Below are positions 1-64,000 of a stretch of DNA of 64,000 bases, one piece after another. Made by a program: the position numbers and the translations under genes. Location: IMG/VR virus record IMGVR_UViG_3300033156_000775, positions 1 through 64,000 of that record. One strand, 5' to 3'. The notes beneath the pieces are model-generated. The model made no database searches. It was given only the letters and a program-made list of their open reading frames with translations, and was not told the DNA's origin. Positions within the stretch are counted from its first letter, which is position 1; each line of letters starts with the position of its first letter. Source of the stretch: a virus.

Positions 1-1
1 A

Positions 2-388
2 GAGAAAGCTATAGCTGTTGTCACAGCTGATGGTGAGGTTCTGGAAGCTAAACGTACTGGATATGGAACAAACAATGAAGCTGAATATGAAGCCTGTATT
101 CGAGGACTTGAAATTGCTATTGATGAAGGATGGAAGGACATTGAAGTATGTTTGGACTCTCAAATAGTTATTTACCAGCTAATGGGCAAATGGAAAGCCC
201 AGGATAAGTTTCACCATTATATTGACCGGTTTAACGATCTGTCCAAGCAATTTGATAGTTTACAAATTACTTATGTCAGGAGTAGAGTTAATTTAGCTGA
301 TGCTGAGGTTAAGAAGCTCCTGGATATAAATGAGATTCCCATGTTTAAGATCACTAAGGAGGAATTGTCAAGTGGAAAGAATACTTGA
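2..388 (+). CDS. rnhA: Ribonuclease HI (archaeal type), 5'-truncated by window edge
   Basis: The frame is open from base 2 and reads TNNEAEYEACIRGL...DSQIV..Q..G.WK...NLAD, the RNase HI motifs. Confidence 0.85.
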   Translation, partial: EKAIAVVTADGEVLEAKRTGYGTNNEAEYEACIRGLEIAIDEGWKDIEVCLDSQIVIYQLMGKWKAQDKFHHYIDRFNDLSKQFDSLQITYVRSRVNLADAEVKKLLDINEIPMFKITKEELSSGKNT

Positions 389-1400
389 AGAGTTTAAAAG
401 GAAATACTGGAGGAAGATAAGGAAAAAGCCTAATGTATCTGGATATTCAGGTATCCTACATCCCAGAATAAAGGATGGTAAGGAGATATCTGGAACTAAA
501 TGTATAAGGATCTATGTAGAGAGGAAAGTTCCATTATGCTCTTTATCGCCTAAAGAGAGGATTCCTAGACAGCTAGAGCTAAGTGGATCATCAATAGAGA
601 CAGATATAGTTGTCCTTCCAAAAATAAGGTTCATGGACGGTGTAGTCCGGACTACACCTGAGGATCATCAGAAACGTTACAGACCAGCTCCAGCTGGAGT
701 ATCATGTATCCATAAAGATGGGACAGCATGTACTCTCTCTTGGTTCTTTAAGAAGGACTGTAAGGTCTATGTTGCTCTCAATAACCATTGTGGGAGTTTA
801 GAAAATACTGCAAAGATTGAAGATGAGTGGCTACAGCCTAGTCCCGATGATGGAGGAGAGTTTCCAAGAGACATCATAGCTAAGCTAGCTTTCTATATCC
901 CTACAAAGTATAATGGATACAAATGTCCATACAGGAACTTTGCTTATAAGATCTATAAGGGGCTTTATTATTTGACACACTTCAAGCCATACGAAGCTAT
1001 AAATTATGTGGACATATCATTTGGAGAGCCTACTAACTTAGAGGACTTGTCATTCACAATCTATGGGATAGAAGGTAAAGTCGTAGGTAAAGGGGAACAC
1101 AGGAAGGGACTCAAGGTCTACAAGTCAGGTAGAACCACAGCTGTTACTGAAGGGACAATAGACGACCCCAGCTGGAACGGATATGTCTATGGTAGAAGGG
1201 GAACAGCATGGTATGAAGATTGCGTCCTAGTTAAGGGGAAATGTGCAGGTGGGGATAGTGGAAGTCCCATTGTCTCAATAGCTCATAATGGTTTGCTTTA
1301 TCATGGAGCTTTATTTGCTGGTAGCGATCAGGGAGTTTTCATCTACTGTAAGGTTGAGAATATAGAGAAGATAGCTGGTGTAGAGCTAGTAACAACTTAA
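372..1400 (+). CDS. Trypsin-like (PA clan) serine protease
   Basis: Catalytic motifs NNHC, VDIS and GGDSGS. GTG at 372 follows GGAGG (the ORF track starts at 330). Confidence 0.75.
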   Translation: MERILEEFKRKYWRKIRKKPNVSGYSGILHPRIKDGKEISGTKCIRIYVERKVPLCSLSPKERIPRQLELSGSSIETDIVVLPKIRFMDGVVRTTPEDHQKRYRPAPAGVSCIHKDGTACTLSWFFKKDCKVYVALNNHCGSLENTAKIEDEWLQPSPDDGGEFPRDIIAKLAFYIPTKYNGYKCPYRNFAYKIYKGLYYLTHFKPYEAINYVDISFGEPTNLEDLSFTIYGIEGKVVGKGEHRKGLKVYKSGRTTAVTEGTIDDPSWNGYVYGRRGTAWYEDCVLVKGKCAGGDSGSPIVSIAHNGLLYHGALFAGSDQGVFIYCKVENIEKIAGVELVTT

Positions 1401-1437
1401 ATATCTCTTAATTTAAAGAATTAGAGGAGGGAAATGT

Positions 1438-1650
1438 ATGTCTGAGGAAGAGGAAATAGTGGAGAAGACTAAACTGGACATGATAGTGGAGGCACTGTCC
1501 AAGGCTACAGCTCCAATAGTGGTGTTCTTCCTGTTATTCTGTATCTTAGCTGGTTTGCTATATAGAGGGGCATTGTCAGCTCAGGATTTTAAGGAGCTTG
1601 TACTAGCTGATGGAATAGTGTCCGCTATACTTAAGCTGGTTAAAGAGTGA
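1438..1650 (+). CDS. Small membrane protein (holin-like candidate)
   Basis: 70 aa with a hydrophobic segment; GGAGG upstream. Confidence 0.45.
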   Translation: MSEEEEIVEKTKLDMIVEALSKATAPIVVFFLLFCILAGLLYRGALSAQDFKELVLADGIVSAILKLVKE

Positions 1651-1655
1651 GATAA

Positions 1656-3041
1656 ATGAGGGTCATCAGGAGAAGGAGAGCTCCTCCTGTAGAGAAGGTC
1701 TCTATAGAGAGCCTAGCTGCTAGTCCTGAAGAAAGGACTCAAATGTGGTCTACCCTAGAAGAGAGAATAACCTCCACAGTAAGCAAGGAGCAGCTAGAGA
1801 AGCTCTACCACGTTGACGGTTTGATATTTGCTCAAGTGAATGACTACGTAATGTACATTGTTAGGCCAGGATTCTATTTCCTGTCTGACAATACGGACTT
1901 GGTAAGGGAATGCGAGAAGTGGGCTGAGGACGTTAACTTACTAGCCCTAATGGAGGAAGTTGTGAGAGACATATTTGTGACCGGGGCTGGCAATGCGTTC
2001 CTTGAGCTCGGATATACTGAGGATAGTAGAGACATTCTTAAGCTTAGGGTTATTAATCCTAAGACTGGAATAGGCTATATCAGGGATAAACGTACAAAAT
2101 CCGTTAAGCTAGATGAGAACTTTGAACCTCTAGGCTTCATACAGGAAAAGAACATGCTTGGACAGAAGGTGGAATGGTACAGGGACAGGATACTGGTGGA
2201 CGGTAAGAAGGTATGGAGCCCCAAGTACCCAGGGGACGATGGTAGAGACCGTATAGCACACTTCAAGCTATTCGGACTTGGAGAATCTATGCTTGGACAG
2301 AGTCCATTGGAGACAATATTCAAGCAGGCATTGATACGTCTTAACCTAGAAGACAATGTAGGGGAAGGTGGATTTAGATCTGGAGCTGTAATTGCCTATG
2401 TTGGGGAGTCAGGTAAGCCTCCAGTTAAGGATGCTGATGTTGAGAGCGTAGTTAACATCCTTAAGCGGATAACGGTAGACAGTATCTTTGGATTCAAGCA
2501 TAACGTACGTGTAGAGAGGTTTCCATCCCCAGACATAAAAGACAGAGACAGCCTGATAAGATACTTTGCTGATGTCCAGTCAGCTGGGATGGGTATCCCT
2601 CTAGCTAAGTACTTCACCAGTGGAGTGGGACAGAGACGTAGGGACCTTGAGCTCATGAATCTGGACTTTGAATATAGAGTTATAGCTCTACAGGATAGGT
2701 TAGCTGAGCAGATGAGGGAGAAGCTATTCTACAGAGTCCTGAAAGCCAGGGGAAGAGTGAAAAGGCTAAGTGAAGTTCCTAAGGTAGTGTTTAGGAGGAA
2801 GACTCCCATGATGCAGAGACAGCGTAGCTCGGACATCTCAAGGCTGTTCAGGAGGGACATACTAACATGGGACCCTGAGCTGGAGAAGCTCCTAAGAGAG
2901 GAGTTTGGGCTTCCAACATCATTTGTGGACAAGACACTTGGACTGTGGAGGAAGTACTGGAAGTCCAAGAAAAAGGAAAATGCTAGTCCAGAAGACATAG
3001 AGGACATTTTTAGAGAAGCACTGGAAGAGATGGGGGACTAA
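1656..3041 (+). CDS. Portal protein
   Basis: 461 aa with portal-like motifs (GNAFLEL, IAHFK..LGES.LGQSPLE, AGMGIP); viral context. Confidence 0.75.
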   Translation: MRVIRRRRAPPVEKVSIESLAASPEERTQMWSTLEERITSTVSKEQLEKLYHVDGLIFAQVNDYVMYIVRPGFYFLSDNTDLVRECEKWAEDVNLLALMEEVVRDIFVTGAGNAFLELGYTEDSRDILKLRVINPKTGIGYIRDKRTKSVKLDENFEPLGFIQEKNMLGQKVEWYRDRILVDGKKVWSPKYPGDDGRDRIAHFKLFGLGESMLGQSPLETIFKQALIRLNLEDNVGEGGFRSGAVIAYVGESGKPPVKDADVESVVNILKRITVDSIFGFKHNVRVERFPSPDIKDRDSLIRYFADVQSAGMGIPLAKYFTSGVGQRRRDLELMNLDFEYRVIALQDRLAEQMREKLFYRVLKARGRVKRLSEVPKVVFRRKTPMMQRQRSSDISRLFRRDILTWDPELEKLLREEFGLPTSFVDKTLGLWRKYWKSKKKENASPEDIEDIFREALEEMGD

Positions 3042-3248
3042 GCCTTAAAGAGGATAGAATGTGACAGATGTCACAGAAAGTTTAAAGAGTCCAAGCTATT
3101 TGACACTCTTGATGGAAGAAAGCTATGTGTAAGATGCTTTAGAAAAAGCAGTCCGGCTGTTAGTGTGTCGTTGAATAGGTCACTTAAAGTGTTTAATAGG
3201 AGGAATAAGAAATCAAATCTAAAGTCCAAGCATCTAAAGAGGAGCTAG
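3042..3248 (+). CDS. Small Zn-finger ORF with no AUG start
   Basis: Open frame ALKRIECDRC...LCVRC, in frame directly after the portal TAA. Confidence 0.4.
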   Translation, partial: ALKRIECDRCHRKFKESKLFDTLDGRKLCVRCFRKSSPAVSVSLNRSLKVFNRRNKKSNLKSKHLKRS

Positions 3249-4372
3249 AAGACCTCTACTGGGATAGAGGGCTAAGTACTAAAGAGATAGGACAGAAATT
3301 TGGAGTGTCAGAGGCTGCTATTAGGAGGATAATGGACAAGTACGGGATTCCTAGACGTAGCAATTCAGATGCACATTTAAATTATTATAGGAGAACAACT
3401 AGGAATGATCCTGAACCCTCAATAGCTTCGTTAGAAGATCTATTAGCAAATCTACAAGCTGCTAGTCCAGTTGATTATGATCCTCCAAACAGAGAGAACC
3501 TGTCTATCCCAGTTCCTCTTAAATGTCTAGAGAAGAACAGGAAGCTGGATGCAACAGTCACATTAGTTTTGTCCGATCTACATCTTGGACACGAGAACCA
3601 TCTTCCTGACACCTATTGGAGCACCATCGGCAACCTGTGTAGGGTATTAAAGGCCATTACATGGATGTTCAACATCAAGAGAGCCTCTCTAGTGCTAAAT
3701 GGGGATATTGTGTCTGGAGTTGGAGTGTACCGTGGACAGGAATTCCAGAACATAGTTTCCAGGGGACACTGGCAGGTGTTTGTAGCTGAGGTTGTTATAG
3801 AGAGGACTATGAAGCGGATAGAAGAATATGTTGGTTTAGACAGGATCTACTTAGTCAAGGGGACACATGAATCTAGAGAAAGCAACTACATGCTCTACTT
3901 AAGGAAAATATTTCATCCATTGTCCGTTTATTCTAGTAAGTCTCTCATCCTCAATGTTGCTGATCCAATTGGAAAATATAACATATTGTTTACTCATGGT
4001 AGAGGTAGATCATCCTATTATCCAGTTTCCTATGAGCAGATTAGGAACATATGGAAGGCTGTTAGGCAGCTAGATGTTCCAGTAGAGAAGGTCTGTGTGG
4101 GCCACAGCCACTGGCTGACTCCTGAGCTAGACTTGGAAGGAGTATCTGTATGTGTTACTGGAGGATTCCAGAAATGGGAGTACACTGTCCCTCAGCGTCC
4201 ATGTGGCATGCTACTAATATTGTACTGTGACGGTGAGGCCAGTGTGGTTCCTGTTAGACCTGATCCCCAGATAGAAGCTAGAGAAAAGAATGAACCTGCA
4301 CTGGAATACAAGAACATGAGATACTATGCTGAGCTGCTTTCTGAACATATGAAGAATGAACCTGCTAATTAA
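3212..4372 (+). CDS. HTH + calcineurin-like metallophosphoesterase
   Basis: N-terminal EELEDLYWDRGLSTKEIGQKFGVSEAAIRRIMDKYGIPRR (HTH), then SDLH, GDIV, GTHE, THG, GHSH. The frame is open from ATC 3212, after GGAGG. Confidence 0.75.
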   Translation: MKSKVQASKEELEDLYWDRGLSTKEIGQKFGVSEAAIRRIMDKYGIPRRSNSDAHLNYYRRTTRNDPEPSIASLEDLLANLQAASPVDYDPPNRENLSIPVPLKCLEKNRKLDATVTLVLSDLHLGHENHLPDTYWSTIGNLCRVLKAITWMFNIKRASLVLNGDIVSGVGVYRGQEFQNIVSRGHWQVFVAEVVIERTMKRIEEYVGLDRIYLVKGTHESRESNYMLYLRKIFHPLSVYSSKSLILNVADPIGKYNILFTHGRGRSSYYPVSYEQIRNIWKAVRQLDVPVEKVCVGHSHWLTPELDLEGVSVCVTGGFQKWEYTVPQRPCGMLLILYCDGEASVVPVRPDPQIEAREKNEPALEYKNMRYYAELLSEHMKNEPAN

Positions 4373-4384
4373 TGGTGAGTCGGT

Positions 4385-4678
4385 ATGAAGCGGAATAGTC
4401 TATTAGAGAAGCTACTGAATGAGGAATATGTCAGGAGCCTAAGTGAACGGAGATATAAAGAGCTTATGTTCTGTAAGGAGATACTATCAGAGGATGAACT
4501 TAGACAGTACAGCTCAATAAGTGTGGCGTACTCAGTAGCTAGGAACAAATTGATAGAGGAGATACTGCCAAAAATAGATGAGGAGCTAGCCTTCATAGCT
4601 AAACATAAGCATTTCAACACTATACATGCCTATGAATACTACAGGGACAAGATACAGAGCGTCCTAGATGAGATGTAG
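4385..4678 (+). CDS. Hypothetical protein
   Basis: ORF with GGTGA RBS; stop codon lies inside a palindrome copy. Confidence 0.55.
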   Translation: MKRNSLLEKLLNEEYVRSLSERRYKELMFCKEILSEDELRQYSSISVAYSVARNKLIEEILPKIDEELAFIAKHKHFNTIHAYEYYRDKIQSVLDEM

Positions 4679-4723
4679 TCCGGACTACAAATGTTTTTCT
4701 AACTGACATTTGAGCTTCATTCC

Positions 4724-5950
4724 TTGGGAGCTCAAATGTCCAGTGATCGTAGTAACTTCCTATTCTTATGGCATAGTGTTAGTGCTCAAATAAGATCTGG
4801 CTATGGCGGATGTACTAGACATATAGTAGGAAGGCTAGCTAAGAAGGGATTTAGATTTGTAACTACACATTACTATGGTATAGACCCTGGTGGAGTGCTA
4901 GTGCTAAATGGAGTTCCAGCTCTACCTGCCAAGACAGGTAGCTTTGGAGAGCTGTCTGTAAGACACTACGTTAACACATTAAAACCGAACATGGTGTGGT
5001 TGCATACTGACCCATGGGCCTTCCCTTGGATGGTGAGTTTACCATGCTTGACTGGTAGCTATGGACCCTTAGATCATATTCTTTATCCAGAGAATCTTCA
5101 GCAACTCATGAGGCAATATAATTATAGAGTGGCCCCTGCTAAGTTTACAGTAGAGGAGTGGGCTAAGTATGACCCTCCAGTGTACTTCGACTGGATACCT
5201 CATGGTGTAGAGACCTCTGTCTACAAACCAATGGACAAGGCTGAAGCTAAGCGATTCTATAAGATAGACCCAGAGTCATTTGTAATGGGAATGGTTGGTG
5301 CTAATAGTGATAAAGAGCCGAGAAAGGGATGGACATTGATGTTCAAGGCTATCAGGATGTTCCTAGATAACAATCCTGATGTAAGAAACTTTAAATGTGT
5401 AGTGTACACTAACCCTAAAGATCAAAGAGGAATAGATATTGAGCTGTTCCTTAAGAAGTATAAGCTAACAGACATTTCCGTTACACAGTCTCCATTCCTG
5501 TTTGAAACAGGGATCAAGGATGAGGAGATGGCTAGACTGTACAATGCATTTGATGTACTGCTACATGCATCGTACCGTGAAGGATTTGGGCTTTGCATGT
5601 ATGAGGCAATGAGCTGTGGAGTCCCAGTAATAGCCCATGACTTCAGCTCAATGACCGAGGCTGTTGTAGAGGAGAATGGCACTAGACATGGATGGCTTGC
5701 TAAGACAGCTGTCTATGTTGACACCCCTATAGGTGCTACCAGTGCCATCCCAGACGTCTACTCCATAGAGAAATGTATAGAGAAAGCATACTTTAGGGGA
5801 AAGACTAGACTTAGATATGCTAGGAATGCTAGGAAGTTTGCATTGAAGTTTGACTGGGACAGGATAGTCAATGAGATGTGGACTCCATACCTGGACAGAA
5901 TAATAGAGGAGAACCGGCCTAAGGATCTTAGCAAACGTAAGCTTGTGTAG
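4724..5950 (+). CDS. Glycosyltransferase family 4 (GT-B)
   Basis: SGYG, IPHGV, RKG and EGFGL..YEAMSCGVPVI motifs. Confidence 0.9.
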   Translation: MGAQMSSDRSNFLFLWHSVSAQIRSGYGGCTRHIVGRLAKKGFRFVTTHYYGIDPGGVLVLNGVPALPAKTGSFGELSVRHYVNTLKPNMVWLHTDPWAFPWMVSLPCLTGSYGPLDHILYPENLQQLMRQYNYRVAPAKFTVEEWAKYDPPVYFDWIPHGVETSVYKPMDKAEAKRFYKIDPESFVMGMVGANSDKEPRKGWTLMFKAIRMFLDNNPDVRNFKCVVYTNPKDQRGIDIELFLKKYKLTDISVTQSPFLFETGIKDEEMARLYNAFDVLLHASYREGFGLCMYEAMSCGVPVIAHDFSSMTEAVVEENGTRHGWLAKTAVYVDTPIGATSAIPDVYSIEKCIEKAYFRGKTRLRYARNARKFALKFDWDRIVNEMWTPYLDRIIEENRPKDLSKRKLV

Positions 5951-5982
5951 TCCGGACTACACTTTAAGGTGTGTAATTAGAT

Positions 5983-7825
5983 ATGGCTAGAAATAAGCTT
6001 CCAGACATCATGGCTGGCTGTATGGTTAAAAGTGTTTGAGTATGGCAAGAGCAGTGACAGGACTCTAGACCTAATCAAGGTCTTCAAGAAAGAGTCTGGC
6101 TTCAACGTTGAAGTGTATCAGGAGCCAAGTGACATCTACCTTAAAAAGTATGGTACACATGCATCTGGATGTGTACTTAGAGACTTCCAGTCCCTGATGA
6201 TGGACAATGAGGACTATTTTCTTATGCTGGACTCACATATAATGAGTGCTCCTAAGGATTATATTGAGAGGCTACTGTTCATAGACACTGATATTTCAGC
6301 TCCATATGTGTGGAATGAGGGACACACCCATTTCTATGACAGCTGGTGCTTCAGGATAGACAATAAAAGGTTCTCTCCATTCCATCCTCCAGACCAGCTA
6401 TACTGCTTCGAAGTTGACAGTGTAGGCACCACGTGGCTAGCTACTAGAGAGTCATTCCTAAACACATTTGTCTCCACCAACCCACTGAGCTTCTTCTACA
6501 ATGCAAGGACAATGGGATATGATGTTGTAGTAGACCCTAAGACACGTGTCGTACACTCAGACCTGACCAAATATGGGATAGTTAAGCTTCCTCCTCCACC
6601 TGAGCTTGGATACTATCCTAGTGAGGGGCTAGTTGACTCTTCCTTCCCAGTCACACCATACAAGAAGACAAGCAAGTCCATCTTCCATCGGACTTTGTAT
6701 GATAGCTTATGGTATTTCGTAGAGCTTAAAGCTCTTGAAGAGTGGTGTGTGAGCCCTATATACAAAAAAAGGACGTTGAGGACATGTAGAAGCTTTGTTG
6801 ACATGAACACGTTCTTCTGTACCAGAGATCCCTTCAAGATTAACGTAATGTACAAGGTTGAGATGTATCCTAGATATATAGAGGTAGAGCTGTCCAACAT
6901 TTGCCCCTTCAAGTGTATATGGTGTGAAAGGACATATCTTGAAGAAGAGCCTAGGCTGATGAGCTGGAAGGAATTCATGCTTATAATGAGCAACTTCCCT
7001 GACCTAGCTCAGATGTCGTTTACTGGTATAGGGGAGGCATGGACCAACCCTATTTTCCTAGATTGTATTAAGTATATAAAAGAGAGAGGAGTGTTCTTTG
7101 AGCAATATGACAACATGCAATTCATCACTAAAGAGAGAGCTGAAAAGCTAGTTAAGTATGGGGTTGAAAGAATAATTATCTCTCTAGATGCAGCTACTAA
7201 GAAGACTTATGAGAGAGTTAGAGTTGGACATAAATGGGATAAGATGCTGGATGGGCTTCGATATTTACAAAGAGCTAAGAAGAAGTTTAACGCTTACTAC
7301 CCAGTTATTGGGATTCACTTTGTTATTAACAAGGCTAATGTCCATGAAGCTCTAGACGTGTTAGATTTAGCTAAGCAGCTAGGAGTAGACTTTGTGTTCT
7401 ATAATAGGCTCCTACATAATTATCCAGAAATAAGTCACCTATACATGGAGATCCCTGAGTCCCTTAGAAGGGACATCATGGAGAGAGCTGGGGACCTGAG
7501 CATCAGGATCTCAATCAACCAGCCAGCTCAGGGAAAGCTACCTCCATTGAATGCATGTGTAGCACTGTTCCAGCCCTTCTTCCTAGTCAATGGAGATGTC
7601 ATCACTTGCTGTGCCCAACATGAGCATAATAAGCGTGACTGGGAAAAGGCAATGAAAATGGGCAACATATTTGAGGCTAGGGACTTCAGGAAGATATGGT
7701 ATGGCAAACGCTACAGACATCTGAGGAATCTCCTATACCAGAACAGACTTCCAGAGTACTGTATTGACTGTCCAGTATATGAGTGGAGAGGACACAAAGT
7801 ACACAAGGCAGTTGATTTAGAATGA
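5983..7825 (+). CDS. GT2-like glycosyltransferase fused to radical SAM/SPASM domain (frame break near 6030)
   Basis: FLMLDS..EVDSVGT (GT-A-like), CPFKCIWC (CxxxCxxC), and SPASM C..NGDVITCC..CIDC. The likely N-terminus MARNKLPDIMAGCMVK (5983-6039) is in another frame from ORF 6032. Confidence 0.8.
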
Positions 7826-8763
7826 GAATATTGATTCTTAACCCATCATTCAGAGTGTATGGTGGAGCTGAACTGGCCATCGTCAAGCTAGCTAATTATC
7901 TAAGAAACAGAGGAGACTCTGTTACAATCTATACTCTTGAAATGTCCAGTGAAGTAAAAAGAGATCTTGAAGGGACAAGTATTGAACTGTTTAAATCAAT
8001 TGAGGACTTAAGGAAACATCTCCATGGGACATATGACAGCTATGAGGTGATTAACTCTCACAACCATCCTATGGAGCTAATGCTTTATCCAATAAACTAT
8101 CCTCATATATGGTTCCACAATGAGCCTCCTGAGTATGTGCTGTATGGAAGGAGGCTTTCCCTATCAGAGAAGGCAATAGTCGTAAAGACAGTGGACAAGA
8201 TAGTATCAGCTACAATAGTTCCCTTTGGAGTTGACACCACGTTCTTTGACAGGGCTAAGGCTAATCCAGCTAGGGCTGAGATGAAGCTCGGACTACATGA
8301 ATCAGACTTTGTAGTGTTACATCCAGGATGGTTCAGCCCCTTCAAGAATCAATTTAGAACCCTATTAGCGTATACTGAGCTTCGGGACAAAGTCCCCAAC
8401 CTTAAGGTTGTGTTTCCAGGTATGACAAATACAGATTACTACAAGTACATTGCCAGAGCCATCAAGATCCATAGCCTAGATGGGATTGTTATTCCTGGAT
8501 TCATATCTAGAGAGCTTATGAGAGACCTCTATGCAAGATGCAATGTAGCTGTCTTTCCATACAGAGAGCAAGGTGGATTCCTAAGCATATTTGAAGCCCT
8601 AGCTATGGAGTGTAACGTCATAGTGTCTCCTGAATCTCCATGTATAGAATACATTGAAGAGAATGGTCTTTGCATAGTATCCAATAATCTGGAAGATGAG
8701 ATAATAAGGATTTATAAGGGCAAATACGGTTATCCGACAGCTAAAGCTAGGAAGTGGATTTGA
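7822..8763 (+). CDS. Glycosyltransferase family 4
   Basis: MRILIL..YGGAE, KNQ and EQGG..SIFEALA motifs; C-terminus looks truncated. Confidence 0.85.
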   Translation: MRILILNPSFRVYGGAELAIVKLANYLRNRGDSVTIYTLEMSSEVKRDLEGTSIELFKSIEDLRKHLHGTYDSYEVINSHNHPMELMLYPINYPHIWFHNEPPEYVLYGRRLSLSEKAIVVKTVDKIVSATIVPFGVDTTFFDRAKANPARAEMKLGLHESDFVVLHPGWFSPFKNQFRTLLAYTELRDKVPNLKVVFPGMTNTDYYKYIARAIKIHSLDGIVIPGFISRELMRDLYARCNVAVFPYREQGGFLSIFEALAMECNVIVSPESPCIEYIEENGLCIVSNNLEDEIIRIYKGKYGYPTAKARKWI

Positions 8764-9485
8764 AGCATAGAGTTCCAGGATCCATAGAGCCAGGGATATG
8801 TGTAGCTAGCCTCTGCCATAATGAGATATCTATCCTTCCACTCTACTACAAATTTGTAAAGCAGTTTGCAGATACTTGGATTATACTTGATGATGGAAGC
8901 ACTGATGGCAGTGTAGAACACATTAAGAGGCTACAGGATCTTAGAGAGATCGATATAATGCTTGTCTCAAGGCCAGCTTTCCATGTTGCAAAGCATAGAG
9001 TCTATTGGGCTAATTGGAATTATATATTTAGGCTCTGTGACAGAAAATGGACCCTTCTAGGATACCTTGATGAAATAACTTATCCGAACCCAGCTGATTA
9101 TTTCAGGAGAATGATGAAGGAGCATGTAGTCTGGAAGATAGGAAGGGAAGAAATTGTATCCCTAAATCCTTTAAAGTCTCTTGGACGTGAAGGGCCATTT
9201 GTGAGGTTCTTTCCCACAGGATCTACATTCTTTGAAGCTAAAGCACAATCAGCACATGTTGAACATCCTATAACCAAATTACCAATCAAAGAAGCTCCAT
9301 TCAGATTCTTCCATATTGGTAGATGTAGAGAAATAAAGCATATCCAAGAGAAAGAGAGAGCATATGAAGCTTGTGGACCTAGTGCTCTTACCTCTCAATA
9401 TAACCAAGAAAGGAGACTAGAAGATATTAGGAATGCTCATCTTATACCTGACAATGGCTTTACTAACTGGCTGCTAGGAGGGTAG
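8754..9485 (+). CDS. Glycosyltransferase family 2
   Basis: CHNE...ILDDGSTDGS...YLDE motifs. Confidence 0.75.
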   Translation: MDLKHRVPGSIEPGICVASLCHNEISILPLYYKFVKQFADTWIILDDGSTDGSVEHIKRLQDLREIDIMLVSRPAFHVAKHRVYWANWNYIFRLCDRKWTLLGYLDEITYPNPADYFRRMMKEHVVWKIGREEIVSLNPLKSLGREGPFVRFFPTGSTFFEAKAQSAHVEHPITKLPIKEAPFRFFHIGRCREIKHIQEKERAYEACGPSALTSQYNQERRLEDIRNAHLIPDNGFTNWLLGG

Positions 9486-9521
9486 CGTGTAGTCCGGACT
9501 ACACTTTGGGAGTAGAGGTAA

Positions 9522-10367
9522 ATGAGAGAATATGTTCAGCTCTTAAGGCCACGTCTATGGTACAGGAACATCCTATGCTTCATAGCTCTTGTGATTTCTG
9601 GAGCTCTACTAGATTTCTACAATTACCCAACTTTGCTGTTAAGATTTGTAGCTTTATGTCTAGCTTCAAGCTCAGGATATGTGCTTAATGACATCTTAGA
9701 TTATGAGTATGACAGAGCTAATCCTGAGAAAGCTAAGAGACCTATAGCTTCAGGAGCTATATCTTTAAAGAGAGCCTTCTGGGCAGGAGTGCTTCTAGCA
9801 GCATCTTCACTAGCAATGTCCATAAGTCTCAGGACAGTGTTTCCAGTAGCCCTACTAATAAACAACATTCTATATTCTGTGTACTTCAGGAACATAGGCT
9901 TCCTAGATATAGTATCTCTGTCCTCCAACTACCTATTCAGAACTCTAGAGGGATACTCAGCTCTCAATCTGTCCCCAGATCCATATCTCCTGCTATCCAT
10001 ATTCTTCTTTGCTATGCTCATGAGCCTGGGGAAAAGGATAGGTGAGATGAAGCTCCTAGAGGGAAATGTTACTAAGCATAGGAGAAGTCTTCTAGGAATA
10101 AGCTTCAGCTCACTTATAACCCTATCAGCAATATACGCAGCCCTGTTTCTCCTCTTTACCTGCCTCTTCCTAGCTAACAGGATAAGTATATGTGTTATTC
10201 CCCTAGTGGTCTTCCTCACTAGTAGATATATCTCATACCTTGAATCTAGCCCAGCTAAGGTTAGAGATCCAAATAGCCTCCTAAAAGACAAGGTGTTCCT
10301 AGCAGCCTTTGCTATAGGTCTAGCAATTATCCTTGTAGACTTTACATTCAACATCAAGCTCTGGTGA
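9522..10367 (+). CDS. UbiA-family prenyltransferase (decaprenyl-phosphate phosphoribosyltransferase-like)
   Basis: LLRP..WYRN, YVLNDILDYEYDRANPEKAKRPIASG, KR..E; multiple TM helices. Confidence 0.85.
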   Translation: MREYVQLLRPRLWYRNILCFIALVISGALLDFYNYPTLLLRFVALCLASSSGYVLNDILDYEYDRANPEKAKRPIASGAISLKRAFWAGVLLAASSLAMSISLRTVFPVALLINNILYSVYFRNIGFLDIVSLSSNYLFRTLEGYSALNLSPDPYLLLSIFFFAMLMSLGKRIGEMKLLEGNVTKHRRSLLGISFSSLITLSAIYAALFLLFTCLFLANRISICVIPLVVFLTSRYISYLESSPAKVRDPNSLLKDKVFLAAFAIGLAIILVDFTFNIKLW

Positions 10368-11401
10368 TAAAGTTGATCTCTCTTGTGATTCCAGTTTATA
10401 ACGAGGATAGCTCTATTGGTGAAGTTATAGAGGACTTTATTAAATGTCCCCTAATATCAGAAATCATTGTAGTGGATGATGGATCTACCGATAGGACTCA
10501 GGAGGTACTGATGAAGTATCCTATAACCATAATTAGACATGAAAGGAACAGGGGATATCTGGAAGCTATAAAGTCCGGATGTAAGGTAGCTACTGGAGAC
10601 TACATTATGATTGTGGATGGAGATGGACAGTACAAGTGTAGTCCGGACTTCATAGCTATGAGAGGGGACTATTTACTTTCAGGAGCTAAGACTAACAGAG
10701 CTGACCCATTACCTAGAATATTTCTTTCTAGAATAATGAATCTGATAAGCAATTGTGGATACAAATTGTTTCCAAGAAGCCTAGTACCTATACTAATGGA
10801 AACTAGGACTCTAAGAAATATTCCACTAACTGAGTTCTGTATTAGAGCTTCTAGAATGGGCTTTGATATTAAAGAGGTAAGCATACCACACTACCCACGT
10901 AAGCATGGTAAGAGTAGAATATTCAGGAAATTAGCTAAGTCAGCCATTGAGTCCCTGGTTGGACTCCTAATATTATGGGCTAGGGAAGCTTATGACTTGA
11001 TATCTGGAGCTATAATTTCAAGAGCTAGAAATCTTCTAAATAGAAATTTCTCTCTAATTGACACAATCTATATTGGAGGACATAGACATGGAAAGTTTCC
11101 AGCTTCAGTTAACACTACATTCTTTGAAGAGGGCAAGTATGTTCATCCTCTCATACTAGATGGATATGTGGAAGTAGTAAATGCAAATCTTAGAGTGATT
11201 AGACCTCTAATAATTTATTGTAAGTATGGTAGAGGAAGATCTGTCCTTGTAGCATGTGCATACTTAATAAAATATAGAAATATTAGCTGGCTAGAAGCAT
11301 TTTATAAGGTAAAGCATAAACACTCAATAGCCTACTTGACTCCTGAGCAGTTTAAGGCTCTAAGGGATTACGAAAGGTATTTGGAGGGTAAATGGAAATG
11401 A
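10364..11401 (+). CDS. GT2 (dolichol-P glycosyltransferase-like) fused to a CX5R dual-specificity phosphatase
   Basis: VIPVYNE, VDDGSTD, DGDGQY and R.HGKS motifs; C-terminal IYCKYGRGRS..VACAYL. Confidence 0.8.
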   Translation: MIKLISLVIPVYNEDSSIGEVIEDFIKCPLISEIIVVDDGSTDRTQEVLMKYPITIIRHERNRGYLEAIKSGCKVATGDYIMIVDGDGQYKCSPDFIAMRGDYLLSGAKTNRADPLPRIFLSRIMNLISNCGYKLFPRSLVPILMETRTLRNIPLTEFCIRASRMGFDIKEVSIPHYPRKHGKSRIFRKLAKSAIESLVGLLILWAREAYDLISGAIISRARNLLNRNFSLIDTIYIGGHRHGKFPASVNTTFFEEGKYVHPLILDGYVEVVNANLRVIRPLIIYCKYGRGRSVLVACAYLIKYRNISWLEAFYKVKHKHSIAYLTPEQFKALRDYERYLEGKWK

Positions 11402-12366
11402 ACATTCTTGTTACTGGATATCCAGGATGGTTAGGGAGCAGACTTGTAGAGAGATTATTAAAAGAAAGTAGGCACAAACTTAGAGTTTTATGTCTAAGGA
11501 ACATCCCAGTTAGAGCTTCTAGTAATCTCCAGATAGTAAGAGGAGATGTTAGAGAGCTCTACACTTTAATTGAAGCTACCAGAGACATTGACCTAGTTAT
11601 TCATGCAGCTGGAATAATTCATGCTAGACCAAAGACACTAATAGAAGTGAATGCTCAGGGAACTTTAAATATGCTCAGAGCTTGTGAGCATAATAATGTT
11701 GACCGTATGATCTACATTTCTTCTAACTCAGCAGCTGGATATACTGAGGATAAAGTTCTAATGACTGAAGGGACATTAAGGAAGCCCTACATGGCATATG
11801 GAAAATCTAAATTCCTAGCAGAGGAATATGTTAATGGCTATTGTACAGATGGCAAGATAAGGGCCTTGACACTTAGGCCCTGTTGGTACTACTTCTCTAA
11901 TCAGCCTCCTAGACAGACTAGGCTTTTCAAGATGATCCAGAGTGGAAGGCCAATAATATTTGGAGATGGACTTAACATCAGATCCATGACGTACATTGAC
12001 AATCTAGTTGATGCTATCCTGCTAGCTATTGAGTCCCCATTCACTAACAGGACATATTGGATAGCTGATGAGAGGCCATACACTATTAACGAGATCTATG
12101 AGACAATAGCTGATCTTCTAAATGTAGAGGACTTTAATCCAATCCATATTCCAAAGATAGCTTCAGATTTAGCTAGGGTTGGAGATAAAGCTCTACAGAA
12201 GCTGGGTCTTTACTCAACATACTTGCATGTAGCTGGAGAGATGAGTCTTAATATAGCATGTAGCATAGAGAGAGCTAGGAGAGAGCTTGGATACGAACCT
12301 AGAGTATCGTTAAGAGAAGGAATGAAGCGTTCTATAGAGTGGTGTAGGAAGAAAGGATTGCTATGA
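11392..12366 (+). CDS. NAD-dependent epimerase/dehydratase
   Basis: TGYPGWLG Rossmann motif and YGKSK (YxxxK). Confidence 0.9.
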   Translation: MEMNILVTGYPGWLGSRLVERLLKESRHKLRVLCLRNIPVRASSNLQIVRGDVRELYTLIEATRDIDLVIHAAGIIHARPKTLIEVNAQGTLNMLRACEHNNVDRMIYISSNSAAGYTEDKVLMTEGTLRKPYMAYGKSKFLAEEYVNGYCTDGKIRALTLRPCWYYFSNQPPRQTRLFKMIQSGRPIIFGDGLNIRSMTYIDNLVDAILLAIESPFTNRTYWIADERPYTINEIYETIADLLNVEDFNPIHIPKIASDLARVGDKALQKLGLYSTYLHVAGEMSLNIACSIERARRELGYEPRVSLREGMKRSIEWCRKKGLL

Positions 12367-13349
12367 AGATTCTTATCACTGGTGGAAGTGGATTCATAGG
12401 GTCAGCTCTAGCTAGAGTGTTGTCCGGACTAAATTATGAAGTCTATACCGTGGACATCCTAGATCAGGCAGTAAACAATGTTTTCCATATAAAGTCGGAC
12501 TTTACTAAAGTTCCATTAGAAATCCTCAGGAAGATAGATGTGGTCTATCATTTAGCAGCTAAGCTTCCTATCCATAAGCTGTCATTCAGGGAGTATTTCC
12601 TAGAGAACACTTCTAAGACATTTGACTTGTTATGGAGATGTAAGGAAGCTAACATCAACAGATTCATCTATGTCTCATCATCTGCTGTGTATGGCTATCC
12701 AGAATGCCCATTAACCGAGGCCTCACCTAGAAAGGCAAGGGAGCCCTATGGCCATTCTAAGCTCCTAGCTGAGAAGGCCTGTGAATATTTCAGGGACACT
12801 TATGGTATGAACATCTCTATTGTCAGACCTAGAACCGTTATTGGCCATGGAAGACTTGGAATTCTTTACTTGCTGTTCTACTGGTTCAGCAACAACAAGA
12901 ATGTATACCTCTTAGGAGATGGGTCCAATAAATATCAGCTCCTGTCATTAACTGACTTGATAGATGCATTGGTTAGACTAGGCAGTTATGGTTCTTACCA
13001 GGATTTCAATCTAGGAGCTGAACAATATAGCTCTCTTAGAAATGACCTTTTTGAATTGATCTATAATGTCAATTCTAGATCTAGGATTGTATCTTTACCT
13101 TCCACTATTGGAAGAATATTTTGTAGGACTCTAGATAAATTGATTCCTCTAGCTCCATGGCATTATGAGTTTATAGATAAAGATTTCTATTTCGATATAA
13201 GTAAAGCTAAGACAGAGCTAGGATGGAAACCTAAATTCTCCAACTTGGAAATGCTGCTAGAGGCTTATAGATCATATTTAACGGGAGAATATGGGCTGTC
13301 TCCACATAAGTCTCCAGTCACACTGAAGCTTCTAAGATTGTTGCCATAA
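12363..13349 (+). CDS. NAD-dependent epimerase/dehydratase
   Basis: TGGSGFIG, SSSAVYG and YGHSK motifs. Confidence 0.9.
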   Translation: MKILITGGSGFIGSALARVLSGLNYEVYTVDILDQAVNNVFHIKSDFTKVPLEILRKIDVVYHLAAKLPIHKLSFREYFLENTSKTFDLLWRCKEANINRFIYVSSSAVYGYPECPLTEASPRKAREPYGHSKLLAEKACEYFRDTYGMNISIVRPRTVIGHGRLGILYLLFYWFSNNKNVYLLGDGSNKYQLLSLTDLIDALVRLGSYGSYQDFNLGAEQYSSLRNDLFELIYNVNSRSRIVSLPSTIGRIFCRTLDKLIPLAPWHYEFIDKDFYFDISKAKTELGWKPKFSNLEMLLEAYRSYLTGEYGLSPHKSPVTLKLLRLLP

Positions 13350-13390
13350 ACTTTTAAGAGCATCAAAGCTAATTCTAAGTTTGATTGATA

Positions 13391-13519
13391 ATGCCAACTA
13401 AGGAGGAAGTGTGGATAGACCTGCTCTGGACAGTTATATATGACCTAGAGCGTAACATCATTGTCCTAAGGAGACTTCTCAAGGACATTTCTAAGGAGAA
13501 TGTTAAGAGGCATGGATAG
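13391..13519 (+). CDS. Small hypothetical protein (42 aa)
   Basis: MPTKEEVWIDLLW...; stop codon ends 1 nt before a palindrome copy. Confidence 0.4.
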   Translation: MPTKEEVWIDLLWTVIYDLERNIIVLRRLLKDISKENVKRHG

Positions 13520-13520
13520 A

Positions 13521-13538
13521 GTGTAGTCCGGACTACAC
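13521..13538. repeat. Perfect palindrome copy at the + to - strand switch
   Basis: GTGTAGTCCGGACTACAC between convergent genes. Confidence 0.95.
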
Positions 13539-13548
13539 TTCTAGAAAC

Positions 13549-13914
13549 TTACAGGAGCTTGTACCTTATTAGATAGGTTATCTTACAATTGGGACTAGTG
13601 CTAGTCCAAATTATTTCGATTGGATCATCTATTTCTCCATCAATCTTTATTTCTGGAAGAGACAGCATGGTGTGGACAGCACAATAAAGCTTAGCAATCA
13701 GCTTGCCAGATGAGAACTTAGCTTCTATCTCTCCAGCTGTGCTATCTGTAAACATGTGGGCAGCTCTTGTACTTACTTTAAACCCAGATGGTGGAGTGTA
13801 AATAGTAACTGGAGAGGAATCAGCACCAGTATCTATCTCTCCAGATATCCCATCCTCAGAAGCTAACATGTCTGATTGGTTTACAGGCTTCTTTCTCTCA
13901 CAGTAGACACTCAA
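13549..13914 (-). CDS. Hypothetical virion protein (possible decoration protein)
   Basis: Beta-rich ORF directly downstream of the capsid gene. Confidence 0.45.
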   Translation of the reverse strand: MSVYCERKKPVNQSDMLASEDGISGEIDTGADSSPVTIYTPPSGFKVSTRAAHMFTDSTAGEIEAKFSSGKLIAKLYCAVHTMLSLPEIKIDGEIDDPIEIIWTSTSPNCKITYLIRYKLL

Positions 13915-13965
13915 TCCCTATGCCTCTAATAAACATCTAGAAGAACATAAATGTCTTCATTAACC

Positions 13966-15033
13966 TCACAGATCTGATGCACTGAAGCTCCCAGCCTTAG
14001 CATTCACAACAATCCCTATGGCATTGTCATCGGTAACTGCAAACTCCCTCTCAGTCCATAGATGGTACCATGTCCTGTCTAGCTCTGGTCTATCCTCTTT
14101 CTTAGCTTCTAACTCTCTCTTTATGACTTGGTATCCAAACCTACTAGAGTCAACCATGATAGCTGCTCCTTCCGGTACAAGTGGTGACTCCACTAGCTTT
14201 AGATCAGCTATCATCCCTATTTCACCGTTTATCAGGTCCTTGTTGTATAGCTTTGCATTTACATAGAGTGTTGGGACATCTGGGTCGTATAGGAGAGTTG
14301 TGATTTCATTGCTGTTCACTATAACTATGTCTGGACTGACACTGGCAGCTAGCAATGTGGATCTCAGCTTGAGGAGGTCCCATGTGGTTAGCTTTGACTT
14401 TTCACTTGCATCCACCACCAGACCAGACGACTTACATCTGTCTGAGTACAGAAATGTGACTGTGGCAGCTGGAACTGAGCTTGACAATAGGACCTTTCCA
14501 TCATAGTAGTCAACTGCACTAACCGTTGCTCCAGGTGACACTGAAGAGATCGAAACTATTGGGGTTAGTGTGGTGCTTCCAAGTGTCCCTCCAGTCCAGC
14601 TGGTTATTGTACCGGACTTGAGGTCTAAGGCTATGGTTTGGGCACGTAGATCTAGCTCTTCAGCTAGCTTTCTACCAGCTTCAAACAGAAAGTCTTTAAG
14701 GACATCCCTTACAGGTGTCTCAAGGGCTTCATTGTCTATTTCAAGTCTGATACCGAACTTAGACACTTCCACAGTGGTACCAGTATACGAGATTGTGCTG
14801 GAGGTGGAGACTGAGCTCCCCTCAGAGACAGACTCAACTGTTATGCTCTCAGTGACATTTGGGAGTACAATGGTCCTTCCCTTAGTCTTTTCAAGGTCTC
14901 TGTTCTCTCTGAATATCTGGGATACTACAGCTTTCTTTCTAGACACGGAGTCAACAGTCTTGGATATTATTTTAGGAGTTATTGATTGAATATCAGCTGT
15001 GCCTAGGCCTGCAAGCTCAGCTAACTCCCTCAT
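13966..15033 (-). CDS. Major capsid protein, paralog 1 (HK97-like fold)
   Basis: Follows protease/scaffold genes; GRTIVLP, KFGIRLEI, NGEIG; clearly homologous to 36682..37743. Confidence 0.8.
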   Translation of the reverse strand: MRELAELAGLGTADIQSITPKIISKTVDSVSRKKAVVSQIFRENRDLEKTKGRTIVLPNVTESITVESVSEGSSVSTSSTISYTGTTVEVSKFGIRLEIDNEALETPVRDVLKDFLFEAGRKLAEELDLRAQTIALDLKSGTITSWTGGTLGSTTLTPIVSISSVSPGATVSAVDYYDGKVLLSSSVPAATVTFLYSDRCKSSGLVVDASEKSKLTTWDLLKLRSTLLAASVSPDIVIVNSNEITTLLYDPDVPTLYVNAKLYNKDLINGEIGMIADLKLVESPLVPEGAAIMVDSSRFGYQVIKRELEAKKEDRPELDRTWYHLWTEREFAVTDDNAIGIVVNAKAGSFSASDL

Positions 15034-15035
15034 CC

Positions 15036-15338
15036 TTAACCACCTTTCCTTGGAGGTATAATCTTATAATGCTGTATGGCTAGCTCAGCTGCATCTTCCA
15101 GGGTGTACTTGCCTTTCTGAGTAGGCTTCTCGCTTCTTCCTTCCAATGCATTTGCTAGTTGAGTGGCAATTTCACTAGCCAGCTCAGAAACACCAGCATT
15201 TTCCTCTTTGTCGTTAAGCTTCTCTTTCAATGTCTCTATCTGTTCCTCTAGGCTCTTGACTTTTTCAGTTAGCTCCTGGACACTTTCAAGGTATTCTAGG
15301 AGCTTAAGTATTTTCTCACTATCCATTTTCATCTTCAC
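15036..15338 (-). CDS. Coiled-coil scaffold-like protein
   Basis: Coiled coil plus C-terminal EDAAELAIQHYKIIPPRK, shared with the neighbouring gene. Confidence 0.5.
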   Translation of the reverse strand: MKMKMDSEKILKLLEYLESVQELTEKVKSLEEQIETLKEKLNDKEENAGVSELASEIATQLANALEGRSEKPTQKGKYTLEDAAELAIQHYKIIPPRKGG

Positions 15339-15625
15339 TCCTTAACCACAGGGTTCCTTTTAGGAGGCACTTTACGGAAGTGGAGTATAGCTAGGTCAGC
15401 AGCCTTATCTAGCTTGGGCTCAGCCTTCTTCCTCTTCTCCTCTAGCTCCTTCTTAAGGGCATGGGCAGCTTCAGCCACTGACAGTGAATGGAACTCTACC
15501 TTAGGAGTAGAGCTGTCAGGGCCAGCACTGGACTTTTCTATCTTGTCCAGTCTCTTCTCTATACTGTCCAGCCTACTCAGTACCTCAAGCAGCCTAAGAG
15601 CTAGTTCTTCTAGTGTTTTACCCAA
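15335..15625 (-). CDS. Coiled-coil scaffold-like protein
   Basis: Coiled coil plus C-terminal DKAADLAILHFRKVPPKR. Confidence 0.5.
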   Translation of the reverse strand: MGKTLEELALRLLEVLSRLDSIEKRLDKIEKSSAGPDSSTPKVEFHSLSVAEAAHALKKELEEKRKKAEPKLDKAADLAILHFRKVPPKRNPVVKE

Positions 15626-15627
15626 CT

Positions 15628-17670
15628 CTAGATCTTCCTCTTAGCTTTAGCATAGTAGTCCTCTATGAGGATGTCAGCTATAGTCCCAAATGCATCTTCA
15701 GACTTCACTATCTTGGATATAACTTCATGTGCAGTTGGAGTCTTAGGGGCTTCCTGCTCTCCACTAGGTGGAGCTTGCTTTCCCTCTTCCTTCTCAGCTC
15801 CCTCCTTAGAGGGTTCCTGCTTCTCTGTTTTTATCTTCTCTGTGTCAGATTCCTTTGGCTTTTCCTTAGATGTGTCAGTTGATTGACCTTTGCCTTCCTC
15901 TTTAGATTGTTCAGAACCTGCTTCAGATTCTACATTCCCTTTTTCCTCCTTAGTATCACCTTCATTGGACAACTCAGTGTTGTCCGGACTACACTCTGAG
16001 TTCTCAGCTTCACTCTGCTTCTCTGGATATTTACCCTCTCCATACTTACCATACTTCTCTGAGTGTTCCTTGTTGAAGTGCTCTATCATCTCCTCCTTAG
16101 AGTCAAACTCCTCTCCACATACTGGACACTTCACCTTCTTTAGTTCCTTTTCCTTTATCTTCTTAGACAGCTTCTCCATTATCATGTCAGCTATAGCTTC
16201 TAGGTTCAGGTTAGCTACAAAGTCCCTTGCTTCCTTCTCAGTGTCAAACTGCTTAACTATCTTCCATAGCCCCTTCTCAGAGGCCTTCATAACAATGAAC
16301 TTACCAGTCTTCTTGTTCTTAACTATCCTGTAGTCAGCTAGCTTGGAGATTTCCTCTAAGTCGGACTCATCTATTTTCTCTTTAGCTAGCTTACCTCCAG
16401 TGCCTCTAGGTGGAAGCAGCTTGTATGCTAGGTCTCCTATGAGCTCCAGTAGCTTCTCAGCTTTCTCTTTACCAAAGTGGGCTATTAGTCTTTCCTTCTC
16501 TGTCCTGGGCCCTGTCCCCTCTGAATAGGCATAGTATGGATGATAGTAATAGTATGGGACATAATATCCAGGATAGTAATAGTAGTAGTAACCAGTCTTA
16601 GTTTTCTTTTTTCTAGCTCTGCCCTTCCTAACTAATTCCTCTAGCTCATCCTCAGAAAGGTCAGGTAGCTCCTCAGAAAGTCCATGTCCATAGTAGGGAT
16701 AATAGTATGGGTAGCCATAGTATGGATAGTAATAGTAATATCCCTTCCTACGCTTAACAGTCTTCTTAGCAGCAGGATACTTACCAGGTGGATAATATTC
16801 ATAGATAACTCTTTTTCTCTTTAGCACTTGAGCTAGGTCTGATATTGGTACAAACTCAAGCTCAACTTCCTCTTCCTGATCTTCCAAGTCCTCTTCAGGT
16901 AGAAGGGCTACCATTGGTTCAGAAAGCTCAAAGTACTCTTCCTTCTCTCCAGATCCTTCTTGAGGCTCATTAGCCTCTTCACTTTCAGACATACTTTCAA
17001 CCTCCTCTCTACCTTTATTTTCATTACTTTTATCCTTTTCTACAGGGATAATTGTGAAACAACATGCTACCTGAGGCTCAGTACCCAAGTTAGAGCTTAA
17101 GGCTTCTTTGGAAACTATAACACAGCTCTTGCAAGCAGGCATAGAAGTAAGAGAGATATTAATAGGCTCGTAATCTGTACCAATCTCCCTTCCGTTAATG
17201 TTGACTCTCTTAACCTGTAGCTTCATGCTGGTAGCTGGGAATGTACCGTCCTTAACCATCTCTATGGCTTTGGGATCAGTGATGTAAGCCTCATACTTAA
17301 TAGCTCCAAGCATATCGTCCCATTCAGAACTAGCAGTCTCCCCTACTTTTCTAGACTTAAACTCTTCTGTCTTTTCATGCTCAACTGTTATTGGGAGCTT
17401 CCTTAGCTTGTCCTTGTATCTTTCATACATCTTCTTTATTTCTGACTTTACATATGGAAGGCCATTCCAGACTCCCTCAGCTAGCATTATGCCTGCTATC
17501 TTTAGCTTTTTGCCCTCCATACCCAAATTAGTAATGGAGGACAATGTGCTTACAAAGTCTACACTTAGCTCTTCAACATTTTGTTCCTTAAGCTTCTCTT
17601 TAAGAGTGCTAAGCTCTTTTCTGAGCTGTTCATTCTCAGCTAGAGCCTCCTCAAGAATACTAGCACTCAT
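15628..17670 (-). CDS. Prohead protease/scaffold with Tyr-rich tract and C2H2 Zn finger
   Basis: EGVWNG..PITVEH..VG..SLTSMPAC (prohead protease-like), YYYYPYYGYPYYY tracts, CPVC..H..H, acidic linker; upstream of the MCP. Confidence 0.7.
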   Translation of the reverse strand: MSASILEEALAENEQLRKELSTLKEKLKEQNVEELSVDFVSTLSSITNLGMEGKKLKIAGIMLAEGVWNGLPYVKSEIKKMYERYKDKLRKLPITVEHEKTEEFKSRKVGETASSEWDDMLGAIKYEAYITDPKAIEMVKDGTFPATSMKLQVKRVNINGREIGTDYEPINISLTSMPACKSCVIVSKEALSSNLGTEPQVACCFTIIPVEKDKSNENKGREEVESMSESEEANEPQEGSGEKEEYFELSEPMVALLPEEDLEDQEEEVELEFVPISDLAQVLKRKRVIYEYYPPGKYPAAKKTVKRRKGYYYYYPYYGYPYYYPYYGHGLSEELPDLSEDELEELVRKGRARKKKTKTGYYYYYYPGYYVPYYYYHPYYAYSEGTGPRTEKERLIAHFGKEKAEKLLELIGDLAYKLLPPRGTGGKLAKEKIDESDLEEISKLADYRIVKNKKTGKFIVMKASEKGLWKIVKQFDTEKEARDFVANLNLEAIADMIMEKLSKKIKEKELKKVKCPVCGEEFDSKEEMIEHFNKEHSEKYGKYGEGKYPEKQSEAENSECSPDNTELSNEGDTKEEKGNVESEAGSEQSKEEGKGQSTDTSKEKPKESDTEKIKTEKQEPSKEGAEKEEGKQAPPSGEQEAPKTPTAHEVISKIVKSEDAFGTIADILIEDYYAKAKRKI

Positions 17671-17708
17671 GTATAAGCACCTACCATTAATATCAAGACC
17701 TTATACTC

Positions 17709-17733
17709 TATTTAAATGTTGTCCGGACTACAC
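17709..17733 (-). promoter_or_regulatory. TATA box (TTTAAATA) for the protease/capsid operon, abutting a palindrome copy
   Basis: Minus strand reads GTGTAGTCCGGACAACATTTAAATA, about 40 nt upstream of ATG 17670. Confidence 0.5.
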
Positions 17734-17734
17734 T

Positions 17735-18043
17735 CTATGGTAAGTCAGCTATCACCTTTATTGAAAATGTAGGAGTAATATACTTGAGTCCAGCATTATC
17801 GACTATTTCTAATTCACCTTGGTAGTCACCAGTAGGCAAGTCGTCCTGATACAGATATCTGCATTTCCCATTTGTAGGGTCATGGATCTCACATGACCCA
17901 TCTATCCTTAATGTTGATTCTCCATATTTCTTAACCTGGAGAGTGGCTGATGCTCCTGTGAGATTAAAGTAATTTCCATCAACATCCTTTATGGTGAACT
18001 CTAAGTAGACTGTCTGTCCAGTTATTATTTCTAAGTCAGCCAT
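17735..18043 (-). CDS. BppU-like baseplate/adaptor domain protein
   Basis: FTIKD.DG...NLTGASATL...G.C.Y...D...G.Y.GELEI pattern. Confidence 0.65.
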   Translation of the reverse strand: MADLEIITGQTVYLEFTIKDVDGNYFNLTGASATLQVKKYGESTLRIDGSCEIHDPTNGKCRYLYQDDLPTGDYQGELEIVDNAGLKYITPTFSIKVIADLP

Positions 18044-18047
18044 GTAT

Positions 18048-21000
18048 TTATCCCCTCTTAACTAATGTCCCAATAGTCTTTTTAACCTTTTTCAGTACAA
18101 GGGTTAGAGAGTACTTGAGCTTGGTGATTTCTTCCAGCTTCTTCAGTGTAAGGGTCAGATCGTAGCCTTTAAGCCTCAGAGAGAGCTGATATGGCTTAAG
18201 GGCTAATGTGACTATCTTCTTGATTATGAACCCAATATTAAATTTGGAAAGGAGTGAAATAGATACAAGTATGAAAGTATGATAGGAGGCTGAAAAACTA
18301 GTATAGATCTTGCCCAGTAGAGAATGCAACAGACCTAGTGTCTTCTGAAGCAAGCTCAGCAGATGATATTTGAATGTAAAACCTCTCTCCAATAATTCTC
18401 TACTGGAATACCTAAAAGAGAAGAATTTGGACTTTAAGATTTTCAAAATAAACTGGATGCTCAGTAAGCCTACGACTCGTGATATCAGAGCATAGCAAAC
18501 AATAGTTGTCCTTTGTACTAGATTTCTAATCTTAAATCTGAGATCGAGCTCTTTGTATACAAGATTTAATAGCCCATAAACTACATTCATGGATCTTGAG
18601 ACAACATTGATTATTGAATGTAGAATGTCAAGAGTCCTTGCTACTAAACTCTTTAATCCAAACTTTAACACTGTAGATCCTGTGACCAGATTTCTTATGT
18701 TAAGGATAATAGAAAACAGAGCAGGAACCAAGTTCCTTATGTTAAACTTAGAAGCTACAGCCTTAGAAACTATAGATCTTATGTTGTAGAGTAAGAGCAT
18801 CATCTTTGAAACAGGGATCGTTAAACAGTAGAGAAAGCCAGTAATTTTTGACACTAGATTTGTTAGATTATAGAGGCTTGTTAGAATCTTTGATGCTAAG
18901 GCCTTTAAGCTATATATTAAATCCAGACTGCCAGCTATGATGTTCTTTAATTTAAAATTAAGGACTGTAGTCCGGACTACACGTTCAGCTACTCTCCACA
19001 GTATAGATATGGATCTTCTTGCTAGGTTGAAGACTGAATATGAGATCGAGATACTTCTTGAAGCTAGACTTTTCAATGGATAGATAAGGATGAAAGCTTT
19101 GGAAAGCAGAGTACGAGAGTAGTAAATAATACTGAGTGTTCTGGATACTAGGCTGATAAGGCTGTATAGGATGTTAACGGACTTAGCAACAATCCTTCTA
19201 ACATTATATTTGGTAGATGTAGTCCGGACTGCTAGCTTTAAGGTGTCCCATACTTCTGAAATGGCCCTTGAAGCTATCTCTTTCAAGCCATATGCCAGGA
19301 TCGAAGCTCCTGAAACTAAACTTCTAATGTTAAATCTAGCTAAAACGGAGTTAGCTATTAGAATCAGGTCCTGATAAGTTAGAATAATTTCTTGAAACCT
19401 TAATTGGAGATTGTTCCATACCGTTCTTAAAGTCCTCCTGATTTTTCCAATGATGCTCCAAGTTCCATCTAGTATTCTGCTTGCCAGGTTTAGGGTCATG
19501 TACATCAGTGGTGTAGCTTGACCTACAAGATTCTTCAAGACAAAAACTATGGTGGTGGCCTTAGAAACTAAACTGTTAGCTGCGTATTTGACAACAGATT
19601 GATTTGAAACTAAGCTAAAGACATAGCTGGCGAATGCTAGGATCCTAGGAATAATGTTTCTAAGATTGAAGATAGAAGATAGTATTTTGGATAGTGTACT
19701 CCATGTAGTCCCAGTACCATAGACACTTGATAATGGAGACCATGTCCCAGCTGTTGATTTAGCTCTGACCTTATAGTATTTGGTTGTGTTTTCAGGAAGC
19801 CCAGTGTCATCAAATGGAGAAGCTGAGTCTAGCCCCTCACTGGTGCTATATGTCCCTGTCGGTATAGTGTCAGAAAATATCTCATACCCATTCGTAGTAG
19901 CTATAGAGTCGTCTCTGTATCCTCTATCGGAACTAGAATACTGGGTTGAAGCTCCATCGGCAGTTAAGCGGCATCTATAGTAGCGTCCTTCACCTTCGGT
20001 TACAGAGGCTCCAAACCAGTAGACCCTGATCACACTTGTACTTATCCCTTCAGCACTAACCGAAGTTGGTGGGTTAACAGTGTATGCTGGTGCCCCAGTG
20101 TCATTATAGGTTGGAGTTGTAGCTCCTGAAATGTCGGAGTAATTAGCGTCAGAGTCAGCTGTACTCCTCTGCCACTGGTAGTTTAATGGTCCTACACCCC
20201 GATATCCCCTATCACTTCCAGTAAAGCCTGGTGCTGCTCCCTCAGCAGTATGGTAGCATTTGTAGTATCTCCCAGCACCCACATTTGCCGACTGTCCTGA
20301 GAGACTAAGGGAGACATGTAAGGCACTGGTTCCATCAGAAGCAGATGCAGTTCCAGGAGTGATTGTAGGGGCAGGAGCACCAGTGTCATTAAAAGTAGAG
20401 CTTGTTGCCCCAGATAGAATAGAGTAGTTTGCATCACTGTCAGCTGCACTTCTATACCACTGGTAAGTCAAGACTCCAACACCACGGTATCCACGATCTA
20501 CTGTTGAATATTGAGATGCTGCTCCTTCAGCAGAAACAAGACACTTATAGTATCTTCCAGCCCCAGTGTTTGCTGATGCACCAGTATTTGTTAACACAAC
20601 CTTGTCTGTGTAAGTTCCCTTGCTTGCAGTTACTGACCCATGAGTGATTGTTGGAGCCGGAGCTTCAGTATCGTTGTAAGATTTGCCTGTTGCCCCATCA
20701 ATTGGGGAATAGTCATCGTCACTATCCCCTGAGCTTCTGTACCATTGGTAATTGAGGCTTCCTACTCCACGATAGCCACGATCAGGGGCTGAAACTTGCT
20801 GAGTGCAACCTGAAGCGTTAAGGACACATCTATAAAATCTACCTGCTCCTGGATTGGCAGACTCTCCTGTAAGGCTCAAGAGGACATAACCTGTGTAAGA
20901 TCCATCGGATGCTGAGGCCGTTCCTGGACTGACCGAGGGTGAAGGTGCAGCTGAATCATTATATGTTGCTGATGTTGCTCCAGCAATGTTAGAATAGTTA

Positions 21001-24000
21001 GCATCGGAATCCCCAGAGGATCGTTGCCACTGATAGTTCAGAGGCCCATGGCCACGATATCCTCTATCATGGTTAGTATCTTTAGAGCTAGCTCCAGAGG
21101 CTGCTAAACGACAGAAGTAATATCTTCCCTCACCATTATTCACTGAAGTTCCACTGAGAGAAAGAGCCACATGATCAGTATATGTCCCATCTGAAGCCAC
21201 AGCACTCCCAGGAGTTATAGTTGGGGCGGGAGCAGAACTGTCATTGTATGTTGCTGTAGTAGCTCCACTTATAGCTGAGAAGTTGCTGTCAGAATCTGCT
21301 GAGCTCCTGTACCATTGATACGAAAGTGAGCCTACTCCTCTATATCCCCTATCATGGTTAGTGTCCTTGGGAGAGGCATCGGGAGCTGTAAGGTGGCAAT
21401 AGTAATATCTACCTTCACCTACATTAGCTGACTCACCACTTATATTTAGCACTACTTTGTCAGTATATGTACCATCAGAGGCATTGGCTGTCCCAGGTGT
21501 GATTGTAGGAGCTGGAGCAGCTGTATCATTGTAGCTTGCTGAAGTTGCACCAGAAATAGCTGAGTAGTTGCTATCACTGTCAGCTGAGCTTCTGTACCAT
21601 TGGTAGCTTAGAGATCCTGCCCCTCTATATCCACGATCATGGTTAGTGTTCACAGGAGAGGCACCTTGAGCTGTGAGGTGACAGTAATAGTAACGGCCAG
21701 CTCCAGGATTAGAGGATTGTCCAGACAGGGAAAGAACTACTTTGTCCGTATATGTTCCATCAGTGGCAGTAGCTGTCCCAGCTGTAATAGTTGGAGCTGG
21801 TGCTGTGGTGTCATTGTGAGATGCTGAAGTAGCTCCAGAAAGAGCTGAATAGTTGGAGTCACTATCGGCTCCCGACCTGTACCACTGATAGCTCAGGCTT
21901 CCTACTCCTCGATATCCTCGATCATGATTTGTGTCTTTAGGTGAGGCACCTGTAGCTGTCAAGTGACAGTAATAATATCGGCCAGCACCTGGGTTTGCAG
22001 ACTGACCGGAAATAGAAAGGACTACCTTATCTGTGTATGTACCATCAGAAGCACTTGCTGTTCCAGGGGTTATTGTAGGTGCTGGAGCTGAGCTGTCATT
22101 GTAAGAGGCTGATGTTGCTCCTGAAATAGCTGAAAAGTTAGCATCACTATCCCCAGCAGACCTGTACCATTGATACGTTAATGTGCCTACTCCACGATAC
22201 CCTCGGTCAGGAGAGCTATATTTAGGAGTGCATCCTGCAGCTGTTAAATAGCACCTATAGTACCTCCCAGCTCCAACATTAGCTGATGCACCAGAAACAG
22301 TTAAAGCAACATATCCTGTGTGTGTCCCATCAGAAGCTGAAGCAGTCCCAGCTGTGATTGTAGGGGCTGGAGCTCCATTGTCATTATACGTTGAGCTAGT
22401 GGCTCCTGAAATGTTGGAGTAGCTAGCATCAGAATCACCTGCTGATCGTTGCCACTGGTATGAGAGCGTCCCTGGAGAACGATAGCCCCGATCTGGAGCT
22501 GAATATTTAGGGGTACATCCTGCTGCTGTGAGGTAGCATCTGTAATATCTACCTTCACCATTACTGGTTGCTGTCCCACTGAGGCTAAGGGCAACATAGC
22601 CTGTATGGGTTCCATCTGAAGCAACAGTGCTTCCAGGAGTGATCGTGGGAGCAGGGGCTCCAGTATCGTCATACGTTGAAGCAGTAGCTCCAGATATATT
22701 CGAATAGTTAGCATTGCTGTCTCCTGCTGAACGCTGCCACTGATAGCTTAAAGGGCCAGGAGCTCTGTAGCCAGTGTCCGTGTTGCTATCTGGGCTCTCA
22801 CCAACCTCATTCTTAGCCCTCACCTTGTAAGTATGAGTAGTCCCATTGTTCGTTCCAGTGCCACTAAGGCTAAGATGAACTTTGTCCGAATAAGTTCCAT
22901 CAGAAGCTACGGTGGATCCAGCAGTGATAGCTGGAGGATCAGCTCCAGTGTCGTCATAGGAGTCTACATCTCCAAGCCATCCTAAACCAACTCCATCCCG
23001 ATAGACCTGGTAGCTAGTAGCCCCAGCAGACTTTGTCCATGTGATTCTGACCTTATCTGAGTATGTTCCATCAGTAGCTTGAACATTAGTTGGAGCGGGG
23101 GGGATAGCTTCTTCGCTTCCCCAAGTACCATGACTAGGCTCAGGATCAACATATTTCCTTATATAAAAATCATCTATATAGAAATCATCTGTATAATCAT
23201 CATGCCCATATATCCATACCCTATCATACCCATCACCACTCGCCCTTACACCACCAGAACGTAACGTTCCATCCGTGATTAAATCGTGATCATTAGATTC
23301 GCATATAAATTCAAGTTTATTCCACGTATCTTCTGGATGAACCCACGACGGACTATAATTTCGAAATTCCGATCCGTTATACCATTGCTGATACCATTTA
23401 TCTGGACGTCTTGATCTTGAACTTATATATGATGCTTGATCGTCTTTATCCATAATGTCGATACGCCATTGATATGACCGTGTCGCCCAATACATATAAA
23501 ATCCTATTGCACAATTCAGCATCTGTGAAAAATCAAGTTGAAGAATTAATACGCTTCCCCCAGTCCCACCTTCTTTGTACCGTAACACTTTACCTGTTCT
23601 GCCTGTTGGTGCAGTTGCTATCTCGCAAATATCGCCTGTTGTTTTATTAAGAACACTCCATCCTCTTTCAGATTTAGGAGAATCTCCAATATTATATCCA
23701 GTATCAAAATCATCAAAAACTGGAAATGTATTAAATCCGTTACTCGTCGTGCTTGCAGATGAATTACCATAATAAACATAAATTGTTGTTGTGTTTGGGC
23801 TGGCTGGGATGCTTGGAACTTTAACCCAGAAAGTCGCTACTCCGCCGTCATAGCTCTCAAGCCAATAATCAAGAGGTGTGGTGCCGTCAGACTTCGTGAA
23901 CCTTATGTCGCCAAAATCAGCTCTGCATTTGGTTCCTACGTAAACGTCTTCGCCACTATCAGTTCCAGTTGTTCTATGAACTTTAATTCTAATTTGATAA

Positions 24001-24074
24001 TTTGTTTGAGCACCAGCAGTAGAGCCGTTTATTGTGTGAGCTTTTCGATAGTTCCAACCTGTTAGCCATGCCAT
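18048..24074 (-). CDS. Giant virion adhesin/fibre: DUF2341 + lectin-like + FN3 + ten 95-aa repeats + ~15-aa repeat tail
   Basis: N-terminal WLTGWNYRK..DFGDIRFT..LDYW..FWVKVP..IYVYYGN (DUF2341-like); repeated YQW.RS..DSD..Y and GRYY.C motifs. Confidence 0.75.
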   Translation of the reverse strand: MAWLTGWNYRKAHTINGSTAGAQTNYQIRIKVHRTTGTDSGEDVYVGTKCRADFGDIRFTKSDGTTPLDYWLESYDGGVATFWVKVPSIPASPNTTTIYVYYGNSSASTTSNGFNTFPVFDDFDTGYNIGDSPKSERGWSVLNKTTGDICEIATAPTGRTGKVLRYKEGGTGGSVLILQLDFSQMLNCAIGFYMYWATRSYQWRIDIMDKDDQASYISSRSRRPDKWYQQWYNGSEFRNYSPSWVHPEDTWNKLEFICESNDHDLITDGTLRSGGVRASGDGYDRVWIYGHDDYTDDFYIDDFYIRKYVDPEPSHGTWGSEEAIPPAPTNVQATDGTYSDKVRITWTKSAGATSYQVYRDGVGLGWLGDVDSYDDTGADPPAITAGSTVASDGTYSDKVHLSLSGTGTNNGTTHTYKVRAKNEVGESPDSNTDTGYRAPGPLSYQWQRSAGDSNANYSNISGATASTYDDTGAPAPTITPGSTVASDGTHTGYVALSLSGTATSNGEGRYYRCYLTAAGCTPKYSAPDRGYRSPGTLSYQWQRSAGDSDASYSNISGATSSTYNDNGAPAPTITAGTASASDGTHTGYVALTVSGASANVGAGRYYRCYLTAAGCTPKYSSPDRGYRGVGTLTYQWYRSAGDSDANFSAISGATSASYNDSSAPAPTITPGTASASDGTYTDKVVLSISGQSANPGAGRYYYCHLTATGASPKDTNHDRGYRGVGSLSYQWYRSGADSDSNYSALSGATSASHNDTTAPAPTITAGTATATDGTYTDKVVLSLSGQSSNPGAGRYYYCHLTAQGASPVNTNHDRGYRGAGSLSYQWYRSSADSDSNYSAISGATSASYNDTAAPAPTITPGTANASDGTYTDKVVLNISGESANVGEGRYYYCHLTAPDASPKDTNHDRGYRGVGSLSYQWYRSSADSDSNFSAISGATTATYNDSSAPAPTITPGSAVASDGTYTDHVALSLSGTSVNNGEGRYYFCRLAASGASSKDTNHDRGYRGHGPLNYQWQRSSGDSDANYSNIAGATSATYNDSAAPSPSVSPGTASASDGSYTGYVLLSLTGESANPGAGRFYRCVLNASGCTQQVSAPDRGYRGVGSLNYQWYRSSGDSDDDYSPIDGATGKSYNDTEAPAPTITHGSVTASKGTYTDKVVLTNTGASANTGAGRYYKCLVSAEGAASQYSTVDRGYRGVGVLTYQWYRSAADSDANYSILSGATSSTFNDTGAPAPTITPGTASASDGTSALHVSLSLSGQSANVGAGRYYKCYHTAEGAAPGFTGSDRGYRGVGPLNYQWQRSTADSDANYSDISGATTPTYNDTGAPAYTVNPPTSVSAEGISTSVIRVYWFGASVTEGEGRYYRCRLTADGASTQYSSSDRGYRDDSIATTNGYEIFSDTIPTGTYSTSEGLDSASPFDDTGLPENTTKYYKVRAKSTAGTWSPLSSVYGTGTTWSTLSKILSSIFNLRNIIPRILAFASYVFSLVSNQSVVKYAANSLVSKATTIVFVLKNLVGQATPLMYMTLNLASRILDGTWSIIGKIRRTLRTVWNNLQLRFQEIILTYQDLILIANSVLARFNIRSLVSGASILAYGLKEIASRAISEVWDTLKLAVRTTSTKYNVRRIVAKSVNILYSLISLVSRTLSIIYYSRTLLSKAFILIYPLKSLASRSISISYSVFNLARRSISILWRVAERVVRTTVLNFKLKNIIAGSLDLIYSLKALASKILTSLYNLTNLVSKITGFLYCLTIPVSKMMLLLYNIRSIVSKAVASKFNIRNLVPALFSIILNIRNLVTGSTVLKFGLKSLVARTLDILHSIINVVSRSMNVVYGLLNLVYKELDLRFKIRNLVQRTTIVCYALISRVVGLLSIQFILKILKSKFFSFRYSSRELLERGFTFKYHLLSLLQKTLGLLHSLLGKIYTSFSASYHTFILVSISLLSKFNIGFIIKKIVTLALKPYQLSLRLKGYDLTLTLKKLEEITKLKYSLTLVLKKVKKTIGTLVKRG
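19900..22960 (-). repeat. Tandem 285-bp (95-aa) coding repeat, 10 units plus partial units
   Basis: YQW codon blocks recur near 20171, 20456, 20741, 21026, 21311, 21596, 21881, 22166, 22451 and 22736 (exact 285-bp period). Confidence 0.9.
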
Positions 24075-24078
24075 TTCA

Positions 24079-24510
24079 CTACACTACTTCATTTGTAGTT
24101 AATTTGCCCTGATCATCTAGATATACCAGAAACGTTTTCCTACTTACAGTCCCATCAGGGTTCTGGATAAAGCCTGTTACCAGAGCATATTTCTCATTAT
24201 TATCCACTGTAAAGGATTCTACTTTGATGAAGCCACATTTCTCTACTACTTTCTGTTTCACTTGCTCAATTGGAGAAGGAGTGGGTGGTCCAGTGAGTGG
24301 TTTGCTATCCTTGAAGTATGCAACCTCATTTTCAGCCCCTTCATTTTCAACAATTATACAAACAGCAAACTCCCTAACTAAATCCTCATCTTCTTCCGTC
24401 ATAATTCGATAGAAATGGTAGTAAGGTGGATGCTTCTCTATGAAGTCTATTCGTTTAACCTTTGGATTACTCTTTATCCTGTCAAGTAATTCCTTAAGCT
24501 TCATAATCAC
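24079..24510 (-). CDS. Hypothetical protein
   Basis: ORF with RBS, adjacent to the adhesin gene. Confidence 0.55.
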   Translation of the reverse strand: MIMKLKELLDRIKSNPKVKRIDFIEKHPPYYHFYRIMTEEDEDLVREFAVCIIVENEGAENEVAYFKDSKPLTGPPTPSPIEQVKQKVVEKCGFIKVESFTVDNNEKYALVTGFIQNPDGTVSRKTFLVYLDDQGKLTTNEVV

Positions 24511-24545
24511 TCACTTCCTCTCTTCTTTTAAAACTAGAAGTTTCC

Positions 24546-24947
24546 TTATATTTTTTTCCATTGACAGGGAAACTTACCCTGATTGTCTATGCTAGCAAGG
24601 CACTTGCCACAATTATGGAATCCAACACAGCTTCCTTTCCTACACCAGTTGCTTCCCTTATAGTTCATTACAACTAGGGCTTCATTGTCCCTAGAATATC
24701 CCCTAGCACTAATGATGATTAGGGTTTCCCTGGACTTGCCATAGACACATTTACCACAGGGCTTTAAGATCCCATAGCTAATGTTTAAGAAGCTTCTTCC
24801 AAGCTTGTCTAAAACCTTTAGTAGGATTAAGAGTACAAAGAAAACAATCAGGACTGTACCCTTAAGGAGGGAGAGAAATAGCTGCTTAGCTGATGCCCGG
24901 TTAACATCTGTCCCCATGATCTCTCTGAAGAGCTCACTGCTTCTCAA
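24546..24947 (-). CDS. Hypothetical membrane/Cys-rich protein
   Basis: Hydrophobic segment plus CxxC motifs. Confidence 0.5.
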   Translation of the reverse strand: MRSSELFREIMGTDVNRASAKQLFLSLLKGTVLIVFFVLLILLKVLDKLGRSFLNISYGILKPCGKCVYGKSRETLIIISARGYSRDNEALVVMNYKGSNWCRKGSCVGFHNCGKCLASIDNQGKFPCQWKKI

Positions 24948-25606
24948 AGGACTTTTCCTTCCAAGTCCCCAAGTACCTTCTCAACTGTGAATAGACTGTC
25001 TGTCCAGTGAACTACAAAGACAGTTTCTACCTTATGTATTTCAGGGCTAGCTGAAGTTTCTCCCTGGACCTTTATAGTGCAGCTTCTATTGTTGAATGCT
25101 GAGGCTCCAGCTGGTACAACCCTTCTAAGCCATATTCCAGCCCAGTCATCAGGCCCTATGGAGCCAGTATAGTCCTTCCCCGATATCTGTACCCATGCTG
25201 AGGGAGATCCCTCTTCTGTCCATGAAATGCCACTTGGAGCTACTGTTTCAGAGGCTATGGTCTGTATAGTGCCTTCTGGATCGCCTCCTGTGCCCTGGGG
25301 CTTCTCTACTCCAAACGATATTGTGTCTGGAGTGACAGTGCTTCTGACATATCCCTCTACACGTATAGAAGTGTTCATCCAGACATGGGTAGGGTTGTTA
25401 TTATGGATACCTATAGCCCTGTACTCTGTCTTCCCTGAGGCAGACTCAGCTCCAGTGACATCATCAAAAATATTGTTAGCCACTCCTGAGGGAATAGTGT
25501 TAGTAGAGCATGTGCCTCCTAGGCTCAGCTCAGGATTGGCTGTAGATCCAGATCCAGTATACTTGAACAGGAGATCTGACTGAGTAATTGCCAATGCTAA
25601 TTGCAC
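24944..25606 (-). CDS. Virion structural protein
   Basis: SLGG..NNIFDDV...ES.SG.TEYR...GIWLRR.VP.GA, a pattern seen in phage virion proteins; true start probably the TTG a few codons in, after GGAGGTG. Confidence 0.55.
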   Translation of the reverse strand: MQLALAITQSDLLFKYTGSGSTANPELSLGGTCSTNTIPSGVANNIFDDVTGAESASGKTEYRAIGIHNNNPTHVWMNTSIRVEGYVRSTVTPDTISFGVEKPQGTGGDPEGTIQTIASETVAPSGISWTEEGSPSAWVQISGKDYTGSIGPDDWAGIWLRRVVPAGASAFNNRSCTIKVQGETSASPEIHKVETVFVVHWTDSLFTVEKVLGDLEGKVL

Positions 25607-25645
25607 CTCCTATTAATCTTAACTTGCTATGTATTTAAAGATTTA

Positions 25646-26119
25646 TCAGCTTTTCTTACGGATCTGTGTCCTTACAAATTGATCAAGCTTGTTTCTTCTG
25701 ATCCATGAAACAGCTTTATCATATGTCCACTTGTCAGCATCAAAGTCTACATATGCCACTCTAGCATGATGGATCTTACCAGGGACTGGGTATAGCCCTA
25801 TTCCTACTTTAACTCCCTCAGGGATGGTGAGCTCAGGTAAGTAGTCTTTTACCTTTTCATCTGGCTCTACCCTAGTGAACTTCCTAAGGTCATAGATATG
25901 AACAATAAAGTGGTCCCATCCCTTTTTCTGTTCTATGATAAAGTCCTTGTAGGGGACTCCAGCTCTAGGGTCTCCCTCCTTAGATAATTGATAATAGTAA
26001 GTGTAGTCCGGACTACACAATGGACTAGGCAGCTTGCTTTTCATGAAGCTCCACAGATGATTAGCACGTTTAGCGATATAGTATCCTTTAAGCTTCTTCC
26101 CTAATCTCAATGTCTCCAT
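25646..26119 (-). CDS. C-terminal fragment of the LigD-phosphoesterase-like protein (frame break near 26100)
   Basis: Begins GKKLKGYY, the motif that completes the last PE-like repeat of the upstream ORF. Confidence 0.55.
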   Translation of the reverse strand: METLRLGKKLKGYYIAKRANHLWSFMKSKLPSPLCSPDYTYYYQLSKEGDPRAGVPYKDFIIEQKKGWDHFIVHIYDLRKFTRVEPDEKVKDYLPELTIPEGVKVGIGLYPVPGKIHHARVAYVDFDADKWTYDKAVSWIRRNKLDQFVRTQIRKKS

Positions 26120-27596
26120 GATCTATAGTCTCTACAACAGACCATTTCCCATAAGCTTTCATTCTTGTCCCTTTAGGTTTAATCTTCATCCATTCTAAGT
26201 CCTCACACTTTTTCAATCTAGCTTTGACAGCTTTCTCTTCAGGATACTTCCATATCTCATCAGTGGTGAATAGGTTAAACTCCTGTAGAAAGTCCTGTCC
26301 AGAAACATGGAATCTAAGATCTAAGTGCTTCTTACCACTCTTCTCTGGGAACTCATGGATGTCTAGAACAAATTGCCCTGTAGCCAACTCTGATCCCTCT
26401 TCTTGGCTTAGCTTCTCAAATGTATAGACATCAGCTCCCTTCTCTTCCTGTCTTAGCTCCCATTCTCCCTTAAGCTTCTTTCCCTTAAACTTCAGAGTGA
26501 TGACTTCTTCTCCATCTACTCGTTTAGTCTCATAAGACGCTATTCCCTTATCTATGATTGTGTATTTCCCTACTAGCTCCTTGTTAGGGTTAAAGGGTGT
26601 ATCTGGCTTGGTAGATCCATCGTAGTCCAGCCATTTCCTAGGGACTCTGTCCATCTCATAAGCTCCCATAATCTCATCCTTTAATGGATAGCCATCTAGG
26701 AAGAACCTTCTAACTGACCCTTTACCCTTATCATCTAGCAACAAGTACCATCTGAACTGAGGCATCTGTCTACCAGTCTTTGCCCTTGCCCCGAACCATG
26801 ATGTCAGAGCTAGAGTAAACCTGATATTCTTGGAGAGCAGCTCATTCTTCTTCTTTACATATAACTTTTCCAGCTTGTCAATGTCCTCTTCATCGGACTT
26901 AGTGATCCACTGTAGCCATTTCCTATACTGATCGGTAAAGTTCTCTTTAGCCCAGTCCTTGGGAAATGGGAATGGACATTCCTTAGGTGGCTTCCAGTTC
27001 TCTTTCATGGCTCTATTTGATATTGTATATGGCTCCTGAGTCTTGGGTACCATGAACCTCCACATACGTTCATATTTACCTGGTATGGGCTTCTTAGTCT
27101 GAGGGTCTATCTTAGCTACTTTTATTCCCCTGATCACAATCCTAGTCCAATCCTTGAAATACTTCTTATCCTTAATAAAGTACTCATGGAAGTAAGGCTT
27201 CTGGGCTCCTGTCAGCAATTGTCCCTTAGTTAGGATCTTGAACTCTCCAGCTGCTTCTTCCCCAGCACCTATCTCACCAGGAGCTACCTTACCTTCTACC
27301 TTTAACCACACTAGAGGCTGACGAGCTTTGGTTTCTGCTCTGAAGCCTTTACCAATATTTTCTAGGAACTTCTGTGGAGTATGAGGATCATCCCTAGAAG
27401 CTCCCACTATGGACCACCCTTCGAGGTAGCCATTCACTTTAAACCTGAAGTCTACATGCTCAGAGTCTCCAATATAGTGAGCCTGCATTACAAATGGCTT
27501 AGGCTCAGTGACATACTCCATATACTTGGCTACTAATTCTAAAGCAATATGTTCAGGCACTGATAGCTCATCTAACATGTCTTTAGTAATCAACAA
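26088..27596 (-). CDS. Protein with repeated LigD 3'-phosphoesterase-like domains
   Basis: FVMQAH..EHVDFR....LEGW, FKGKKLKGEWEL and FVLDIH..KHLDLR motifs. Confidence 0.65.
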   Translation of the reverse strand: MLITKDMLDELSVPEHIALELVAKYMEYVTEPKPFVMQAHYIGDSEHVDFRFKVNGYLEGWSIVGASRDDPHTPQKFLENIGKGFRAETKARQPLVWLKVEGKVAPGEIGAGEEAAGEFKILTKGQLLTGAQKPYFHEYFIKDKKYFKDWTRIVIRGIKVAKIDPQTKKPIPGKYERMWRFMVPKTQEPYTISNRAMKENWKPPKECPFPFPKDWAKENFTDQYRKWLQWITKSDEEDIDKLEKLYVKKKNELLSKNIRFTLALTSWFGARAKTGRQMPQFRWYLLLDDKGKGSVRRFFLDGYPLKDEIMGAYEMDRVPRKWLDYDGSTKPDTPFNPNKELVGKYTIIDKGIASYETKRVDGEEVITLKFKGKKLKGEWELRQEEKGADVYTFEKLSQEEGSELATGQFVLDIHEFPEKSGKKHLDLRFHVSGQDFLQEFNLFTTDEIWKYPEEKAVKARLKKCEDLEWMKIKPKGTRMKAYGKWSVVETIDHGDIEIREEA

Positions 27597-27610
27597 GTCT
27601 CGAACCTCCT

Positions 27611-27931
27611 CTATGAGATGTAGTCCCTAGCCCTATCCACTTTAACTTTAGATAGCCTGCTACTCATCTCCTCACTCCATTTAATGTCGTACTCTAGGAA
27701 TCCAATTGTTACCTTCTTAAACTCATTGAAGATCTCTTCTAGCTCTTCTAGTTTAAAGTTCTCCATCAATGTAGGGTTGGTTAGCCATGCTTCCCATCCT
27801 GACACTGACCCTATAATTGCATTGGCACAGTGAACTATTGCAGAGATATAGTTTAGTCTGTCCTTGGGATCTAGATTGTTCAGGTAGTCTATCTCCCTGT
27901 TGATCTTGTCTATCCACTTCTTAATCTCCAT
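27611..27931 (-). CDS. DUF2153-like archaeal protein
   Basis: W......DRL.....A...SV.GW..WL.NP.LM..F..EEL.EI pattern. Confidence 0.65.
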   Translation of the reverse strand: MEIKKWIDKINREIDYLNNLDPKDRLNYISAIVHCANAIIGSVSGWEAWLTNPTLMENFKLEELEEIFNEFKKVTIGFLEYDIKWSEEMSSRLSKVKVDRARDYIS

Positions 27932-30900
27932 CTGTTTCTACCTCCTCTACAATGTAGTCCGGACTACACTTAGATAATGCTTCCCTCTTATATGACTTGT
28001 ATCCATAATAGTAGGACTTCAAGTACCTGCACCTACGTATGTTTGCTATTGGACATGCTACTGGGAATCGTAGATGCTCAATTTTAAGTAAGGTAAGCTC
28101 TTGATATCTAGGTCTGCCAAATATCTTAAGTAGTGGACAAATGGATTTGTCCTTCCAGAACTCACATAATGGAAGGTCTATAATTACTAGAGGTTCATAA
28201 GCTTCTAGCTCTTCCATAGATAGGGAATGAAGCTTCTCTCTGGATGGAGCAGGTCTAGTACCTAACCTAGCTATACGCTCCACAGTAGTCAAAGTGTCAG
28301 GCTCTTTCTTATCAGGCCTCTTCTCTTTGAAATAGGGGAACATCCAAGTGTACTTGATGCGTCCTCCCTTATCCTCATATTTCCTAATCCTGATTGGCAT
28401 GACTGTAATAATGTCTCCTCTCTTACACTTAACGTTAGTAGCATAGCTACGTCCAATTATAGCATAATGCTTTCCCTTGTATTCAACAATGTTAGATGGC
28501 TGAAACTCTTTAACTCTATTCTCTGGAACTAGATAGACTGAAACATACATGTAGTTCCCTAACGGCTCTCCTGTCTCTCTACGTTTCTTCTCTACCACAT
28601 TCCAGACCATGACATCTAGTTCCTTTAAGTTTTTCAACTTTGCCCATTCATCCACTCTGTTTTCTCCTTTAAACTTAACAGGATAAGTAGATGTAGCAGC
28701 TTTGGCTACTACTCCTTCTGATCCTGGAGCACTTCTCATCTTAGCTACTGCCCTCATAAATTCAGCAGGAGTCTTAGCAAATGTAGACCGGACTACGTCT
28801 AGGTACCTAGCATTTTTAGGTACAACTTTCTTTAGTAGCTTGAATCTTTCTGAGTATGGAAGATCCACTACTGGCTTACCATTATAGTACATGATGTCAT
28901 AGAACACATACACTATCTTATCCTCAAAGTCTGGTGATACTCTTCCTACTGTGATTTGGGCAGTATCTTCACGTTCCATCAAATCCATTTGACGTTTTAT
29001 CTTTGCTGACTTTATGACTTTATTAGGAGGTATCTTAAAAGCTAGCATCTCACCATCTAGGATACAACTGTCACAATTTAGCTTCTCCTTTATCTCCTTA
29101 ACTATATTGGGAAATTGACTAGCCCTATCTCTTTGCCTATCCTCAGTAATTATCTTTACTATGCCCTTGTCCTTGTCTACATGGAGCTGCATCCGTCTTC
29201 CATCGCATTTCTCCTGTACAAAGATCCCTTCATCCAGATAGTCCTTAGCCCATTCTAGATACATCTCCTTAGGATCAAAGAACTCATGTTTCCCAAACCC
29301 TGATTTGGGCTTGGCTCCTATCATAGGTTTACCTACTTTGATTTCTTGAGCTAGCTTCTCTAGTCTGTATGGTCCAAATCCCCTAATCATGAGCTCCTTA
29401 GGCAATGGGTTTAAGCTATATCCATGAATTGGAATGCTGTAACCAATTAATGGGCCATTAGGGTCCCATACGACATGAAGTCGTTTAGATAGCCACTTGG
29501 GATTTAAGCTTTTCAGAGCCACTACTAACCTAGGATCAGGCTTCTGTCTCAATAACAGATCGATGTCGTGATCTTTAGGTATCCTACCTTCATTGACTAA
29601 TCTACCAACTAAGTATGAAGCATAAGGTTCTCCCTTAGTTCTGATTGACCCTATACTCTGGAATGCTCTAATCACATCATCTAGAAGGATATATTCTCCT
29701 TCAGGCTCAGGTATATCTTCAGACATAAATAGCCCTTTAGGTGTTGGATACTCTGACACTTCTAATTCGATAGCTTTCTCCAGTATATTGTCTCCTCTAT
29801 GCTCTTCCCATAGTCCTCTCTTATAGAGCTCTATACCTACGAACACAGCTGCATTATGGATGTTTTCAGGTATTTTCTCAGGAGCGTCAGCTGAATGCTC
29901 AGCCATATTTACTAGCATCTTCCATAGCTCAATTAGATCTTCATCTGATAATCCTATGACATATTGAGGATCAATATCCTCTATCTTCATACCTTCTGGG
30001 AGCTTAAACTCTTCTTCTGTTGTTTCTTTCTCTCTAGCAGCAGGCCAGTGCCATTTAAAATCTTTGTATGGATTGTTCTTTAGAAGATCAGGATAGAAGC
30101 TAAGATGGCTTTCGACTATCATGGCAGCTGCATCATCAAGATACCAGCTGTTTCCAAGCTTGTAATGTGGAAGCTTTAGCCCCATAGCTGCTGTCCGTAG
30201 AGCAAACATTTCAAAGTAGTCCCTTCCAGTATCCACTGCTAACCATTTATATTTCCTAGCTAAGTCTTTAAGAGCTTCAGGTTGAAAGTCTCTTTTCTTC
30301 CATTCATAAATACAGTCTAAGACATTATCATCAAAAGTCGGACTCCCAAATACTCTTCCTAGAGTTTCTTCCTCAGTTATTCCTAGAAATTGAGATAGAT
30401 CTTTAAGCTTCTTAGCTTCGTCTTTCCAGGGTATTGGTTTACCATACTCCTTAATGGCTTTCCTGAAAGCTTCAGCTGCATATTTGGTGTATGTTTCAGG
30501 TCTATTGAACGTGAATCCTCTCTTAACCATTTCAGGTAACAGCTTATGAGCTATGAACCATACCATATCCTCTGGTTTCCAGTGTTCATACTTCTTTCCC
30601 TGTTTCATGTTGCTGTAGTGTCCAAGAGCTAGTCTAAAGTCATCTCCTAGCTGTCTGTCACTGGCCTTTTTAGGATCATATTTCTTGATGTCCATGAAAT
30701 TCCATGTTATAGCTCTATCACATGATGTCCGTTCTACATGTTCCAGTCCTCTAGAGAGCATTTCCATAGCTATTCTATAATGAGCCTTACAACACTCTGA
30801 AAGTAGCTCTCCACATGAATGGTAAACTAAATGGTAATATTCAAGATCCTGATTGCTCATTTCCTTCACAGATAGGAACTTTACATTCTTAGCATCAACG

Positions 30901-33236
30901 AAGACCTGAACTCCTCTGGGTATTTTAACTGGCTTAGGAGCTGGATACTTCTGGAACTTAAAAGCATAAGCGTATAATGGAAATGTCCATTTCCACTTCT
31001 TTACTTCCTCATCTGAAATTCTATGTTCATTTCTTAGCTTGTCAAATTCATCTTTGGATATTTCCCTAGGTTCATCTAGATATATGATTCCATAGCACAG
31101 CTTATCAGAAATAAGGTATAGTGGCTTACCTACATACTTAGTGAACTTCTTATGTTTAACAATTAAAGTCTTCTTTCCTTTCCATATTAATTCTCCATGA
31201 GGCATAGTGAGATAAAGAGCTGCCTCTGGAGGTTTAGCTATTGCCTTAGGAGTTATAGGCTCTACTTCCTCAGGCTTTACCTGTAGCAATTCTCTTTCAC
31301 TCTCAGTTATTAAGTCTTCAACATCATATAAATCTCCATCTCTAGCTACAACAATCTTAACATTGTATTTGTCCTCTAAGGTTTTCAGCTCATCTTGGAG
31401 CTTCTTATCTCCAAGCCTTATAGGCTCAGAATTTCCTGAAAACACCAGCTTGCCATTTCTTTCTACTAGTAGATTCGAGTTGTCTTCTACTTCCACGCAC
31501 CAGACCGTTCCGTGATAATCTTCAAGGTGTATTCCATTATTTTTTCTTGATACATAACCCTTCGCATGGCTGATGTTGTGGTCATAGTATATTTTTGAAT
31601 TTTCTTTAAAGTCAGTCCTTCTATTCACAGCATAACCTAACTTAAGTGTTACTTCCATTAAGTCTTCCGAAAGTTTTGGACAGATAGTCCCAAATGATCT
31701 ACTTTTTCGTTTTCTCCCATCTCCAAGGTAATATGCCTCAAAAAGAGCATGAAGATATTCTGAAGAGAGGTCTTTAATCCATTTTGGAATTTGCTTCCCT
31801 TCCTTTGAAGATCTACCGAATTGGGAAAGAAACGCAACTAAGCCTTGATCTGTAAGGAAAAAGTCACATCCTCGTTTAGAAATACTGTAGTTGATCTTAA
31901 GACGCTCTAATAAATCTTTAACTTCATTAAAAAATATCTTTTGAGTTATCCTGCTAAATTTTGGAACATCGTTTTTCCAATGAGAGGAACCCTCAGCAAG
32001 ATACCATCCAGCTAGCTTCAACGCATCGGCCAAAGGCATCGGAGGAGTATGCTTGCAATTAAAATGTGATTTTTTCCAGTAATCAGAAGTCCTAATCACT
32101 TTTTTCCCTGGTTGTTTCCCACTCCACTTCGCTCTAACTGGGAGATAGCAGTGAAATTTTTTGTAAAGATCTATAGCATAATAGTAATTCCAAGATTCTC
32201 GTTTTTTCTTTGTCACTGCATAGGGAACAGATCCTCGCTTCCATGCATATACTCTGCCTGGTGAGAGTCCAAGCTCTTTTGCTACTTTATAATCACTCAC
32301 TCCTTTCTTTAGCATAGCCATCGCCTTTTCATAGAGAGCTTCTATACTAGGATCTTGTTTAGTTGAAGATGGCAGCTTAGCTAGTACCCTATGATTGGGA
32401 GTTACAAGTAAATCAAGATATTCCGTTTTGAAATGAACCATCAACCCATCATAGCTATATCTAAATTTTCTTAAGATAGGCTTAGCTTCGAGTTCTTCAG
32501 TTTCTTTATTGAAAGACCAAACTAAGTCTCCTATTTTGACTTCGTTAAATGTCTTAATACCATTCGGAGTTACTAGTCGAGTATCTTCTGAGTAGCATCC
32601 TAGATGGGTGAATATGCAAACTCTAACATTAGCATCTCTACACCAAGCCAGCTGAGTACGGATATCAGCATGTCCAATAATAGTTCCTTCATCCTCCTTA
32701 GCTTTTCTTATCAGACCTCCCTTCTTATGTGTGCTTAAGTCTCCAATGTACACTTGGCATCCTTTCAAGTATTTCTCTCTATCATCCTTTCTAAAAGCAG
32801 CTACGTCACTAGCATAGCATATCTTTAGCTTCCCATCACTAATGATCAATGCTACATTTGGAGCTTTAACACTATGATAAATTGGGATTCCAATAGCTGA
32901 AAATGTCCCTAGCTTAAACTTCTTGTTTGGAGTAAATTCTTTCAAGCTTAAATGCTCATAGTCCTGAGATTTATAATACTCAGACTTTAGAGTAAGGCTG
33001 GACAAATATACTGGAACTTTGCTGTTCCTTACTTTCTTAAGTCCCCAGAGATGGTCCGGGTGACTGTGTGAGTTGATGACGTAGCTACATTTAGGGAACT
33101 TCTCAGGTTCATATAGATCTCCAAAGTCTATTAGGAGTCTCTCTCCGTTACTCTCAACTAGAAGAGACGATCTGTTCTTATGACTCTTAGAATAAGTTTC
33201 TACGTATCCTCGTGTCCCTAGGAAATTAAGCTTGAT
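27921..33236 (-). CDS. Multidomain protein: metallo-beta-lactamase (with intein) + ASCH-like + nucleotidyltransferase-like + ATP-dependent DNA ligase
   Basis: The frame extends upstream of the ORF track to IKLNFLGTRG..LLIDFG..HSHPDH; then GH and THLG; PHGELIW.GKKT (ASCH); VG...DHDIDLL; and ligase motifs EKCDG, LDGE, FYDI, EGVVAK, WAKLK. Confidence 0.8.
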   Translation of the reverse strand: MKLNFLGTRGYVETYSKSHKNRSSLLVESNGERLLIDFGDLYEPEKFPKCSYVINSHSHPDHLWGLKKVRNSKVPVYLSSLTLKSEYYKSQDYEHLSLKEFTPNKKFKLGTFSAIGIPIYHSVKAPNVALIISDGKLKICYASDVAAFRKDDREKYLKGCQVYIGDLSTHKKGGLIRKAKEDEGTIIGHADIRTQLAWCRDANVRVCIFTHLGCYSEDTRLVTPNGIKTFNEVKIGDLVWSFNKETEELEAKPILRKFRYSYDGLMVHFKTEYLDLLVTPNHRVLAKLPSSTKQDPSIEALYEKAMAMLKKGVSDYKVAKELGLSPGRVYAWKRGSVPYAVTKKKRESWNYYYAIDLYKKFHCYLPVRAKWSGKQPGKKVIRTSDYWKKSHFNCKHTPPMPLADALKLAGWYLAEGSSHWKNDVPKFSRITQKIFFNEVKDLLERLKINYSISKRGCDFFLTDQGLVAFLSQFGRSSKEGKQIPKWIKDLSSEYLHALFEAYYLGDGRKRKSRSFGTICPKLSEDLMEVTLKLGYAVNRRTDFKENSKIYYDHNISHAKGYVSRKNNGIHLEDYHGTVWCVEVEDNSNLLVERNGKLVFSGNSEPIRLGDKKLQDELKTLEDKYNVKIVVARDGDLYDVEDLITESERELLQVKPEEVEPITPKAIAKPPEAALYLTMPHGELIWKGKKTLIVKHKKFTKYVGKPLYLISDKLCYGIIYLDEPREISKDEFDKLRNEHRISDEEVKKWKWTFPLYAYAFKFQKYPAPKPVKIPRGVQVFVDAKNVKFLSVKEMSNQDLEYYHLVYHSCGELLSECCKAHYRIAMEMLSRGLEHVERTSCDRAITWNFMDIKKYDPKKASDRQLGDDFRLALGHYSNMKQGKKYEHWKPEDMVWFIAHKLLPEMVKRGFTFNRPETYTKYAAEAFRKAIKEYGKPIPWKDEAKKLKDLSQFLGITEEETLGRVFGSPTFDDNVLDCIYEWKKRDFQPEALKDLARKYKWLAVDTGRDYFEMFALRTAAMGLKLPHYKLGNSWYLDDAAAMIVESHLSFYPDLLKNNPYKDFKWHWPAAREKETTEEEFKLPEGMKIEDIDPQYVIGLSDEDLIELWKMLVNMAEHSADAPEKIPENIHNAAVFVGIELYKRGLWEEHRGDNILEKAIELEVSEYPTPKGLFMSEDIPEPEGEYILLDDVIRAFQSIGSIRTKGEPYASYLVGRLVNEGRIPKDHDIDLLLRQKPDPRLVVALKSLNPKWLSKRLHVVWDPNGPLIGYSIPIHGYSLNPLPKELMIRGFGPYRLEKLAQEIKVGKPMIGAKPKSGFGKHEFFDPKEMYLEWAKDYLDEGIFVQEKCDGRRMQLHVDKDKGIVKIITEDRQRDRASQFPNIVKEIKEKLNCDSCILDGEMLAFKIPPNKVIKSAKIKRQMDLMEREDTAQITVGRVSPDFEDKIVYVFYDIMYYNGKPVVDLPYSERFKLLKKVVPKNARYLDVVRSTFAKTPAEFMRAVAKMRSAPGSEGVVAKAATSTYPVKFKGENRVDEWAKLKNLKELDVMVWNVVEKKRRETGEPLGNYMYVSVYLVPENRVKEFQPSNIVEYKGKHYAIIGRSYATNVKCKRGDIITVMPIRIRKYEDKGGRIKYTWMFPYFKEKRPDKKEPDTLTTVERIARLGTRPAPSREKLHSLSMEELEAYEPLVIIDLPLCEFWKDKSICPLLKIFGRPRYQELTLLKIEHLRFPVACPIANIRRCRYLKSYYYGYKSYKREALSKCSPDYIVEEVETDGD
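31431..32597 (-). mobile_element. Intein with HTH and LAGLIDADG endonuclease, in the MBL domain
   Basis: THLG|CYSEDT..VTPNH..GWYLAEG..YYLGDG..VFSGN|S; 389 aa. Confidence 0.9.
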
Positions 33237-33275
33237 TGTTTATTCCTCCTAGCTATATGTAGTCCGGACTACACT

Positions 33276-34184
33276 TTAATAGTCAGCTGACATCCTATAT
33301 TTAAAATTAAACCTTATAGCCCTTGAAAGCTTGTTTTCATCTATAACAGCTATAGGTGTGAATCTCCCAGGATCTAAAATCCTAATGTTAGATAGGCTTG
33401 TCCTAGAGCTGAATAGGACTCTGTCACATAGTGAGATTAGATCATCAAGCTCATCTTGATAGAGGCTATAGACCACTATAGCTCCCTGAAGGATATATTC
33501 TGAGTATGATCTGTCTATCCATCTAGAATCAACTCTAGGCCTATCAACAATATCAACTGCAATTCTTGGGTAATTGTGTAAACTCAAATCCATACGGGGG
33601 TACTCACTGTATATCCAACCCCTAACAGCAAAGTTAAAGTACAAATCTACATTCAATGGGCTCCATGTGCCACCTTCTTCCTTGTTATAAGCTGTCCCCA
33701 CAAGATAATGAGTATCTACCGAGTCTCTCCCTATAGAGAAATAATCCACAGTTGAAGCAGTGTTCTTAGGCTCAAATACCAGCCAGTATGAAGTTTTAGA
33801 CCCTAGCATACTTGAAATTTTCAAGCTAGTAGAAACTGTAGATAGGGAAGTTGGTATGCTAGCTGCTGGAATAGATGAACTAGCTAATGTAGATCCAGAT
33901 GGCTGTCCATTAGAATCTGTTTGTAGGCTCACTACGATACCTGTATCTGGGCTTCCATATTTCCTAGCTTTGAATGTTACTGGAATAGTGTAAGAGTATG
34001 GGCTTGCTTTAGAGTAGCATTTAGAGTATGGAGTTATAGATTCAGCAAATGAAACATTAATTGTACTTCCAGCTGAGATAGTGGACATACCTGCCTCTAC
34101 AGTTCCATAGAGACACCTAGAATACAAATGGTCTCTAAGCTCATCTCTAATGATATTCTTTAAGCTGTTAAGGTTAAATGGCAT
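33276..34184 (-). CDS. Tail terminator/completion-like protein with inserted beta domain
   Basis: Position in the neck module; YPRIAV motif. Confidence 0.5.
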   Translation of the reverse strand: MPFNLNSLKNIIRDELRDHLYSRCLYGTVEAGMSTISAGSTINVSFAESITPYSKCYSKASPYSYTIPVTFKARKYGSPDTGIVVSLQTDSNGQPSGSTLASSSIPAASIPTSLSTVSTSLKISSMLGSKTSYWLVFEPKNTASTVDYFSIGRDSVDTHYLVGTAYNKEEGGTWSPLNVDLYFNFAVRGWIYSEYPRMDLSLHNYPRIAVDIVDRPRVDSRWIDRSYSEYILQGAIVVYSLYQDELDDLISLCDRVLFSSRTSLSNIRILDPGRFTPIAVIDENKLSRAIRFNFKYRMSADY

Positions 34185-34186
34185 AG

Positions 34187-34522
34187 CTATATCCTCTCCA
34201 ATAACCTTAAGATGTTATCTACAATTAAGGACCTAACTTCCTCCTTACTTTCGTATGCTATCTCTTCAAAGATGGAGTATAAAGATACTGGTTTAACCCT
34301 CCTGCCATAAACCCTACCTTGCCTAGAGGATTCTCTGAGTGTTGTCCGTCTAGACCTGATTACACCTCTCCATGGACGTGTCCTACCCTTGACTTCGTGC
34401 CCTATAGTTACATAGTCTGGGCCTCTTCTAACAACCAGGTTTGCATATGGAGGAGCTCTTGCTTCTAGCTTAGGGACTATAATGTTGTTAGCTGCCTCTT
34501 CCATAGCTGTAATCCTAAACAT
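34187..34522 (-). CDS. Neck protein (HK97 gp10-like candidate)
   Basis: Position, size and basic composition. Confidence 0.4.
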   Translation of the reverse strand: MFRITAMEEAANNIIVPKLEARAPPYANLVVRRGPDYVTIGHEVKGRTRPWRGVIRSRRTTLRESSRQGRVYGRRVKPVSLYSIFEEIAYESKEEVRSLIVDNILRLLERI

Positions 34523-34526
34523 TTCG

Positions 34527-34892
34527 TTACTCCCCTGACGAAATCTTGACTAAAATGGCTTCCCGAATGTCCACTGAATCTTTATGGTAGTGGTTAATTA
34601 TCTCTCTAACCTCAGTCTCAACATTGTCAGGGAGCACTACTCTGTCGTTGACACTTATAGTTACTGTACCAGAAAACAGTGCTGAGTAGTCTCCCTCTAG
34701 TCCTACTCCAAACATATTCCATACTTCACGCATTCCCCTAGTAGGAGTGACCCATGCCTTAGCTCTTAAAGTGTCAGAGTACGAGTCACTGGTAACGATC
34801 CCTTCAGAATCAGTGGACAATGATCTACGGTATATAGTGACATTCTGTCCAAACAGCTCTATCAGCTTCTCAGTTGGATATTGAAGACTCAT
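34527..34892 (-). CDS. Head closure protein (SPP1 gp16-like)
   Basis: GQNVTIYR..D.EG......I.VNDRV pattern; neck module position. Confidence 0.6.
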   Translation of the reverse strand: MSLQYPTEKLIELFGQNVTIYRRSLSTDSEGIVTSDSYSDTLRAKAWVTPTRGMREVWNMFGVGLEGDYSALFSGTVTISVNDRVVLPDNVETEVREIINHYHKDSVDIREAILVKISSGE

Positions 34893-36571
34893 GTCATCAT
34901 ACTCCTTTCTAGAGTCATTTCCTCAGCTGTCTTTCTAACAGCTGATTTCTGCTTTACCAAGCTCATAATATGATAGTACTGGTCTAGATACTCTCTATAT
35001 GGCTTAACATCAAACCGTAATCTGATTGGTCCCCTAGCAATGGATATTGGAATAGCAGTGTACTTCTTAACATAGAACAAGAAAGCAGTTAGATAGGAAC
35101 ATGCTAGCTTAACCAGCTCCCAGTTGATGTTCTCTTCCCAGGTGTAGGAATAGTTACAAGTTATTTTTTCTATAGTTGAAGCTGGAGCTGAAGACAGCAC
35201 TATTTCCCCTAAGTCAGTATAGATTGTGGACACTGGAACCGTAGACCTTGTAGATGGATCTGAGCTGTCAGGCCACTGATAGACTGTGACATCAGATCCA
35301 GTTACAGCTTTGTCTCCATCTATATCAGCTATTGGGTAGTAAGCAGTAGTGAATGTGGTGTTAGTATTTCCACACCATACAGGCTTACCATTTCTAACGA
35401 TGTACATTATATGATTTGGGACAATAGCACAGTAAACTTTGCCTTTATAGTTTTCAATTGTAAACGATCTTGTGGAATTCCTCTTTCTTGGAAACCAATA
35501 AGGATAAAACCATTTGGTTCTAGGTATAATCTCCCAAGTTGTTTCAGTTGCGACAGTCGTACCTCTTGGAGTTCTAATTAAGTCCCCTTTCTTACTAGCA
35601 ATTCTGTAAGATGCAGATCTTCCTAACTTAAGATTTAATTCAATCATCTGGTCTCTTAATCGTCTGGAGCAGGTCCAGAAATGATTGTTAGATTTTTGTC
35701 CATCCCCTAAAATCAAAGCATCATGTAAAATCTGGAGTTGATCCTTATCTAATTGAAGAAATTCATTAGGAATAAAGCGTTCATTTTTTCTACCTAGTTT
35801 CTTAAGGTAATGGTGCAGAGCTTTAGATCTAACTGTAATCTCAAAGGATTCTGTAGCTGGGTTATAATATAGATAAGCCAGTTCCGGGAAACATCTCCTA
35901 GTATCCTCGTACATTTTCTTATATGATTCTTTCTTTTGAATTATTTTGACACTATAGTCATAAGTATTCTCTTCATAATCTAGAGTGCCATCAGTTATGT
36001 AGTACCCTAGAAACTTTAACCAGTCATTCATCGCTAGTTTTAAGTCACCTAATTTAAAGACTTCTATATGTTCACCTTTCCATTTTCCAGTTGTGATGAA
36101 TCTACATCTTTTGTCTTTCATATATTTAGCCTGAATTCGCCTATAGGAAGTGAAATAATCCTTGTTATTTTTCCTTTTTCTAATTTTAACATACATCCAA
36201 TGGTCAGGCGTGACGCATATATCAAGTGTTTTCGTCCTAAAGTGGTACATTTCGCCATTGTAATCTAGTTCTACTAGCTTTAATGGTTTTTGAAACTCTA
36301 TCTCTTGGGTTTCTGGGTTTAATGTGCAGATTTCGTCATCGTAATCAAGATCCTTAAAGAACTTTAATCCAGCCTTGGTTAATACCATAGTCTGGTCATC
36401 GTAGCATCCATCAATATTTCCACTTAGCTGCTCATCATGGACAGATATTGTTAGATCTTCTATAATCATTTGGGTGCTAAGGTCGATAAGGTCGCTAAGA
36501 TCCGAGTCATCAATGTCTGAAGCTGTAATGTCTGTTAACGCCCTAACATCAGGAACTGTACAATATCCCAA
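34889..36571 (-). CDS. Head-tail adaptor (gp15/gp6-like) containing an intein
   Basis: MGYCTV.DVR..T.I....I.D..L..LI..S N-terminus and VKLAC..L.A; 213 aa after splicing. Confidence 0.7.
   Translation of the reverse strand: MGYCTVPDVRALTDITASDIDDSDLSDLIDLSTQMIIEDLTISVHDEQLSGNIDGCYDDQTMVLTKAGLKFFKDLDYDDEICTLNPETQEIEFQKPLKLVELDYNGEMYHFRTKTLDICVTPDHWMYVKIRKRKNNKDYFTSYRRIQAKYMKDKRCRFITTGKWKGEHIEVFKLGDLKLAMNDWLKFLGYYITDGTLDYEENTYDYSVKIIQKKESYKKMYEDTRRCFPELAYLYYNPATESFEITVRSKALHHYLKKLGRKNERFIPNEFLQLDKDQLQILHDALILGDGQKSNNHFWTCSRRLRDQMIELNLKLGRSASYRIASKKGDLIRTPRGTTVATETTWEIIPRTKWFYPYWFPRKRNSTRSFTIENYKGKVYCAIVPNHIMYIVRNGKPVWCGNTNTTFTTAYYPIADIDGDKAVTGSDVTVYQWPDSSDPSTRSTVPVSTIYTDLGEIVLSSAPASTIEKITCNYSYTWEENINWELVKLACSYLTAFLFYVKKYTAIPISIARGPIRLRFDVKPYREYLDQYYHIMSLVKQKSAVRKTAEEMTLERSMMT
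35366..36406 (-). mobile_element. LAGLIDADG intein in the head-tail adaptor
   Basis: NIDG|CYDDQT..VTPDH..LGYYITDG..LILGDG..VWCGN|TNTTF; 347 aa. Confidence 0.9.
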
Positions 36572-36681
36572 TTTTATGCACCTTCTAGTGTAGTCCGGAC
36601 TACACCTTGTAAAGAATGAACTTAGCCTCCTACTTGTAGAGGAGACTAGTTCAAGACTACTTATCCTTTAAACTAGGAGCC

Positions 36682-37743
36682 CTAAGCAGCTGGATATGTA
36701 GAGTCACTTGAAGCTGCATTCACAACCAGTGCAACTGCAAGTGTGTCAGCAACACCAAAGTTTCTCTCAGCCCAGAAGTTGTACCAGACTGAGTCGTACT
36801 CAGGCTTGTCCTGCCTGTGTCCCTCAAGGTCTCTCTTGATGACATCGTATCCAAGTCTAGATGAGTCCACAACTATGGCTGCTCCCTCAGGAGCTCTGGT
36901 GCTAAGCAGGACCTTCATACCAAAGATCTTCCCTATCTCACCATTCAGGATGGCTTCCCTGTCCCCATAGGCTGAGGCATCTACAAACTTCAAGTTGGTG
37001 TCAAAGAGCAATGTAGCTAGGTCAACAGGGTTAAGAATAACTATATCTGGGTTTCTCTTTTGTCCAACTACCTTAGCTCTGGCCCTCATAAGATCCTTAG
37101 CTGACAGTGAACCAGCATTGGTAGCAGCAACCCACATGGTGTTCCCTTTCTGCATGTTGGGATACTCAGTCACTACAGTGGCAGCTGCAACTGAACCAGT
37201 TAAGGTAATAGTCCCTGTGTCATACTGAACATTTGCAATGGTAGCTCCACTAACAGATATGATTCTAAGGATTGGGACATTGGTAGCTGCATCAACCGAG
37301 TCATTTGAAATAGCTACAGTTTCTCTCTTCAGGTCCATCATTATGGTCTGAGCCTGGTCATCAACAGCCTCAGCATACTCCAATCCAGCTTCGTAGATGT
37401 GGTCTTTGATCACATCTCTCAAAGCCTGCTCTAGAGCTTCATTAGTGAATTCAAGCTTGATACCTACTTTCTCAACACTTACTGTGACAGCGTCATATGC
37501 AAATGAAGAAGCTGACACTGTGCTCCCTGGAGATACTCCCCAGGTAACAGATATGCCAGTACCCTTCTTTGGGAACTGTATCTGTCTAGGCTTACCAGCT
37601 CCTACAAGGTCTCTGTTAGGCTTGAATAGCTGGGCAAACACACAGGCTCCCCTAGCTACCTCTTCAATAGAGTCTGCAATAGCCTTGCCAGTAATAGCTG
37701 CAACATCAGCAGTTCCTACTCCTAGTTCTTCTAATGTTTTAAT
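36682..37743 (-). CDS. Major capsid protein, paralog 2
   Basis: Homologous to 13966..15033 along its length (GTAD, KVGIKLE, NGEIGKIFGMKV). Alignment suggests a start at ATT 37743 (the ORF track uses TTG 37767). Confidence 0.8.
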   Translation of the reverse strand: MKTLEELGVGTADVAAITGKAIADSIEEVARGACVFAQLFKPNRDLVGAGKPRQIQFPKKGTGISVTWGVSPGSTVSASSFAYDAVTVSVEKVGIKLEFTNEALEQALRDVIKDHIYEAGLEYAEAVDDQAQTIMMDLKRETVAISNDSVDAATNVPILRIISVSGATIANVQYDTGTITLTGSVAAATVVTEYPNMQKGNTMWVAATNAGSLSAKDLMRARAKVVGQKRNPDIVILNPVDLATLLFDTNLKFVDASAYGDREAILNGEIGKIFGMKVLLSTRAPEGAAIVVDSSRLGYDVIKRDLEGHRQDKPEYDSVWYNFWAERNFGVADTLAVALVVNAASSDSTYPAA

Positions 37744-37783
37744 CGCATTCACTCTCCTACAGCTCAATATTCAAGGTAGAAGG

Positions 37784-37852
37784 ATTATATAAAGCTATAT
37801 CTGCACTACAGTGTAGTCCGGACTACACTTCTCAATGAATAAGCTTATTAAC
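37784..37852. promoter_or_regulatory. Divergent archaeal promoters flanking a palindrome copy
   Basis: TTTATATA on minus (about 37785-37792) toward MCP2, TTATTAA on plus (about 37845-37851) toward the tail tube; palindrome at 37811-37828 between them. Confidence 0.55.
37811..37828. repeat. Perfect palindrome copy at the - to + strand switch
   Basis: GTGTAGTCCGGACTACAC between divergent genes. Confidence 0.95.
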
Positions 37853-37935
37853 TTCCACCTTACATTCTATAGCTTGACATCCAAGAGGGATGGATGTTCT
37901 GTATTAAAACCTCAAGAGGAGGTTAGGATAAGAGA

Positions 37936-38886
37936 ATGAGCTACTATACAGACCGCTATGTGAAGTTTGGACAGGAAACTTCATGGGCTACTGCTGTCAC
38001 TCCAGACACATTTAGCAATTACCTGCTTAGGTTTGAAGGTGGATGGACAGATAATAGAGTAGATGAACCTGTAATTGCAGGGGAAAGGGATGCTAAGTCT
38101 AGGACCTATGTCCATAGAGAAGTAGCAGCTGTAATGCAGGTTCAGCCAGTGTCAGCCAGATGGTTTGAGCACTGTCTAGGAAGCCTAGATACTGCTGCTG
38201 GTAACTCTTTACCAGCTACCTTGACTCCTGGGTCTACACTGCCATCTATCACAGCTCAGAGAGTCTATAATCCAGTTCCAGGGGCTGAAGAGAATGCTCT
38301 TAAGCTTTGGGGCTTGAAAGTGGACACTTGGGAGCTTACAATAGAGCAGAGTGAAGACATAGTGCTAGAAATGAACTATGCTGGACATGACGGTACAATT
38401 GAAACTGTATCTTACTCAGCTCCATCAATAGACTATACTATCCCAGCTATGGCCTTCCACAATGCAGTTCTCAAATACAATGGAGACCCAATTAGGTTTA
38501 GGAGACTAGTAATTTCAGGGGACAACAATCTGGAGGCTAGATTCGAATCTGGAGGGACTCTTGGGAACACATTCTGCTGTCAGGAGCTAAGGGAAGGTGG
38601 ATGTGACATTAGTGGAAGGTTACAGCTAGACACTTCCCTAAGTACATACGCAGCTAATGTCCTCTCTAGAAGCGAAGGTACACTTGAATGTTCAATACAG
38701 ACATCAGCAGCTACAGTGGTTATTACATTGAGTAATGTAGCATTTGATGAATATAGAGAACCAATTACAGGGCTAGACGTCATAGAAGTTGAGATTCCAT
38801 TTAGCTGTAGAAGAGTAGATGCTAACACTCCAGCAATCCAGATGGTACAGAAGGGAACTGGACTCTGGACGGCTCTGAAGTACTAG
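37936..38886 (+). CDS. Tail tube (major tail) protein
   Basis: YVKFGQETSWAT, LPSIT, GLKVDTWEL and NNLE motifs; precedes chaperone and tape measure. Confidence 0.75.
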   Translation: MSYYTDRYVKFGQETSWATAVTPDTFSNYLLRFEGGWTDNRVDEPVIAGERDAKSRTYVHREVAAVMQVQPVSARWFEHCLGSLDTAAGNSLPATLTPGSTLPSITAQRVYNPVPGAEENALKLWGLKVDTWELTIEQSEDIVLEMNYAGHDGTIETVSYSAPSIDYTIPAMAFHNAVLKYNGDPIRFRRLVISGDNNLEARFESGGTLGNTFCCQELREGGCDISGRLQLDTSLSTYAANVLSRSEGTLECSIQTSAATVVITLSNVAFDEYREPITGLDVIEVEIPFSCRRVDANTPAIQMVQKGTGLWTALKY

Positions 38887-38905
38887 AATAAAGAGGTGTC
38901 TAAGC

Positions 38906-39313
38906 GTGAACAGCAAATCGAAATATAGGATCAAGCTAGAGGATGTGCTCTTTAACGAGCCATGGGAGGTAGAGGTCCCTGGAGTTGGGACTGTCCTGGT
39001 TAGAGACCCAACTGAAAGGGACAGGATAGAAGCTAGGAAGGCAGCTAGGAAGCATCCTCTATGGGATGAACTGAATGATGTAGAGAAATCAGCTGAGATT
39101 CAGAAGCACCTAGCTAGGATCATGCTGGTTGAACCTAAGATATCTGAGGAGGACTATTTCAAGGCTAACTCAAATGTCATGAATGCTATACTTGACACTG
39201 TCTCCATGGTCTATGTTAAGAAGGTCAATGAGCTAACCAAGAAACGTCAGGAGCTCATAAGGGATTTTTTAGGAGCCCTGAAGGAAGGAAATCTATTGAG
39301 TTCTGGGAGCTAG
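38906..39313 (+). CDS. Tail assembly chaperone (G)
   Basis: Position between tube and tape measure; slippery site near the 3' end. Confidence 0.7.
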   Translation: MNSKSKYRIKLEDVLFNEPWEVEVPGVGTVLVRDPTERDRIEARKAARKHPLWDELNDVEKSAEIQKHLARIMLVEPKISEEDYFKANSNVMNAILDTVSMVYVKKVNELTKKRQELIRDFLGALKEGNLLSSGS

Positions 39314-39495
39314 TTAAAGCCATGAACTATGACTTCAAGAGGGCTAGGGAGGTGTTCCTTGAGCTCACAGATGTCCAGAGACAGTGGATAGGTATGATGG
39401 TGAAGATAGATCAGATAAGGGCTAAGGATATAGAGGCTAAGCACAAAGTAGAAGCTACAATGAGTAAGGTGTTCAGGAGAGGTAGGTATGTCTGA
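39265..39495 (+). CDS. -1 frameshift extension of the tail chaperone (GT)
   Basis: T TTT TTA heptamer at 39265-39271; the -1 frame FFRSPEGRKSIEFWELV... stays open to TGA 39493-39495. Confidence 0.7.
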   Translation, partial: FFRSPEGRKSIEFWELVKAMNYDFKRAREVFLELTDVQRQWIGMMVKIDQIRAKDIEAKHKVEATMSKVFRRGRYV

Positions 39496-40810
39496 GATCC
39501 CTATTAAGATACAGCTCCAGCTTGAGGAGACTCCTAGTGACATAGAGGCTAGGCTAGCAGCTATAGACAAGGAGCTGGAGAAGAAGCCTGGAGCTCTCAA
39601 GCAAATGGGTACTGCAACCCGGACTACATCCAGCCTCTTAAAATCATATTCAATAAATGTTGAAGGAGCTATTGAAAGCCAAGCCAAGCTTGGAGATGTC
39701 CTTGCAGATTTCAGAACTAAACAGATTGAGAACATAGCCCTGATGAACAAGTATGCGAGTGGACAGAAGCTGACTAGAAGTGAAATGAAGAAGCTCAATA
39801 GAGTAGTAACAGAAATGGCTAGGGGCCATGTGGCACTTTCTAATATTAATAGGAGAATAGGCCAGGAACTCTTCTGGTTAGGATTAGGAAGCATGTTCAT
39901 TGTAATGTCATATGCTAGATGGAGACGATCATCCCTAACTATAGAGAGTGCCCAGCTTTCTCTACGCAGGGCAGTTATGAGTATGGAGGAAGCTCAGAGA
40001 AGGGCTAGTGAAACCATACGGATGTATGGAGCTAGGAGTAGGGAGGCTAGAGCTGCAATACTGGATGCTGAGGAAGCAGAGCTGTCATATAAGCTAGCTG
40101 TTGATCGGGTTAGAAGCAGCATTGAGCAGCAGAACTATGCTCTCTGGACGTTTATCCTGGGTGCTGTACCAACCGTGATTAGGGCAGTGTTCAGCCTCAC
40201 TAACCTGTATCTTGAGCACTATGCAGCTCAGATTCAAGCTGGAACTGGAATGACCTCACTGTATATAAAGTCCATGCTAGAGACTAAGGGATACTTGATT
40301 AAGATTCCAATTCTAAACCTTACAATCAAGTCCTATTGGGGCATGGTAGCGGCTATGGGGGCAGCTACACTTGGATTGACATTGGTTCTCTCAGCATTAT
40401 CTTACTTCCTAACTGAGATACTAATTGTGAATCCAGCTATGGAGAAAATGAAAAGCAATCTAGAAGGTATAGAGGACTCACTAGTTGGGCATTCCCTAGT
40501 GAACGCTTTAAGAGCTACTAGAGCTGAGACTTCAGAGCTACGTAGAAGCTTTGTAGATCTGGGGCAGGAGGCTTCTAGGCTTCCCTTTAAGACTGGTTCT
40601 CCTCTTGAGGTACGTACAACCTATGGATGGGCAGAGCTAGCTCCTATGGAAAGGCTTGAGCTCCCTAGAGCACAACCAAGTGTGTCTCAGGTGAACATCA
40701 ACATTCAGGGTCCATTCTACATTAGAGAGGAAGCTGACATTTCCAAGTTGGCAGCTAAGATAGGTAGGCTTCAAATGTCCAGGGTTATACGTATGAGGGG
40801 AAGGACATAG
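39488..40810 (+). CDS. Tape measure protein
   Basis: Helical and Ala/Leu-rich with hydrophobic segments; C-terminal VNINIQGP..IREEADI.KLA. Confidence 0.7.
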   Translation: MSEIPIKIQLQLEETPSDIEARLAAIDKELEKKPGALKQMGTATRTTSSLLKSYSINVEGAIESQAKLGDVLADFRTKQIENIALMNKYASGQKLTRSEMKKLNRVVTEMARGHVALSNINRRIGQELFWLGLGSMFIVMSYARWRRSSLTIESAQLSLRRAVMSMEEAQRRASETIRMYGARSREARAAILDAEEAELSYKLAVDRVRSSIEQQNYALWTFILGAVPTVIRAVFSLTNLYLEHYAAQIQAGTGMTSLYIKSMLETKGYLIKIPILNLTIKSYWGMVAAMGAATLGLTLVLSALSYFLTEILIVNPAMEKMKSNLEGIEDSLVGHSLVNALRATRAETSELRRSFVDLGQEASRLPFKTGSPLEVRTTYGWAELAPMERLELPRAQPSVSQVNINIQGPFYIREEADISKLAAKIGRLQMSRVIRMRGRT

Positions 40811-40850
40811 AATGTAGTCCGGACTACACGCAGTGTAGAGGTGAATTGAG

Positions 40851-43520
40851 ATGGCGTATGAGGGAGCTATGGAAGTTAGGTCTCTAGTAGAAGTGTTTAG
40901 AGGAGTAGCCTACAATAACGATGGTATGAGACCCTACGTAGCTGATACTGTACCGTATGGATGGAAGAATCTCACTTCAGGAGCAAACTGGTCTAGTGAT
41001 GGGGACATAGGAAGCGTCTCCTTTACTGCTCTATCTACATTTTCAGCTGTAGCTACAATAACTTCTACATTCTCTACTGATGTTTACTCATATTTGGTAG
41101 CTAGAGGAAGAGGGATAAATGGAGGATCATGGGCTGTAGGCTTCAAGGACCTAGCTGATAACATTTATTGGTCTCCATGGTATGGCAACAGCACTTTTGA
41201 AACTAAAGTGTATTCTCTCCCTTCTGGACACTCAATATCTGAGTATTATCTTAGAGGGACAGGTACATTCCAGGTTGACTATGTAGTCCTGTCATCTATA
41301 AGCCCACTTACAATCACACCAATCAACATGACAGTCAACAGGAACATTACTGGAGAGCTGACTGTTACAAGCTTCCATAAGGTCTTCACTGGAATTGTTG
41401 ATAGAGTAGAGAAGAACATCAGAGGCCATGAACCTAGAAGAATCACATTGAATGCTAGTGACTATGGACAGTACCTTCAACGCAGGAAGGTCAAGAGAGG
41501 ACGAATTTACGATGACTACTTTGACAATGTTGTTGCCCAGATAGTTGACTCACTTGTAGAAAATGGTGAGCTAACCATAGCCAATATTGACACTACAAAC
41601 CTACATTACTCTGTTAGGAAGGAGATCCAGAATGACACTTCAGGCTTTGATCTTCTGTTAAACCTAGCTGAGGAGCAGGATGCTGACTTCTATGTTGACT
41701 TTGGTAAGGACTTACACTACTTTAAACGTGGGACTAGAGAGAGTGGACTGAATATTGCTGCTACTGAAACAACTGAGTTTCCATTTGAAGAGGACATTAC
41801 TTCAATAATAAATGTACAGGAAGTGATAGGGGCTGATGGAGATAGCATTGGAAGTGACACTGAATGGACTGAGAGTTTAAGCAACTGGACTGGGAGTGGA
41901 AGCTTATCACTAGATTCTAATGTATATGATACTGACTCTGAGGGAGCATACTCTATAAAAAATAGAAACGCTACTGGAGGCACAGTCTGGTTTGCTAGGG
42001 ATATGGGTACACTTGACTTGAGCTTAGGAGGAGTGCTATGCTATTCTCTACAGCTAAGAGCTGTGAAAAGCTATACTGGGGGCAGGGCTGAGAAGCTGAT
42101 TACAAGGAACTATTTCATTGGGCCTAATGGAACTTTCTGGGTGGACATTGAAGCTTCAGGTGGCATTGAGTCCAGTCGTTCTCTAAGTAGATATGACGCT
42201 TCACCTTATCCTGAATATACAGAGGGCTATGCATTCTACTATTATCCTATGAGCAAGTTTGAAGTTCCCTTCAACTATAAAGCGAACTACAAGCTAGAGT
42301 CTTCGTTATCTGGTGAGCTAAGCTGGGATCAGATCAATACTATCAAGGTTGAAATTCTCAATCCAATTGTTACTGGATCGGAAGCCATAGCCTGGATAGA
42401 CAATATGCGTATAGAGCAAGTCCACTACTCTGGGACTATAGAAGATGCTGTGTCAATAAGCAAGTATGGTAGGAGAGAGGGGATACCTAGAGGACCGGAC
42501 TACTCACTGGACTCTAAGGAGAAATGTGAGAATATGGCTTCAATAATGGTTGCAGTGTACAAGGACCCTGTGAGAGTAATATCTGATGTAGAGACCATAC
42601 GTAACTTCACCTATGAGCCTGGACACGAATACACCATATCTGTAGAAGAGATGAGCAGTATACCTGTGATTCTAAGGAATATTAGACATGAAGTTGAAGG
42701 GCTAGACCTACATACATACCTGTCATTTTCAGAAAGGTGGATACCTAAGCCAGAGAAGCTGTTTACAACCTTGAAGAACCAGCTTGAGGCTTATGGATGG
42801 AACATAGAGGCATGGAAGAAAGCTAAGCTCCCATCAGCTGTGATACCTACAAGATCTGAGCAGATAGAGTTCTGGGAGTCAGCTATTGAATTTCCAAGGT
42901 ATGTGTTGTTTGACCAGAGATTTGTTACAGCTGTTACCCCCGACCAGAGCCAATATGATATTTCATACTCGTCTGGAGGATCAGGGTCAGTGACATTTGG
43001 ACCTACGTTTCACTTGTTCACTGGGGATGGAGCATTAAAGACAGTTAAGATTATTCCTAAAGCTTCCTCTGGGAAGTTGAAATATGACATTAACTCAGGG
43101 TTCAGAGCTAGAATAATTATTAACGCTGATACAATAGGACCTGATGTTGGAGCTGAGTTCCAAATATCCATTGGAAGTATGAATGTGTCATCTTACTCTT
43201 CTAACTATTATGGGTTCAGATTGAAGGAAGATGGCACTATAAACATTGAGGTAGGGAGCTCAACTGAGAAGTGGTACAATTCAGTAGCTATGGGTACATA
43301 TGCTGTTAACGATACAATAGACCTGTGGGCCATCTACGACAAGGAAAGTTACAAGATGTACTTCTTCAAGGATGGAATTATGAAGTTCATGTTTAGTGAA
43401 GTCACATTGGATACTAACATGTTACCCTTCTATTTATATGCTGTTACAGGAAGCAGTGCCACTGGAGGAATGAGCATAGCTGTTGAGGGACTAAACATCA
43501 TCCAGGGGTGGAAAGCATGA
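40851..43520 (+). CDS. Tail tip/hub protein with lectin-like domains
   Basis: VFTGIVDRVE..ITL.A.DYG..L, DFYVD..KDLH and SISKYGRRE motifs. Confidence 0.65.
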   Translation: MAYEGAMEVRSLVEVFRGVAYNNDGMRPYVADTVPYGWKNLTSGANWSSDGDIGSVSFTALSTFSAVATITSTFSTDVYSYLVARGRGINGGSWAVGFKDLADNIYWSPWYGNSTFETKVYSLPSGHSISEYYLRGTGTFQVDYVVLSSISPLTITPINMTVNRNITGELTVTSFHKVFTGIVDRVEKNIRGHEPRRITLNASDYGQYLQRRKVKRGRIYDDYFDNVVAQIVDSLVENGELTIANIDTTNLHYSVRKEIQNDTSGFDLLLNLAEEQDADFYVDFGKDLHYFKRGTRESGLNIAATETTEFPFEEDITSIINVQEVIGADGDSIGSDTEWTESLSNWTGSGSLSLDSNVYDTDSEGAYSIKNRNATGGTVWFARDMGTLDLSLGGVLCYSLQLRAVKSYTGGRAEKLITRNYFIGPNGTFWVDIEASGGIESSRSLSRYDASPYPEYTEGYAFYYYPMSKFEVPFNYKANYKLESSLSGELSWDQINTIKVEILNPIVTGSEAIAWIDNMRIEQVHYSGTIEDAVSISKYGRREGIPRGPDYSLDSKEKCENMASIMVAVYKDPVRVISDVETIRNFTYEPGHEYTISVEEMSSIPVILRNIRHEVEGLDLHTYLSFSERWIPKPEKLFTTLKNQLEAYGWNIEAWKKAKLPSAVIPTRSEQIEFWESAIEFPRYVLFDQRFVTAVTPDQSQYDISYSSGGSGSVTFGPTFHLFTGDGALKTVKIIPKASSGKLKYDINSGFRARIIINADTIGPDVGAEFQISIGSMNVSSYSSNYYGFRLKEDGTINIEVGSSTEKWYNSVAMGTYAVNDTIDLWAIYDKESYKMYFFKDGIMKFMFSEVTLDTNMLPFYLYAVTGSSATGGMSIAVEGLNIIQGWKA

Positions 43521-43726
43521 AAATAACAATTGAAAGGGTTGATCCTGAGGAAATAATTAGGGAGATAGTAGGGAGTATCCCATATCATGTCAGGAAGTCA
43601 GGTAATAGGATAGAGATCAAAATTGAAGATGCTGACGCTAGAACACTAAGTGTTGTCCGGACTACACTTAGAGACAGGATTAAGAGGAAGCTCCCTAGAG
43701 GATGGAAAGTGAGGATTGATGGGTAA
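43517..43726 (+). CDS. Hypothetical protein
   Basis: ATG overlaps the upstream stop; contains an in-frame palindrome copy. Confidence 0.5.
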   Translation: MKITIERVDPEEIIREIVGSIPYHVRKSGNRIEIKIEDADARTLSVVRTTLRDRIKRKLPRGWKVRIDG

Positions 43727-43877
43727 TGCCTATAACTTCCCCAGTTAGAGTAGTAAACTTTGAAATGCTATTGCTATTATCATCCCTAAATATAGAAGAA
43801 GGGTTCCCTAGCCTGAGTGTTTCAAGCAGGAATATAACTAATCATCAGATACAAACTTTTGGGGAGGTCAATATTGA

Positions 43878-46800
43878 ATGATTGAACTGATACGAAAGCA
43901 TCTTTCTAGTTTCTTAAGACCAATTGTAGAGGAGATTATAACTGAGGGGATTCAAATTGGTACACATACGATTTATTTAAGACCAACCTACATTGACATG
44001 CAAAATAATGCTTTAAAGAAAATTGGAACCTTGACTTTTGGTACTGGTGAAGATACTAATCTTTACAGGTCAGGAGTAGATACACTGAAAACAGATGATA
44101 CCTTCGAGGTAGCTGGAACAATCAAGACTGATATTATTCAGAACTATTCATCTGGTGATATTCTCCTCAAGGCGTTAACATCAGCAGATCTTAGAGTCCA
44201 GAATATGGGAGTAGTACTAGATAACATAGTGTCTATTGGATGGTATAACAATGCGGGTACCAAGATAGAACGTATTATTAGTTTGGATGAATACGACTCA
44301 TTTGTTATCAGAGGAGGATCTCCTGGAATCAGTGACAACTCTGTTAGATATGTTTCATTTGACATGTTAGGGAACACTACCTGGAACCAAATATGGCGTA
44401 TTTGGGATGAGACTCCAGCTGATACAGATTATTCAGATCCAGGAGCTAGTAGTGACTTACCTAGTGCTGGAGCTTCTTATGCAACTGACATAGTTAATAT
44501 CTATAGAGATTATAAGAGAGAAGGAGGAGACTTCTCTACATACATTAAGCTGTTTCCAGCTAAAGCAGAGTCTAAGACATCAGCTCAGATAAGAAAGTCC
44601 CCTCTATTGGTATTTATATCTAGATACTGGGATGGATATCAGAGTCAAGATGCAGAAGCTAAGATGCAATTTGAAGTAACGACTACTAGCCCATTAGCTG
44701 CTAATTTCTATTTGTCTCTATTAGGTACTACTGTTCTAAACATCAATTCAGCTGGTAATCTTACTCCTGGAACTCCTGATTCACAGGATATGGGTAATGA
44801 TGCCAGTAGATGGAGAGACCTATATCTGTCTAGAACTCTGGATATTGAATTAGATAGTTCCATAGGTGACGGAGATGACTATATAAGAGTAAAACGTAAT
44901 GACTTAGCTTCTGATGAGCCTGTGTTCTGGTTACATGAAGAGCAGAAGTCTGGAGGAGGAACTACTGATCAGATAACTCATCTACAGGTAAGAGGTCCGT
45001 TACATGCCTATGTAGCTAAGGATGTATCAGCTGATAGCTTCTTTACTCCGTATATAGATTTAGCTGATGTTAATTGGTCATGGGCTTTGGGACTAGGTGC
45101 TAGTGGTAATACAAGTGGAGATACTACATGGCTATATTTCTCATGGGTATATGGTACTGGTAGCTATCAAGAAATAGCTAGGATAGATAATGCTGGTTTT
45201 CTACAGATACGGAGTGGTATAACGACTCTGTTAGGAGGAACTACTTATGTTCCTACAGATCAAGTGCCATTGTATATAGCAGTTCAGTCTTCTCATGCAG
45301 CTAATTTAGCTGAATTCTGGACTGGTAGTAACAAAGTCTTCTATGTAGCTAACGATGGTAATCCTACGATAAATCATGCATCATCTCCATCTTTGATAAT
45401 GCAAGTAGGTGGGACTGATAAATTTAGACTAACATTTAATGGTACAGATACGCTTCTAGATGCTGTGACTGGAAATATCTATGCTAATGCAAACTTACTC
45501 CCTTATGGTTCTTATAGCTTAGGTTCTTTATCTAGTAAATGGCTTAACGCCTTTCTCAGCGGATACGCTGACATAGGATCTCTAAGAATAAGTGGAACCG
45601 AGGTTTTAACAAGTGGAAGAGTTCTTCAGAACGTTTCTGCTGATGCTGGAATAATTACAAGTGGACTTTTTAATGTAGCAAGGATACCTGACCTAGATGC
45701 TTCAAAGATAGTTTCAGGAGTCTTCGATGTTGATAGAATTCCAAATTTAGATGCTTCTAAGATTACTTCAGGGGTTTTTGACCTAGTTAGGATTCCTTCT
45801 ATCGACTGGACAAGGATGCCTTTCGATGATTGGAATGAATTGCTGGCACAATTAGGCAATACTGTCGGAGACTACTTGAGCCTAAGCTATCTTCAGATAA
45901 ACGGTTCAACTGTTTTAACCAGCGGTAGAGTATTACAGAATATCGCTTCAATAGCTCAGAGTTTACTTTCAGATGGGGATAATACGAGAGATTTGGGCAG
46001 TTTAAGCTATAGATGGCGAAATCTCTACATCGGAACAGATATTTACTTAGGTGGTGATATTCGTGGAGATGGTCAAAATGCTATTATTGATCAAGTAGAT
46101 GGTTCAAATGCCTACTTCCACTTTAGAAGCTATACTGGTTCTGGTAGCTACGTTAATGCAGCTTACTTAAATGCTGGAAAATTTGTCATAGCTGCTTCAG
46201 GAAACATACTTCCAGCTTCAACCCGAACACATAATATTGGGACTCCAGACTTGAGATACTATGATCTGTTTCTAGGTCATTCACTAAACATAGAGCTCAC
46301 AGGATCGATAGGAAATGGTAACAACTACATATCTGTAATAAGATCAGACTTAGCAGCTGATGAACCAGTATTCTGGTTACATGAAGAATCCATAGAAGCT
46401 GGATCTACAGACCAAATCACTCACTTACAAGTAAGAGGACCAGTTCACGCATATATCAACAAGGATGTTAGTGTCAATATTAGCTACACTCCGTATATAG
46501 ATGTAGCAGATGCTAACTGGAGCTGGACAGCTGGTCTAGGAGCTTCAGGTCCATCATCTTCAGATGATACATGGTTGTACTTTAGCTGGGTATACGGTAC
46601 TGGATCATACACTGAAGTAGCTAGATTCGATAAAGATGGATTCTTACAAGTAAAGAGTGGAATAACAACAGTACTTGGTGGTTCAGTAAGTGTACCAACT
46701 AGTGTAGTCCCATTGGATATAGAAGTTCAATCCAGTCATGCAGCTGATATCATGAAAGTAGTTAGAGGAACAAGTACAGTTTTTGAAATAGGTCAGTATG

Positions 46801-47153
46801 GTCATATAATAATGAACACTACGAGTACTTCAGTAATTCCAATCAATGTTAATGCTCCCTCTGGACAGGCAGCTGACTTACTGAAGTTATCAATAAACAA
46901 TGCTCCTATGTTCCAGGTTAGTAAAGCTGGTGACATTACAGTACAGGGACAAATATATGTTCCTAACATGGCTACATCAGACATATTTGATGACATTGAA
47001 ATAATTAAGAACATAAGATCAAAACCAGATGGTACTATAGATCCTGAGTCACTACCAGAGTTCTATAGAACTGGGAATGGAGTTAATCTTGTAAGGCTGG
47101 TAGGTTTATTACTTGGTGCTATTAAACAATTATTGGGGAAGATAGATGTCTGA
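43878..47153 (+). CDS. Tail fibre/receptor-binding protein with internal duplication and C-terminal chaperone-like domain
   Basis: DTNLYR.G.DTLKTDD, DASKITSGVF repeats, LG....RWRNLY motifs, C-terminal LVGLLLGAIKQL. Confidence 0.7.
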   Translation: MIELIRKHLSSFLRPIVEEIITEGIQIGTHTIYLRPTYIDMQNNALKKIGTLTFGTGEDTNLYRSGVDTLKTDDTFEVAGTIKTDIIQNYSSGDILLKALTSADLRVQNMGVVLDNIVSIGWYNNAGTKIERIISLDEYDSFVIRGGSPGISDNSVRYVSFDMLGNTTWNQIWRIWDETPADTDYSDPGASSDLPSAGASYATDIVNIYRDYKREGGDFSTYIKLFPAKAESKTSAQIRKSPLLVFISRYWDGYQSQDAEAKMQFEVTTTSPLAANFYLSLLGTTVLNINSAGNLTPGTPDSQDMGNDASRWRDLYLSRTLDIELDSSIGDGDDYIRVKRNDLASDEPVFWLHEEQKSGGGTTDQITHLQVRGPLHAYVAKDVSADSFFTPYIDLADVNWSWALGLGASGNTSGDTTWLYFSWVYGTGSYQEIARIDNAGFLQIRSGITTLLGGTTYVPTDQVPLYIAVQSSHAANLAEFWTGSNKVFYVANDGNPTINHASSPSLIMQVGGTDKFRLTFNGTDTLLDAVTGNIYANANLLPYGSYSLGSLSSKWLNAFLSGYADIGSLRISGTEVLTSGRVLQNVSADAGIITSGLFNVARIPDLDASKIVSGVFDVDRIPNLDASKITSGVFDLVRIPSIDWTRMPFDDWNELLAQLGNTVGDYLSLSYLQINGSTVLTSGRVLQNIASIAQSLLSDGDNTRDLGSLSYRWRNLYIGTDIYLGGDIRGDGQNAIIDQVDGSNAYFHFRSYTGSGSYVNAAYLNAGKFVIAASGNILPASTRTHNIGTPDLRYYDLFLGHSLNIELTGSIGNGNNYISVIRSDLAADEPVFWLHEESIEAGSTDQITHLQVRGPVHAYINKDVSVNISYTPYIDVADANWSWTAGLGASGPSSSDDTWLYFSWVYGTGSYTEVARFDKDGFLQVKSGITTVLGGSVSVPTSVVPLDIEVQSSHAADIMKVVRGTSTVFEIGQYGHIIMNTTSTSVIPINVNAPSGQAADLLKLSINNAPMFQVSKAGDITVQGQIYVPNMATSDIFDDIEIIKNIRSKPDGTIDPESLPEFYRTGNGVNLVRLVGLLLGAIKQLLGKIDV
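45642..45803 (+). repeat. Three 54-bp (18-aa) tail-fibre repeats
   Basis: DAGIITSGLFNVARIPDL / DASKIVSGVFDVDRIPNL / DASKITSGVFDLVRIPSI. Confidence 0.85.
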
Positions 47154-47724
47154 TACTGAAGTTTATTATTACGTAGCTCAGACAAAATTCATGCAAGTAG
47201 ATCTACTTAAGAATGGTTCTTTCTCAGATGGTACTTTTAACAACTGGGATTACCATAGTAAGTTGGATATCGTTAGTCCTGGTTATGATGACGACTATTG
47301 TGTTGCCAGACAATGGGATTCGTACTATCATTATTACAGATCGTTTCTTATTTATCAATATGTTTCTTATCCTCCTGGTAGCGTATCACAAGTCAAGGTA
47401 AGAACTATTAGGATGAATGCTTGCTATTTCAGAGTATTTTACGAAGATGGTTCTGGAGATCAAGTGACGGTAGGACTTACGAGCTATTGGTCTACAAATA
47501 GTATTGCACCGAATCCAAATAAGAGAATAACGAGAATAGAGCTTTATGGCTATACGAATTCAGATTATCAAGGAAAAGCGGACTTGTTTGAAGTTGTATT
47601 GGAACCTACTGTAATGAAACGGGTACGATGGGCAACTTCTGACTACCACTTATTTTATGCTGATAGTGGAGGAAAATCAGTATCTTACAATGTTAGTGAC
47701 TATCATTTATACAGAGAACCTTAA
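47146..47724 (+). CDS. Carbohydrate-binding-like tail accessory protein
   Basis: LLKNGSFSDG...W (CBM-like start); Tyr-rich. Confidence 0.5.
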   Translation: MSDTEVYYYVAQTKFMQVDLLKNGSFSDGTFNNWDYHSKLDIVSPGYDDDYCVARQWDSYYHYYRSFLIYQYVSYPPGSVSQVKVRTIRMNACYFRVFYEDGSGDQVTVGLTSYWSTNSIAPNPNKRITRIELYGYTNSDYQGKADLFEVVLEPTVMKRVRWATSDYHLFYADSGGKSVSYNVSDYHLYREP

Positions 47725-47758
47725 AATAGGAATTTCCTTTATTCTGAAAAGGAGGTGT

Positions 47759-47986
47759 ATGAATATGAGTAGAAGAATACCTCAGGTACGGGTAAATCCC
47801 AACTCAATAGAGTATTGGAAGGAGAAAGTACTTACAAGATCAGTGTCTCTGGACTTAGCTATTAGAGAGTTCTTTGAGGCTCTGAACTCATACATGAGAA
47901 TGGTAGAGGAAGAGCTCACTAAGCTAAAATCTGAAAACATTGAACTAAAGAATAAGCTTAAGGAAAAGGGAAAGAAATCTAGGTAA
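47759..47986 (+). CDS. Small coiled-coil protein
   Basis: GGAGGTG RBS before ATG 47759/47765. Confidence 0.5.
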   Translation: MNMSRRIPQVRVNPNSIEYWKEKVLTRSVSLDLAIREFFEALNSYMRMVEEELTKLKSENIELKNKLKEKGKKSR

Positions 47987-47990
47987 GTGA

Positions 47991-48539
47991 GTGCTGATGG
48001 GAAGGCAATGCAAAGTCTGCTATTCGTTGCATAGGAAGGAGTATGAGGAGCTACGCTTCCAGAAGTACCTGAAGCTGAAGGAGATCCAGGAGTACGCATG
48101 GAACAAGTATAGGGAGAAGCTGTCCATTGGGACTCTTTCTAGACACTTCAGGTTCCATGTTGAAGAGATACTGCATGCTCAGATAGAAGCTTCTAGGCTT
48201 AGGGCTGATGTTCTAAGAGAAGAGATACACAAGGACATTAGAGTGGCTAGGGCACTGAGGGAGAACCTAGAGATTCTAAATGAGCAGCTTAGCAGGGTAA
48301 GTGAGCTTGACAGTCCAGACCAACGTAACGAGGCTAGACAGATCATAGCTAAGATAAACGACACTATTGAGCTGCTTCTAAAGTTCTCTGACAAGATAAA
48401 GCTTGAAGAAGCAGGACCTAGTGAGGATGAGATCTTTGATAGAGTGGTGTATGCATTGGAGCCTCTACCTAATGAATATGTTATAGAGTTTAAAAAGAGA
48501 TGGGACGAATACCCAAAAGTTAAAGGGAAGAAGCAATGA
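47991..48539 (+). CDS. Terminase small subunit (candidate)
   Basis: CKVC + HTH + SRH..H, then coiled coil; overlaps the start of the large terminase. Confidence 0.6.
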   Translation: MLMGRQCKVCYSLHRKEYEELRFQKYLKLKEIQEYAWNKYREKLSIGTLSRHFRFHVEEILHAQIEASRLRADVLREEIHKDIRVARALRENLEILNEQLSRVSELDSPDQRNEARQIIAKINDTIELLLKFSDKIKLEEAGPSEDEIFDRVVYALEPLPNEYVIEFKKRWDEYPKVKGKKQ

Positions 48540-50840
48540 AAGATGTAGTCCGGACTATATATGAAGTCCCGGGTAGTGTTAAGTTCCAGCTGTTCTTATG
48601 GTACAAGGACCCAGTGCTCTTCTTCAGAGAAGTCTTCAATGTAGAGCCATACAGCTACCAGAAGAGAATCCTCAAGGAGTTTGTGAACTTAAAACGGATG
48701 ATGATCTCAGCTGCCTCAGACACTGGTAAGACACTTCTGCTAAGTGCACTAGCGTTATGGTCAGCTCTGGTAAAGTCCTTCATAGAGGACATCAAGTATC
48801 AAGTTGTGATTCTAAGTGGCTCCAGAGAGCAAGCTGAACGGCTATATCAATACACCAGGGAAGCGTTGATGTCTAGTGAGGTGCTCTACCCACTTGTGGT
48901 TAAGGAAAGAGGTAAGCCTAAGATCCTCAAGAGCTACGTTGAGTTCATCAATGGATCATGGATAAAGACATTTGCCAGGGCACTGACATCAATCCAGGGT
49001 GTACACGCACAGATGGTGATTGTTGATGAGGCAGCTCTTAAGGAGCTGGACTTCTTCATCAAGGATACTCTGAGAATATCCAGAATATGACCCTAAGAAA
49101 TGTCCAGATGGATGGAGGAGATATCACTGGAGTGCCGATGAATGTCCTAGGACCAAGAAAAAGCTAGAAGAGGCTAAGACACTGGATGAGGAGACATTCT
49201 CAATATACTATGAGGGGAAGCCATACAGCAAGGACCCAAACAAGGTTGTACCTATACATCTAATCAGAAGACAGTCTGAAGGTATCAAAAGATTCAAAGT
49301 AGATCCAGCTAACAGAGCTGGACTAATCATCTTCGGGGTCGACTACGGATCATGCTTTTCAGAAGACACTCAAGTCCTGACTAATCATGGATGGAAATAT
49401 TTCTATGAACTAAACCCATCCGACCTAGTTCTAACTTTGAATACTAAAACATTAAAAGCAGAATATCAGAAACCAAAGAAGATTCATTCTAGATTCTATT
49501 CTGGAGAAATGATATGGATTCATTCTAAGAATCTTGACATACTAGTGACTCCACATCATCCTATTCCCTTTCTTGATAGAAACAAGAAGAGACTCCATTG
49601 GCACTTGGCTTTCGAACGGACTACACATGATTATCTAATTAGGAAAGCTCGGTTTTCAGGATATAAACCAGATTTTTGGGAGATTCCTGAATATTATAAT
49701 GAATACTGGTGTGGACATTACCATTCAAGTCATAGAGAATATTTCAAGCCAAAGCTAAAAGTTCCAATTGAAGATTTCCTTAGGTTACTAGGCTGGTATC
49801 TATCAGAAGGTAATATTTTCAAAGAAGGATTTTACATCTCCCAGTCTAAGCTGAAACACCCAAAATATTGTGCTGAAATCAGTGCCTTACTCTCTCGACT
49901 TGGGCTAAATGTTGATTATAATTTCAACAACACTACTAAAGGCGGATACTTCAGAGTTTTCTCGATGCAGTGGAGACAATATTTTGCTCAGTTTGGAGAA
50001 AGTGAAGAACGATTCATCCCAGAAGACATTAAAAATCTAGATGGTTCTCTCCTAGAAATCCTTCTTGAGACCTTGATGAAGGGAGATGGTGCCAAAACTG
50101 GTTTTTACTACTGGACGGATTCAAAACAATTAGCAGATGACCTGCAGGAGATAGCTTTAAAGACTGGTAGATACATCCCTTGGATAAGCTCCAGGATCCG
50201 TAATGGGAAAGTAGAATACTCTGTACATATGAAGCAGACAGACTCTAGCCCTAACAAGAAACATTACGATGAAGTCAAATATTCTGGTAAGATTTGGTAC
50301 ATAGAAACTGAAAATCAAACATTATGTGTACGAAGAAACACTAAACCAGTATTTCTACATAATACAGCTGGGACGATGCTAGCTATTTTGCATAAAGTCG
50401 GTAAAGAATACCATCTCATAGATTTGCTAGAATGGAAAATGCAGAAGTACGATGACGTACAGGACTGGATAGAGTCTGTAACTGAGCTCTATAAACCGGA
50501 CTACATATTTGTAGATGCACTGCCTAAGGGAGAGTCTGAACGCACAGTTGACAGGCTTGGACAGAAGGGGTACACTGTGACTCCAGTGTTCTTCTCTCAA
50601 GAGAAGTCTAGGTACCAGACTAGGATGAGAAGTCTATTTAGCCTTGGACAAATATGGATTCCAGAATCGTTTGTAGACCTTCTAGAAGAGTTAAGAGCGT
50701 ATGAGTGGACTACCAAGAGAGGAGATGATAGAGTAGTAGCTTTGATGCTAGCCCTGATTGACCCTGAACCTTCAGAATCACAGTCGGTATTTGGGATAGC
50801 TGCAAGACCAATCTCCAGACCACTCTCCCATCGACTGTGA
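48536..50840 (+). CDS. terL: Terminase large subunit (frame break near 49075; intein in the nuclease domain)
   Basis: PYSYQ, Walker A AASDTGKT and Walker B VIVDEAA; a second frame gives W..YHW...CP, FGVDYG, IFVDA and GDDRVVAL. Confidence 0.85.
49353..50363 (+). mobile_element. LAGLIDADG intein in the terminase nuclease active-site strand
   Basis: GVDYGS|CFSEDT..VTPHH..LGWYLSEG..LMKGDG..VFLHN|T; 337 aa. Confidence 0.9.
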
Positions 50841-50990
50841 TGCCCGGACTACACTTCAGCATCTCCACCCCCTTCCTTTACGATACACCAAACATTCCAA
50901 CCCCAATAGAAACTAAACACCATTCATATAATAAGAAGAGAAGGGAGAGAATTCTATTCGTTTAAAAAAAAAGATATGGAGATCCTAAGG

Positions 50991-51404
50991 TTATTCCTTT
51001 TCCCTCCATACATGGATATAGCCGATTAGCTGAGGGTATTCATATAGATCGTTATCGTCAAGCTCTATATCTTCAATGAAGAACTTATCGTTATCCTTAA
51101 TGTCCTTAGGCATCAATGCCTTTAATGCTTCTCTAATGTTATCGTCAGTTAATAGATCAGCTATCTGGTCTTTATCCTGAAGGGTCAAGCTATCATCAAG
51201 CCACTCTATAGGACTCATGCAGTTGTTTATGTCCTCAATGATCAAATCGATAATGTCCCTAACTGTTTCTCTATAGGTCACTGAGACACCGAACCTTATG
51301 CATGCAACCACATTAGGATCTACAAAGCTATGCCCATGGCCACTGTAGAAGTCAGCATATCCCACATAATCGATAACTGCCTCCAAGCTATATCTTCCTC
51401 CCAT
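50991..51404 (-). CDS. Hypothetical acidic protein
   Basis: GGAGGTGG RBS before ATG. Confidence 0.6.
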   Translation of the reverse strand: MGGRYSLEAVIDYVGYADFYSGHGHSFVDPNVVACIRFGVSVTYRETVRDIIDLIIEDINNCMSPIEWLDDSLTLQDKDQIADLLTDDNIREALKALMPKDIKDNDKFFIEDIELDDNDLYEYPQLIGYIHVWREKE

Positions 51405-51511
51405 ATTTCCACCTCCTTATACATTTTATATGAGCCTGTCTACCACCCTTAAGGTTTACACTATCATCAAAATGTGTAGGCTTCCCACAAATCACACACC
51501 TAGCCAATCCC

Positions 51512-52252
51512 CTAATCCTCCTTTATGGTTGATTCTAAGATGAGCTTCTCATGCTGAAGCTCATCTATAACTCTAAGGATCAGCTTAGGGTTATGGTTAT
51601 AATACACTTCACAGACACCTTTAATCAGCTCTAGAACTTCAGAATTATCCAAGCTCATTATTAGATCTAAATTGCAGTACACCCATTTTTTAATGTTCAC
51701 AAATGTCTGTTCAGCTCTAGTGTTATATGGTCTTTTCTGGTTTTTAGGATATACGACTAGAGTTATTCCTATCCTCTCAAGGGCCTTAGCAACCTTCATT
51801 AAAACCCTATCTGAACGTAGATACTTGATATTTTCCCCAGCATCTAGAGCTTTTTGAACCAAGAATAACACTTTAAAGCTATTTTCAACTCTACCGATCC
51901 ATAAATGATACACTACCCGATTAGTCTTAATGTTTCTAATTGTGCCTAAAATTATGCCCTTTAAGACTTTTCTAGAATGATGTTTATCAGCTATCGAACC
52001 GTTAGTTATCGGTCTGGTGAAGTCTAAGACATGAGTTATTTTCTCAATAGGGACATGATCATTCAGCTTCTGTTTCTGATGTGGATTATGCTTATCAAAG
52101 TCTCTTTTAGCTTCATAAGATTCAGCTTTAAGCAACCAATTCTTAATTGTCTGATGTGACACATTGTAACACTTAGCTATAGCCGTTAATCCAAAGTTGA
52201 GCTCATGAAGCATTTTTATCTCATTGATCTTTTCCATTTTTCCAACCCTCAT
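51512..52252 (-). CDS. HTH + DDE/integrase-core-like protein
   Basis: GLTAIAKCYNVSHQTIKNWL (HTH); IAD...YLRSD...PYNTRAEQTF resembles an rve D-D-E core. Confidence 0.5.
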   Translation of the reverse strand: MRVGKMEKINEIKMLHELNFGLTAIAKCYNVSHQTIKNWLLKAESYEAKRDFDKHNPHQKQKLNDHVPIEKITHVLDFTRPITNGSIADKHHSRKVLKGIILGTIRNIKTNRVVYHLWIGRVENSFKVLFLVQKALDAGENIKYLRSDRVLMKVAKALERIGITLVVYPKNQKRPYNTRAEQTFVNIKKWVYCNLDLIMSLDNSEVLELIKGVCEVYYNHNPKLILRVIDELQHEKLILESTIKED

Positions 52253-52472
52253 TTTTTGGTTATTCTATAGAGGAATAACCTAATAAGACTTTATATTATG
52301 CACATATTAGGAAGCTAATATTTTATAACCAACTGGAATATTTCCACATGAGATTATGGCTTTAAGGCTTTACACAAAGCCTTAAAGTATGGGGAGAGCT
52401 CAAGCCCAACCCCCAGCCCCACCTCAAGCTCAAAGCTCTTAAAGAAAAGGAAAAAGTAAACCGCACTACATC

Positions 52473-52487
52473 CAAAATCTTATATAC
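52473..52487 (+). promoter_or_regulatory. BRE/TATA promoter (CAAAATCTTATATAC)
   Basis: A-rich BRE plus TTATATA upstream of ORF 52540. Confidence 0.55.
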
Positions 52488-52539
52488 ACCATACGCACAT
52501 AACTAAAAACCACAAAAGAAAAGGAGGAATGAAACAGAA

Positions 52540-52737
52540 ATGGTTTATAAATCGAGAAATCCCCTGTTTAGAGACTTAACCGATGAGGAGGAGAAGGAGT
52601 TTAGAGAATCCGCTGAAAGCTTCTGTCAACATGGCTTTTCGCTGTATAGTGAAGTATTGAAGGCAATTCATCCAGTGGTACGGAAAGAGATCATTAGGGT
52701 TCTGGAAGAGAGTCTTAGAGAGCAAGGGGAATTTTAG
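52540..52737 (+). CDS. Hypothetical early protein
   Basis: GGAGG RBS; downstream of a TATA box. Confidence 0.55.
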   Translation: MVYKSRNPLFRDLTDEEEKEFRESAESFCQHGFSLYSEVLKAIHPVVRKEIIRVLEESLREQGEF

Positions 52738-52756
52738 GAAGTAAGGAGAAACAGAA

Positions 52757-52981
52757 ATGAACCGTAGAGAAATTAAGGAACGTATAGAGAGGATAAAGGG
52801 GAACATTGAATACCTAGAGAAGAACCGTATCTGTGAAGAAATGAAGAGGCACAACAGAGAACTTTATGAAACATCAGAGGAATTTAGAAACATGGTTAAA
52901 GGGCAAAAACACCTAGAGGATAACGCACTCAAAACCTGGGATTTAGAGATCGAGAGATTAACGGAGATGCTGAAGAAATGA
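52757..52981 (+). CDS. Hypothetical early protein (coiled coil)
   Basis: RBS; operon-like spacing. Confidence 0.55.
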   Translation: MNRREIKERIERIKGNIEYLEKNRICEEMKRHNRELYETSEEFRNMVKGQKHLEDNALKTWDLEIERLTEMLKK

Positions 52982-53184
52982 GGAAGCTGGTTAAAGGGAT
53001 ATATCTGATCTCAAACTCCAACAATGAAACGATTATAACTTTGATACCTGAGAATCCCTTTAGCTATGAGAACACCAAGAAGATTCTAGACATGAATAAT
53101 GAGACTTCAATTATTCTCCAACACCACCGTAAAGGCGGTTTACTCTACGAGTACACAAACACAGAACATAAAACCACACCATAG
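52978..53184 (+). CDS. Hypothetical early protein
   Basis: ATGA overlap with upstream gene; T-run at 53213-53219 follows. Confidence 0.45.
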   Translation: MRKLVKGIYLISNSNNETIITLIPENPFSYENTKKILDMNNETSIILQHHRKGGLLYEYTNTEHKTTP

Positions 53185-53340
53185 AGAACCTAAGCTTTAT
53201 ACCATATCCCTATTTTTTTCTGTTTACTGTTAGTGTGTGGTTGTGTTGGATGCACTACAGCTTTATTATCAGATTTATAGAAAAACCCTTATGCATCCCA
53301 TATTCCAAAATGTAAAATAAGGGAAAATAACGATAATTAA

Positions 53341-53356
53341 GGAAAATATTTATATA
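53341..53356 (+). promoter_or_regulatory. BRE/TATA promoter (GGAAAATATTTATATA)
   Basis: Canonical archaeal promoter about 40 nt before ATG 53397. Confidence 0.6.
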
Positions 53357-53396
53357 CCCCCATGCCTTTTTCTTTGAGTCAGAGGATCGGGGAGAA

Positions 53397-53771
53397 ATGA
53401 GCGGAAAATTACCGATTCTTATAAACGGTCAAGAACTTGAGTCCCAAGAGGCTCAAGAGACTGTTAGGCTGGAGATCCCCCTTAGCGTACTAGAGAAGTT
53501 TTACAACGATGTTCTTCATATGGAGATGCCTGTCAAACGAGCTACTAACTCAAGAGGCAACACCTATATAACGAATAGGAAAAGCCTCTTAGCACCGTTT
53601 CAAAGCTGGTTATTTGCCACTATTGAAGTGTGGTCTGAAAAGGGAAAAGTAACATTAGCCGTCAGGTCCCCAAAGAAACAAGCTAAACAACCTAAAGAAT
53701 CTAAACAACCTAAACAAGCTGAAGAAGCTGAACAAGCTGAAGAAGCTGAACAGTCCGAATCTAATCAATAA
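53397..53771 (+). CDS. Hypothetical protein with C-terminal tripeptide repeat
   Basis: KQAKQPKESKQPKQAEEAEQAEEAEQSES tail. Confidence 0.6.
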   Translation: MSGKLPILINGQELESQEAQETVRLEIPLSVLEKFYNDVLHMEMPVKRATNSRGNTYITNRKSLLAPFQSWLFATIEVWSEKGKVTLAVRSPKKQAKQPKESKQPKQAEEAEQAEEAEQSESNQ

Positions 53772-53779
53772 ATCCCCTC

Positions 53780-53791
53780 TTTTTTTTTTTT
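53780..53791 (+). terminator. Oligo-T archaeal terminator
   Basis: T12 run just after the stop codon. Confidence 0.55.
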
Positions 53792-53814
53792 ATCCTCTAA
53801 AGTTGTGATGGTTT

Positions 53815-54384
53815 ATGAGCATAATCATTGATGGTAAGGAAGCTGAGTTTATCAAGATGGATAAGGACAAGGTTATGCTCATAATTAAGAAGGATGAAGA
53901 AACAGCCTTAGCCTTTCACTCAACCTTTAAGCGTTTTGACTGTTACAAGTATAAGGACATTTCTGATGTGTTCACTGATGAAGGGTATAGAGCTGGAGCT
54001 ATTCGGATTAAGGTCTTAAGTATGTATCCCTTTATGTGTAAGCTCTACGTTAAGAAGCTCGTAGTTGAGCTTAACCAGTATGATCTTATCAACTTCACAT
54101 ATCACAAGAATAAGAACCTTAACCATGAGTCTATCAAAGTCTTAAACACATTGAGGAATAGACTGGTTGAATATCTTAAACAGGTTAAGGCTCATATAGA
54201 TGTCAAGCCTTTAAGGTTCAAGTATGACCATAAGGATAAGAAACCAGTCTTAACGGTCTATTGTGACAGAGAGGTGTCTTATGTCCCTATTACTAAATGC
54301 CTGTTTTGTGAATATAACCGTAATAGACGCACATCAGTTAGGGATAAGTCTTATGATCCGTTAAAGATCAAGTGTGTCTATTAG
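53815..54384 (+). CDS. Hypothetical protein with C-terminal Cys cluster
   Basis: C..CLFC...C pattern. Confidence 0.55.
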   Translation: MSIIIDGKEAEFIKMDKDKVMLIIKKDEETALAFHSTFKRFDCYKYKDISDVFTDEGYRAGAIRIKVLSMYPFMCKLYVKKLVVELNQYDLINFTYHKNKNLNHESIKVLNTLRNRLVEYLKQVKAHIDVKPLRFKYDHKDKKPVLTVYCDREVSYVPITKCLFCEYNRNRRTSVRDKSYDPLKIKCVY

Positions 54385-54438
54385 GATAAGCTTATTTTGA
54401 TTCTAAGCCTGTTTCTAACTCTTTAGGAGGTGACTCTT

Positions 54439-54579
54439 TTGATTAGAGAAGAGTTTTTCAGGGTACTAGATCAATTCTACAAACTAGTTGGGGAATTTCT
54501 AGAAAAAGGTTATAATGAGAAGGAAGCTGTTAGGAAAGCTGAGCTCGTCCTCTTTAAAGGTTCAAAGTCTAAGGATTAA
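54439..54579 (+). CDS. Small protein, paralog of 54601..54816
   Basis: GGAGGTGA RBS; EFLEKGYNEKEAVRKAEL. Confidence 0.5.
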   Translation: MIREEFFRVLDQFYKLVGEFLEKGYNEKEAVRKAELVLFKGSKSKD

Positions 54580-54600
54580 TCTCTTAGAGGCTTTGTTATT

Positions 54601-54816
54601 TTGGGTAAGCTTATTTTCTTATTTAGGGAAATTCTAAGAAATGTAGAGTTAGGTCTCTTAGCTGAGGAGCTTATTAAGCAAGGCTACCCAGTTAAAGAAG
54701 CTCTTAGGAAAGCCCAGCTTATGGTCACCCAACCAGCTCGTGCCAACAGAGGAGCTACCCCAGAGGAAAGGGAAACAGCTCAAGGTTGGATAGGGAGGAA
54801 AAGGGTGACAAGCTAA
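54601..54816 (+). CDS. Small hypothetical protein
   Basis: ELIKQGYPVKEALRKAQL. Confidence 0.5.
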   Translation: MGKLIFLFREILRNVELGLLAEELIKQGYPVKEALRKAQLMVTQPARANRGATPEERETAQGWIGRKRVTS

Positions 54817-55732
54817 AAATAATTTCTCTATTCCTCCCTATGTAGTCCGGACAACACTTTAAGGAGAAACTAATTTGTCCTCTAGAAAAGATTTATTCCT
54901 CTTGTGTAGAAGGTTAGGAACAGAAAGATGCAAGTACAGAAATTCTTATTGCTGTCTTGTTGGGTATAAGCCAAAGGGAAAGTGTCCAGCTGAAAATGAT
55001 GTGTAGTCCGGACTACACTCTCATGGGTCTAGTCTATCTATATCCTAGATAGACAGATAAACCATGAAAGGAGAAATAAAGATGAAAATTGAACCATACG
55101 TGCTTGATGAGATTGAGAACAGAATAATGCAAGTGATTGAGTCCTTAACTGAGAAGCTTGATGCTGATGATGCTGATATTACTGAGCTTCGTATTTTAAT
55201 AGAACACATCCATGTCTTGAAAAGACATCTTCAGGCTTAACGGGAAGGATGTAGGTTGTCAATTGAGATAAGTGAGGAGGACATATGTAGATTCCTAAAG
55301 CTGAAGATGGGAAGAAGACCGTCCCCTTCAGAAGTCAAGTCCTTCATCAGCTATCTGGAAATAGACATGCCAGAATGGCTGAATGACAACTTCAGAAGCT
55401 GGGAAAAGTGTAGTCCGGACAACACTTGTTAGGGATGAAAATTATGAGTAAAGCTAAGAGAGTAAAGGTTTATCTTGAAATAACTGATAAGAGCTACACA
55501 GCTCTCTACACAGCTTCAGACATAGCTGACATCCTAGAAAAAGCACTATATGAAAATCTGATTGAATACTACATTATTAGAGTAGTGGAAATTTAAAGTT
55601 GTTAGTCTCTTGACAAGAGCTGATGTTTATCTTGTCAATTATAGATCATTTCTTCATAGGATATTTCCTTTCATGCTTCTTCTGGATTGGATACTTGTTA
55701 TATAAATCTAGAAAGAAGAAATAAGCCCTAGA

Positions 55733-55846
55733 CCACAGCTGATATGTAGCTAAGCTGGAAAATGCCAATCTAGAGAGTCTATTACAAAATTGATTGTCTA
55801 CAGGACAACATTCCAGCTTAGCATTCTCCCTGCATGTCAGCTGTGG
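55733..55846 (+). ncRNA. Putative structured RNA or 5' leader
   Basis: 17-bp stem with two G-U pairs plus a nested 12-bp stem; TTATATAA box at 55698-55705. Confidence 0.45.
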
Positions 55847-55878
55847 AGGGAGACTTAAAATAAAGGAGGAAAATAAGA

Positions 55879-56451
55879 GTGAGAATTCTAGAATTGGATG
55901 ACAACACCATATACATCGATGACCCCAGCTTCACATGTGAGCTGGACGATGGCAAGAAGGTCTATCTAGGTCTAGTGTGTGAAGCTTTTGACCTAAGGGA
56001 AATAGACGATAGACATGATGACGATCCCTACCCGGTGGTAGTGGAAACTCAAGTAACAGTGGCCCCTAGATCCTTAGACAGCAGCTACCTCAAAGTAGCT
56101 AATGAAGGAGAAGGTCTTGATCTTAACAATGATGGGATTAAAGTCTATGTGTCCTACCGTTATTCTGGAGGAGTCCCTGTAAACATGGAGTCTATCAAGG
56201 GATCTGTAAAGTCTAGTGTAGACTCTGAGGTTAGGACAATCAATCATAGGCTGTATGGAGAAATAAAGACTAGACATTTTAGAACTGTAGAGGATGCCTT
56301 ATCCTATGCTAGGAAAGTCTATGCCCATAACTGTAAAGCTCTATTTGGGCTGATAGGGTTCTACTTAGACAGGACACTGAACTTAGCTGGTACAACTGGA
56401 TGGGACATCATACAGCTCCAAGCCTTGAACAAGGACTACAAAGTTTTCTAG
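55879..56451 (+). CDS. Hypothetical protein
   Basis: GGAGG RBS with GTG start. Confidence 0.6.
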   Translation: MRILELDDNTIYIDDPSFTCELDDGKKVYLGLVCEAFDLREIDDRHDDDPYPVVVETQVTVAPRSLDSSYLKVANEGEGLDLNNDGIKVYVSYRYSGGVPVNMESIKGSVKSSVDSEVRTINHRLYGEIKTRHFRTVEDALSYARKVYAHNCKALFGLIGFYLDRTLNLAGTTGWDIIQLQALNKDYKVF

Positions 56452-56657
56452 GATTGTGAAGCAATGTCCATAAAGTGGAAAGTGTATGATTCACTAGGAA
56501 ACCTAGTAGGCTACTTCTATAAGGAAAATGATAAAGTAGCTCTTGAGGACTTATCTGGAAAAGTCCAACATGTAAGGAAAGATCTGACATTAAAGCAAGC
56601 TGTAAGGATTCTTCTTAGCGAAGAATAGATCTTAAGCTAAATAGAGGAACGAAAAGA

Positions 56658-56864
56658 ATGAAGCAGCTAACATTCTATGACTTTGAAGGGTTTAGAGAGC
56701 TATGTCACTTCTTTGATGAAGTGCATGAGGAGCTAGCTGACATGTATGAGGCATTGAAGAAACCTAGAGCATATATCAAGGTTGAGCTGACAGGATACAC
56801 TGGAGATAAAAGAGATGTTCTGGAGATCAAGATCCCTAATAGTGTAGTCCGGACTACACTCTAG
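56658..56864 (+). CDS. Hypothetical protein
   Basis: ORF ends in an in-frame palindrome copy (VVRTTL*). Confidence 0.5.
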   Translation: MKQLTFYDFEGFRELCHFFDEVHEELADMYEALKKPRAYIKVELTGYTGDKRDVLEIKIPNSVVRTTL

Positions 56865-56876
56865 GAAAGGTCTAAA

Positions 56877-57071
56877 ATGAATAGTGGAAAAGCTAAAGTC
56901 CATTTTAGAGATGTCTACTCTCTAGAGAGACACAGAACTAGGCTGATAAGGATAGGGATAGATCCTAGAGAGCTAGAGGTAAAGTATGACGTAACAACTG
57001 GGAAGCTATTCCTACTTGTTCCCTCAACAGTCCCTGTACGCCTTAAAGCTCAGATTACAATGAAGAAGTAG
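56877..57071 (+). CDS. Hypothetical protein
   Basis: ORF with RBS-like site. Confidence 0.45.
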   Translation: MNSGKAKVHFRDVYSLERHRTRLIRIGIDPRELEVKYDVTTGKLFLLVPSTVPVRLKAQITMKK

Positions 57072-57193
57072 CCCCTGAAATCCTTCTATTTTTTAGGAAG
57101 CCAGCTGAAGCAATAGAAGCGTCTAAGTCCTGGCTTCTACCTACATTTGTAGGCTCAGCTGGAGGCATCTAGACTGAAAGAGGTATGTGAACA

Positions 57194-57451
57194 ATGTCTG
57201 ATGAAGGAAACGTTTGGACCACTCCAGAGCCTAAGGTGCCTCCTACCATACAGGTAGGGGACAAAGAATTCAAGGTTGAGCTAGAGAGTGACTTTGTGTC
57301 CACTATACTTGGGATCGTAAGATCCCTAGGTATAGGTAGGTTCCTAGTGAAGTACAATGGCTCAGTGATCACACCAGCTGAAGCACCAGACACATTCGAG
57401 GACTATGCTGGAAAAACAATCGTAATAGAGCCAGTTGATGAAGCTGGATAA
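57194..57451 (+). CDS. Ubiquitin-like (beta-grasp) protein
   Basis: 85 aa; F.V.YNG..I.P..AP..F......I.I.P.DEAG with terminal Gly; first gene of an E2/E1/JAB cluster. Confidence 0.7.
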   Translation: MSDEGNVWTTPEPKVPPTIQVGDKEFKVELESDFVSTILGIVRSLGIGRFLVKYNGSVITPAEAPDTFEDYAGKTIVIEPVDEAG

Positions 57452-57483
57452 GAGCTTCTACACACTGGCTCACTTTTTTTTTC

Positions 57484-58635
57484 ATGGAGGATGTTTATAT
57501 GAGGCTTGTTTTCAAGAAGGATGGTGAAAGGCCTCCCAACTTCTATATTGAAATTTCCTATGAAGAGAAAGACCTGATTAACAATTATATCTATGAGAGT
57601 GGAGTTTACTATATCAGTGACAAGATCTACCTGACCAATGCCACTGTGGCTAGAGCTCTAGGTCTCTCATCCAGATATTTGGACTATCATCCATTTATGA
57701 GTAGTTTTACTTCTAGGGAGCTCTTAAGTGCAGCCAAGATAGACATTGAAGATCCTGATGAAAGACAAAAGCTCATCTCTTCAGTGTACAAATACCTGAA
57801 AAACAGGCTTGAGATAGCCATGTCCAAGACTGTTAGGGATGAACGTTCTATTCCCCTAGACATATCTCCATCCCTAGGAGAAATGAATGTAAGCCTAGAG
57901 GAAGTAGGAAAGATAGGGACACCTTTCCTCATCTCTATCGGGGACAAGGTGTTTGAGGCTAAGCTAGTAAAGGAGATTGACAGCTTCAGAGACTACATGC
58001 AGAGAAGGCTGAAGCAGATAGTGGGGGCATATAGAAACCACATTACAGCTACTCTCAGTGCCCTACGTGACGAGTATGATAGGAAACTAGAGGAAATAGA
58101 AAAAACCAGGGAAACAATGATCCCAATGCCTAACATCACTCTTAGTGACTTAGCTACTGGCATGAGAATATGTAGGAACAACCAGTACCTAGAGGTTTAT
58201 CTGCCAGTGAAGGTAGAGATCAAAAGAGTCTTTTACAACAAGAAATCTTTTACATTGAAAAAGGAGTACTGGTGTACTCTCAGAGGACTAGCTGGACTAG
58301 CACTGGATCGTGATCTTACAATAGTGTCAACCAAGTTTGTGAGGTCTAAGAGGGCAAGTAGGGGAGTTAGGCATCCTAACGTGAATGATGATGGAATGGT
58401 GTGTCTTGGCTATACTAGACAGATCCTAGGTAGGAGGCTAAACGACATACATGATGCTTACACATGGATATATTCAGTGGTTGATTTGCTGTCCGTACCT
58501 AACTTCGATGATGCATACGATGTCCATGTTTCACAATGGGCTAGGGAGGTCTTTGATGCTCTGGAAAGTGGCCACTCAAGTGAGGTAGTAGAGGAAGTGG
58601 CTACTCTTCCTTCAGAAGTAGTGTGGAGGACATAA
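57484..58635 (+). CDS. E2/UBC-like conjugating enzyme with N-terminal coiled coil
   Basis: HPNVNDDGMVCLG and LLSVPNFDD match the UBC HPN..G.ICL and LL..PN..D motifs. Confidence 0.75.
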   Translation: MEDVYMRLVFKKDGERPPNFYIEISYEEKDLINNYIYESGVYYISDKIYLTNATVARALGLSSRYLDYHPFMSSFTSRELLSAAKIDIEDPDERQKLISSVYKYLKNRLEIAMSKTVRDERSIPLDISPSLGEMNVSLEEVGKIGTPFLISIGDKVFEAKLVKEIDSFRDYMQRRLKQIVGAYRNHITATLSALRDEYDRKLEEIEKTRETMIPMPNITLSDLATGMRICRNNQYLEVYLPVKVEIKRVFYNKKSFTLKKEYWCTLRGLAGLALDRDLTIVSTKFVRSKRASRGVRHPNVNDDGMVCLGYTRQILGRRLNDIHDAYTWIYSVVDLLSVPNFDDAYDVHVSQWAREVFDALESGHSSEVVEEVATLPSEVVWRT

Positions 58636-58638
58636 CTA

Positions 58639-59277
58639 TTGTACGCTAGGCAGTCTAGTTTAAATCTCCATATTCCAAGTGACATTGGGATCATCGGGTG
58701 TGGAGGCATAGGCTCATGGGTAGCCATCTACTCTGCTATGGGAGGAGTAAGGACAATCAGCTTGTTTGACCCTGACATCCTAGAGATCCATAACCTGAAT
58801 AGACTTCCATATCCTGAGAGTGCTGTGGGCATGAAGAAAGTAGATGTCCTTAGAGAATACCTAGTCCACATTAGGCCTCAGAGTGAGGTATTTGCCTACG
58901 ATAGACGTATTTCAAGGGACAATGCAACCCTACTTCACAAGTGTAAAATAGTCTTTGACTGTACAGATAGCACCAGAGCCCATAGGTTGATAGAGGGCTT
59001 ATGGGTCAAGAAGAGCTTTACTGATCTGATTAGAGCCTCATATGATGGTGACCATTACACCTTGTCCAAGAACCTTCGTTTAGAGAGCATGTCTTGGGGA
59101 AATGAAACCTCTGGGTACCAGATTGTCCCCAGCTGGGTCATCCCAGCATCGTTCATAGCCCAGATTGCATGTTGGTTGGCATATGCTGAGGATGCCCCTG
59201 AAAGATACTTTCTTTCTAACAGTTTAAGGAATACTGTTAACCGTTTCATTTATGGAGGTAAGACCACAATTGACTAG
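58639..59277 (+). CDS. ThiF/MoeB/E1-family adenylating enzyme
   Basis: Y.RQ, GCGGIGS, FDPDILEIHNLNR, G.KKV and FDCTD motifs. Confidence 0.9.
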   Translation: MYARQSSLNLHIPSDIGIIGCGGIGSWVAIYSAMGGVRTISLFDPDILEIHNLNRLPYPESAVGMKKVDVLREYLVHIRPQSEVFAYDRRISRDNATLLHKCKIVFDCTDSTRAHRLIEGLWVKKSFTDLIRASYDGDHYTLSKNLRLESMSWGNETSGYQIVPSWVIPASFIAQIACWLAYAEDAPERYFLSNSLRNTVNRFIYGGKTTID

Positions 59278-59907
59278 AAGGAGGAGAAAAAAGAAGAGGA
59301 AAGCTACAGAGGAAACAGGTGGCATACTAGTAGTAGTGGATGATAGGGATAGGAGCAGTGAATTGTCATACCATATCCGTTGATTGCCAGGATCTCCAGC
59401 CTAGTTTCTAGACTTCATACTGAGTGGCTAGGTTACTTGGACTATGAACAGGTTGAGGACAATGGTAGACTTGTGTACAGAGCTACAGAGATTACTATCC
59501 CAGATCAGGAGGTCACATACTCATCGGTAAACGTTAACGATCCTGCTATAGGGATAGGTAAAGGAGTCATCCACTGTCATCCCTGGAAGGGATATTCATC
59601 TCATTCTAACACTGATGAGGACTACGTTGATAGGAATCATCCCTTCAGCATAGTTGTAAACAAGGACTTGGACTTCTCTGTAAAAGCTGTAGTAGACGTC
59701 CCATGTGGGTCTAGGATACTAGTAGATGGGGAAGTAGAAATTGAATATCCAGATGTGGATACCAAGTCCTTCCTAGAGGAGGCTAAGAGCAAAATCAAGG
59801 AGAAGAAGTATGTCTACAGATACTCTGCATCTAGGAAAAAGTCATCAGGGATAACTGCTATGGAGTATGGGTACCTAGATCCATACTCATATTCCTGGAT
59901 GCCGTAG
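59270..59907 (+). CDS. JAB/MPN+ metalloprotease (deconjugase), frame break near 59360
   Basis: EWLGYL..PDQEV..IHCHP....HSNTD (JAMM motif); the RBS-preceded TTG 59270 is in another frame from ORF 59380. Confidence 0.8.
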
Positions 59908-60061
59908 TCCGGTCTACATCTAGAGAATGATAGACTATGCCTCTAGCTCTTCTAATCATATCGTTAGTTGTATGGATAGTTGACTTTATACGTAGACCTA
60001 ATCTATGGGAGCATTTACCCCTATCTGAGCGTTACAGACAGAAGTTTATACGGGACTGTCC

Positions 60062-60358
60062 ATGACCCAGTATAGAGATCTCCCTAACCTATTGCCAGAT
60101 CCTTTGAAAAGAGTCCAGCATAGGTTGGTTATGGCTAAGCTTGTGCTTGCCATTCAGTCCTTGTCCAATGACACATTCACTATACATGACCTGATACCTC
60201 TTGTTAGGATTGGAAACAGACGCTTACTCTCCAAATACCTTCTATACCTCTATAGAGAGGGCTATCTGTCCCTTGTTGGAAAGGCAAATTACAGGAGACT
60301 GTCTGTTTACTCTAGAGAGGAAAAGATCTTCACTGTCTTTGATACTGGGATGAAATGA
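60062..60358 (+). CDS. Winged-helix DNA-binding protein (candidate)
   Basis: FTIHDL.....LSKYLLYLYREGYL..VG......VY pattern. Confidence 0.55.
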   Translation: MTQYRDLPNLLPDPLKRVQHRLVMAKLVLAIQSLSNDTFTIHDLIPLVRIGNRRLLSKYLLYLYREGYLSLVGKANYRRLSVYSREEKIFTVFDTGMK

Positions 60359-60594
60359 TGAGAGCTAAGAGGTTAACATGTAAGATGGCAGATAAGGTAG
60401 TTACAATTTGGGAAATCGTTATCTATAGAGATGGATGGGAAAGGACAGGGATAATAGCACTTGACTCATATCCACATACAGCTTCTCATGCATGTAAAGA
60501 GGCAGGACTACTAGCTGACAGGTTTGGGATCTTTAAAGAGATTTATAGTTATCCTTACACAGCAACATGGCTGAGGACAATTAAACTTGAATAG
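60355..60594 (+). CDS. Hypothetical protein
   Basis: ATGA overlap with upstream gene. Confidence 0.45.
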   Translation: MMRAKRLTCKMADKVVTIWEIVIYRDGWERTGIIALDSYPHTASHACKEAGLLADRFGIFKEIYSYPYTATWLRTIKLE

Positions 60595-60605
60595 GAGATA
60601 GGTCT

Positions 60606-61841
60606 ATGGAAAGCTCTATGGAATGGATACCATCTGAAATACTGTCATCAATTAGAGAGGAGCTCAAGGGAGCTAGAAGTATCCAGGATATCAGGAGTAT
60701 TGTAGTCCAAGCTACAAGATGTAAGCCTGGTGACATTAAAGATTTCCATTACAAGCTTGGAGGACATGACTGGAAAGGGGTGATCTATACTAAACGGAAC
60801 ACTCTTATGGGATCAGTATTCTCACTGTTTGACAGTAAACCCTTTGTAGTTAGAGGCTATCCTAAGATCAGATATGCATTAGATTCTAAACTCTTAGGAA
60901 AGGAAGTAACTGTACAGATGAAGTATGACGGGACTAACATTGGACTTTTCCTCCTACCTAATGGAGAGATCATGGGAAAGACTAGGCTGATGCCTAGATG
61001 GGATGTCCAGTCTTTACAGGCTATGAAGAGACAGGTTTCTCATTGGAAAGAGCTCTTTACGAAGATAGATGATGGCTATCTCCTTAAGCAAGTCAAGTAT
61101 CTAGCTGAAGATGACTACATGATATTTGGAGAGCTCTATGGATATCTAAATCCTGGAGAATTCATTAAATATTCAATTCCAATAGCCTTCAAAGCTTTCG
61201 ATATAGTTGACACTAGGACACTAAAGTTTCTTAGCTCTAAAGACATGGAGGATCTATGCTATGAGCTGGACATTCCATATGTAGAGGAGCTATGGCATGG
61301 TATCCTAACTAGGAAAGAGGTTGAACGAATAGAGTACGAAGCTAAACAGTATGTAAGAGAGGATGGCTATGAGGGATTTGTAGCTAAGCATTTCTCCCCT
61401 ATAGATAACGACATGCACTTCTGCAAGCTTAAATGTGAAGAGATAAAGGAGAAAGCCTGGAAGCTTAGACCTACTGGAATCCCAATTTCTATTATTCGTA
61501 AAGCCATACGAAAGGCTATGGAAAGCTACCCATACTATGACAAAGTAGATCAGCTATATCCAGTAGTTAGAGAGGAGCTCCTAGAAGAAGTAGAGCCCTC
61601 ATTGGTAGATGAATCAGAGAACAAGATAAGATCTGTTATTAGAAGAGTACTGTCTCCTACACCTGAGGAGCTAAAGAAGTCCATAAGGGAAATTATGCTT
61701 GAGCTTAGGGAGAGAGGTATGGACTTGAACAAGAAGGGAGAAGTGCTCCCAGCTCTAGCTCATCGTCTAGGAGACATATCAGGAAAAATGCTTTACAGAC
61801 TTTACACTCAAGTCTTATTTGAGATGGAAAGTGAAGTGTAG
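60606..61841 (+). CDS. ATP-dependent RNA ligase (Rnl2/Rnl3-like)
   Basis: VRGYPKI, KYDGTN, FGELYG, AFDI, EGFVAK and KLK motifs. Confidence 0.8.
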   Translation: MESSMEWIPSEILSSIREELKGARSIQDIRSIVVQATRCKPGDIKDFHYKLGGHDWKGVIYTKRNTLMGSVFSLFDSKPFVVRGYPKIRYALDSKLLGKEVTVQMKYDGTNIGLFLLPNGEIMGKTRLMPRWDVQSLQAMKRQVSHWKELFTKIDDGYLLKQVKYLAEDDYMIFGELYGYLNPGEFIKYSIPIAFKAFDIVDTRTLKFLSSKDMEDLCYELDIPYVEELWHGILTRKEVERIEYEAKQYVREDGYEGFVAKHFSPIDNDMHFCKLKCEEIKEKAWKLRPTGIPISIIRKAIRKAMESYPYYDKVDQLYPVVREELLEEVEPSLVDESENKIRSVIRRVLSPTPEELKKSIREIMLELRERGMDLNKKGEVLPALAHRLGDISGKMLYRLYTQVLFEMESEV

Positions 61842-61872
61842 TCCGGACTACATTCTTAAGGAGAGTTTCCTA

Positions 61873-62091
61873 ATGAGAGAAGAATGTATAAAGGAAATTC
61901 TAAAGTCCTACTATAAGTGGAAAGCTGTAGGTGTAGCTGGTATCTGGATAGGAGCTGGAGTGGCCTGTTTATCCTCTACAGGAGATATCCCAGCATTAAT
62001 CATATTCCTAGCTATGTTCTCATCTCTGCTCTATACTATGATAGGTGCTCCTGACTTCTATGCTAAGTGGATAAGGAAGAAAGGAGACTAG
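61873..62091 (+). CDS. Small two-TM membrane protein
   Basis: Two hydrophobic segments; ATG after GGAGAG (the ORF track starts at 61819). Confidence 0.5.
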   Translation: MREECIKEILKSYYKWKAVGVAGIWIGAGVACLSSTGDIPALIIFLAMFSSLLYTMIGAPDFYAKWIRKKGD

Positions 62092-62095
62092 CTCA

Positions 62096-62635
62096 GTGAA
62101 AACGTGGTTTACAGCTGACACTCACTTTGGACATTCTAATATTATCAAGTACTGTAACAGACCATTCAAGTCAGTAGATCATATGGATATGAGGCTTATC
62201 CAGCTATGGAACTCTAGGGTTAAGAAGCATGACATAGTTATCCATCTAGGGGACTTTATGTTTAAGGACATCAATAAGAGGGAATACTATCTAGACCAGC
62301 TTAATGGACACATTACCTTCATAAGGGGAAACCATGACCATAGCAATTCTCTCAATACCAAGATTAGCTACCTAGTGGTTCACATATCCAACATGGATGT
62401 TTACTGTACTCATAGACCTGAGGACTTTAATTCCTCCTATCCTATCAACCTTGTAGGTCATGTCCATGAGAAATGGAAGGTAAAGAAGATCTACAACACT
62501 TATCTGGTCAATGTGGGAGTGGATGTCTGGAACTATCATCCTGTAGATATCAATGAGATCCTAAAGGCTATTAATGATTACAAGCTCTTCTGGGAGAAGA
62601 TAGGGAAGACAGGCCAGGTAGGTTTAACTGAATGA
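62096..62635 (+). CDS. Calcineurin-like phosphoesterase
   Basis: DTHFGH, LGDF, GNHD and GHVH motifs. Confidence 0.9.
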   Translation: MKTWFTADTHFGHSNIIKYCNRPFKSVDHMDMRLIQLWNSRVKKHDIVIHLGDFMFKDINKREYYLDQLNGHITFIRGNHDHSNSLNTKISYLVVHISNMDVYCTHRPEDFNSSYPINLVGHVHEKWKVKKIYNTYLVNVGVDVWNYHPVDINEILKAINDYKLFWEKIGKTGQVGLTE

Positions 62636-62727
62636 AGAGACTTCAAAGAAAGAGGACTAAAGGCTGGAGAATGCCTCCTAACACTTATATAGGAATGCTC
62701 CGAATTATAGTGTATGCCCTGGTCTAA
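62632..62727 (+). pseudogene. 5' remnant of a DUF4326 gene interrupted by the HNH cassette
   Basis: MKRLQRKRTKGWRMPPNT matches a DUF4326 N-terminus, then diverges and stops. Confidence 0.6.
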
Positions 62728-63184
62728 AAGAGTTTCGAAAACAAAAGTTGTCTGCCTTTCTTGCGGTCGTAGTATCTATCTTAAGCCTTTACCGAGCTGT
62801 GCTGAACCTGCTCACTTGGCATATTATGAAAAAAGAAAGAAACGAAATAATGAATACAGGAGAAAACGCCGTGAGGAAGCTAGAAGACGAGGTGAAGTGT
62901 ATCGTTCTGAAAGACCTGAAACAAGAAGAGCAAGAGAAAGGAGGAAATACAGAAAGGTTAGAGAGGCTTTGCTCCAAAAATTGGGAGGAAAATGTGTGCG
63001 ATGTGGTTTCTCAGATATTAGGGCATTGCATATCCATCATATAAATGGAGATGGAGGGAAAGAACGTAAAAAACTTGGATGGAAATATCTTAAGATTCTC
63101 TCAGAAATGCCAGAAAAAGAACTTAGAGAACAATATGAAGTCCTCTGTGCGAATTGCCATGAAATCCTCCATCACACCAGTTAG
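62714..63184 (+). CDS. HNH homing endonuclease
   Basis: LGGKCVRCG..L.IHHI.G.G...VLCANCH...H. Confidence 0.85.
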   Translation: MPWSKRVSKTKVVCLSCGRSIYLKPLPSCAEPAHLAYYEKRKKRNNEYRRKRREEARRRGEVYRSERPETRRARERRKYRKVREALLQKLGGKCVRCGFSDIRALHIHHINGDGGKERKKLGWKYLKILSEMPEKELREQYEVLCANCHEILHHTS

Positions 63185-63479
63185 GGTTCAGAGAAAGAGA
63201 ACTAAAGGTTTCAGACTTCAAGATGCTAGTCCTAACGGGCTTCCTGTAGTCTATGTTGGACGTCCATCTAAATGGGCAAACCCATTTAGAATAGGTATTG
63301 ACGGAGACAGGGAAGCTGTAGTTAGGAAATTTAGAGAATATGCTATGAAAAAGTTGAAAGAAGATCCTAACTGGCTAGAACCTTTAAGAGGTAAGGATCT
63401 GGCATGCTGGTGTCCTCTAGATAAGCCTTGTCATGCTGATGTCTTGATAGAGCTTCTAAGAAAGGAGGCTGGTAAATGA
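63159..63479 (+). CDS. DUF4326 family protein
   Basis: VYVGRPSKWANPF..LRGKDLACWC...PCHADVL. Confidence 0.85.
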   Translation: MKSSITPVRVQRKRTKGFRLQDASPNGLPVVYVGRPSKWANPFRIGIDGDREAVVRKFREYAMKKLKEDPNWLEPLRGKDLACWCPLDKPCHADVLIELLRKEAGK

Positions 63480-63639
63480 TAAGGATTGACAACATACATG
63501 CATGTAAAATTAAGCTAACAGAGGATGGTTGGAAATTCTATTTCTTCAGTAGAGAATGTGACTTTGAGGTAACTGTCCTTAGGGACCATAGCCTACGAAT
63601 TAGACAGGAAAAGCCATTAGTATCAGAGGACAAATGACA

Positions 63640-64000
63640 ATGGATCTACTTATAGAGCCCGATCTAAAAGAGTTTATCAGTCGTTTACCAGATATTAGTC
63701 TTGACCCTCCAAGCGTCCATCTAGTTATGCTAGCTATAAGAAGTAGGAAGGCTAAGCAGATCCTAGGGATAAAGATCAAGGACTTGGTTGTAGAGAGAAG
63801 GATTATTAGGCCTTCTAAATGGAGAGAGAAATACTTCAAGACTGTGTATAACCTAGCTCTCCTACAGCATCATGGACTCTACTACTATAAGGGGTTAGAG
63901 ATACCTCTACAAGCTAAAGCCATCTACGCTACGTTGACTCCAAGAAATGTATATCATGCCATAGCTGACCTGATGAAGGAGAACATATCCTATCTATTTC
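63640..64000 (+). CDS. Hypothetical protein, 3'-truncated by window edge
   Basis: Open frame MDLLIEPDLKEFI... to the window end. Confidence 0.5.
   Translation, partial: MDLLIEPDLKEFISRLPDISLDPPSVHLVMLAIRSRKAKQILGIKIKDLVVERRIIRPSKWREKYFKTVYNLALLQHHGLYYYKGLEIPLQAKAIYATLTPRNVYHAIADLMKENISYLF

Follow-up and report, generated by a model that had tools for sequence, protein, structure and literature searches.

A 16-bp palindrome iterated along a tailed-virus genome, mainly at gene ends, and its candidate readers

Why does one and the same palindrome recur both at gene ends and inside the reading frames of unrelated genes of a virus, and what might recognise it? The question is raised by a window of 64,000 nucleotides, positions 1-64,000 of a complete tailed-virus genome of 107,029 bp; whole-genome counts given below cover all 107,029 bp. 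The host of the virus is probably an archaeon, and no nucleotide match to any deposited phage was found. A preliminary description of the window had proposed that the palindrome is written into proteins as VVRTT or CSPDY peptides, by selection or a biased conversion process acting on the DNA.

The core of the word is a perfect 16-bp palindrome, TGTAGTCCGGACTACA, and the conserved stretch often extends to 18-22 bp. The whole genome holds 29 exact 16-mers, 38 copies at ≤1 mismatch and 43 at ≤2 mismatches; the mismatch spectrum (29, 9, 5 and 5 copies with 0, 1, 2 and 3 mismatches) compares with expectations of 0, 0.001, 0.03 and 0.4. In the window, the 14-mer implied by the peptides is found 15 times exactly and 26 times at ≤2 mismatches, where 0.1 copies would be expected. 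Shuffled sequences yield about zero copies, so composition does not explain the copy number, and the excess is real and far above chance. The central CCGG is invariant across copies, mismatches in the arms are never compensated, and identical one-sided variants recur at unlinked places, the A4-to-T variant five times. The flank adjacent to the core is asymmetric, of the form G..Y, with 23 G upstream and 16 C plus 11 T downstream. In RNA-folding calculations the 16-nt core reaches -4.0 kcal/mol and the 22-nt extended form -9.2 kcal/mol (z = -3.9); in the A4-to-T form the hairpin is abolished (-0.1 kcal/mol). The palindrome has no Rfam match, and no T run follows the copies, which therefore lack the T/U tract that an intrinsic terminator has behind its G+C-rich stem. 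The copy at 36589 has, upstream of it, a distinct hairpin that does resemble a terminator and ends in a T-rich tail.

Table 1. Copies and half-sites of the palindrome in the window, with their genomic context; (+) and (-) give the strand of the gene.
Type	Position	Context
Exact	641..656	inside S1-like peptidase gene 372-1400 (+), VVRTT frame
Exact	4674..4689	TAG is the stop of ORF 4385-4678
Exact	5946..5961	TAG is the stop of glycosyltransferase gene 4736-5950
Exact	9488..9503	intergenic, 2 nt past the stop of 8760-9485
1 mismatch	10637..10652	inside GT2 gene 10364-11401, CSPDY-type frame, directly behind the DxD motif
2 mismatches	12418..12433	inside epimerase gene 12363-13349, stop frame, TAG to TTG
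Exact	13522..13537	convergent intergenic gap, 13391-13519 (+) / 13549-13914 (-)
1 mismatch, A4-to-T	15978..15993	inside 680-aa gene 15628-17670 (-), CSPDY-type frame
1 mismatch	17717..17732	intergenic, 2 nt downstream of the stop of 17735-18043 (-)
Exact	18966..18981	deep within 2008-aa gene 18048-24074 (-), VVRTT frame
2 mismatches	19218..19233	2008-aa gene 18048-24074 (-), VVRTT-type frame
Exact	26002..26017	ORF 25646-26119 (-), codons 34-39, CSPDY frame
Exact	27953..27968	last 11 codons of intein-bearing polyprotein 27921-33005 (-)
2 mismatches	28782..28797	ATP-ligase domain of polyprotein 27921-33005 (-), VVRTT-type frame
Exact	33258..33273	intergenic, 2 nt downstream of the stop of 33276-34184 (-)
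Exact	36589..36604	between major capsid gene (36682-37752, -) and next gene
Exact	37812..37827	divergent intergenic region upstream of the capsid gene
Exact	40813..40828	intergenic, 2 nt past the stop of 39488-40810
1 mismatch, A4-to-T	43651..43666	small ORF 43517-43726
1 mismatch	48544..48559	codons 3-8, N-terminal part of large terminase (48536-49090)
1 mismatch	54841..54856	intergenic, among a cluster of tiny ORFs
Exact	55002..55017	TAG is the stop of small ORF 54875-55006
1 mismatch	55409..55424	tail of small ORF 55256-55432
Exact	56843..56858	tail of small ORF 56658-56864
2 mismatches	59903..59918	TAG is the stop of ORF 59380-59907
Exact	61837..61852	TAG is the stop of RNA ligase gene 60606-61841
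Half-site	39613..39628	one perfect 10-nt half, 3 mismatches overall
Half-site	42495..42503	9-nt half only
Half-site	50490..50505	within the terminase nuclease part
Half-site	50838..50853	at the stop of 49437-50840

The palindrome is mainly a gene-boundary element, and its placement in coding sequence is secondary. Seventeen of the 29 exact copies are intergenic or provide a gene's TAG stop, another six occupy the final 40 nt of a gene, and only about 4-6 are deep in genes, where the other copies are mostly variants with one or two mismatches. Non-coding DNA and the last 45 nt of genes together make up 13.9% of the genome and hold 21 of the 29 exact copies. Most copies occupy the short stretch that separates a stop codon from the ribosome-binding site behind it. 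VVRTT and CSPDY correspond to the two stop-free frames of the palindrome; the third reads TAG, which serves as the stop codon of six genes. The about 13 in-frame copies of the preliminary description were recovered as 13 window copies wholly inside ORFs, including the epimerase copy in which TAG has become TTG, as were the half-sites near 39619, 42495 and 50496, with an additional one at 50844. Its labels 'PE fragment' (25646-26119) and 'scaffold' (15628-17670), by contrast, find no Pfam support. In-frame copies thus exist as proposed, but only 5 of the 13 are exact and gene-boundary placement dominates: the other 13 window copies, 10 of its 15 exact ones among them, lie between genes or across a stop codon, and four of the in-frame copies (27953, 43651, 55409 and 56843) sit in C-terminal tails or in putative ORFs of ≤70 aa. 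With one copy per 2.5-3.7 kb, the spacing is more even than under a null that respects gene boundaries (CV 0.66 vs 1.01, P=0.0016).

How did the word come to lie within genes? When the DNA ligase, the polyprotein's ligase domain and the epimerase are aligned with solved homologues, no gap opens at the motif peptide, and the homologues have other residues there; the alignment is gap-free at four coding copies, and the fifth lies in a length-variable loop. The loop in question, at the peptidase copy (641), is hypervariable and rich in indels, and its length varies in all homologues, one of which (54% identical) has the same peptide and another (68% identical) half of it. Protein 68297-69112 has PVVRTTH, with a CGG codon; the corresponding residues of its 52%-identical homologue in a relative that lacks the motif are PVLRTRY, and the codon there is the common AGG. 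No homologue was found for the region of the 2008-aa gene at copy 18966. Because motif peptides align gap-free to different residues, a mobile palindromic element (REP/RAYT, MITE or an RPE-like in-frame insert) is rejected for the coding copies, which carry neither a target duplication nor any other insertion signature; among about 85 proteins scanned with Pfam or PHROGs, no transposase such as RAYT was seen. As judged from these alignments, the in-gene copies are substitutions in place, and they occupy tolerant or pre-adapted protein positions. CGG and CCG are rare in the genome, as had been suspected (66 of 1876 Arg and 50 of 1262 Pro codons, i.e. 3.5-4%), and 12 of the 66 CGG and 7 of the 50 CCG codons lie inside motif copies. 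The alignments support a force that acts on the nucleotide word and not on the proteins, and the comparison with homologues does not refute the proposal that a DNA-level process reshapes proteins; its two suggested agents, selection and biased conversion, are inseparable with these data. An in-place origin that overrides codon preference and some amino acids provides a measure of how strong the constraint is.

Comparison with relatives reveals both conservation and turnover. In near relatives (75-90% nucleotide identity) sites are kept at the same places and drift at inner positions; imperfect copies retain one good half-site, which may face with or against transcription. L020-L022 share the position of copy 37812, with inner positions 6-7 altered, the counterpart of copy 33258 in L022 has 4 mismatches, and L084 keeps a 2-mismatch copy at the site of 43651. 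L098 lacks the polyprotein tail together with the palindrome of copy 27953, and at copy 28782 it differs at about 9 of 16 bases vs 77% identity in the flanks. Among five family-level relatives, three have strong iterated palindromes of their own (two different words, one shared by G002 and G003), one, G005, has a weak palindrome, and one, G001, only weak dyads (about 6 copies). These palindromes, too, are placed partly in genes and partly at gene ends, with recurring peptides of their own, and the dialects share no common centre. Of 32 sites compared between G002 and G003, 18 match at every one of the 13 nt; with flanks 80% identical, about 5% would be expected to do so. G002 also carries its own, different palindrome ≤3 codons from the position orthologous to copy 15978. 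Since family-level relatives have different palindromes, a lineage-specific factor probably reads the word along the whole genome.

Over-representation, placement, in-place origin, conservation with turnover, and the different words of related viruses are direct observations. On balance, they make it probable that selection maintains the palindrome, and has created it again and again, as a cis-acting DNA word for a putative sequence-specific reader. The virus would need many copies, spread fairly evenly along its genome. The cheapest sites would be the few bases between a gene's stop and the next gene's ribosome-binding site, which would account for most copies being located there. Elsewhere, copies would be built within genes by point substitutions, limited to the two stop-free frames and to tolerant loops, C-terminal tails or places where the ancestral peptide was already close, at the cost of a few amino-acid changes and rare CGG/CCG codons.

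The same tight position between stop codon and ribosome-binding site, which holds the majority of copies, would suit an RNA element too: a hairpin in polycistronic transcripts, acting as a processing site, 3'-end stabiliser or translational spacer for a sequence-specific RNA-binding protein or nuclease. The extended form folds well, the -1/+1 flank oriented by transcription comprises 9 G/T pairs vs 1 A/C pair, so that G-U pairs are possible on the sense strand, and RNA-related genes, the RNA ligase among them, are numerous in the virus. Nevertheless, we consider this explanation rather unlikely. The core is a weak hairpin absent from Rfam, conservation is highest in CCGG, which would form the loop, some copies lie deep in genes and copy 37812 lies in a divergent region that is probably untranscribed or a 5' leader, and the imperfect copies of relatives have no fixed orientation relative to transcription. 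The invariant CCGG, the absence of compensatory changes and the recurrent variants that do not fold support recognition of the word as DNA rather than as a hairpin.

Alternatively, the word could be functionless and spread by itself or by conversion, through biased gene conversion, short-patch repair (as proposed for HIP1) or recombination between copies. Homogenisation could equally produce the large excess of perfect over imperfect copies; identical variants recur at unlinked places, copies of near relatives are less perfect at the same places, the virus encodes RadA and an ERCC4 nuclease, and breakpoints of homology with relatives abut the palindrome at 80250, 83053, 88890 and 30713. The association with breakpoints is, however, not significant after allowing for gene boundaries, the sites are over-dispersed and not clustered, and coding copies bear no trace of insertion. 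Sites of the sister dialect (G002/G003) are conserved far above their flanks, and the different words of several relatives fit a reader better than a repair bias, all of which renders a functionless word improbable.

Less probable still is a modification or restriction self-mark, in which the virus's N6/N4 DNA methyltransferase or a host enzyme would act on the central TCCGGA or CCGG and the flanks would be secondary. The centre is indeed invariant, an N6_N4 methyltransferase gene and a fragment of another are present in the virus, and the genome is strongly CpG-depleted (CpG O/E 0.25) with GCGC and CGCG absent altogether; yet CCGG outside the motif is at the expected frequency (31 vs 32.6), TCCGGA is scarcely present outside the full word (45 vs 39 of the 8-mer core), the ten further conserved positions would be superfluous for an enzyme site of 4-6 bp, and a common centre is what the relatives' dialects lack. 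Finally, a word copied from the host, in whose favour stands the analogy drawn in the preliminary description with DNA uptake sequences and HIP1, likewise short exact words in coding sequence, can practically be dismissed: in 185,579 species-representative genomes (596 Gb) the exact 16-mer has 16 single occurrences, which are chance hits and never iterated, and equally CpG-poor family-level relatives have other words or none.

If the palindrome is a DNA word under selection, what reads it? We infer a DNA-binding protein, most likely a dimer peculiar to this virus lineage. Possibly, and more speculatively, it is the virus's own ParB/Noc-like protein, encoded at genome position 95678-96550, outside the window, with Pfam ParB_N and HTH domains, a GGRRY box and best solved matches to Spo0J (5e-12) and Noc; such a protein would load at palindromes all along the genome. 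ParB orthologues are present in 4 of 4 genomes with strong palindromes, and the presumed recognition helix differs between dialects; it is identical in G002 and G003, which says little as the two are close relatives overall. Against the pairing, G001 has a ParB orthologue yet only weak dyads, and G005 a weak palindrome and no clear ParB. Two small winged-helix genes are further candidates: an HTH_45 gene (82760-83065), whose stop is a palindrome copy and which is absent from G001-G005, and a TrmB-like gene (88896-89285) with a copy 18 nt upstream of its start. The short list thus includes a ParB/Noc-like protein whose known relatives bind such palindromes. The strong palindromes of three relatives (two words) and the weak one of a fourth mean that reader and word can be matched by co-variation. 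We tentatively entertain a wider picture, in which a family of 107-128-kb tailed viruses, probably archaeal, would carry lineage-specific palindromic 'addresses' every few kb for a putative virus-encoded ParB/Noc-type CTP clamp or another fast-evolving reader, as a self-recognition or genome-organising system that acts genome-wide, diverges in specificity from one lineage to another and has the strength to edit virus proteins. If a viral ParB clamp did load along an entire virus genome, this would be a new role for the ParB family.

Known systems share individual properties with the virus word. HIP1 of cyanobacteria is an exact 8-bp palindrome kept by selection throughout coding sequence, at densities of up to one per gene; it belongs to cellular genomes and has no preference for gene ends. 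The virus copies are likewise probably kept by selection rather than composition, but the word is 16 bp long, virus-specific, sparser and concentrated at gene ends. DUS/USS are non-palindromic 9-12-mers that competent bacteria carry in their genomes and recognise through an uptake receptor; exact copies dominate variants, in-gene copies occupy tolerant positions in preferred frames, and lineages have dialects. The virus word shows all of these latter traits and differs in being a perfect 16-22-bp palindrome that is not iterated in any cellular genome searched. ParB-parS, Noc-NBS and KorB-OB rely on perfect palindromes of 13-16 bp, and the proteins that recognise them are CTP-dependent clamps of the ParB family that contain an HTH. 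The parS sites are grouped around origins; those of Noc (about 70) and KorB (12 on a 60-kb plasmid) are scattered in and between genes and function in either orientation. To our knowledge, no viral ParB with genome-wide sites has been described. The virus word is a perfect palindrome of that size, and the virus encodes a ParB-fold protein with an arginine box; the candidate link between ParB and word is contradicted in 2 of 6 genomes.

Among phages, the stoperators of Cluster A mycobacteriophages are dozens of short sites distributed over the phage genome, all bound by a single phage protein; they are asymmetric and follow the direction of transcription (PMC4351075), whereas the virus sites are symmetric. 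Genome-wide iterated palindromes have already been described in viruses, namely in the Cluster O mycobacteriophages (Corndog and relatives), which carry >30 copies of 17-bp dyad-symmetric repeats with invariant 7-bp arms and a 3-bp spacer, about 40% of them between ORFs and the remainder near gene starts or in genes (PMC4351075). These repeats are untied to promoters, binding by a dimeric protein is predicted, and a gene with a ParB-like domain is present (PMC4351075). Use as stop codons, in-place origin in conserved proteins and sister-lineage words are unreported for Cluster O in that study (PMC4351075), its hosts are bacterial, the virus word differs and the genomes do not match at the nucleotide level. 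In both cases, however, a tailed-virus genome holds at least 30 copies of one dyad-symmetric word between and within genes, and the Cluster O repeat is the closest published analogue of the virus word, an analogue rather than a member of the same class.

The VVRTT and CSPDY peptides encoded in the window are two reading frames of a single palindromic word with a conserved core of 16 bp, TGTAGTCCGGACTACA, which is frequently extended to 18-22 bp. The window has 15 exact copies and 26 at no more than two mismatches (0.1 expected); the whole genome has 29 exact copies, 38 with at most one mismatch and 43 with at most two. Enrichment is limited to 0-3 mismatches, and at 4-5 mismatches the genomic counts are close to expectation. 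The palindrome noticed in the preliminary description is real, but its emphasis on coding copies needs to be shifted: among the 29 exact copies, 17 fall between genes or overlap with a stop codon, six lie within the final 40 nt of a gene, and four to five lie well inside genes. Likewise, the 13 in-frame copies reported for the window stand as a count, but carry less weight than they were given, since only five are exact and four are located in gene tails or tiny ORFs. Non-coding DNA and the final 45 nt of genes make up 13.9% of the genome and hold 21 of the 29 exact copies, and the typical order is stop codon, 0-17 nt, palindrome, 2-25 nt with a ribosome-binding site, start codon. The third frame of the word reads TAG, and six genes actually end on this TAG; in a single case, the epimerase copy, it is altered to TTG. 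Of the copies within genes, 14 are read in the VVRTT frame and seven in the CSPDY frame. Spacing is more even than for the same number of copies put at random gene ends (CV 0.66 versus 1.01, P=0.0016).

The coding copies were made in place by substitution. In the DNA ligase, the ligase domain of the polyprotein and the epimerase, the motif peptide aligns without gaps to solved homologues that have different residues, and these alignments, which had been proposed as the means of telling substitution from insertion, rule out insertion-type mobility for the coding copies. The S1-like peptidase family has a single loop that is hypervariable and of variable length, and the copy in this protein falls there; the same peptide occurs at that place in a homologue of 54% identity, and half of it in one of 68% identity. 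The motif peptide of the protein at 68297-69112 is invariant in four homologues (74-90% identity); the counterpart in a relative without the word (52% identical) reads PVLRTRY (GTT CTT AGG ACG AGA), compared with PVVRTTH (GTA GTC CGG ACT ACA) in this virus. The ancestral peptide was already near the motif, and two amino-acid changes, together with synonymous ones that include the change to the rare codon CGG, completed the word. CGG and CCG are indeed as rare as they had looked, with 3.5% of Arg and 4.0% of Pro codons in the genome, and 18% and 14% of all CGG and CCG codons, respectively, lie inside motif copies. The motif peptide is thus not shared by this counterpart from a genome without the word, and the earlier proposal that selection or biased conversion acting on the DNA has reshaped proteins is supported in part. 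A conversion-type homogenisation of the copies may be the process involved, and would account for the predominance of perfect copies.

Short contigs from close relatives (L020-22, L052, L066, L083, L084 and L098; 75-90% nucleotide identity) have a site at the same places, in which changes usually affect positions 6, 7, 10 and 11, whereas the central CG and the five outermost bases of either arm are retained. Certain sites are limited to one lineage, and at the polyprotein site about 9 of the 16 bases are different in a relative whose flanks are 77% identical. Among the matches listed from the metagenome scan, which was biased by its search pattern, only blast-defined orthologous sites were counted as unbiased. 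The exact word has zero matches in IMG/VR, and a degenerate-word scan of IMG/VR recovered three short close relatives and chance matches only. Species-representative genomes contain the exact word as single chance matches only, and a host word is therefore ruled out. A 2.1-kb metagenome contig (L059) has three exact 16-mer copies in 440 bp and is otherwise dissimilar to the genome; this cluster resembles the copies among tiny ORFs in the window.

Five family-level relatives (G001-G005), complete or near-complete at 107-128 kb and all CpG-poor, share 67% identity with this virus in the capsid protein (G001) and 39-56% in the peptidase (G001-G005). None of the five is enriched for the word of this virus, and most carry their own word. 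G002 and G003 have GATAGTWACTATC in common (15 and 20 exact copies; 27 and 32 with at most one mismatch), G004 has TATATC-N5-GATATA (24 copies), G005 has a weaker word, CATGGTTAACCATG (7-13 copies), and G001 has weak dyads only (about six copies). Like the word of this virus, these are found in genes and at gene ends, and they impose recurring peptides of their own, which align in place to orthologues. Between G002 and G003, 18 of 32 sites are identical throughout their 13 nt, against about 5% expected from the flanks, and a few sites are simply missing; such a pattern points to purifying selection combined with turnover. Positional orthology of sites between lineages with different words is mostly lacking. 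The word of this virus and that of G002 and G003 have the half-site TAGT/ACTA in common, with a spacer of four versus one base, which hints at a common origin with changed geometry. Two unrelated IMG/VR contigs reached through the peptidase have TGGCA-N5-TGCCA (L199) and TACACGTGTA (L207), each six times within 21 kb. The set of different words across the virus family (G001-G005 and this virus) is the most interesting and testable aspect of the system.

Overall, the word is probably recognized in a sequence-specific manner as double-stranded DNA, by a symmetric reader, and not as a simple RNA hairpin. The palindrome may alternatively act as an RNA hairpin, which would fit its intercistronic position, the -9.2 kcal/mol of the extended form and the G..Y asymmetry of the flanks. 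However, the centre of the word, the would-be hairpin loop, shows no variation, arm mismatches are not accompanied by a compensating change in any copy, and a common variant of the word does not fold. These features favour double-stranded DNA, as do the identical one-sided variants that recur among copies, the imperfect copies in relatives that retain one good half-site in either orientation, and one conserved copy located in a divergent intergenic region. With regard to a promoter or operator, inspection by eye of 29 oriented flanks did not reveal a TATA-like box that recurs consistently at a constant distance. Replaced or absent blocks near palindromes are suggestive of recombination junctions, but this association, including five breakpoints that abut palindromes, is non-significant once gene boundaries are allowed for. 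A terminator is ruled out by the lack of a T run downstream of the copies.

Three genes are candidates for the reader. The ParB/Noc-like protein (290 aa) has an arginine box and an HTH, with orthologues in G001-G004, and its presumed recognition helix is the same in G002 and G003 but differs across lineages with different words. The correspondence has mismatches: G001 encodes the protein but has no strong word, and G005, with its weak word, lacks the protein. Further ParB relatives were not found in IMG/VR. The stop codon of the HTH_45 winged-helix gene is itself a palindrome copy, and in L083 a copy lies directly upstream of the orthologue; the gene is absent in G001-G005. The start of the third candidate, a TrmB-like gene, is preceded by a copy at a distance of 18 nt.

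The window covers the first 64 kb of the virus record, a single sequence of 107,029 bp with direct terminal repeats, rated complete. Its genes include those for an HK97-type capsid protein and a two-part large terminase. An archaeal flavour marks the replication and repair genes, namely those for family B DNA polymerase, RadA/Rad51 with an HhH domain, an ERCC4 nuclease, ATP-dependent ligases (with archaeal proteins as the best solved relatives) and regulators of the HTH_45 and TrmB types. From these genes and the Bathyarchaeota label on one peptidase homologue, we infer an archaeal host. The genome has a G+C content of 40.9%, a CpG O/E of 0.25, neither GCGC nor CGCG, and a coding fraction of 93% by our own gene calls. 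Extreme CpG depletion (O/E 0.10-0.31) is common to the whole family, i.e. this genome and G001-G005. CTAG and AGCT are abundant in this genome, and the stop codon TAG is as frequent as TAA. Rfam and tRNA scans of the 64-kb window gave no match, and deposited phages and plasmids have no nucleotide match to the window.

Palindrome copies, candidate readers and other features of the virus genome (positions above 64,000 are genome coordinates)
Feature	Position	Remarks
Exact copy, S1-like peptidase	641	well inside gene
Exact copy	18966	well inside gene; no homologue found for the surrounding region of the 2008-aa protein
Other exact copies well inside genes	26002, 68533, 80235
Exact copy	103204	probably between genes, provided that a downstream TTG with a better ribosome-binding site is the start of the next gene
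Copies providing the stop codon	4674, 5946, 55002, 59903, 61837, 83061
Copy, epimerase	12418
Copy, polyprotein ligase domain	28782
Copy, DNA ligase	77820
Copies among tiny ORFs	54841-55424
ParB/Noc-like gene	95678-96550
HTH_45 gene	82760-83065
TrmB-like gene	88896-89285
Terminator-like hairpin	36605-36660	ordinary, T-rich tail, after capsid gene, separate from palindrome; structure conserved in relatives including G001
Blocks replaced or absent in close relatives	74161-79368, 80250-80872, 83053-83915, 88890-89312	start 7-104 nt from a palindrome copy
Large terminase, ATPase part	48536-49090	about 350 bp before nuclease part; gap could be intron, intein remnant or true split
Large terminase, nuclease part	49437-50840
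Intein-bearing genes	27921-33005, 34889-36571	LAGLIDADG and intein-splicing matches
Segments of about 1-1.2 kb missing from close relatives	36408|35362, 32598|31367	exact at these positions; consistent with intein presence/absence
251-aa protein, primase-polymerase-like motifs	63634-64000, on to 64389	archaeal NHEJ polymerase match weak (E=0.16); in G002-G005 (iterated palindromes), not in G001 (weak dyads only)
N6/N4 DNA methyltransferase gene	75662-76039	C-terminal half of domain only
N6/N4 DNA methyltransferase gene	86161-86940

HIP1 and DUS, with which the palindrome had been compared in the preliminary description, are likewise words written into genes, but the features that define them fail here. 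Among published cases, the 17-bp dyad repeat of Cluster O mycobacteriophages comes closest: it occurs in 34 copies, about 40% of them between ORFs, its arms are invariant, and a dimer is its predicted binding partner (PMC4351075). In terms of mechanism, the nearest models are Noc-NBS and KorB-OB.

Follow-up and report, generated by a model that had tools for sequence, protein, structure and literature searches.

A dispersed 16-bp palindrome in a tailed virus, probably of archaea, with an orphan ParB-type protein as candidate binder

The genome of the virus IMGVR_UViG_3300033156_000775 contains numerous copies of a 16-bp perfect palindrome, TGTAGTCCGGACTACA, many of which lie close against the ends of genes. 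Our main reading, to which we assign a probability of about 0.55, is that these copies are sites for a virus-encoded, two-fold-symmetric protein that would bind them as double-stranded DNA, that their placement at gene ends is mainly a matter of packing, and that the best candidate for the binder is an orphan ParB-type protein. The copies would be maintained approximately every 2 kb across the whole genome.

Motif and distribution

The genome is 107,029 bp in length and terminally repeated, and the window consists of 64,000 nt (positions 1 to 64,000 of the record). Matches to the 16-mer with at most 3 mismatches were counted as copies. The window contains 31 of these (Table 1), far above the chance expectation of 0.16, and the whole genome contains 48, including 29 exact copies. 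The virus is lytic-looking and tailed, with no integrase in its genome, and its host is probably archaeal.

None of the 40 oriented copies scored departs from CCGG at the center of the motif. In a weaker extension to 20 bp, position -1 is a purine (predominantly G) and position +1 is C or T, beyond which there is weak preference for A before and T after the motif. The flanks are therefore weakly symmetric, A-rich or purine before and pyrimidine or T-rich after, with no directional element and no orientation bias relative to transcription. TATA boxes beside the motif were rejected, as the T-rich downstream flank mirrors the A-rich upstream flank and is better read as extending the symmetry of the site than as a promoter. 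The spacing of copies is more even than random (coefficient of variation 0.66 to 0.69 compared with 0.97, P~0.003).

Outside the lineage the 16-mer was found in no other IMG/VR contig, and a megablast search of a phage collection gave no match. A search of 185,579 prokaryote genomes gave 16 matches, each single and at chance level, and an origin of the motif in a host genome was rejected on this basis. An alternative genetic code was likewise rejected, since the genome is covered by standard-code ORFs with even stop usage (52, 50, 49). CCGG outside the 16-mer occurs at the Markov expectation, and its avoidance as a restriction signature was rejected because general CpG depletion (observed/expected 0.25) explains it.

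Table 1. Matches to the 16-mer in the window (at most 3 mismatches); a dot marks sites without an assigned strand
Position	Strand	Match	Context	Other observations
641..656	.	exact	within gene 372..1400, translated VVRTT	also exact in relatives L025 and L056 (L056 65% identical around site)
4674..4689	+	exact	TAG is stop of 4385..4678; next start 46 nt downstream	
5946..5961	+	exact	TAG is stop of glycosyltransferase gene 4736..5950; next start 70 nt downstream	
8282..8297	.	3 mismatches	within gene 7822..8763	
9488..9503	+	exact	2 nt past stop of 8760..9485; 18 nt ahead of start 9522	homology of relative L050 starts precisely at copy
10637..10652	.	1 mismatch	within gene 10511..11401, translated CSPDF	same variant in relative L109
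12418..12433	.	2 mismatches	within gene 12363..13349	
13522..13537	.	exact	convergent junction, module boundary; 11 nt from stop of 13549..13914(-)	also 2 nt past stop of doubtful 36-aa ORF (ends 13519)
15978..15993	.	1 mismatch	within gene 15628..17670(-)	
17717..17732	-	1 mismatch	2 nt past stop of 17735..18043(-); 46 nt ahead of start 17670	
18966..18981	.	exact	within 2008-aa gene 18048..24074(-)	relative L068 has exact copy at its position 350, in stretch aligned to 18936-19058
19218..19233	.	2 mismatches	within 2008-aa gene 18048..24074(-)	
26002..26017	.	exact	within 25646..26119(-), translated CSPDY	variable stretch; sister G003 two residues shorter
27953..27968	-	exact	last codons of 27921..32945(-); 21 nt ahead of start of 27611..27931(-)	
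28782..28797	.	2 mismatches	within 27921..32945(-)	
33258..33273	-	exact	2 nt past stop of 33276..34184(-); module boundary	
36589..36604	-	exact	17 nt ahead of start 36571(-); 77 nt past stop of capsid-like gene 36682..37752(-)	
37812..37827	.	exact	divergent junction 37752(-)/37936(+); module boundary	
39613..39628	.	3 mismatches	within 39488..40810	
40813..40828	+	exact	2 nt past stop 40810; 22 nt ahead of start 40851	
43651..43666	+	1 mismatch	near 3' end of 43517..43726	exact in relative L067
48544..48559	+	1 mismatch	4 nt past stop of 47997..48539, at start of TerL ATPase ORF	exact in relative L086
50490..50505	.	3 mismatches	within TerL, encodes YKPDYI	probably coincidence, not a site: motif-less sister G003 reads YKPDHI
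50838..50853	+	3 mismatches	first three bases TGA are stop of TerL; convergent junction	
54841..54856	+	1 mismatch	intergenic; 18 nt ahead of start 54875	
55002..55017	+	exact	TAG ends 43-aa ORF 54875..55006	doubtful as gene
55409..55424	+	1 mismatch	last codons of 55256..55432; 10 nt ahead of start 55435	
56843..56858	+	exact	last codons of 56658..56864; 18 nt ahead of start 56877	
59903..59918	+	2 mismatches	TAG is stop of 59473..59907	exact copy aligned here in relatives L081 and L099, which lack next 139 nt
60701..60716	.	3 mismatches	within 60606..61841	
61837..61852	+	exact	TAG is stop of 60606..61841; next start 20 nt downstream	

Position relative to stop codons

The original prediction held that the copies are phased to gene ends, either supplying the stop codon or, in extended form, beginning exactly 1 nt after it. 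All eleven coincidences that it listed are present. The TAG of the motif is the stop of the ORFs ending at 4678, 5950, 59907 and 61841, a degenerate copy with three mismatches provides the TGA stop of TerL (ending at 50840), and the stops at 9485, 40810, 17735(-) and 33276(-), each followed after 1 nt by the extended motif, terminate ORFs of 102 to 440 aa. The remaining two have correct coordinates but rest on doubtful ORFs: that ending at 55006 is just 43 aa, and the site behind the 36-aa ORF ending at 13519 is better described as a convergent junction.

The gap between stop codon and motif was compared with uniform placement for 43 sites. Gaps of -5 to +9 occur at 17 of the 43, where ~1 is expected; six are exactly -5 (0.05 expected) and five exactly +2 (0.06 expected). 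An excess at gene ends is thus borne out against random placement, but the stops supplied by the TAG occur at the chance frame rate. Fifteen copies overlap the last 80 nt of a gene, of which seven terminate the gene and eight are translated in a frame without the stop, giving VVRTT or CSPDY. Because 7/15 fits the one third expected of a TAG-bearing motif in random frame (P=0.20), 'supplied' stops are not in excess. For annotation, stops 'supplied' by such a motif would best be regarded as a by-product of packing and not as a signal.

The exact phasing fares differently. The +2 gap, in which the stop abuts the weaker 20-bp extension of the palindrome, accounts for 5 of the 11 gaps of 0 to 9 nt (P=0.003 for a pre-named offset). 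The five sites were chosen post hoc, and correction for 10 offsets gives P~0.03. However, it occurs at none of 31 independent site clusters in related metagenome contigs, where the gaps are -5, -5, 0, 1, 5, 7, 12, 15, etc.

A general hugging of stop codons by the copies is real. In the 11 roomy junctions the motif lies at most 8 nt from the upstream stop in seven cases, compared with 2.5 expected (P=0.003), and the dyads of sister viruses are likewise enriched beside stops (5 to 8 observed, ~1.2 expected). This includes the dyad of sister virus G006, even though its conserved arms contain no stop codon. A typical junction consists of the stop, the 16 to 20-bp palindrome, 13 to 22 nt containing a ribosome-binding site, and the start codon. 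Only 2 of the 93 junctions shorter than 30 nt carry a copy, compared with 20 of 57 longer ones. The hugging in roomy junctions could mean that the position at gene ends is functional and not merely tolerated.

This arrangement may largely reflect packing. A fixed sequence of 16 to 20 bp would be costly within genes through the rare CCG or CGG codons that it imposes, and this cost would place approximately half of the copies in short intergenic spacers. With the downstream side of such a spacer filled by the ribosome-binding site and start, they would come to lie tight against the upstream stop, and wherever the upstream frame meets the TAG of the motif, this would become the stop at the rate predicted by chance. 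Among the explanations originally put forward, the exploitation of stop codons to fit a site into a compact genome is the one that the data favor, given the junction layout and the chance rate of TAG stops.

Alternatively, the position at gene ends could itself be the function, with the bound protein blocking or punctuating transcription just behind cistrons, much as a symmetric stoperator would, and with selection placing the copies there. The bias in roomy junctions fits this idea, as does its recurrence in three unrelated sister dyads and the presence of copies at three of the four strand-switch junctions. We nevertheless consider it unlikely, as 22 of the 43 copies are entirely intragenic and conserved, in sister viruses 60 to 78% of the dyad copies are intragenic, the palindrome is symmetric and unbiased relative to transcription, and even spacing is not predicted.

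Recombination and module boundaries

It is considerably less probable that the copies are recombination sites bounding exchangeable cassettes or modules, like attC or T4-type promoter stem-loops. In relative L074 the flanks of a chimeric junction match the copies at 37812 and 33258, with the crossover inside the motif; judged from the sequence this is a true crossover, in one case. All three boundaries of rearranged modules carry exact copies, several indels start 0 to 9 nt past a copy, and RadA and an ERCC4-type nuclease are among the proteins of the virus. The module boundaries were rejected as proof of recombination, since 3/3 is not significant (P~0.06) when a copy is present at 40% of roomy junctions in any case, and the indel edges adjoin the motif because both neighboring genes must stay intact. 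Structural variation is as frequent at junctions that lack the motif: gene gain or loss among relatives affects 13 of 23 motif junctions and 40 of 74 motif-less ones (odds ratio 1.1), and the trend in the present sample is for breakpoints to show no greater proximity to copies than to other junctions. The suggestion of an attC-like cassette boundary is not supported, as no tyrosine recombinase or integrase (PF00589) was matched and inserted cassettes do not lie between a pair of copies.

Evidence for a DNA site under selection

Variation was analyzed in 353 kb of lineage DNA containing 129 exact and 31 variant copies. All 31 variants break the symmetry one-sidedly, and none is compensatory. 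Every intragenic copy (17/17) uses CCG or CGG, codons that elsewhere encode 3.4% of prolines and 3.0% of arginines. Conservation is 92.7% for the motif and 83.7% for its flanks (P=4e-5) at those orthologous sites that had played no part in contig discovery, and on this measure the 16-mer is under selection. Because the variants are uncompensated, the rarest codons are found in the intragenic copies, the flanks are less conserved than the motif and the spacing is even, we conclude from these patterns that the 16-mer acts at the level of DNA and not of RNA.

An RNA hairpin at cistron ends, serving in mRNA 3'-end protection, processing or termination, is accordingly hard to sustain. A stem of 6 to 7 bp with a CCGG loop can fold (-6 to -11 kcal/mol), and many copies lie between cistrons. 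However, this energy is modest and the folding z-scores are weak (-0.4 to -2.0), the CCGG loop is invariant, none of the 31 variants is compensatory or wobble-preserving, and intragenic copies are conserved. The palindrome is followed by no U-run, terminator-like sites are not enriched, and Rfam gives no match. The dyads of sister viruses, which have a 1-nt center or AT-rich 6-bp arms, would also be expected to fold poorly. The hairpin, processing or termination signal originally suggested is thus not supported.

A selfish miniature mobile element (REP, RPE or MITE type) spread through the genome is very improbable: the high number of near-identical copies would suit it, as would weak helix-turn-helix matches of gene 51512..52237(-) that resemble resolvase/transposase DNA-binding heads, but intragenic copies arose in variable protein stretches with small length differences and not as a unit of fixed length cleanly inserted, the flanks show no target-site duplication, copies occupy orthologous positions in relatives of 65 to 93% identity, and the 16-mer occurs in no other IMG/VR contig and only as chance singles in prokaryotes.

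Dyads in sister viruses

Four complete sister viruses, with 64 to 77 proteins in common with this virus, contain no copy of the 16-mer. Two of them (G007 and G008) instead carry a 13-mer, GATAGT-N-ACTATC, in 15 and 21 exact copies, and G006 carries a 17-mer, TATATC-N5-GATATA, in 24 copies; no more than 3 are obtained in random genomes. G003 and G001 contain only low-copy dyads of 6 copies each. The retention of the trait with a switched sequence points to a co-evolving pair of protein and site.

Candidate binding proteins

The gene of the orphan ParB-type protein, our candidate for the binder of the 16-mer, lies beyond the window, at 95678-96550 of the genome. The protein matches PF02195 (ParB_N) with 43.8 bits (cut-off 26.3), and its helix-turn-helix is also above the Pfam cut-off. 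In phmmer searches residues 20-165 align to residues 23-169 of Spo0J (1vz0, E=5e-12), and Noc (7ng0 and 7nfu) is matched in an alignment that spans both domains. The GGRRYMAA and ENVVRLDL boxes are retained, including the arginine-rich GxxRxxA box. Since the complete genome has no match to PF13614 or PF01656 that could indicate a ParA partner, the protein is classed on its domain content as an orphan like Noc and not as part of a ParABS partition system.

Homologues with 31 to 37% identity are present in all four sister viruses, likewise without partners, while the other DNA-binding candidates have no sister homologues. The recognition helix starts with HR in three viruses that have the 16-mer, including L106, whose ParB is just 50% identical, and with SH or SP in sisters with other motifs. 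This pattern tracks phylogeny as well as motif identity, in only about five lineages. G003 forms a partial exception, having a ParB homologue yet at best a 6-copy dyad, and no motif copy adjoins the ParB gene in the sister viruses. The copies may serve the ParB-type protein as parS/OB-like loading or operator sites for control or organization of the whole genome, and this candidate could be tested in vitro without host culture.

A winged helix-turn-helix protein (genome 82760-83065) remains an alternative candidate, as its gene ends on the TAG of a motif copy and is lineage-specific. A DNA methyltransferase (86161-86940) is unlikely to define the site, being 81% identical in the motif-less G003. 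Also rejected was an 80-aa protein (69319-69561), which matches no Pfam family and has no gene in the close relatives L044 and L096 or in any of the four sisters; a copy lies within ~100 nt of this gene in five nucleotide-unrelated motif-bearing contigs.

A more far-reaching scheme, which we regard as less likely than not, is that a clade of ~110-kb, probably archaeal, tailed viruses marks its own genomes through an orphan ParB CTP clamp and a parS-like palindrome that differs between viruses and switches fast. The sites would then do three jobs: they would load the ParB clamp over the whole chromosome, act as roadblocks or punctuation at gene ends, and provide short identical crossover points for inverting and reshuffling the modules of structural genes, L074 being an example. 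Confirmation of the orphan ParB as the binder would extend plasmid-style ParB/KorB control to large viruses apparently infecting archaea.

Comparison with known systems

Integron attC sites resemble the present copies in being palindromic elements directly after a stop codon, sometimes overlapping it. Each cassette has one such site, an imperfect palindrome of 57 to 141 bp that a tyrosine integrase recombines. Neither this size, nor a tyrosine integrase, nor the restriction to one site per cassette is found here.

The stoperators of Cluster A mycobacteriophages similarly comprise dozens of sites in short intergenic spacers of a compact phage genome, but they are asymmetric, oriented with transcription, and bound by the monomeric immunity repressor of temperate phages (PMC9283540). 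The copies described here form a perfect palindrome with no orientation bias, in a genome with no integrase, and so lack the asymmetric, single-orientation character of stoperators.

Dispersed palindromes without a known function are already on record in tailed viruses. Cluster O mycobacteriophages carry 17-bp dyad repeats of unknown function in >30 near-invariant palindromic copies per genome, approximately a third each intergenic, near gene starts and intragenic, with no orientation bias, and these phages encode ParB-domain proteins (PMC4351075). As here, tens of near-invariant dyads extend across a tailed-virus genome both between and within genes. However, the sequences are unrelated, a 3-bp spacer interrupts the Cluster O repeat and the hosts are bacterial, and the Cluster O paper reports neither hugging of stop codons nor switching of the motif among relatives.

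KorB with its OB sites in the IncP-1 plasmid RK2 (PMC11790492) and Noc in Bacillus both involve, like the system proposed here, a ParB-family protein with a CTPase-type N-domain and a helix-turn-helix, and a short perfect palindrome of ~13 to 16 bp that recurs across the replicon at promoter and non-promoter positions. Noc, like the ParB-type protein of this virus, has no ParA partner. RK2 has ~12 OB sites, in contrast to the ~48 sites on 107 kb found here. The replicon also differs, being a lytic-looking tailed virus, probably of archaea, in which no KorA-like partner was identified and the binder is a candidate only, and the site sequence switches between sister viruses. The 13-mer of G007 and G008, with its single central base, presumably has the same format as OB.

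Distribution and placement of the palindrome

The motif is a perfect 16-letter palindrome (TGTAGTCCGGACTACA). At up to three mismatches the window contains 31 copies, against 0.16 expected, and the whole genome 48 (29 of them exact), spaced more evenly than random placement would give (P about 0.003). The exact 16-mer was found in 98 metagenome contigs. Approximately 50 of these are relatives whose nucleotide identity is 65 to 97%, and others carry 2 to 5 copies despite having zero nucleotide similarity to this virus.

According to the original prediction, the palindrome is phased to gene ends, either supplying the stop codon or, as an 18-mer, beginning exactly 1 nt after it. All of its coordinates were borne out, including those of eleven stop-codon coincidences, although two of the ORFs concerned are just 36 and 43 aa. 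Gene ends are very strongly favoured relative to uniform placement: about 1 of the 43 sites would be expected at -5 to +9 nt from a stop, and 17 are found there. Fifteen copies overlap a gene within its final 80 nt. Seven of them provide its stop, and translation continues through the other eight in one of the two open frames, giving VVRTT or CSPDY. Since 7 of 15 is not distinguishable from the chance frame rate of 1/3 (P=0.20), supplying the stop is a by-product. The class beginning 1 nt after the stop corresponds to a 2-nt gap before the 16-mer, which places the stop directly next to a weaker 20-bp extension of the motif (purine at -1, pyrimidine at +1). This exact phasing has a corrected P of about 0.03 here and is seen in none of 31 independent site clusters from related contigs. 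Beyond these two patterns a general stop-hugging tendency remains, even in roomy spacers; the motif is hard against the upstream stop in 7 of the 11 junctions having spare room (P=0.003). The downstream side is as regular as the upstream side, with 17 copies ending 10 to 29 nt ahead of the next start and a purine-rich ribosome-binding site between. Copies are present in 2 of 93 junctions under 30 nt and in a third of longer ones (20 of 57). The gene-end observation is real, yet mostly explained.

A predicted binding site on DNA

Across 353 kb of DNA from this lineage the motif was counted 129 times in exact form and 31 times as a variant. All of the variants break the dyad on one side, and no compensatory change was found in the opposite arm of any. 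The centre of the motif is invariant and its flanks are symmetric. Among orthologous sites that played no part in ascertainment, identity is 92.7% in the motif and 83.7% in its flanks (P=4e-5). The copies inside genes draw on the genome's two rarest codons, and comparison with a sister virus shows them arising within variable stretches of protein, not as clean unit insertions. This pattern is the signature of a putative protein-binding site on double-stranded DNA. An RNA hairpin acting in processing or termination, as originally suggested, finds no support in the one-sided, uncompensated variants; the hairpin itself is modest and has no U-run, Rfam returned no match for the motif, and its identity as a terminator was rejected. 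It is not a stoperator either, since stoperators are asymmetric and oriented.

Candidate binding protein and sister viruses

A 290-aa protein carrying the N-domain boxes and helix-turn-helix of the ParB/Spo0J/Noc family is, as judged from these features, a genuine family member. No ParA partner was found in the complete genome; orphan ParBs are commonly carried by mobile elements (PMC12704722). This protein is the only DNA-binding candidate present in all four complete sister viruses (G003, G006, G007 and G008; 31 to 37% identity). Viruses with the 16-mer have the first residues of its recognition helix in common, even where overall identity is as low as 50%, and sisters with other dyads have different ones; G003 is a partial exception to the pairing. 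The protein is a candidate binder of the motif, and the even spacing of copies would fit sites at which a protein with a genome-wide role is loaded. Alternatively, the binder could be a winged-helix protein (genome 82760-83065) that is specific to the lineage and whose gene terminates on a motif TAG. As a mechanistic model for the motif and the ParB-type protein, KorB acting on its OB operators, or Noc on its own sites, comes closest (PMC11790492); as a descriptive precedent, the closest is the 17-bp dyad found in Cluster O mycobacteriophages, which has no known function (PMC4351075). The motif and its putative binder form a system open to in vitro testing.

The four sister viruses share 64 to 77 proteins with this virus at about 48% identity, those of G003 matching in the same gene order, and the 16-mer is absent from their complete genomes. 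Three of them hold abundant dyads of other sequence (table), which are likewise enriched beside stops, though mostly intragenic. Only dyads of 6 copies were found in G003 and the more distant relative G001. Because the sisters hold different dyads, the trait is conserved while its sequence switches, as expected for a putative co-evolving pair of protein and site.

Cassette boundaries and module rearrangement

Several indels between relatives start 0 to 9 nt past a motif copy, in keeping with the suggestion of an attC-like cassette boundary, but such edges follow from the constraint that neighbouring genes stay intact. Structural variation is equally common at junctions with the motif (13 of 23) and without it (40 of 74). 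With no such enrichment, no tyrosine recombinase found in the virus and no pair of copies flanking an inserted cassette among the relatives' insertions, attC identity was rejected. The one real crossover at the motif is in the contig L074, where the left and right flanks of a single copy match two different sites of this genome (table). Two modules of structural genes occur in four different orders or orientations, distributed over this virus, G003/G006, G007/G008 and L074. Exact motif copies stand at all three boundaries of the two modules in this genome; with copies present at 40% of roomy junctions in any case, the coincidence is no more than suggestive (P about 0.06).

Coordinates of features in the virus genome, and dyads of sister viruses (at most 3 copies in a random-genome control)
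Feature	Position	Detail
Exact motif copy	4674	counterpart in L027
Exact motif copy	33258	matches right flank in L074
Exact motif copy	37812	matches left flank in L074
First module	13549-32945	structural genes
Second module	33276-37752	structural genes
ParB-type protein	95678-96550	290 aa
Terminase, ATPase part	48536-49090	
Terminase, nuclease part	49509-50840	418 nt after ATPase part
Terminase gap stretch	49362-49446	matched by 85 nt in L027
Multidomain gene	27921-32945 (-)	1674 aa
Gene without known family	69319-69561	80 aa, outside window
Extra-segment loci, window	34507, 6030, 41360, 49077	
Extra-segment loci, genome	77387, 88778	
G007 dyad		GATAGT-N-ACTATC; 15 exact, 32 at one mismatch
G008 dyad		GATAGT-N-ACTATC; 21 exact, 34 at one mismatch
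G006 dyad		TATATC-N5-GATATA; 24 exact

Genome content and host

The window is the start of a complete 107,029-bp record with direct terminal repeats of 114 bp, which codes for tailed-virus proteins (capsid, tail-tube, terminase), a family-B DNA polymerase, RadA, ligases and an ERCC4-type nuclease in the standard genetic code. The host is probably archaeal, since Thorarchaeota and Thermoprotei metagenome bins supply the best labelled relatives of the terminase and the capsid protein, RadA has an archaeal architecture, an archaea-specific DUF2153 protein is encoded, and the virus sequence shows no enrichment of bacterial promoter- or terminator-like sites. CpG depletion is extreme (observed/expected 0.25 here, 0.04 to 0.31 in G001, G003 and G006-G008), and GCGC and CGCG have zero occurrences in the whole genome.

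The large terminase is split into two ORFs; LAGLIDADG inteins are present in the TerL proteins of relatives. The matching stretch of the intervening gap lies, in the contig L027, ~110 nt past a motif copy. A long minus-strand gene combines a beta-lactamase-fold domain, intein/LAGLIDADG signatures and an ATP-dependent ligase domain. The 80-aa protein is the sole protein common to five motif-bearing, nucleotide-unrelated contigs (L058, L088, L065, L071 and L097), several of which are homologous to one another and so not independent; all five have a copy of the motif no more than ~100 nt upstream of this gene. Extra coding segments of ~66 to 88 nt, which are mutually unrelated and missing from this genome, are found in close relatives (83 to 90% identity) at six or more loci.

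Follow-up and report, generated by a model that had tools for sequence, protein, structure and literature searches.

A cassette of four co-directional genes in the genome of a tailed virus is read here, with a probability of roughly 0.78, as a self-contained virus-encoded ubiquitin-like conjugation module, consisting of a ubiquitin-like modifier (Ubl), an E2-like protein, a minimal E1 and a JAB/JAMM metalloprotease. Judged by sequence comparison and structural modelling, it is a real, new variant of the prokaryotic Ubl conjugation systems. The genes occupy positions 57194-59907 on the + strand of the window, which is the whole stretch of 64,000 nucleotides that was analysed (positions 1 to 64,000 of IMG/VR record IMGVR_UViG_3300033156_000775), and follow one another in the order Ubl-E2-E1-JAB. 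A preliminary description had claimed four adjacent co-directional open reading frames, a viral origin and the absence of sulfur-transfer genes and of a recognisable E3, and all three claims held: the ORFs were found in place, the 107-kb source genome is complete (the record is DTR-complete) and encodes an HK97-type capsid protein and TerL, and Pfam detected no sulfur-transfer or E3 domain in ten neighbouring ORFs. The motifs singled out in the same description, HPNVNDDGMVCLG, LLSVPNFDD and HCH...SNTD, are present and kept in homologues. The virus probably infects archaea. Coupling within the cassette is tight, with a 4-nt gap between E2 and E1 and an overlap between the E1 ORF and that of a detached JAB remnant.

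Conserved copies of the cassette are present in 7 metagenome loci and in about 35 viral contigs of IMG/VR, and all four genes occur together in about 26 loci. Operon conservation was surveyed in viral databases, as had been proposed earlier, and the identical order Ubl-E2-E1-JAB was found in about 19 IMG/VR contigs beyond the 7 metagenome loci, other contigs having variant orders. Since the same four genes recur in the same order in so many loci, the arrangement lies far beyond chance. The related viral contigs were recovered by a scan with an E1 alignment that included the sequence of locus L010; E1 and JAB are present in nearly all of the 66, and in related cassettes the Ubl gene is always located upstream of E2/E1. 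The viral-contig scan gave no match with the close-homologue E2 alignment alone, and tblastn of E2 (two clades) and E1 against 50,697 GenBank phage records returned no homologue.

The Ubl gene (57194..57451, +) encodes a small modifier of 85 aa that ends in IEPVDEAG. The DEAG ending had been pointed out previously. The Gly, encoded next to an E1 gene, is kept in most of 32 relatives, whose usual C-terminal pattern is [YF]D[EV]AG plus a tail of 0-9 aa. Exceptions without terminal Gly are found among distant homologues, namely L010 (..TPASS) and L041 and L055 (both ..YYEAK). Ubl identity is 79-92% in 5 related loci, even where that of E2 is only 40%. The best PDB match of the family profile is SUMO, at a weak E of 3.3e-4 for a tandem chain and 0.015 for a single domain. 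Single weak Pfam matches within the family are to ThiS, Fer2_4, RBD and UBXL, all of which are beta-grasp families, and ESM atlas scores are about 0.8 to ubiquitin, Rad60-SLD and TmoB. The window Ubl had no match in Pfam, NCBIfam or PHROG, the 40 homologues found all lack an assigned name, and a search for ThiS genes adjoining cellular ThiF loci, intended for profile-profile comparison, found none. The profile matches point weakly to a ubiquitin-like beta-grasp fold for the 85-aa protein, and its terminal Gly with optional short tails is the pattern of a Ubl precursor.

The E2-like protein of 378 aa is encoded at 57499..58635 (+), in an ORF open from an ATG at 57484 (57484-58635, 383 aa). The ATG at 57499 is the more likely start because homologues begin at an equivalent MKL and because GGAGGA is located 7 nt upstream. 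The protein begins with an alpha/beta domain (about 1-115); a beta-hairpin with a 46-residue helix follows (about 143-206), and the C-terminal part (about 205-365) is a UBC-fold domain carrying H292-P-N294 and Cys302, which is Cys307 in the 383-aa numbering. Structure prediction had been suggested as a check on the UBC fold, and an AF2 model, built on 142 sequences from a profile search of 1.84 billion proteins, reached a pLDDT of 88; the top Foldseek/VIA matches of its C-terminal domain were all E2 enzymes. Its best named BFVD match was the ASFV E2 (prob 0.97), and against known UBC proteins it aligned to residues 3-143 of full UBC cores at about 15% identity and rmsd >4 A. The UBC-like region claimed at the outset is also recovered by the family profile, which matches UBE2C at 5e-4 (UBC matches n=99) and places HPNVNDDGMVCLG of the window E2 on HPNVDTQGNICLD of UBE2C, at the catalytic Cys. 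This Cys does not vary across 33 members of the family, and in most of the family HYH replaces HPN. Pfam UQ_con scored 17.3 bits on the window E2, below the cut-off of 27, and matched 5 of the 142 family sequences, all weakly; the family, for which Pfam has no model, falls into 771 clusters at 50% identity. As modelled, the C-terminal half of the E2-like protein is a UBC fold with a predicted catalytic Cys.

The E1 gene (58639..59277, +, TTG start) encodes 212 aa forming a single ThiF-type adenylation domain, and the adenylase had been correctly recognised, with a Pfam ThiF score of 94.9 bits (cut-off 28.1; 5.6e-27). All 35 relatives compared retain R4, the glycines 20/22/23/25 of GxGGxG, D46, N52, R55, K67 and D110, a set that covers the Arg finger, GxGxxG, NxxR, Lys and Mg-binding Asp expected of the superfamily. 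The lack of MoeB CxxC pairs and of a catalytic Cys, also claimed before, is borne out by the Cys positions of the window protein (only 21, 102, 108 and 178, none of them in a CxxC or in the crossover segment) and by the relatives, in 33/35 of which segment 137-164 contains no Cys and in 34/35 of which CxxC is absent. Tyr160 of the crossover loop is kept in 34/35. A canonical Ubl-activating E1 of the UBA1/UBA5/BilD/Cap2 type was ruled out by the missing Cys of the crossover loop or CYS domain. In the PDB the matches are Uba4, TcdA, ThiF, MoeB and UBA5, and for the E1 family TcdA, an RNA-modifying adenylase, is on top by a small margin. Of the cassette proteins PADLOC recognised the E1 alone, through the E1 part of its E1-E2 models; Ubl, E2 and JAB gave no match. 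The catalytic residue of Bub E1s is a crossover-loop Tyr (PMC11601596). By that analogy a Tyr-oxyester step would be as good a reading as the direct transfer of Ubl-AMP to E2 suggested in the preliminary description, which is possible.

The JAB gene is preserved in part. Its core of 175 aa starts with TTG at 59380..59907 (+) in a frame open from 59362, and a 43-aa ORF at 59252..59383 (+) is the detached, Lys/Arg-rich remnant of the N-terminus, with its TGA overlapping the JAB start codon (TTGA). The JAMM zinc-site residues E15, H65-x-H67, S76 and D79 do not vary across the 54 members of the family; the spacing in the window clade is HxHx8Sx2D, with one extra residue, and most relatives have the canonical HxHx7Sx2D. 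Pfam Prok-JAB is matched by 33/54 members (best 1.9e-9), the family profile matches AMSH-like sst2 at 1e-10 with Rpn11, CSN5, AfJAMM and BilC also listed, and the ESM atlas scores JAB at 0.95 to viral clusters carrying Prok-JAB; the window JAB alone and its close family had no match in Pfam, NCBIfam or PDB. DNA alignment with L003, L005 and L008 showed that the window carries a 52-nt deletion and a 12-nt insertion, with a net frameshift, and the part lost from the N-terminus includes the first beta-strand region. The N-terminus is intact in L004, which is 90%-related. The earlier assignment as a JAMM protease thus stands for the family, by profile and invariant motif, but the gene here is 5'-truncated or split relative to all relatives, and the truncated JAB of the source genome may be impaired.

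From these parts the following cascade is proposed. The minimal ThiF-type E1, with its adenylation residues intact, would adenylate the C-terminus of the 85-aa Ubl, whose last residue is already Gly. Without a catalytic Cys on the E1, activated Ubl would pass to Cys302 of E2 either straight from the adenylate or via a Tyr160 oxyester, for which Bub provides a precedent. With no E3 present, E2 probably selects its targets itself, and by analogy to the Bil E2 this would occur through its conserved N-terminal extension of ~200 residues. The JAMM protease would trim Ubl tails in the tail-bearing relatives and/or strip the tag from targets; in the source virus the Ubl would need no trimming, and the JAB N-terminus has been lost. 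The cassette may serve host-protein inactivation or degradation, counter-defence or replication-factor control. A wider proposal is rather doubtful, namely that of a widespread viral cascade of mixed chemistry, Cys-less E1 to Cys-E2 of an unrecognised UBC family with the HPN version nearest to eukaryotic E2s in viruses of Asgard-type archaea, which tags host or replisome proteins and through which viruses would carry, and possibly donate, E2-type enzymes close to the prokaryote-eukaryote boundary.

Among known systems, Bil (bioRxiv 10.1101/2023.09.26.559546; PMC11601596) resembles the cassette in having a Ubl that ends in Gly, an E2, a JAB/JAMM peptidase and an E1, and no E3. Bil types I and II are bacterial ISG15-like antiphage systems in which E2 is thought to choose the targets and JAB pre-processes Ubl tails (PMC11601596). 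The Bil order is, however, Ubl-E2-JAB-E1, its E1 of about 500 aa has an IAD-AAD-CYS architecture with a catalytic Cys and a Zn site, whereas that of the virus is a 212-aa single domain, and its E2 has a CEHH motif where the viral one has HPN/HYH...C and an N-terminal extension of ~200 aa. Bil is a host defence, and the present cassette is carried by a virus. Membership in Bil was rejected on gene order, single-domain E1, the HPN...C motif and the lack of a PADLOC match for Ubl, E2 and JAB. Bub (6E/DUF6527; PMC11601596) has a similar minimal, homodimer-type Cys-less E1, in which a Tyr close to the crossover-loop end is invariant, and JAB and Ubl in the operon, but its E2 uses Ser (all-oxyester) and lacks C-terminal helices, in contrast to the invariant Cys in HPN context found here, and its DUF6527 BubE and Ubl-E2/JAB-E1 fusions have no counterpart. 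Bub was therefore rejected for the Cys-E2, the absence of fusions and the absence of DUF6527 among neighbours, the Cys-less Tyr-E1 being all that is in common. Type II CBASS Cap2/Cap3, with its E1-E2 fusion and CD-NTase substrate, was also rejected, as the genes are separate and there is no CD-NTase among the Pfam-scanned flanking ORFs. Eukaryotic-type E2s (UQ_con; Caldiarchaeum/Asgard, giant viruses/ASFV) share HPN, a catalytic Cys 7 residues on, a downstream (P)N-x-D and the UBC fold with C-terminal helices. The cassette E2 differs in falling below the Pfam cut-off, in its large N-terminal extension, in its minimal Cys-less ThiF partner and in the lack of a RING E3. A Cys-less Tyr-bearing E1 paired with a Cys-E2 was not found described in a literature search.

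Functions other than protein tagging were weighed against the conjugation module. It is unlikely that the cassette is an aid to virion or replisome assembly, either with Ubl and JAB acting as gpI/gpK do in lambda tail assembly or with the cassette modifying the sliding clamp or replication proteins of the virus itself. Ubl and JAB pairs are known from lambdoid tail modules (PMC1779556), and 13 distant cassettes have the Ubl gene immediately 3' of T4-type clamp-loader genes plus the gene for a putative clamp of 245 aa, and a T4 RNase H gene on the downstream side. The window cassette is nevertheless outside the structural module, and the genome has no clamp-loader homologue; the 245-aa protein matches nothing in Pfam or PDB, so that the label sliding clamp rests on synteny only, and the synteny with replication modules may reflect common expression timing only. 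Still less probable is a sulfur-carrier system of the ThiS/MoaD/Urm1/TtuB type, in which a Ubl thiocarboxylate would serve cofactor or tRNA thiolation with E2 and JAB as accessories. By sequence the nearest relatives of the E1 are ThiF, MoeB, Uba4 and TcdA, the Ubl consensus resembles ThiS/MoaD with one family member matching Pfam ThiS at 0.0015, and RNA-repair enzymes are encoded near the cassette. The neighbourhood, however, has no rhodanese, cysteine desulfurase, ThiG/MoaE or TtuA-like gene, the E1 is missing CxxC and the Cys residues of MoeB/ThiF, and a UBC-fold protein with an invariant Cys and a JAMM protease, both unneeded for thiolation, co-occur with it in dozens of viruses.

That the cassette is a decaying or non-functional remnant in the source virus has very little probability. 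The broken JAB, whose N-terminus was taken by the 52-nt deletion and frameshift, would fit this, but the Ubl, E2 and E1 genes are undamaged and keep every catalytic residue, and the JAB core has lost none of its five JAMM residues and still starts at a coupled TTG. Moreover, since the Ubl of the source virus does not have to be processed, conjugation does not depend on JAB.

To our knowledge, prokaryotic Ubl conjugation has so far been either host defence (Bil, CBASS Cap2/3 and probably Bub) or archaeal housekeeping (SAMP/Urm1). What is new in the conjugation module is a complete predicted cascade owned by viruses and conserved in dozens of uncultured viral genomes, and the pairing of a Cys-less Tyr-E1 with a Cys-E2, if true, would show flexibility in the chemistry of the E1-to-E2 hand-off. 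The Nidhogg viruses of Helarchaeota, known from complete genomes of 22-117 kb in hydrothermal sediment, encode an RNA ligase, a LigD-type protein, PrimPol, an ERCC4 nuclease and several ThiF/E1-like proteins (bioRxiv 10.1101/2021.07.29.454249). The source genome is likewise complete, falls within 22-117 kb and has an RNA ligase, a LigD_N protein, ERCC4 and two ThiF genes. It was searched for TROVE, Peptidase_C57 and Homeodomain, and by phmmer with the TROVE protein of L010, without a match, so the Nidhogg link rests on the other shared genes. This likeness suggests an Asgard archaeon as host, whereas TerL similarity gave no pointer to one. For Nidhogg only E1-like genes were reported, with hijacking of host ubiquitin proposed and no mention of a viral Ubl, E2 or JAB (bioRxiv 10.1101/2021.07.29.454249). 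If the host is an Asgard archaeon, the present virus would go beyond hijacking host ubiquitin via E1 homologues and bring its own tag, carrier and protease.

The supply of the tag relative to the enzymes may be set between Ubl and E2, where a two-part hairpin (57428..57471, +) resembling a terminator or attenuator encloses the Ubl stop codon and is followed by AC and, at 57474..57482 (+), a T9 run. The hairpin has a predicted RNA fold of -23.3 kcal/mol (z -4.5), and equally stable structures were obtained in 0/200 shuffles. It is kept in 6 loci, with one compensatory pair (G-C/A-U) and with T8-T9 retained, and strong hairpins are found 3' of the Ubl gene in most distant cassettes. A sigma-70/terminator scan reported fewer sites than in shuffles and did not call the hairpin, which was missed because of its long loop. 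In this sequence-based reading the conserved hairpin and T9 probably end a part of the transcripts, and such partial termination would make the tag in excess of the enzymes. The T9 run had been noted before as a possible means of raising Ubl over the enzymes, and this idea is strengthened by the conserved hairpin.

Four adjacent, co-directional open reading frames were found at window positions 57194-59907, exactly where the preliminary description had placed an operon for a ubiquitin-like modifier (Ubl), a UBC-type carrier (E2), a ThiF-type activating enzyme (E1) and a JAMM protease (JAB), and the best reading of their sequences is that they would form a self-contained conjugation cascade. 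The window comprises bases 1-64000 of a record that is 107,029 bp long, has direct terminal repeats of 114 bp and is rated complete in IMG/VR. As a large terminase and a capsid protein of HK97 type are among its gene products, the record represents a tailed virus. The Ubl gene (57194-57451) encodes 85 aa with the C-terminus ..VDEAG, in agreement with the earlier reading of a protein ending in DEAG. The E2 frame is open over 383 aa, but the protein is probably of 378 aa, starting from the ATG at 57499, since this is where homologues begin and a GGAGGA precedes it by 7 nt. The E1 gene (58639-59277; 212 aa) begins 4 nt past the preceding stop and is followed by that of JAB (59380-59907; 175 aa). 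Ubl, E2 and JAB each occur once in the genome and E1 twice.

As a single sequence the E2 gave marginal matches to Pfam UQ_con (E 0.0038, 17.3 bits, below the cut-off of 27) and to UBE2C (E 0.01). The UBE2C alignment places HPNVNDDGMVCLG on HPNVDTQGNICLD, so that the E2 Cys falls on the catalytic Cys of UBE2C, and HPNVxDxGxVCLG and NFDxA were invariant in nine homologues of 40-100% identity. With a 33-member family profile the UBE2C match rose to 5e-4 and 99 UBC chains fell below E=1, and when 1.84 billion representative proteins were searched with a profile, 771 clusters scored E<=1e-3, 128 of them <=1e-30. Pfam returned five weak UQ_con matches among 142 family members and no other family in any of them. 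The AF2 model built from these 142 sequences was confident (mean pLDDT 87.9), and its top 50 Foldseek matches in the PDB were E2 enzymes throughout (prob up to 0.97, E from 7e-3). The predicted C-terminal domain is accepted as a diverged UBC fold because the scores, although moderate, are uniform, extend over the full domain and fit the alignment of the active site, which bears out the fold first proposed for this gene. The long coiled-coil N-terminus also proposed fits a 46-residue helix that matches coiled coils only and that lies, with a beta-hairpin and an alpha/beta domain (residues ~1-115) specific to the window clade, N-terminal to the UBC domain in the model. Most family members carry HYH...DCWG in place of HPN...VCLG. 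Weak structural neighbours in BFVD were the ASFV E2 and, from uncultured and crAss-like phages, several unnamed proteins.

The identification of the third gene as a ThiF/E1 adenylase was confirmed by Pfam ThiF (5.6e-27, 94.9 bits, cut-off 28.1), and the protein also matched the E1 halves of PADLOC E1-E2 models and, among solved structures, Uba4, TcdA, ThiF, MoeB, MccB and UBA5. When 35 relatives of the cassette type were aligned, the residues for adenylation (Arg4, GxGGxG, Asp46, Asn52, Arg55, Lys67 and Asp110) proved invariant. The absence of MoeB CxxC pairs and of a catalytic Cys, previously remarked on for the window E1, is correct and extends to nearly all of this alignment: CxxC is missing from 34 of the 35, and the crossover segment, taken as the stretch from the YDG strand to the PSW motif, lacks Cys in 33. 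Tyr160 is kept in 34. In Bub operons, E1s without Cys have an invariant crossover-loop Tyr, whose change to Phe abolishes conjugation (PMC11601596). In more distant viral E1s paired only with JAB, a P-C-[TSN] Cys replaces the Tyr at the crossover position. A second, divergent ThiF/E1 of 223 aa lies outside the window at genome positions 73569-74240 (L001:1450-2121 in the fetched locus); it has a crossover-region Cys of the P-C-[TSN] type (..DIDPCNYPLA..) and resembles the Cys-type E1s paired only with JAB in ~25 viral contigs. The genome showed no further member of the Ubl, E2 or JAB families of the cassette.

The window JAB and its close relatives had no match in Pfam, NCBIfam or the PDB. When family HMMs were iterated over the fetched loci, it was tied (E 4e-47) to 54 aligned members, in which only Glu15, His65, His67, Ser76 and Asp79 are invariant; 33 of the 54 match Pfam Prok-JAB, and the family profile matched AMSH-like sst2 (1e-10) and then Rpn11, CSN5, AfJAMM and BilC. 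By an independent route, the ESM atlas linked the window JAB to viral clusters with Prok-JAB (0.95). The earlier JAMM assignment is supported. Most members have the canonical spacing HxHx7Sx2D, with one residue more in the window clade. Compared with four relatives (L003, L004, L005 and L008), the window gene is damaged: 52 nt are deleted and 12 nt inserted, which shifts the frame. A Lys/Arg-rich remnant of 43 aa (59252-59383) ends in a TGA overlapping the TTG of the JAB core (TTGA), and the core is without some of its first strand and without the conserved C..PH..V.V segment. This split (59240-59400) may reflect genuine decay or an assembly error, or the core may be translated by coupled re-initiation.

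For Ubl no direct family match was obtained in Pfam, NCBIfam or PHROG. It is extremely conserved, with 79-92% identity where that of the E2 is 40%, and 32 sequences gave the consensus I.VNG...VE....F......A...G..KF.V..NG.EI.P..AP.....G...EI.P.D.AG. The Ubl profile matched predominantly SUMO chains in the PDB (3.3e-4 for a tandem chain, 0.015 for a single one), the family gave scattered weak matches to Pfam families which we take to be beta-grasp, and the ESM atlas leads were ubiquitin, Rad60-SLD and TmoB; a beta-grasp fold is likely. Most C-termini in the family are [YF]D[EV]AG, at the very end or with 1-9 further residues, which is the pattern of Ubl precursors, and the exceptions were ..TPASS in L010 and ..YYEAK in L041 and L055.

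A two-part hairpin (57428-57471) encloses the Ubl stop codon and precedes the T9 run at 57474-57482; its folding energy is -23.3 kcal/mol (z -4.5), a stability that none of 200 shuffles attained. Six loci keep its non-coding 3' arm and the T-run, with one pair covarying from G-C to A-U, and most of the distant cassettes also have a strong hairpin after the Ubl gene, with a gap of ~70-130 nt to the next gene. The enzyme genes are, unlike this gap, packed gene to gene. The T9 run had been suggested to raise Ubl over the enzymes; these features support a probable surplus of Ubl, which would arise through partial termination. Upstream of the Ubl gene (57100-57166), an 8-bp inverted repeat, CCAGCTGA (57101-57108) and TCAGCTGG (57155-57162), surrounds a perfect palindrome, CCTACA-TT-TGTAGG (57140-57153); the arrangement may serve as an operator or terminate the gene before it.

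Operon conservation, which the preliminary description had left to a database survey, was established in metagenomes and in IMG/VR. The same genes in the same order were found in all seven metagenome loci having an E2 homologue. From 67 IMG/VR loci, gathered with an E1 alignment and sorted by family HMMs, ~19 further contigs had the order Ubl-E2-E1-JAB, 3-5 had Ubl-E1-E2-JAB, ~7 had Ubl, a large protein outside the cassette families and E1-JAB, and ~25 had JAB-E1 pairs with an E1 of the Cys type. In Ubl...E1-JAB cassettes (L033:3033-4952 and five related loci) a protein of 450-640 aa without Pfam match occupies the place of E2, and may be either a substrate or an E2 that has diverged further. 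Among species-representative genomes the cassette was present on only ~10 MAG contigs, mostly short, including Thermoplasmata (Guaymas), Woesearchaeota, Desulfurococcales, Ignavibacteria, Zixibacteria and Bacteroidota; the other matches were ordinary ThiF/MoeB. On an Aenigmatarchaeota MAG contig (L132:5977-6827), a 199-aa E1 is directly followed by a 79-aa Lys/Glu-rich protein ending in ..KMKGG. No match to E2 or E1 was found in 50,697 GenBank phage records.

In the proposed cascade, E1 would adenylate the Gly of Ubl, which would pass to Cys302 of E2 either directly or via Tyr160; E2, carrying its N-terminal extension, would tag targets without E3, and JAB, which would trim Ubl precursors in relatives, may reverse the tagging. 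By analogy the cassette would work like Bil, but the features that define Bil are absent: the genes stand in another order, E1 is not of the three-domain Cys type and E2 is not of the CEHH type. With Bub it has only the Tyr-type E1 in common, the Bub E2 using Ser, and it is not a Cap2/Cap3 system. Given these differences, the cassette is a prokaryotic Ubl conjugation operon of known kind, in a variant whose novelty lies in the E2 family and in viral ownership. No description of such viral Ubl cascades was found in the literature searched.

Ten ORFs neighbouring the cassette had no E3, rhodanese or other informative domain, consistent with the sulfur-transfer genes and E3 noted as missing before. 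Downstream follow an RNA ligase (60606-61841; Pfam 1.5e-14), a neighbour conserved in the related locus L005, a calcineurin-like phosphoesterase (62096-62635) and a DUF4326 protein (63045-63479). In 13 distant viral contigs of the HYH clade (L010, L017, L020-L024, L026, L027, L029-L031 and L035; ~1-3.7 kb of each) the genes directly upstream of Ubl are those of a T4-type clamp loader (gp44-like and gp62-like, with Gp44_lid and Phage_clamp_A domains) and of a conserved 245-aa protein without Pfam or PDB match, which may be a sliding clamp; genes for T4 RNase H and for a PDDEXK nuclease lie downstream. This synteny raises the idea that replication proteins might be targets. On L010, a 68-kb viral contig, a TROVE and Ro60-vWA protein (6940-8592; Pfam 2e-24) is encoded 0.7 kb past the end of the cassette.

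Outside the window, an ERCC4/XPF-type nuclease (genome 92399-92779; 2e-17) hints at an archaeal host, its family having matched only archaeal ones among control genomes. Together with a LigD_N protein, the RNA ligase and two ThiF genes, this archaeal-type nuclease makes the genome resemble the Nidhogg viruses of Helarchaeota from Guaymas Basin, whose three E1-like genes were read as hijacking the host ubiquitin system, with no mention of viral Ubl, E2 or JAB in that preprint (10.1101/2021.07.29.454249). Searches of the genome for TROVE (Pfam, and phmmer with the L010 protein), C57 peptidase and homeodomain were all negative, and an Asgard or other archaeal host is therefore rated as likely, at somewhat better than even odds. 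Elsewhere in the window, a 597-aa radical SAM and SPASM protein is encoded at 6032-7825 in a co-directional gene block.
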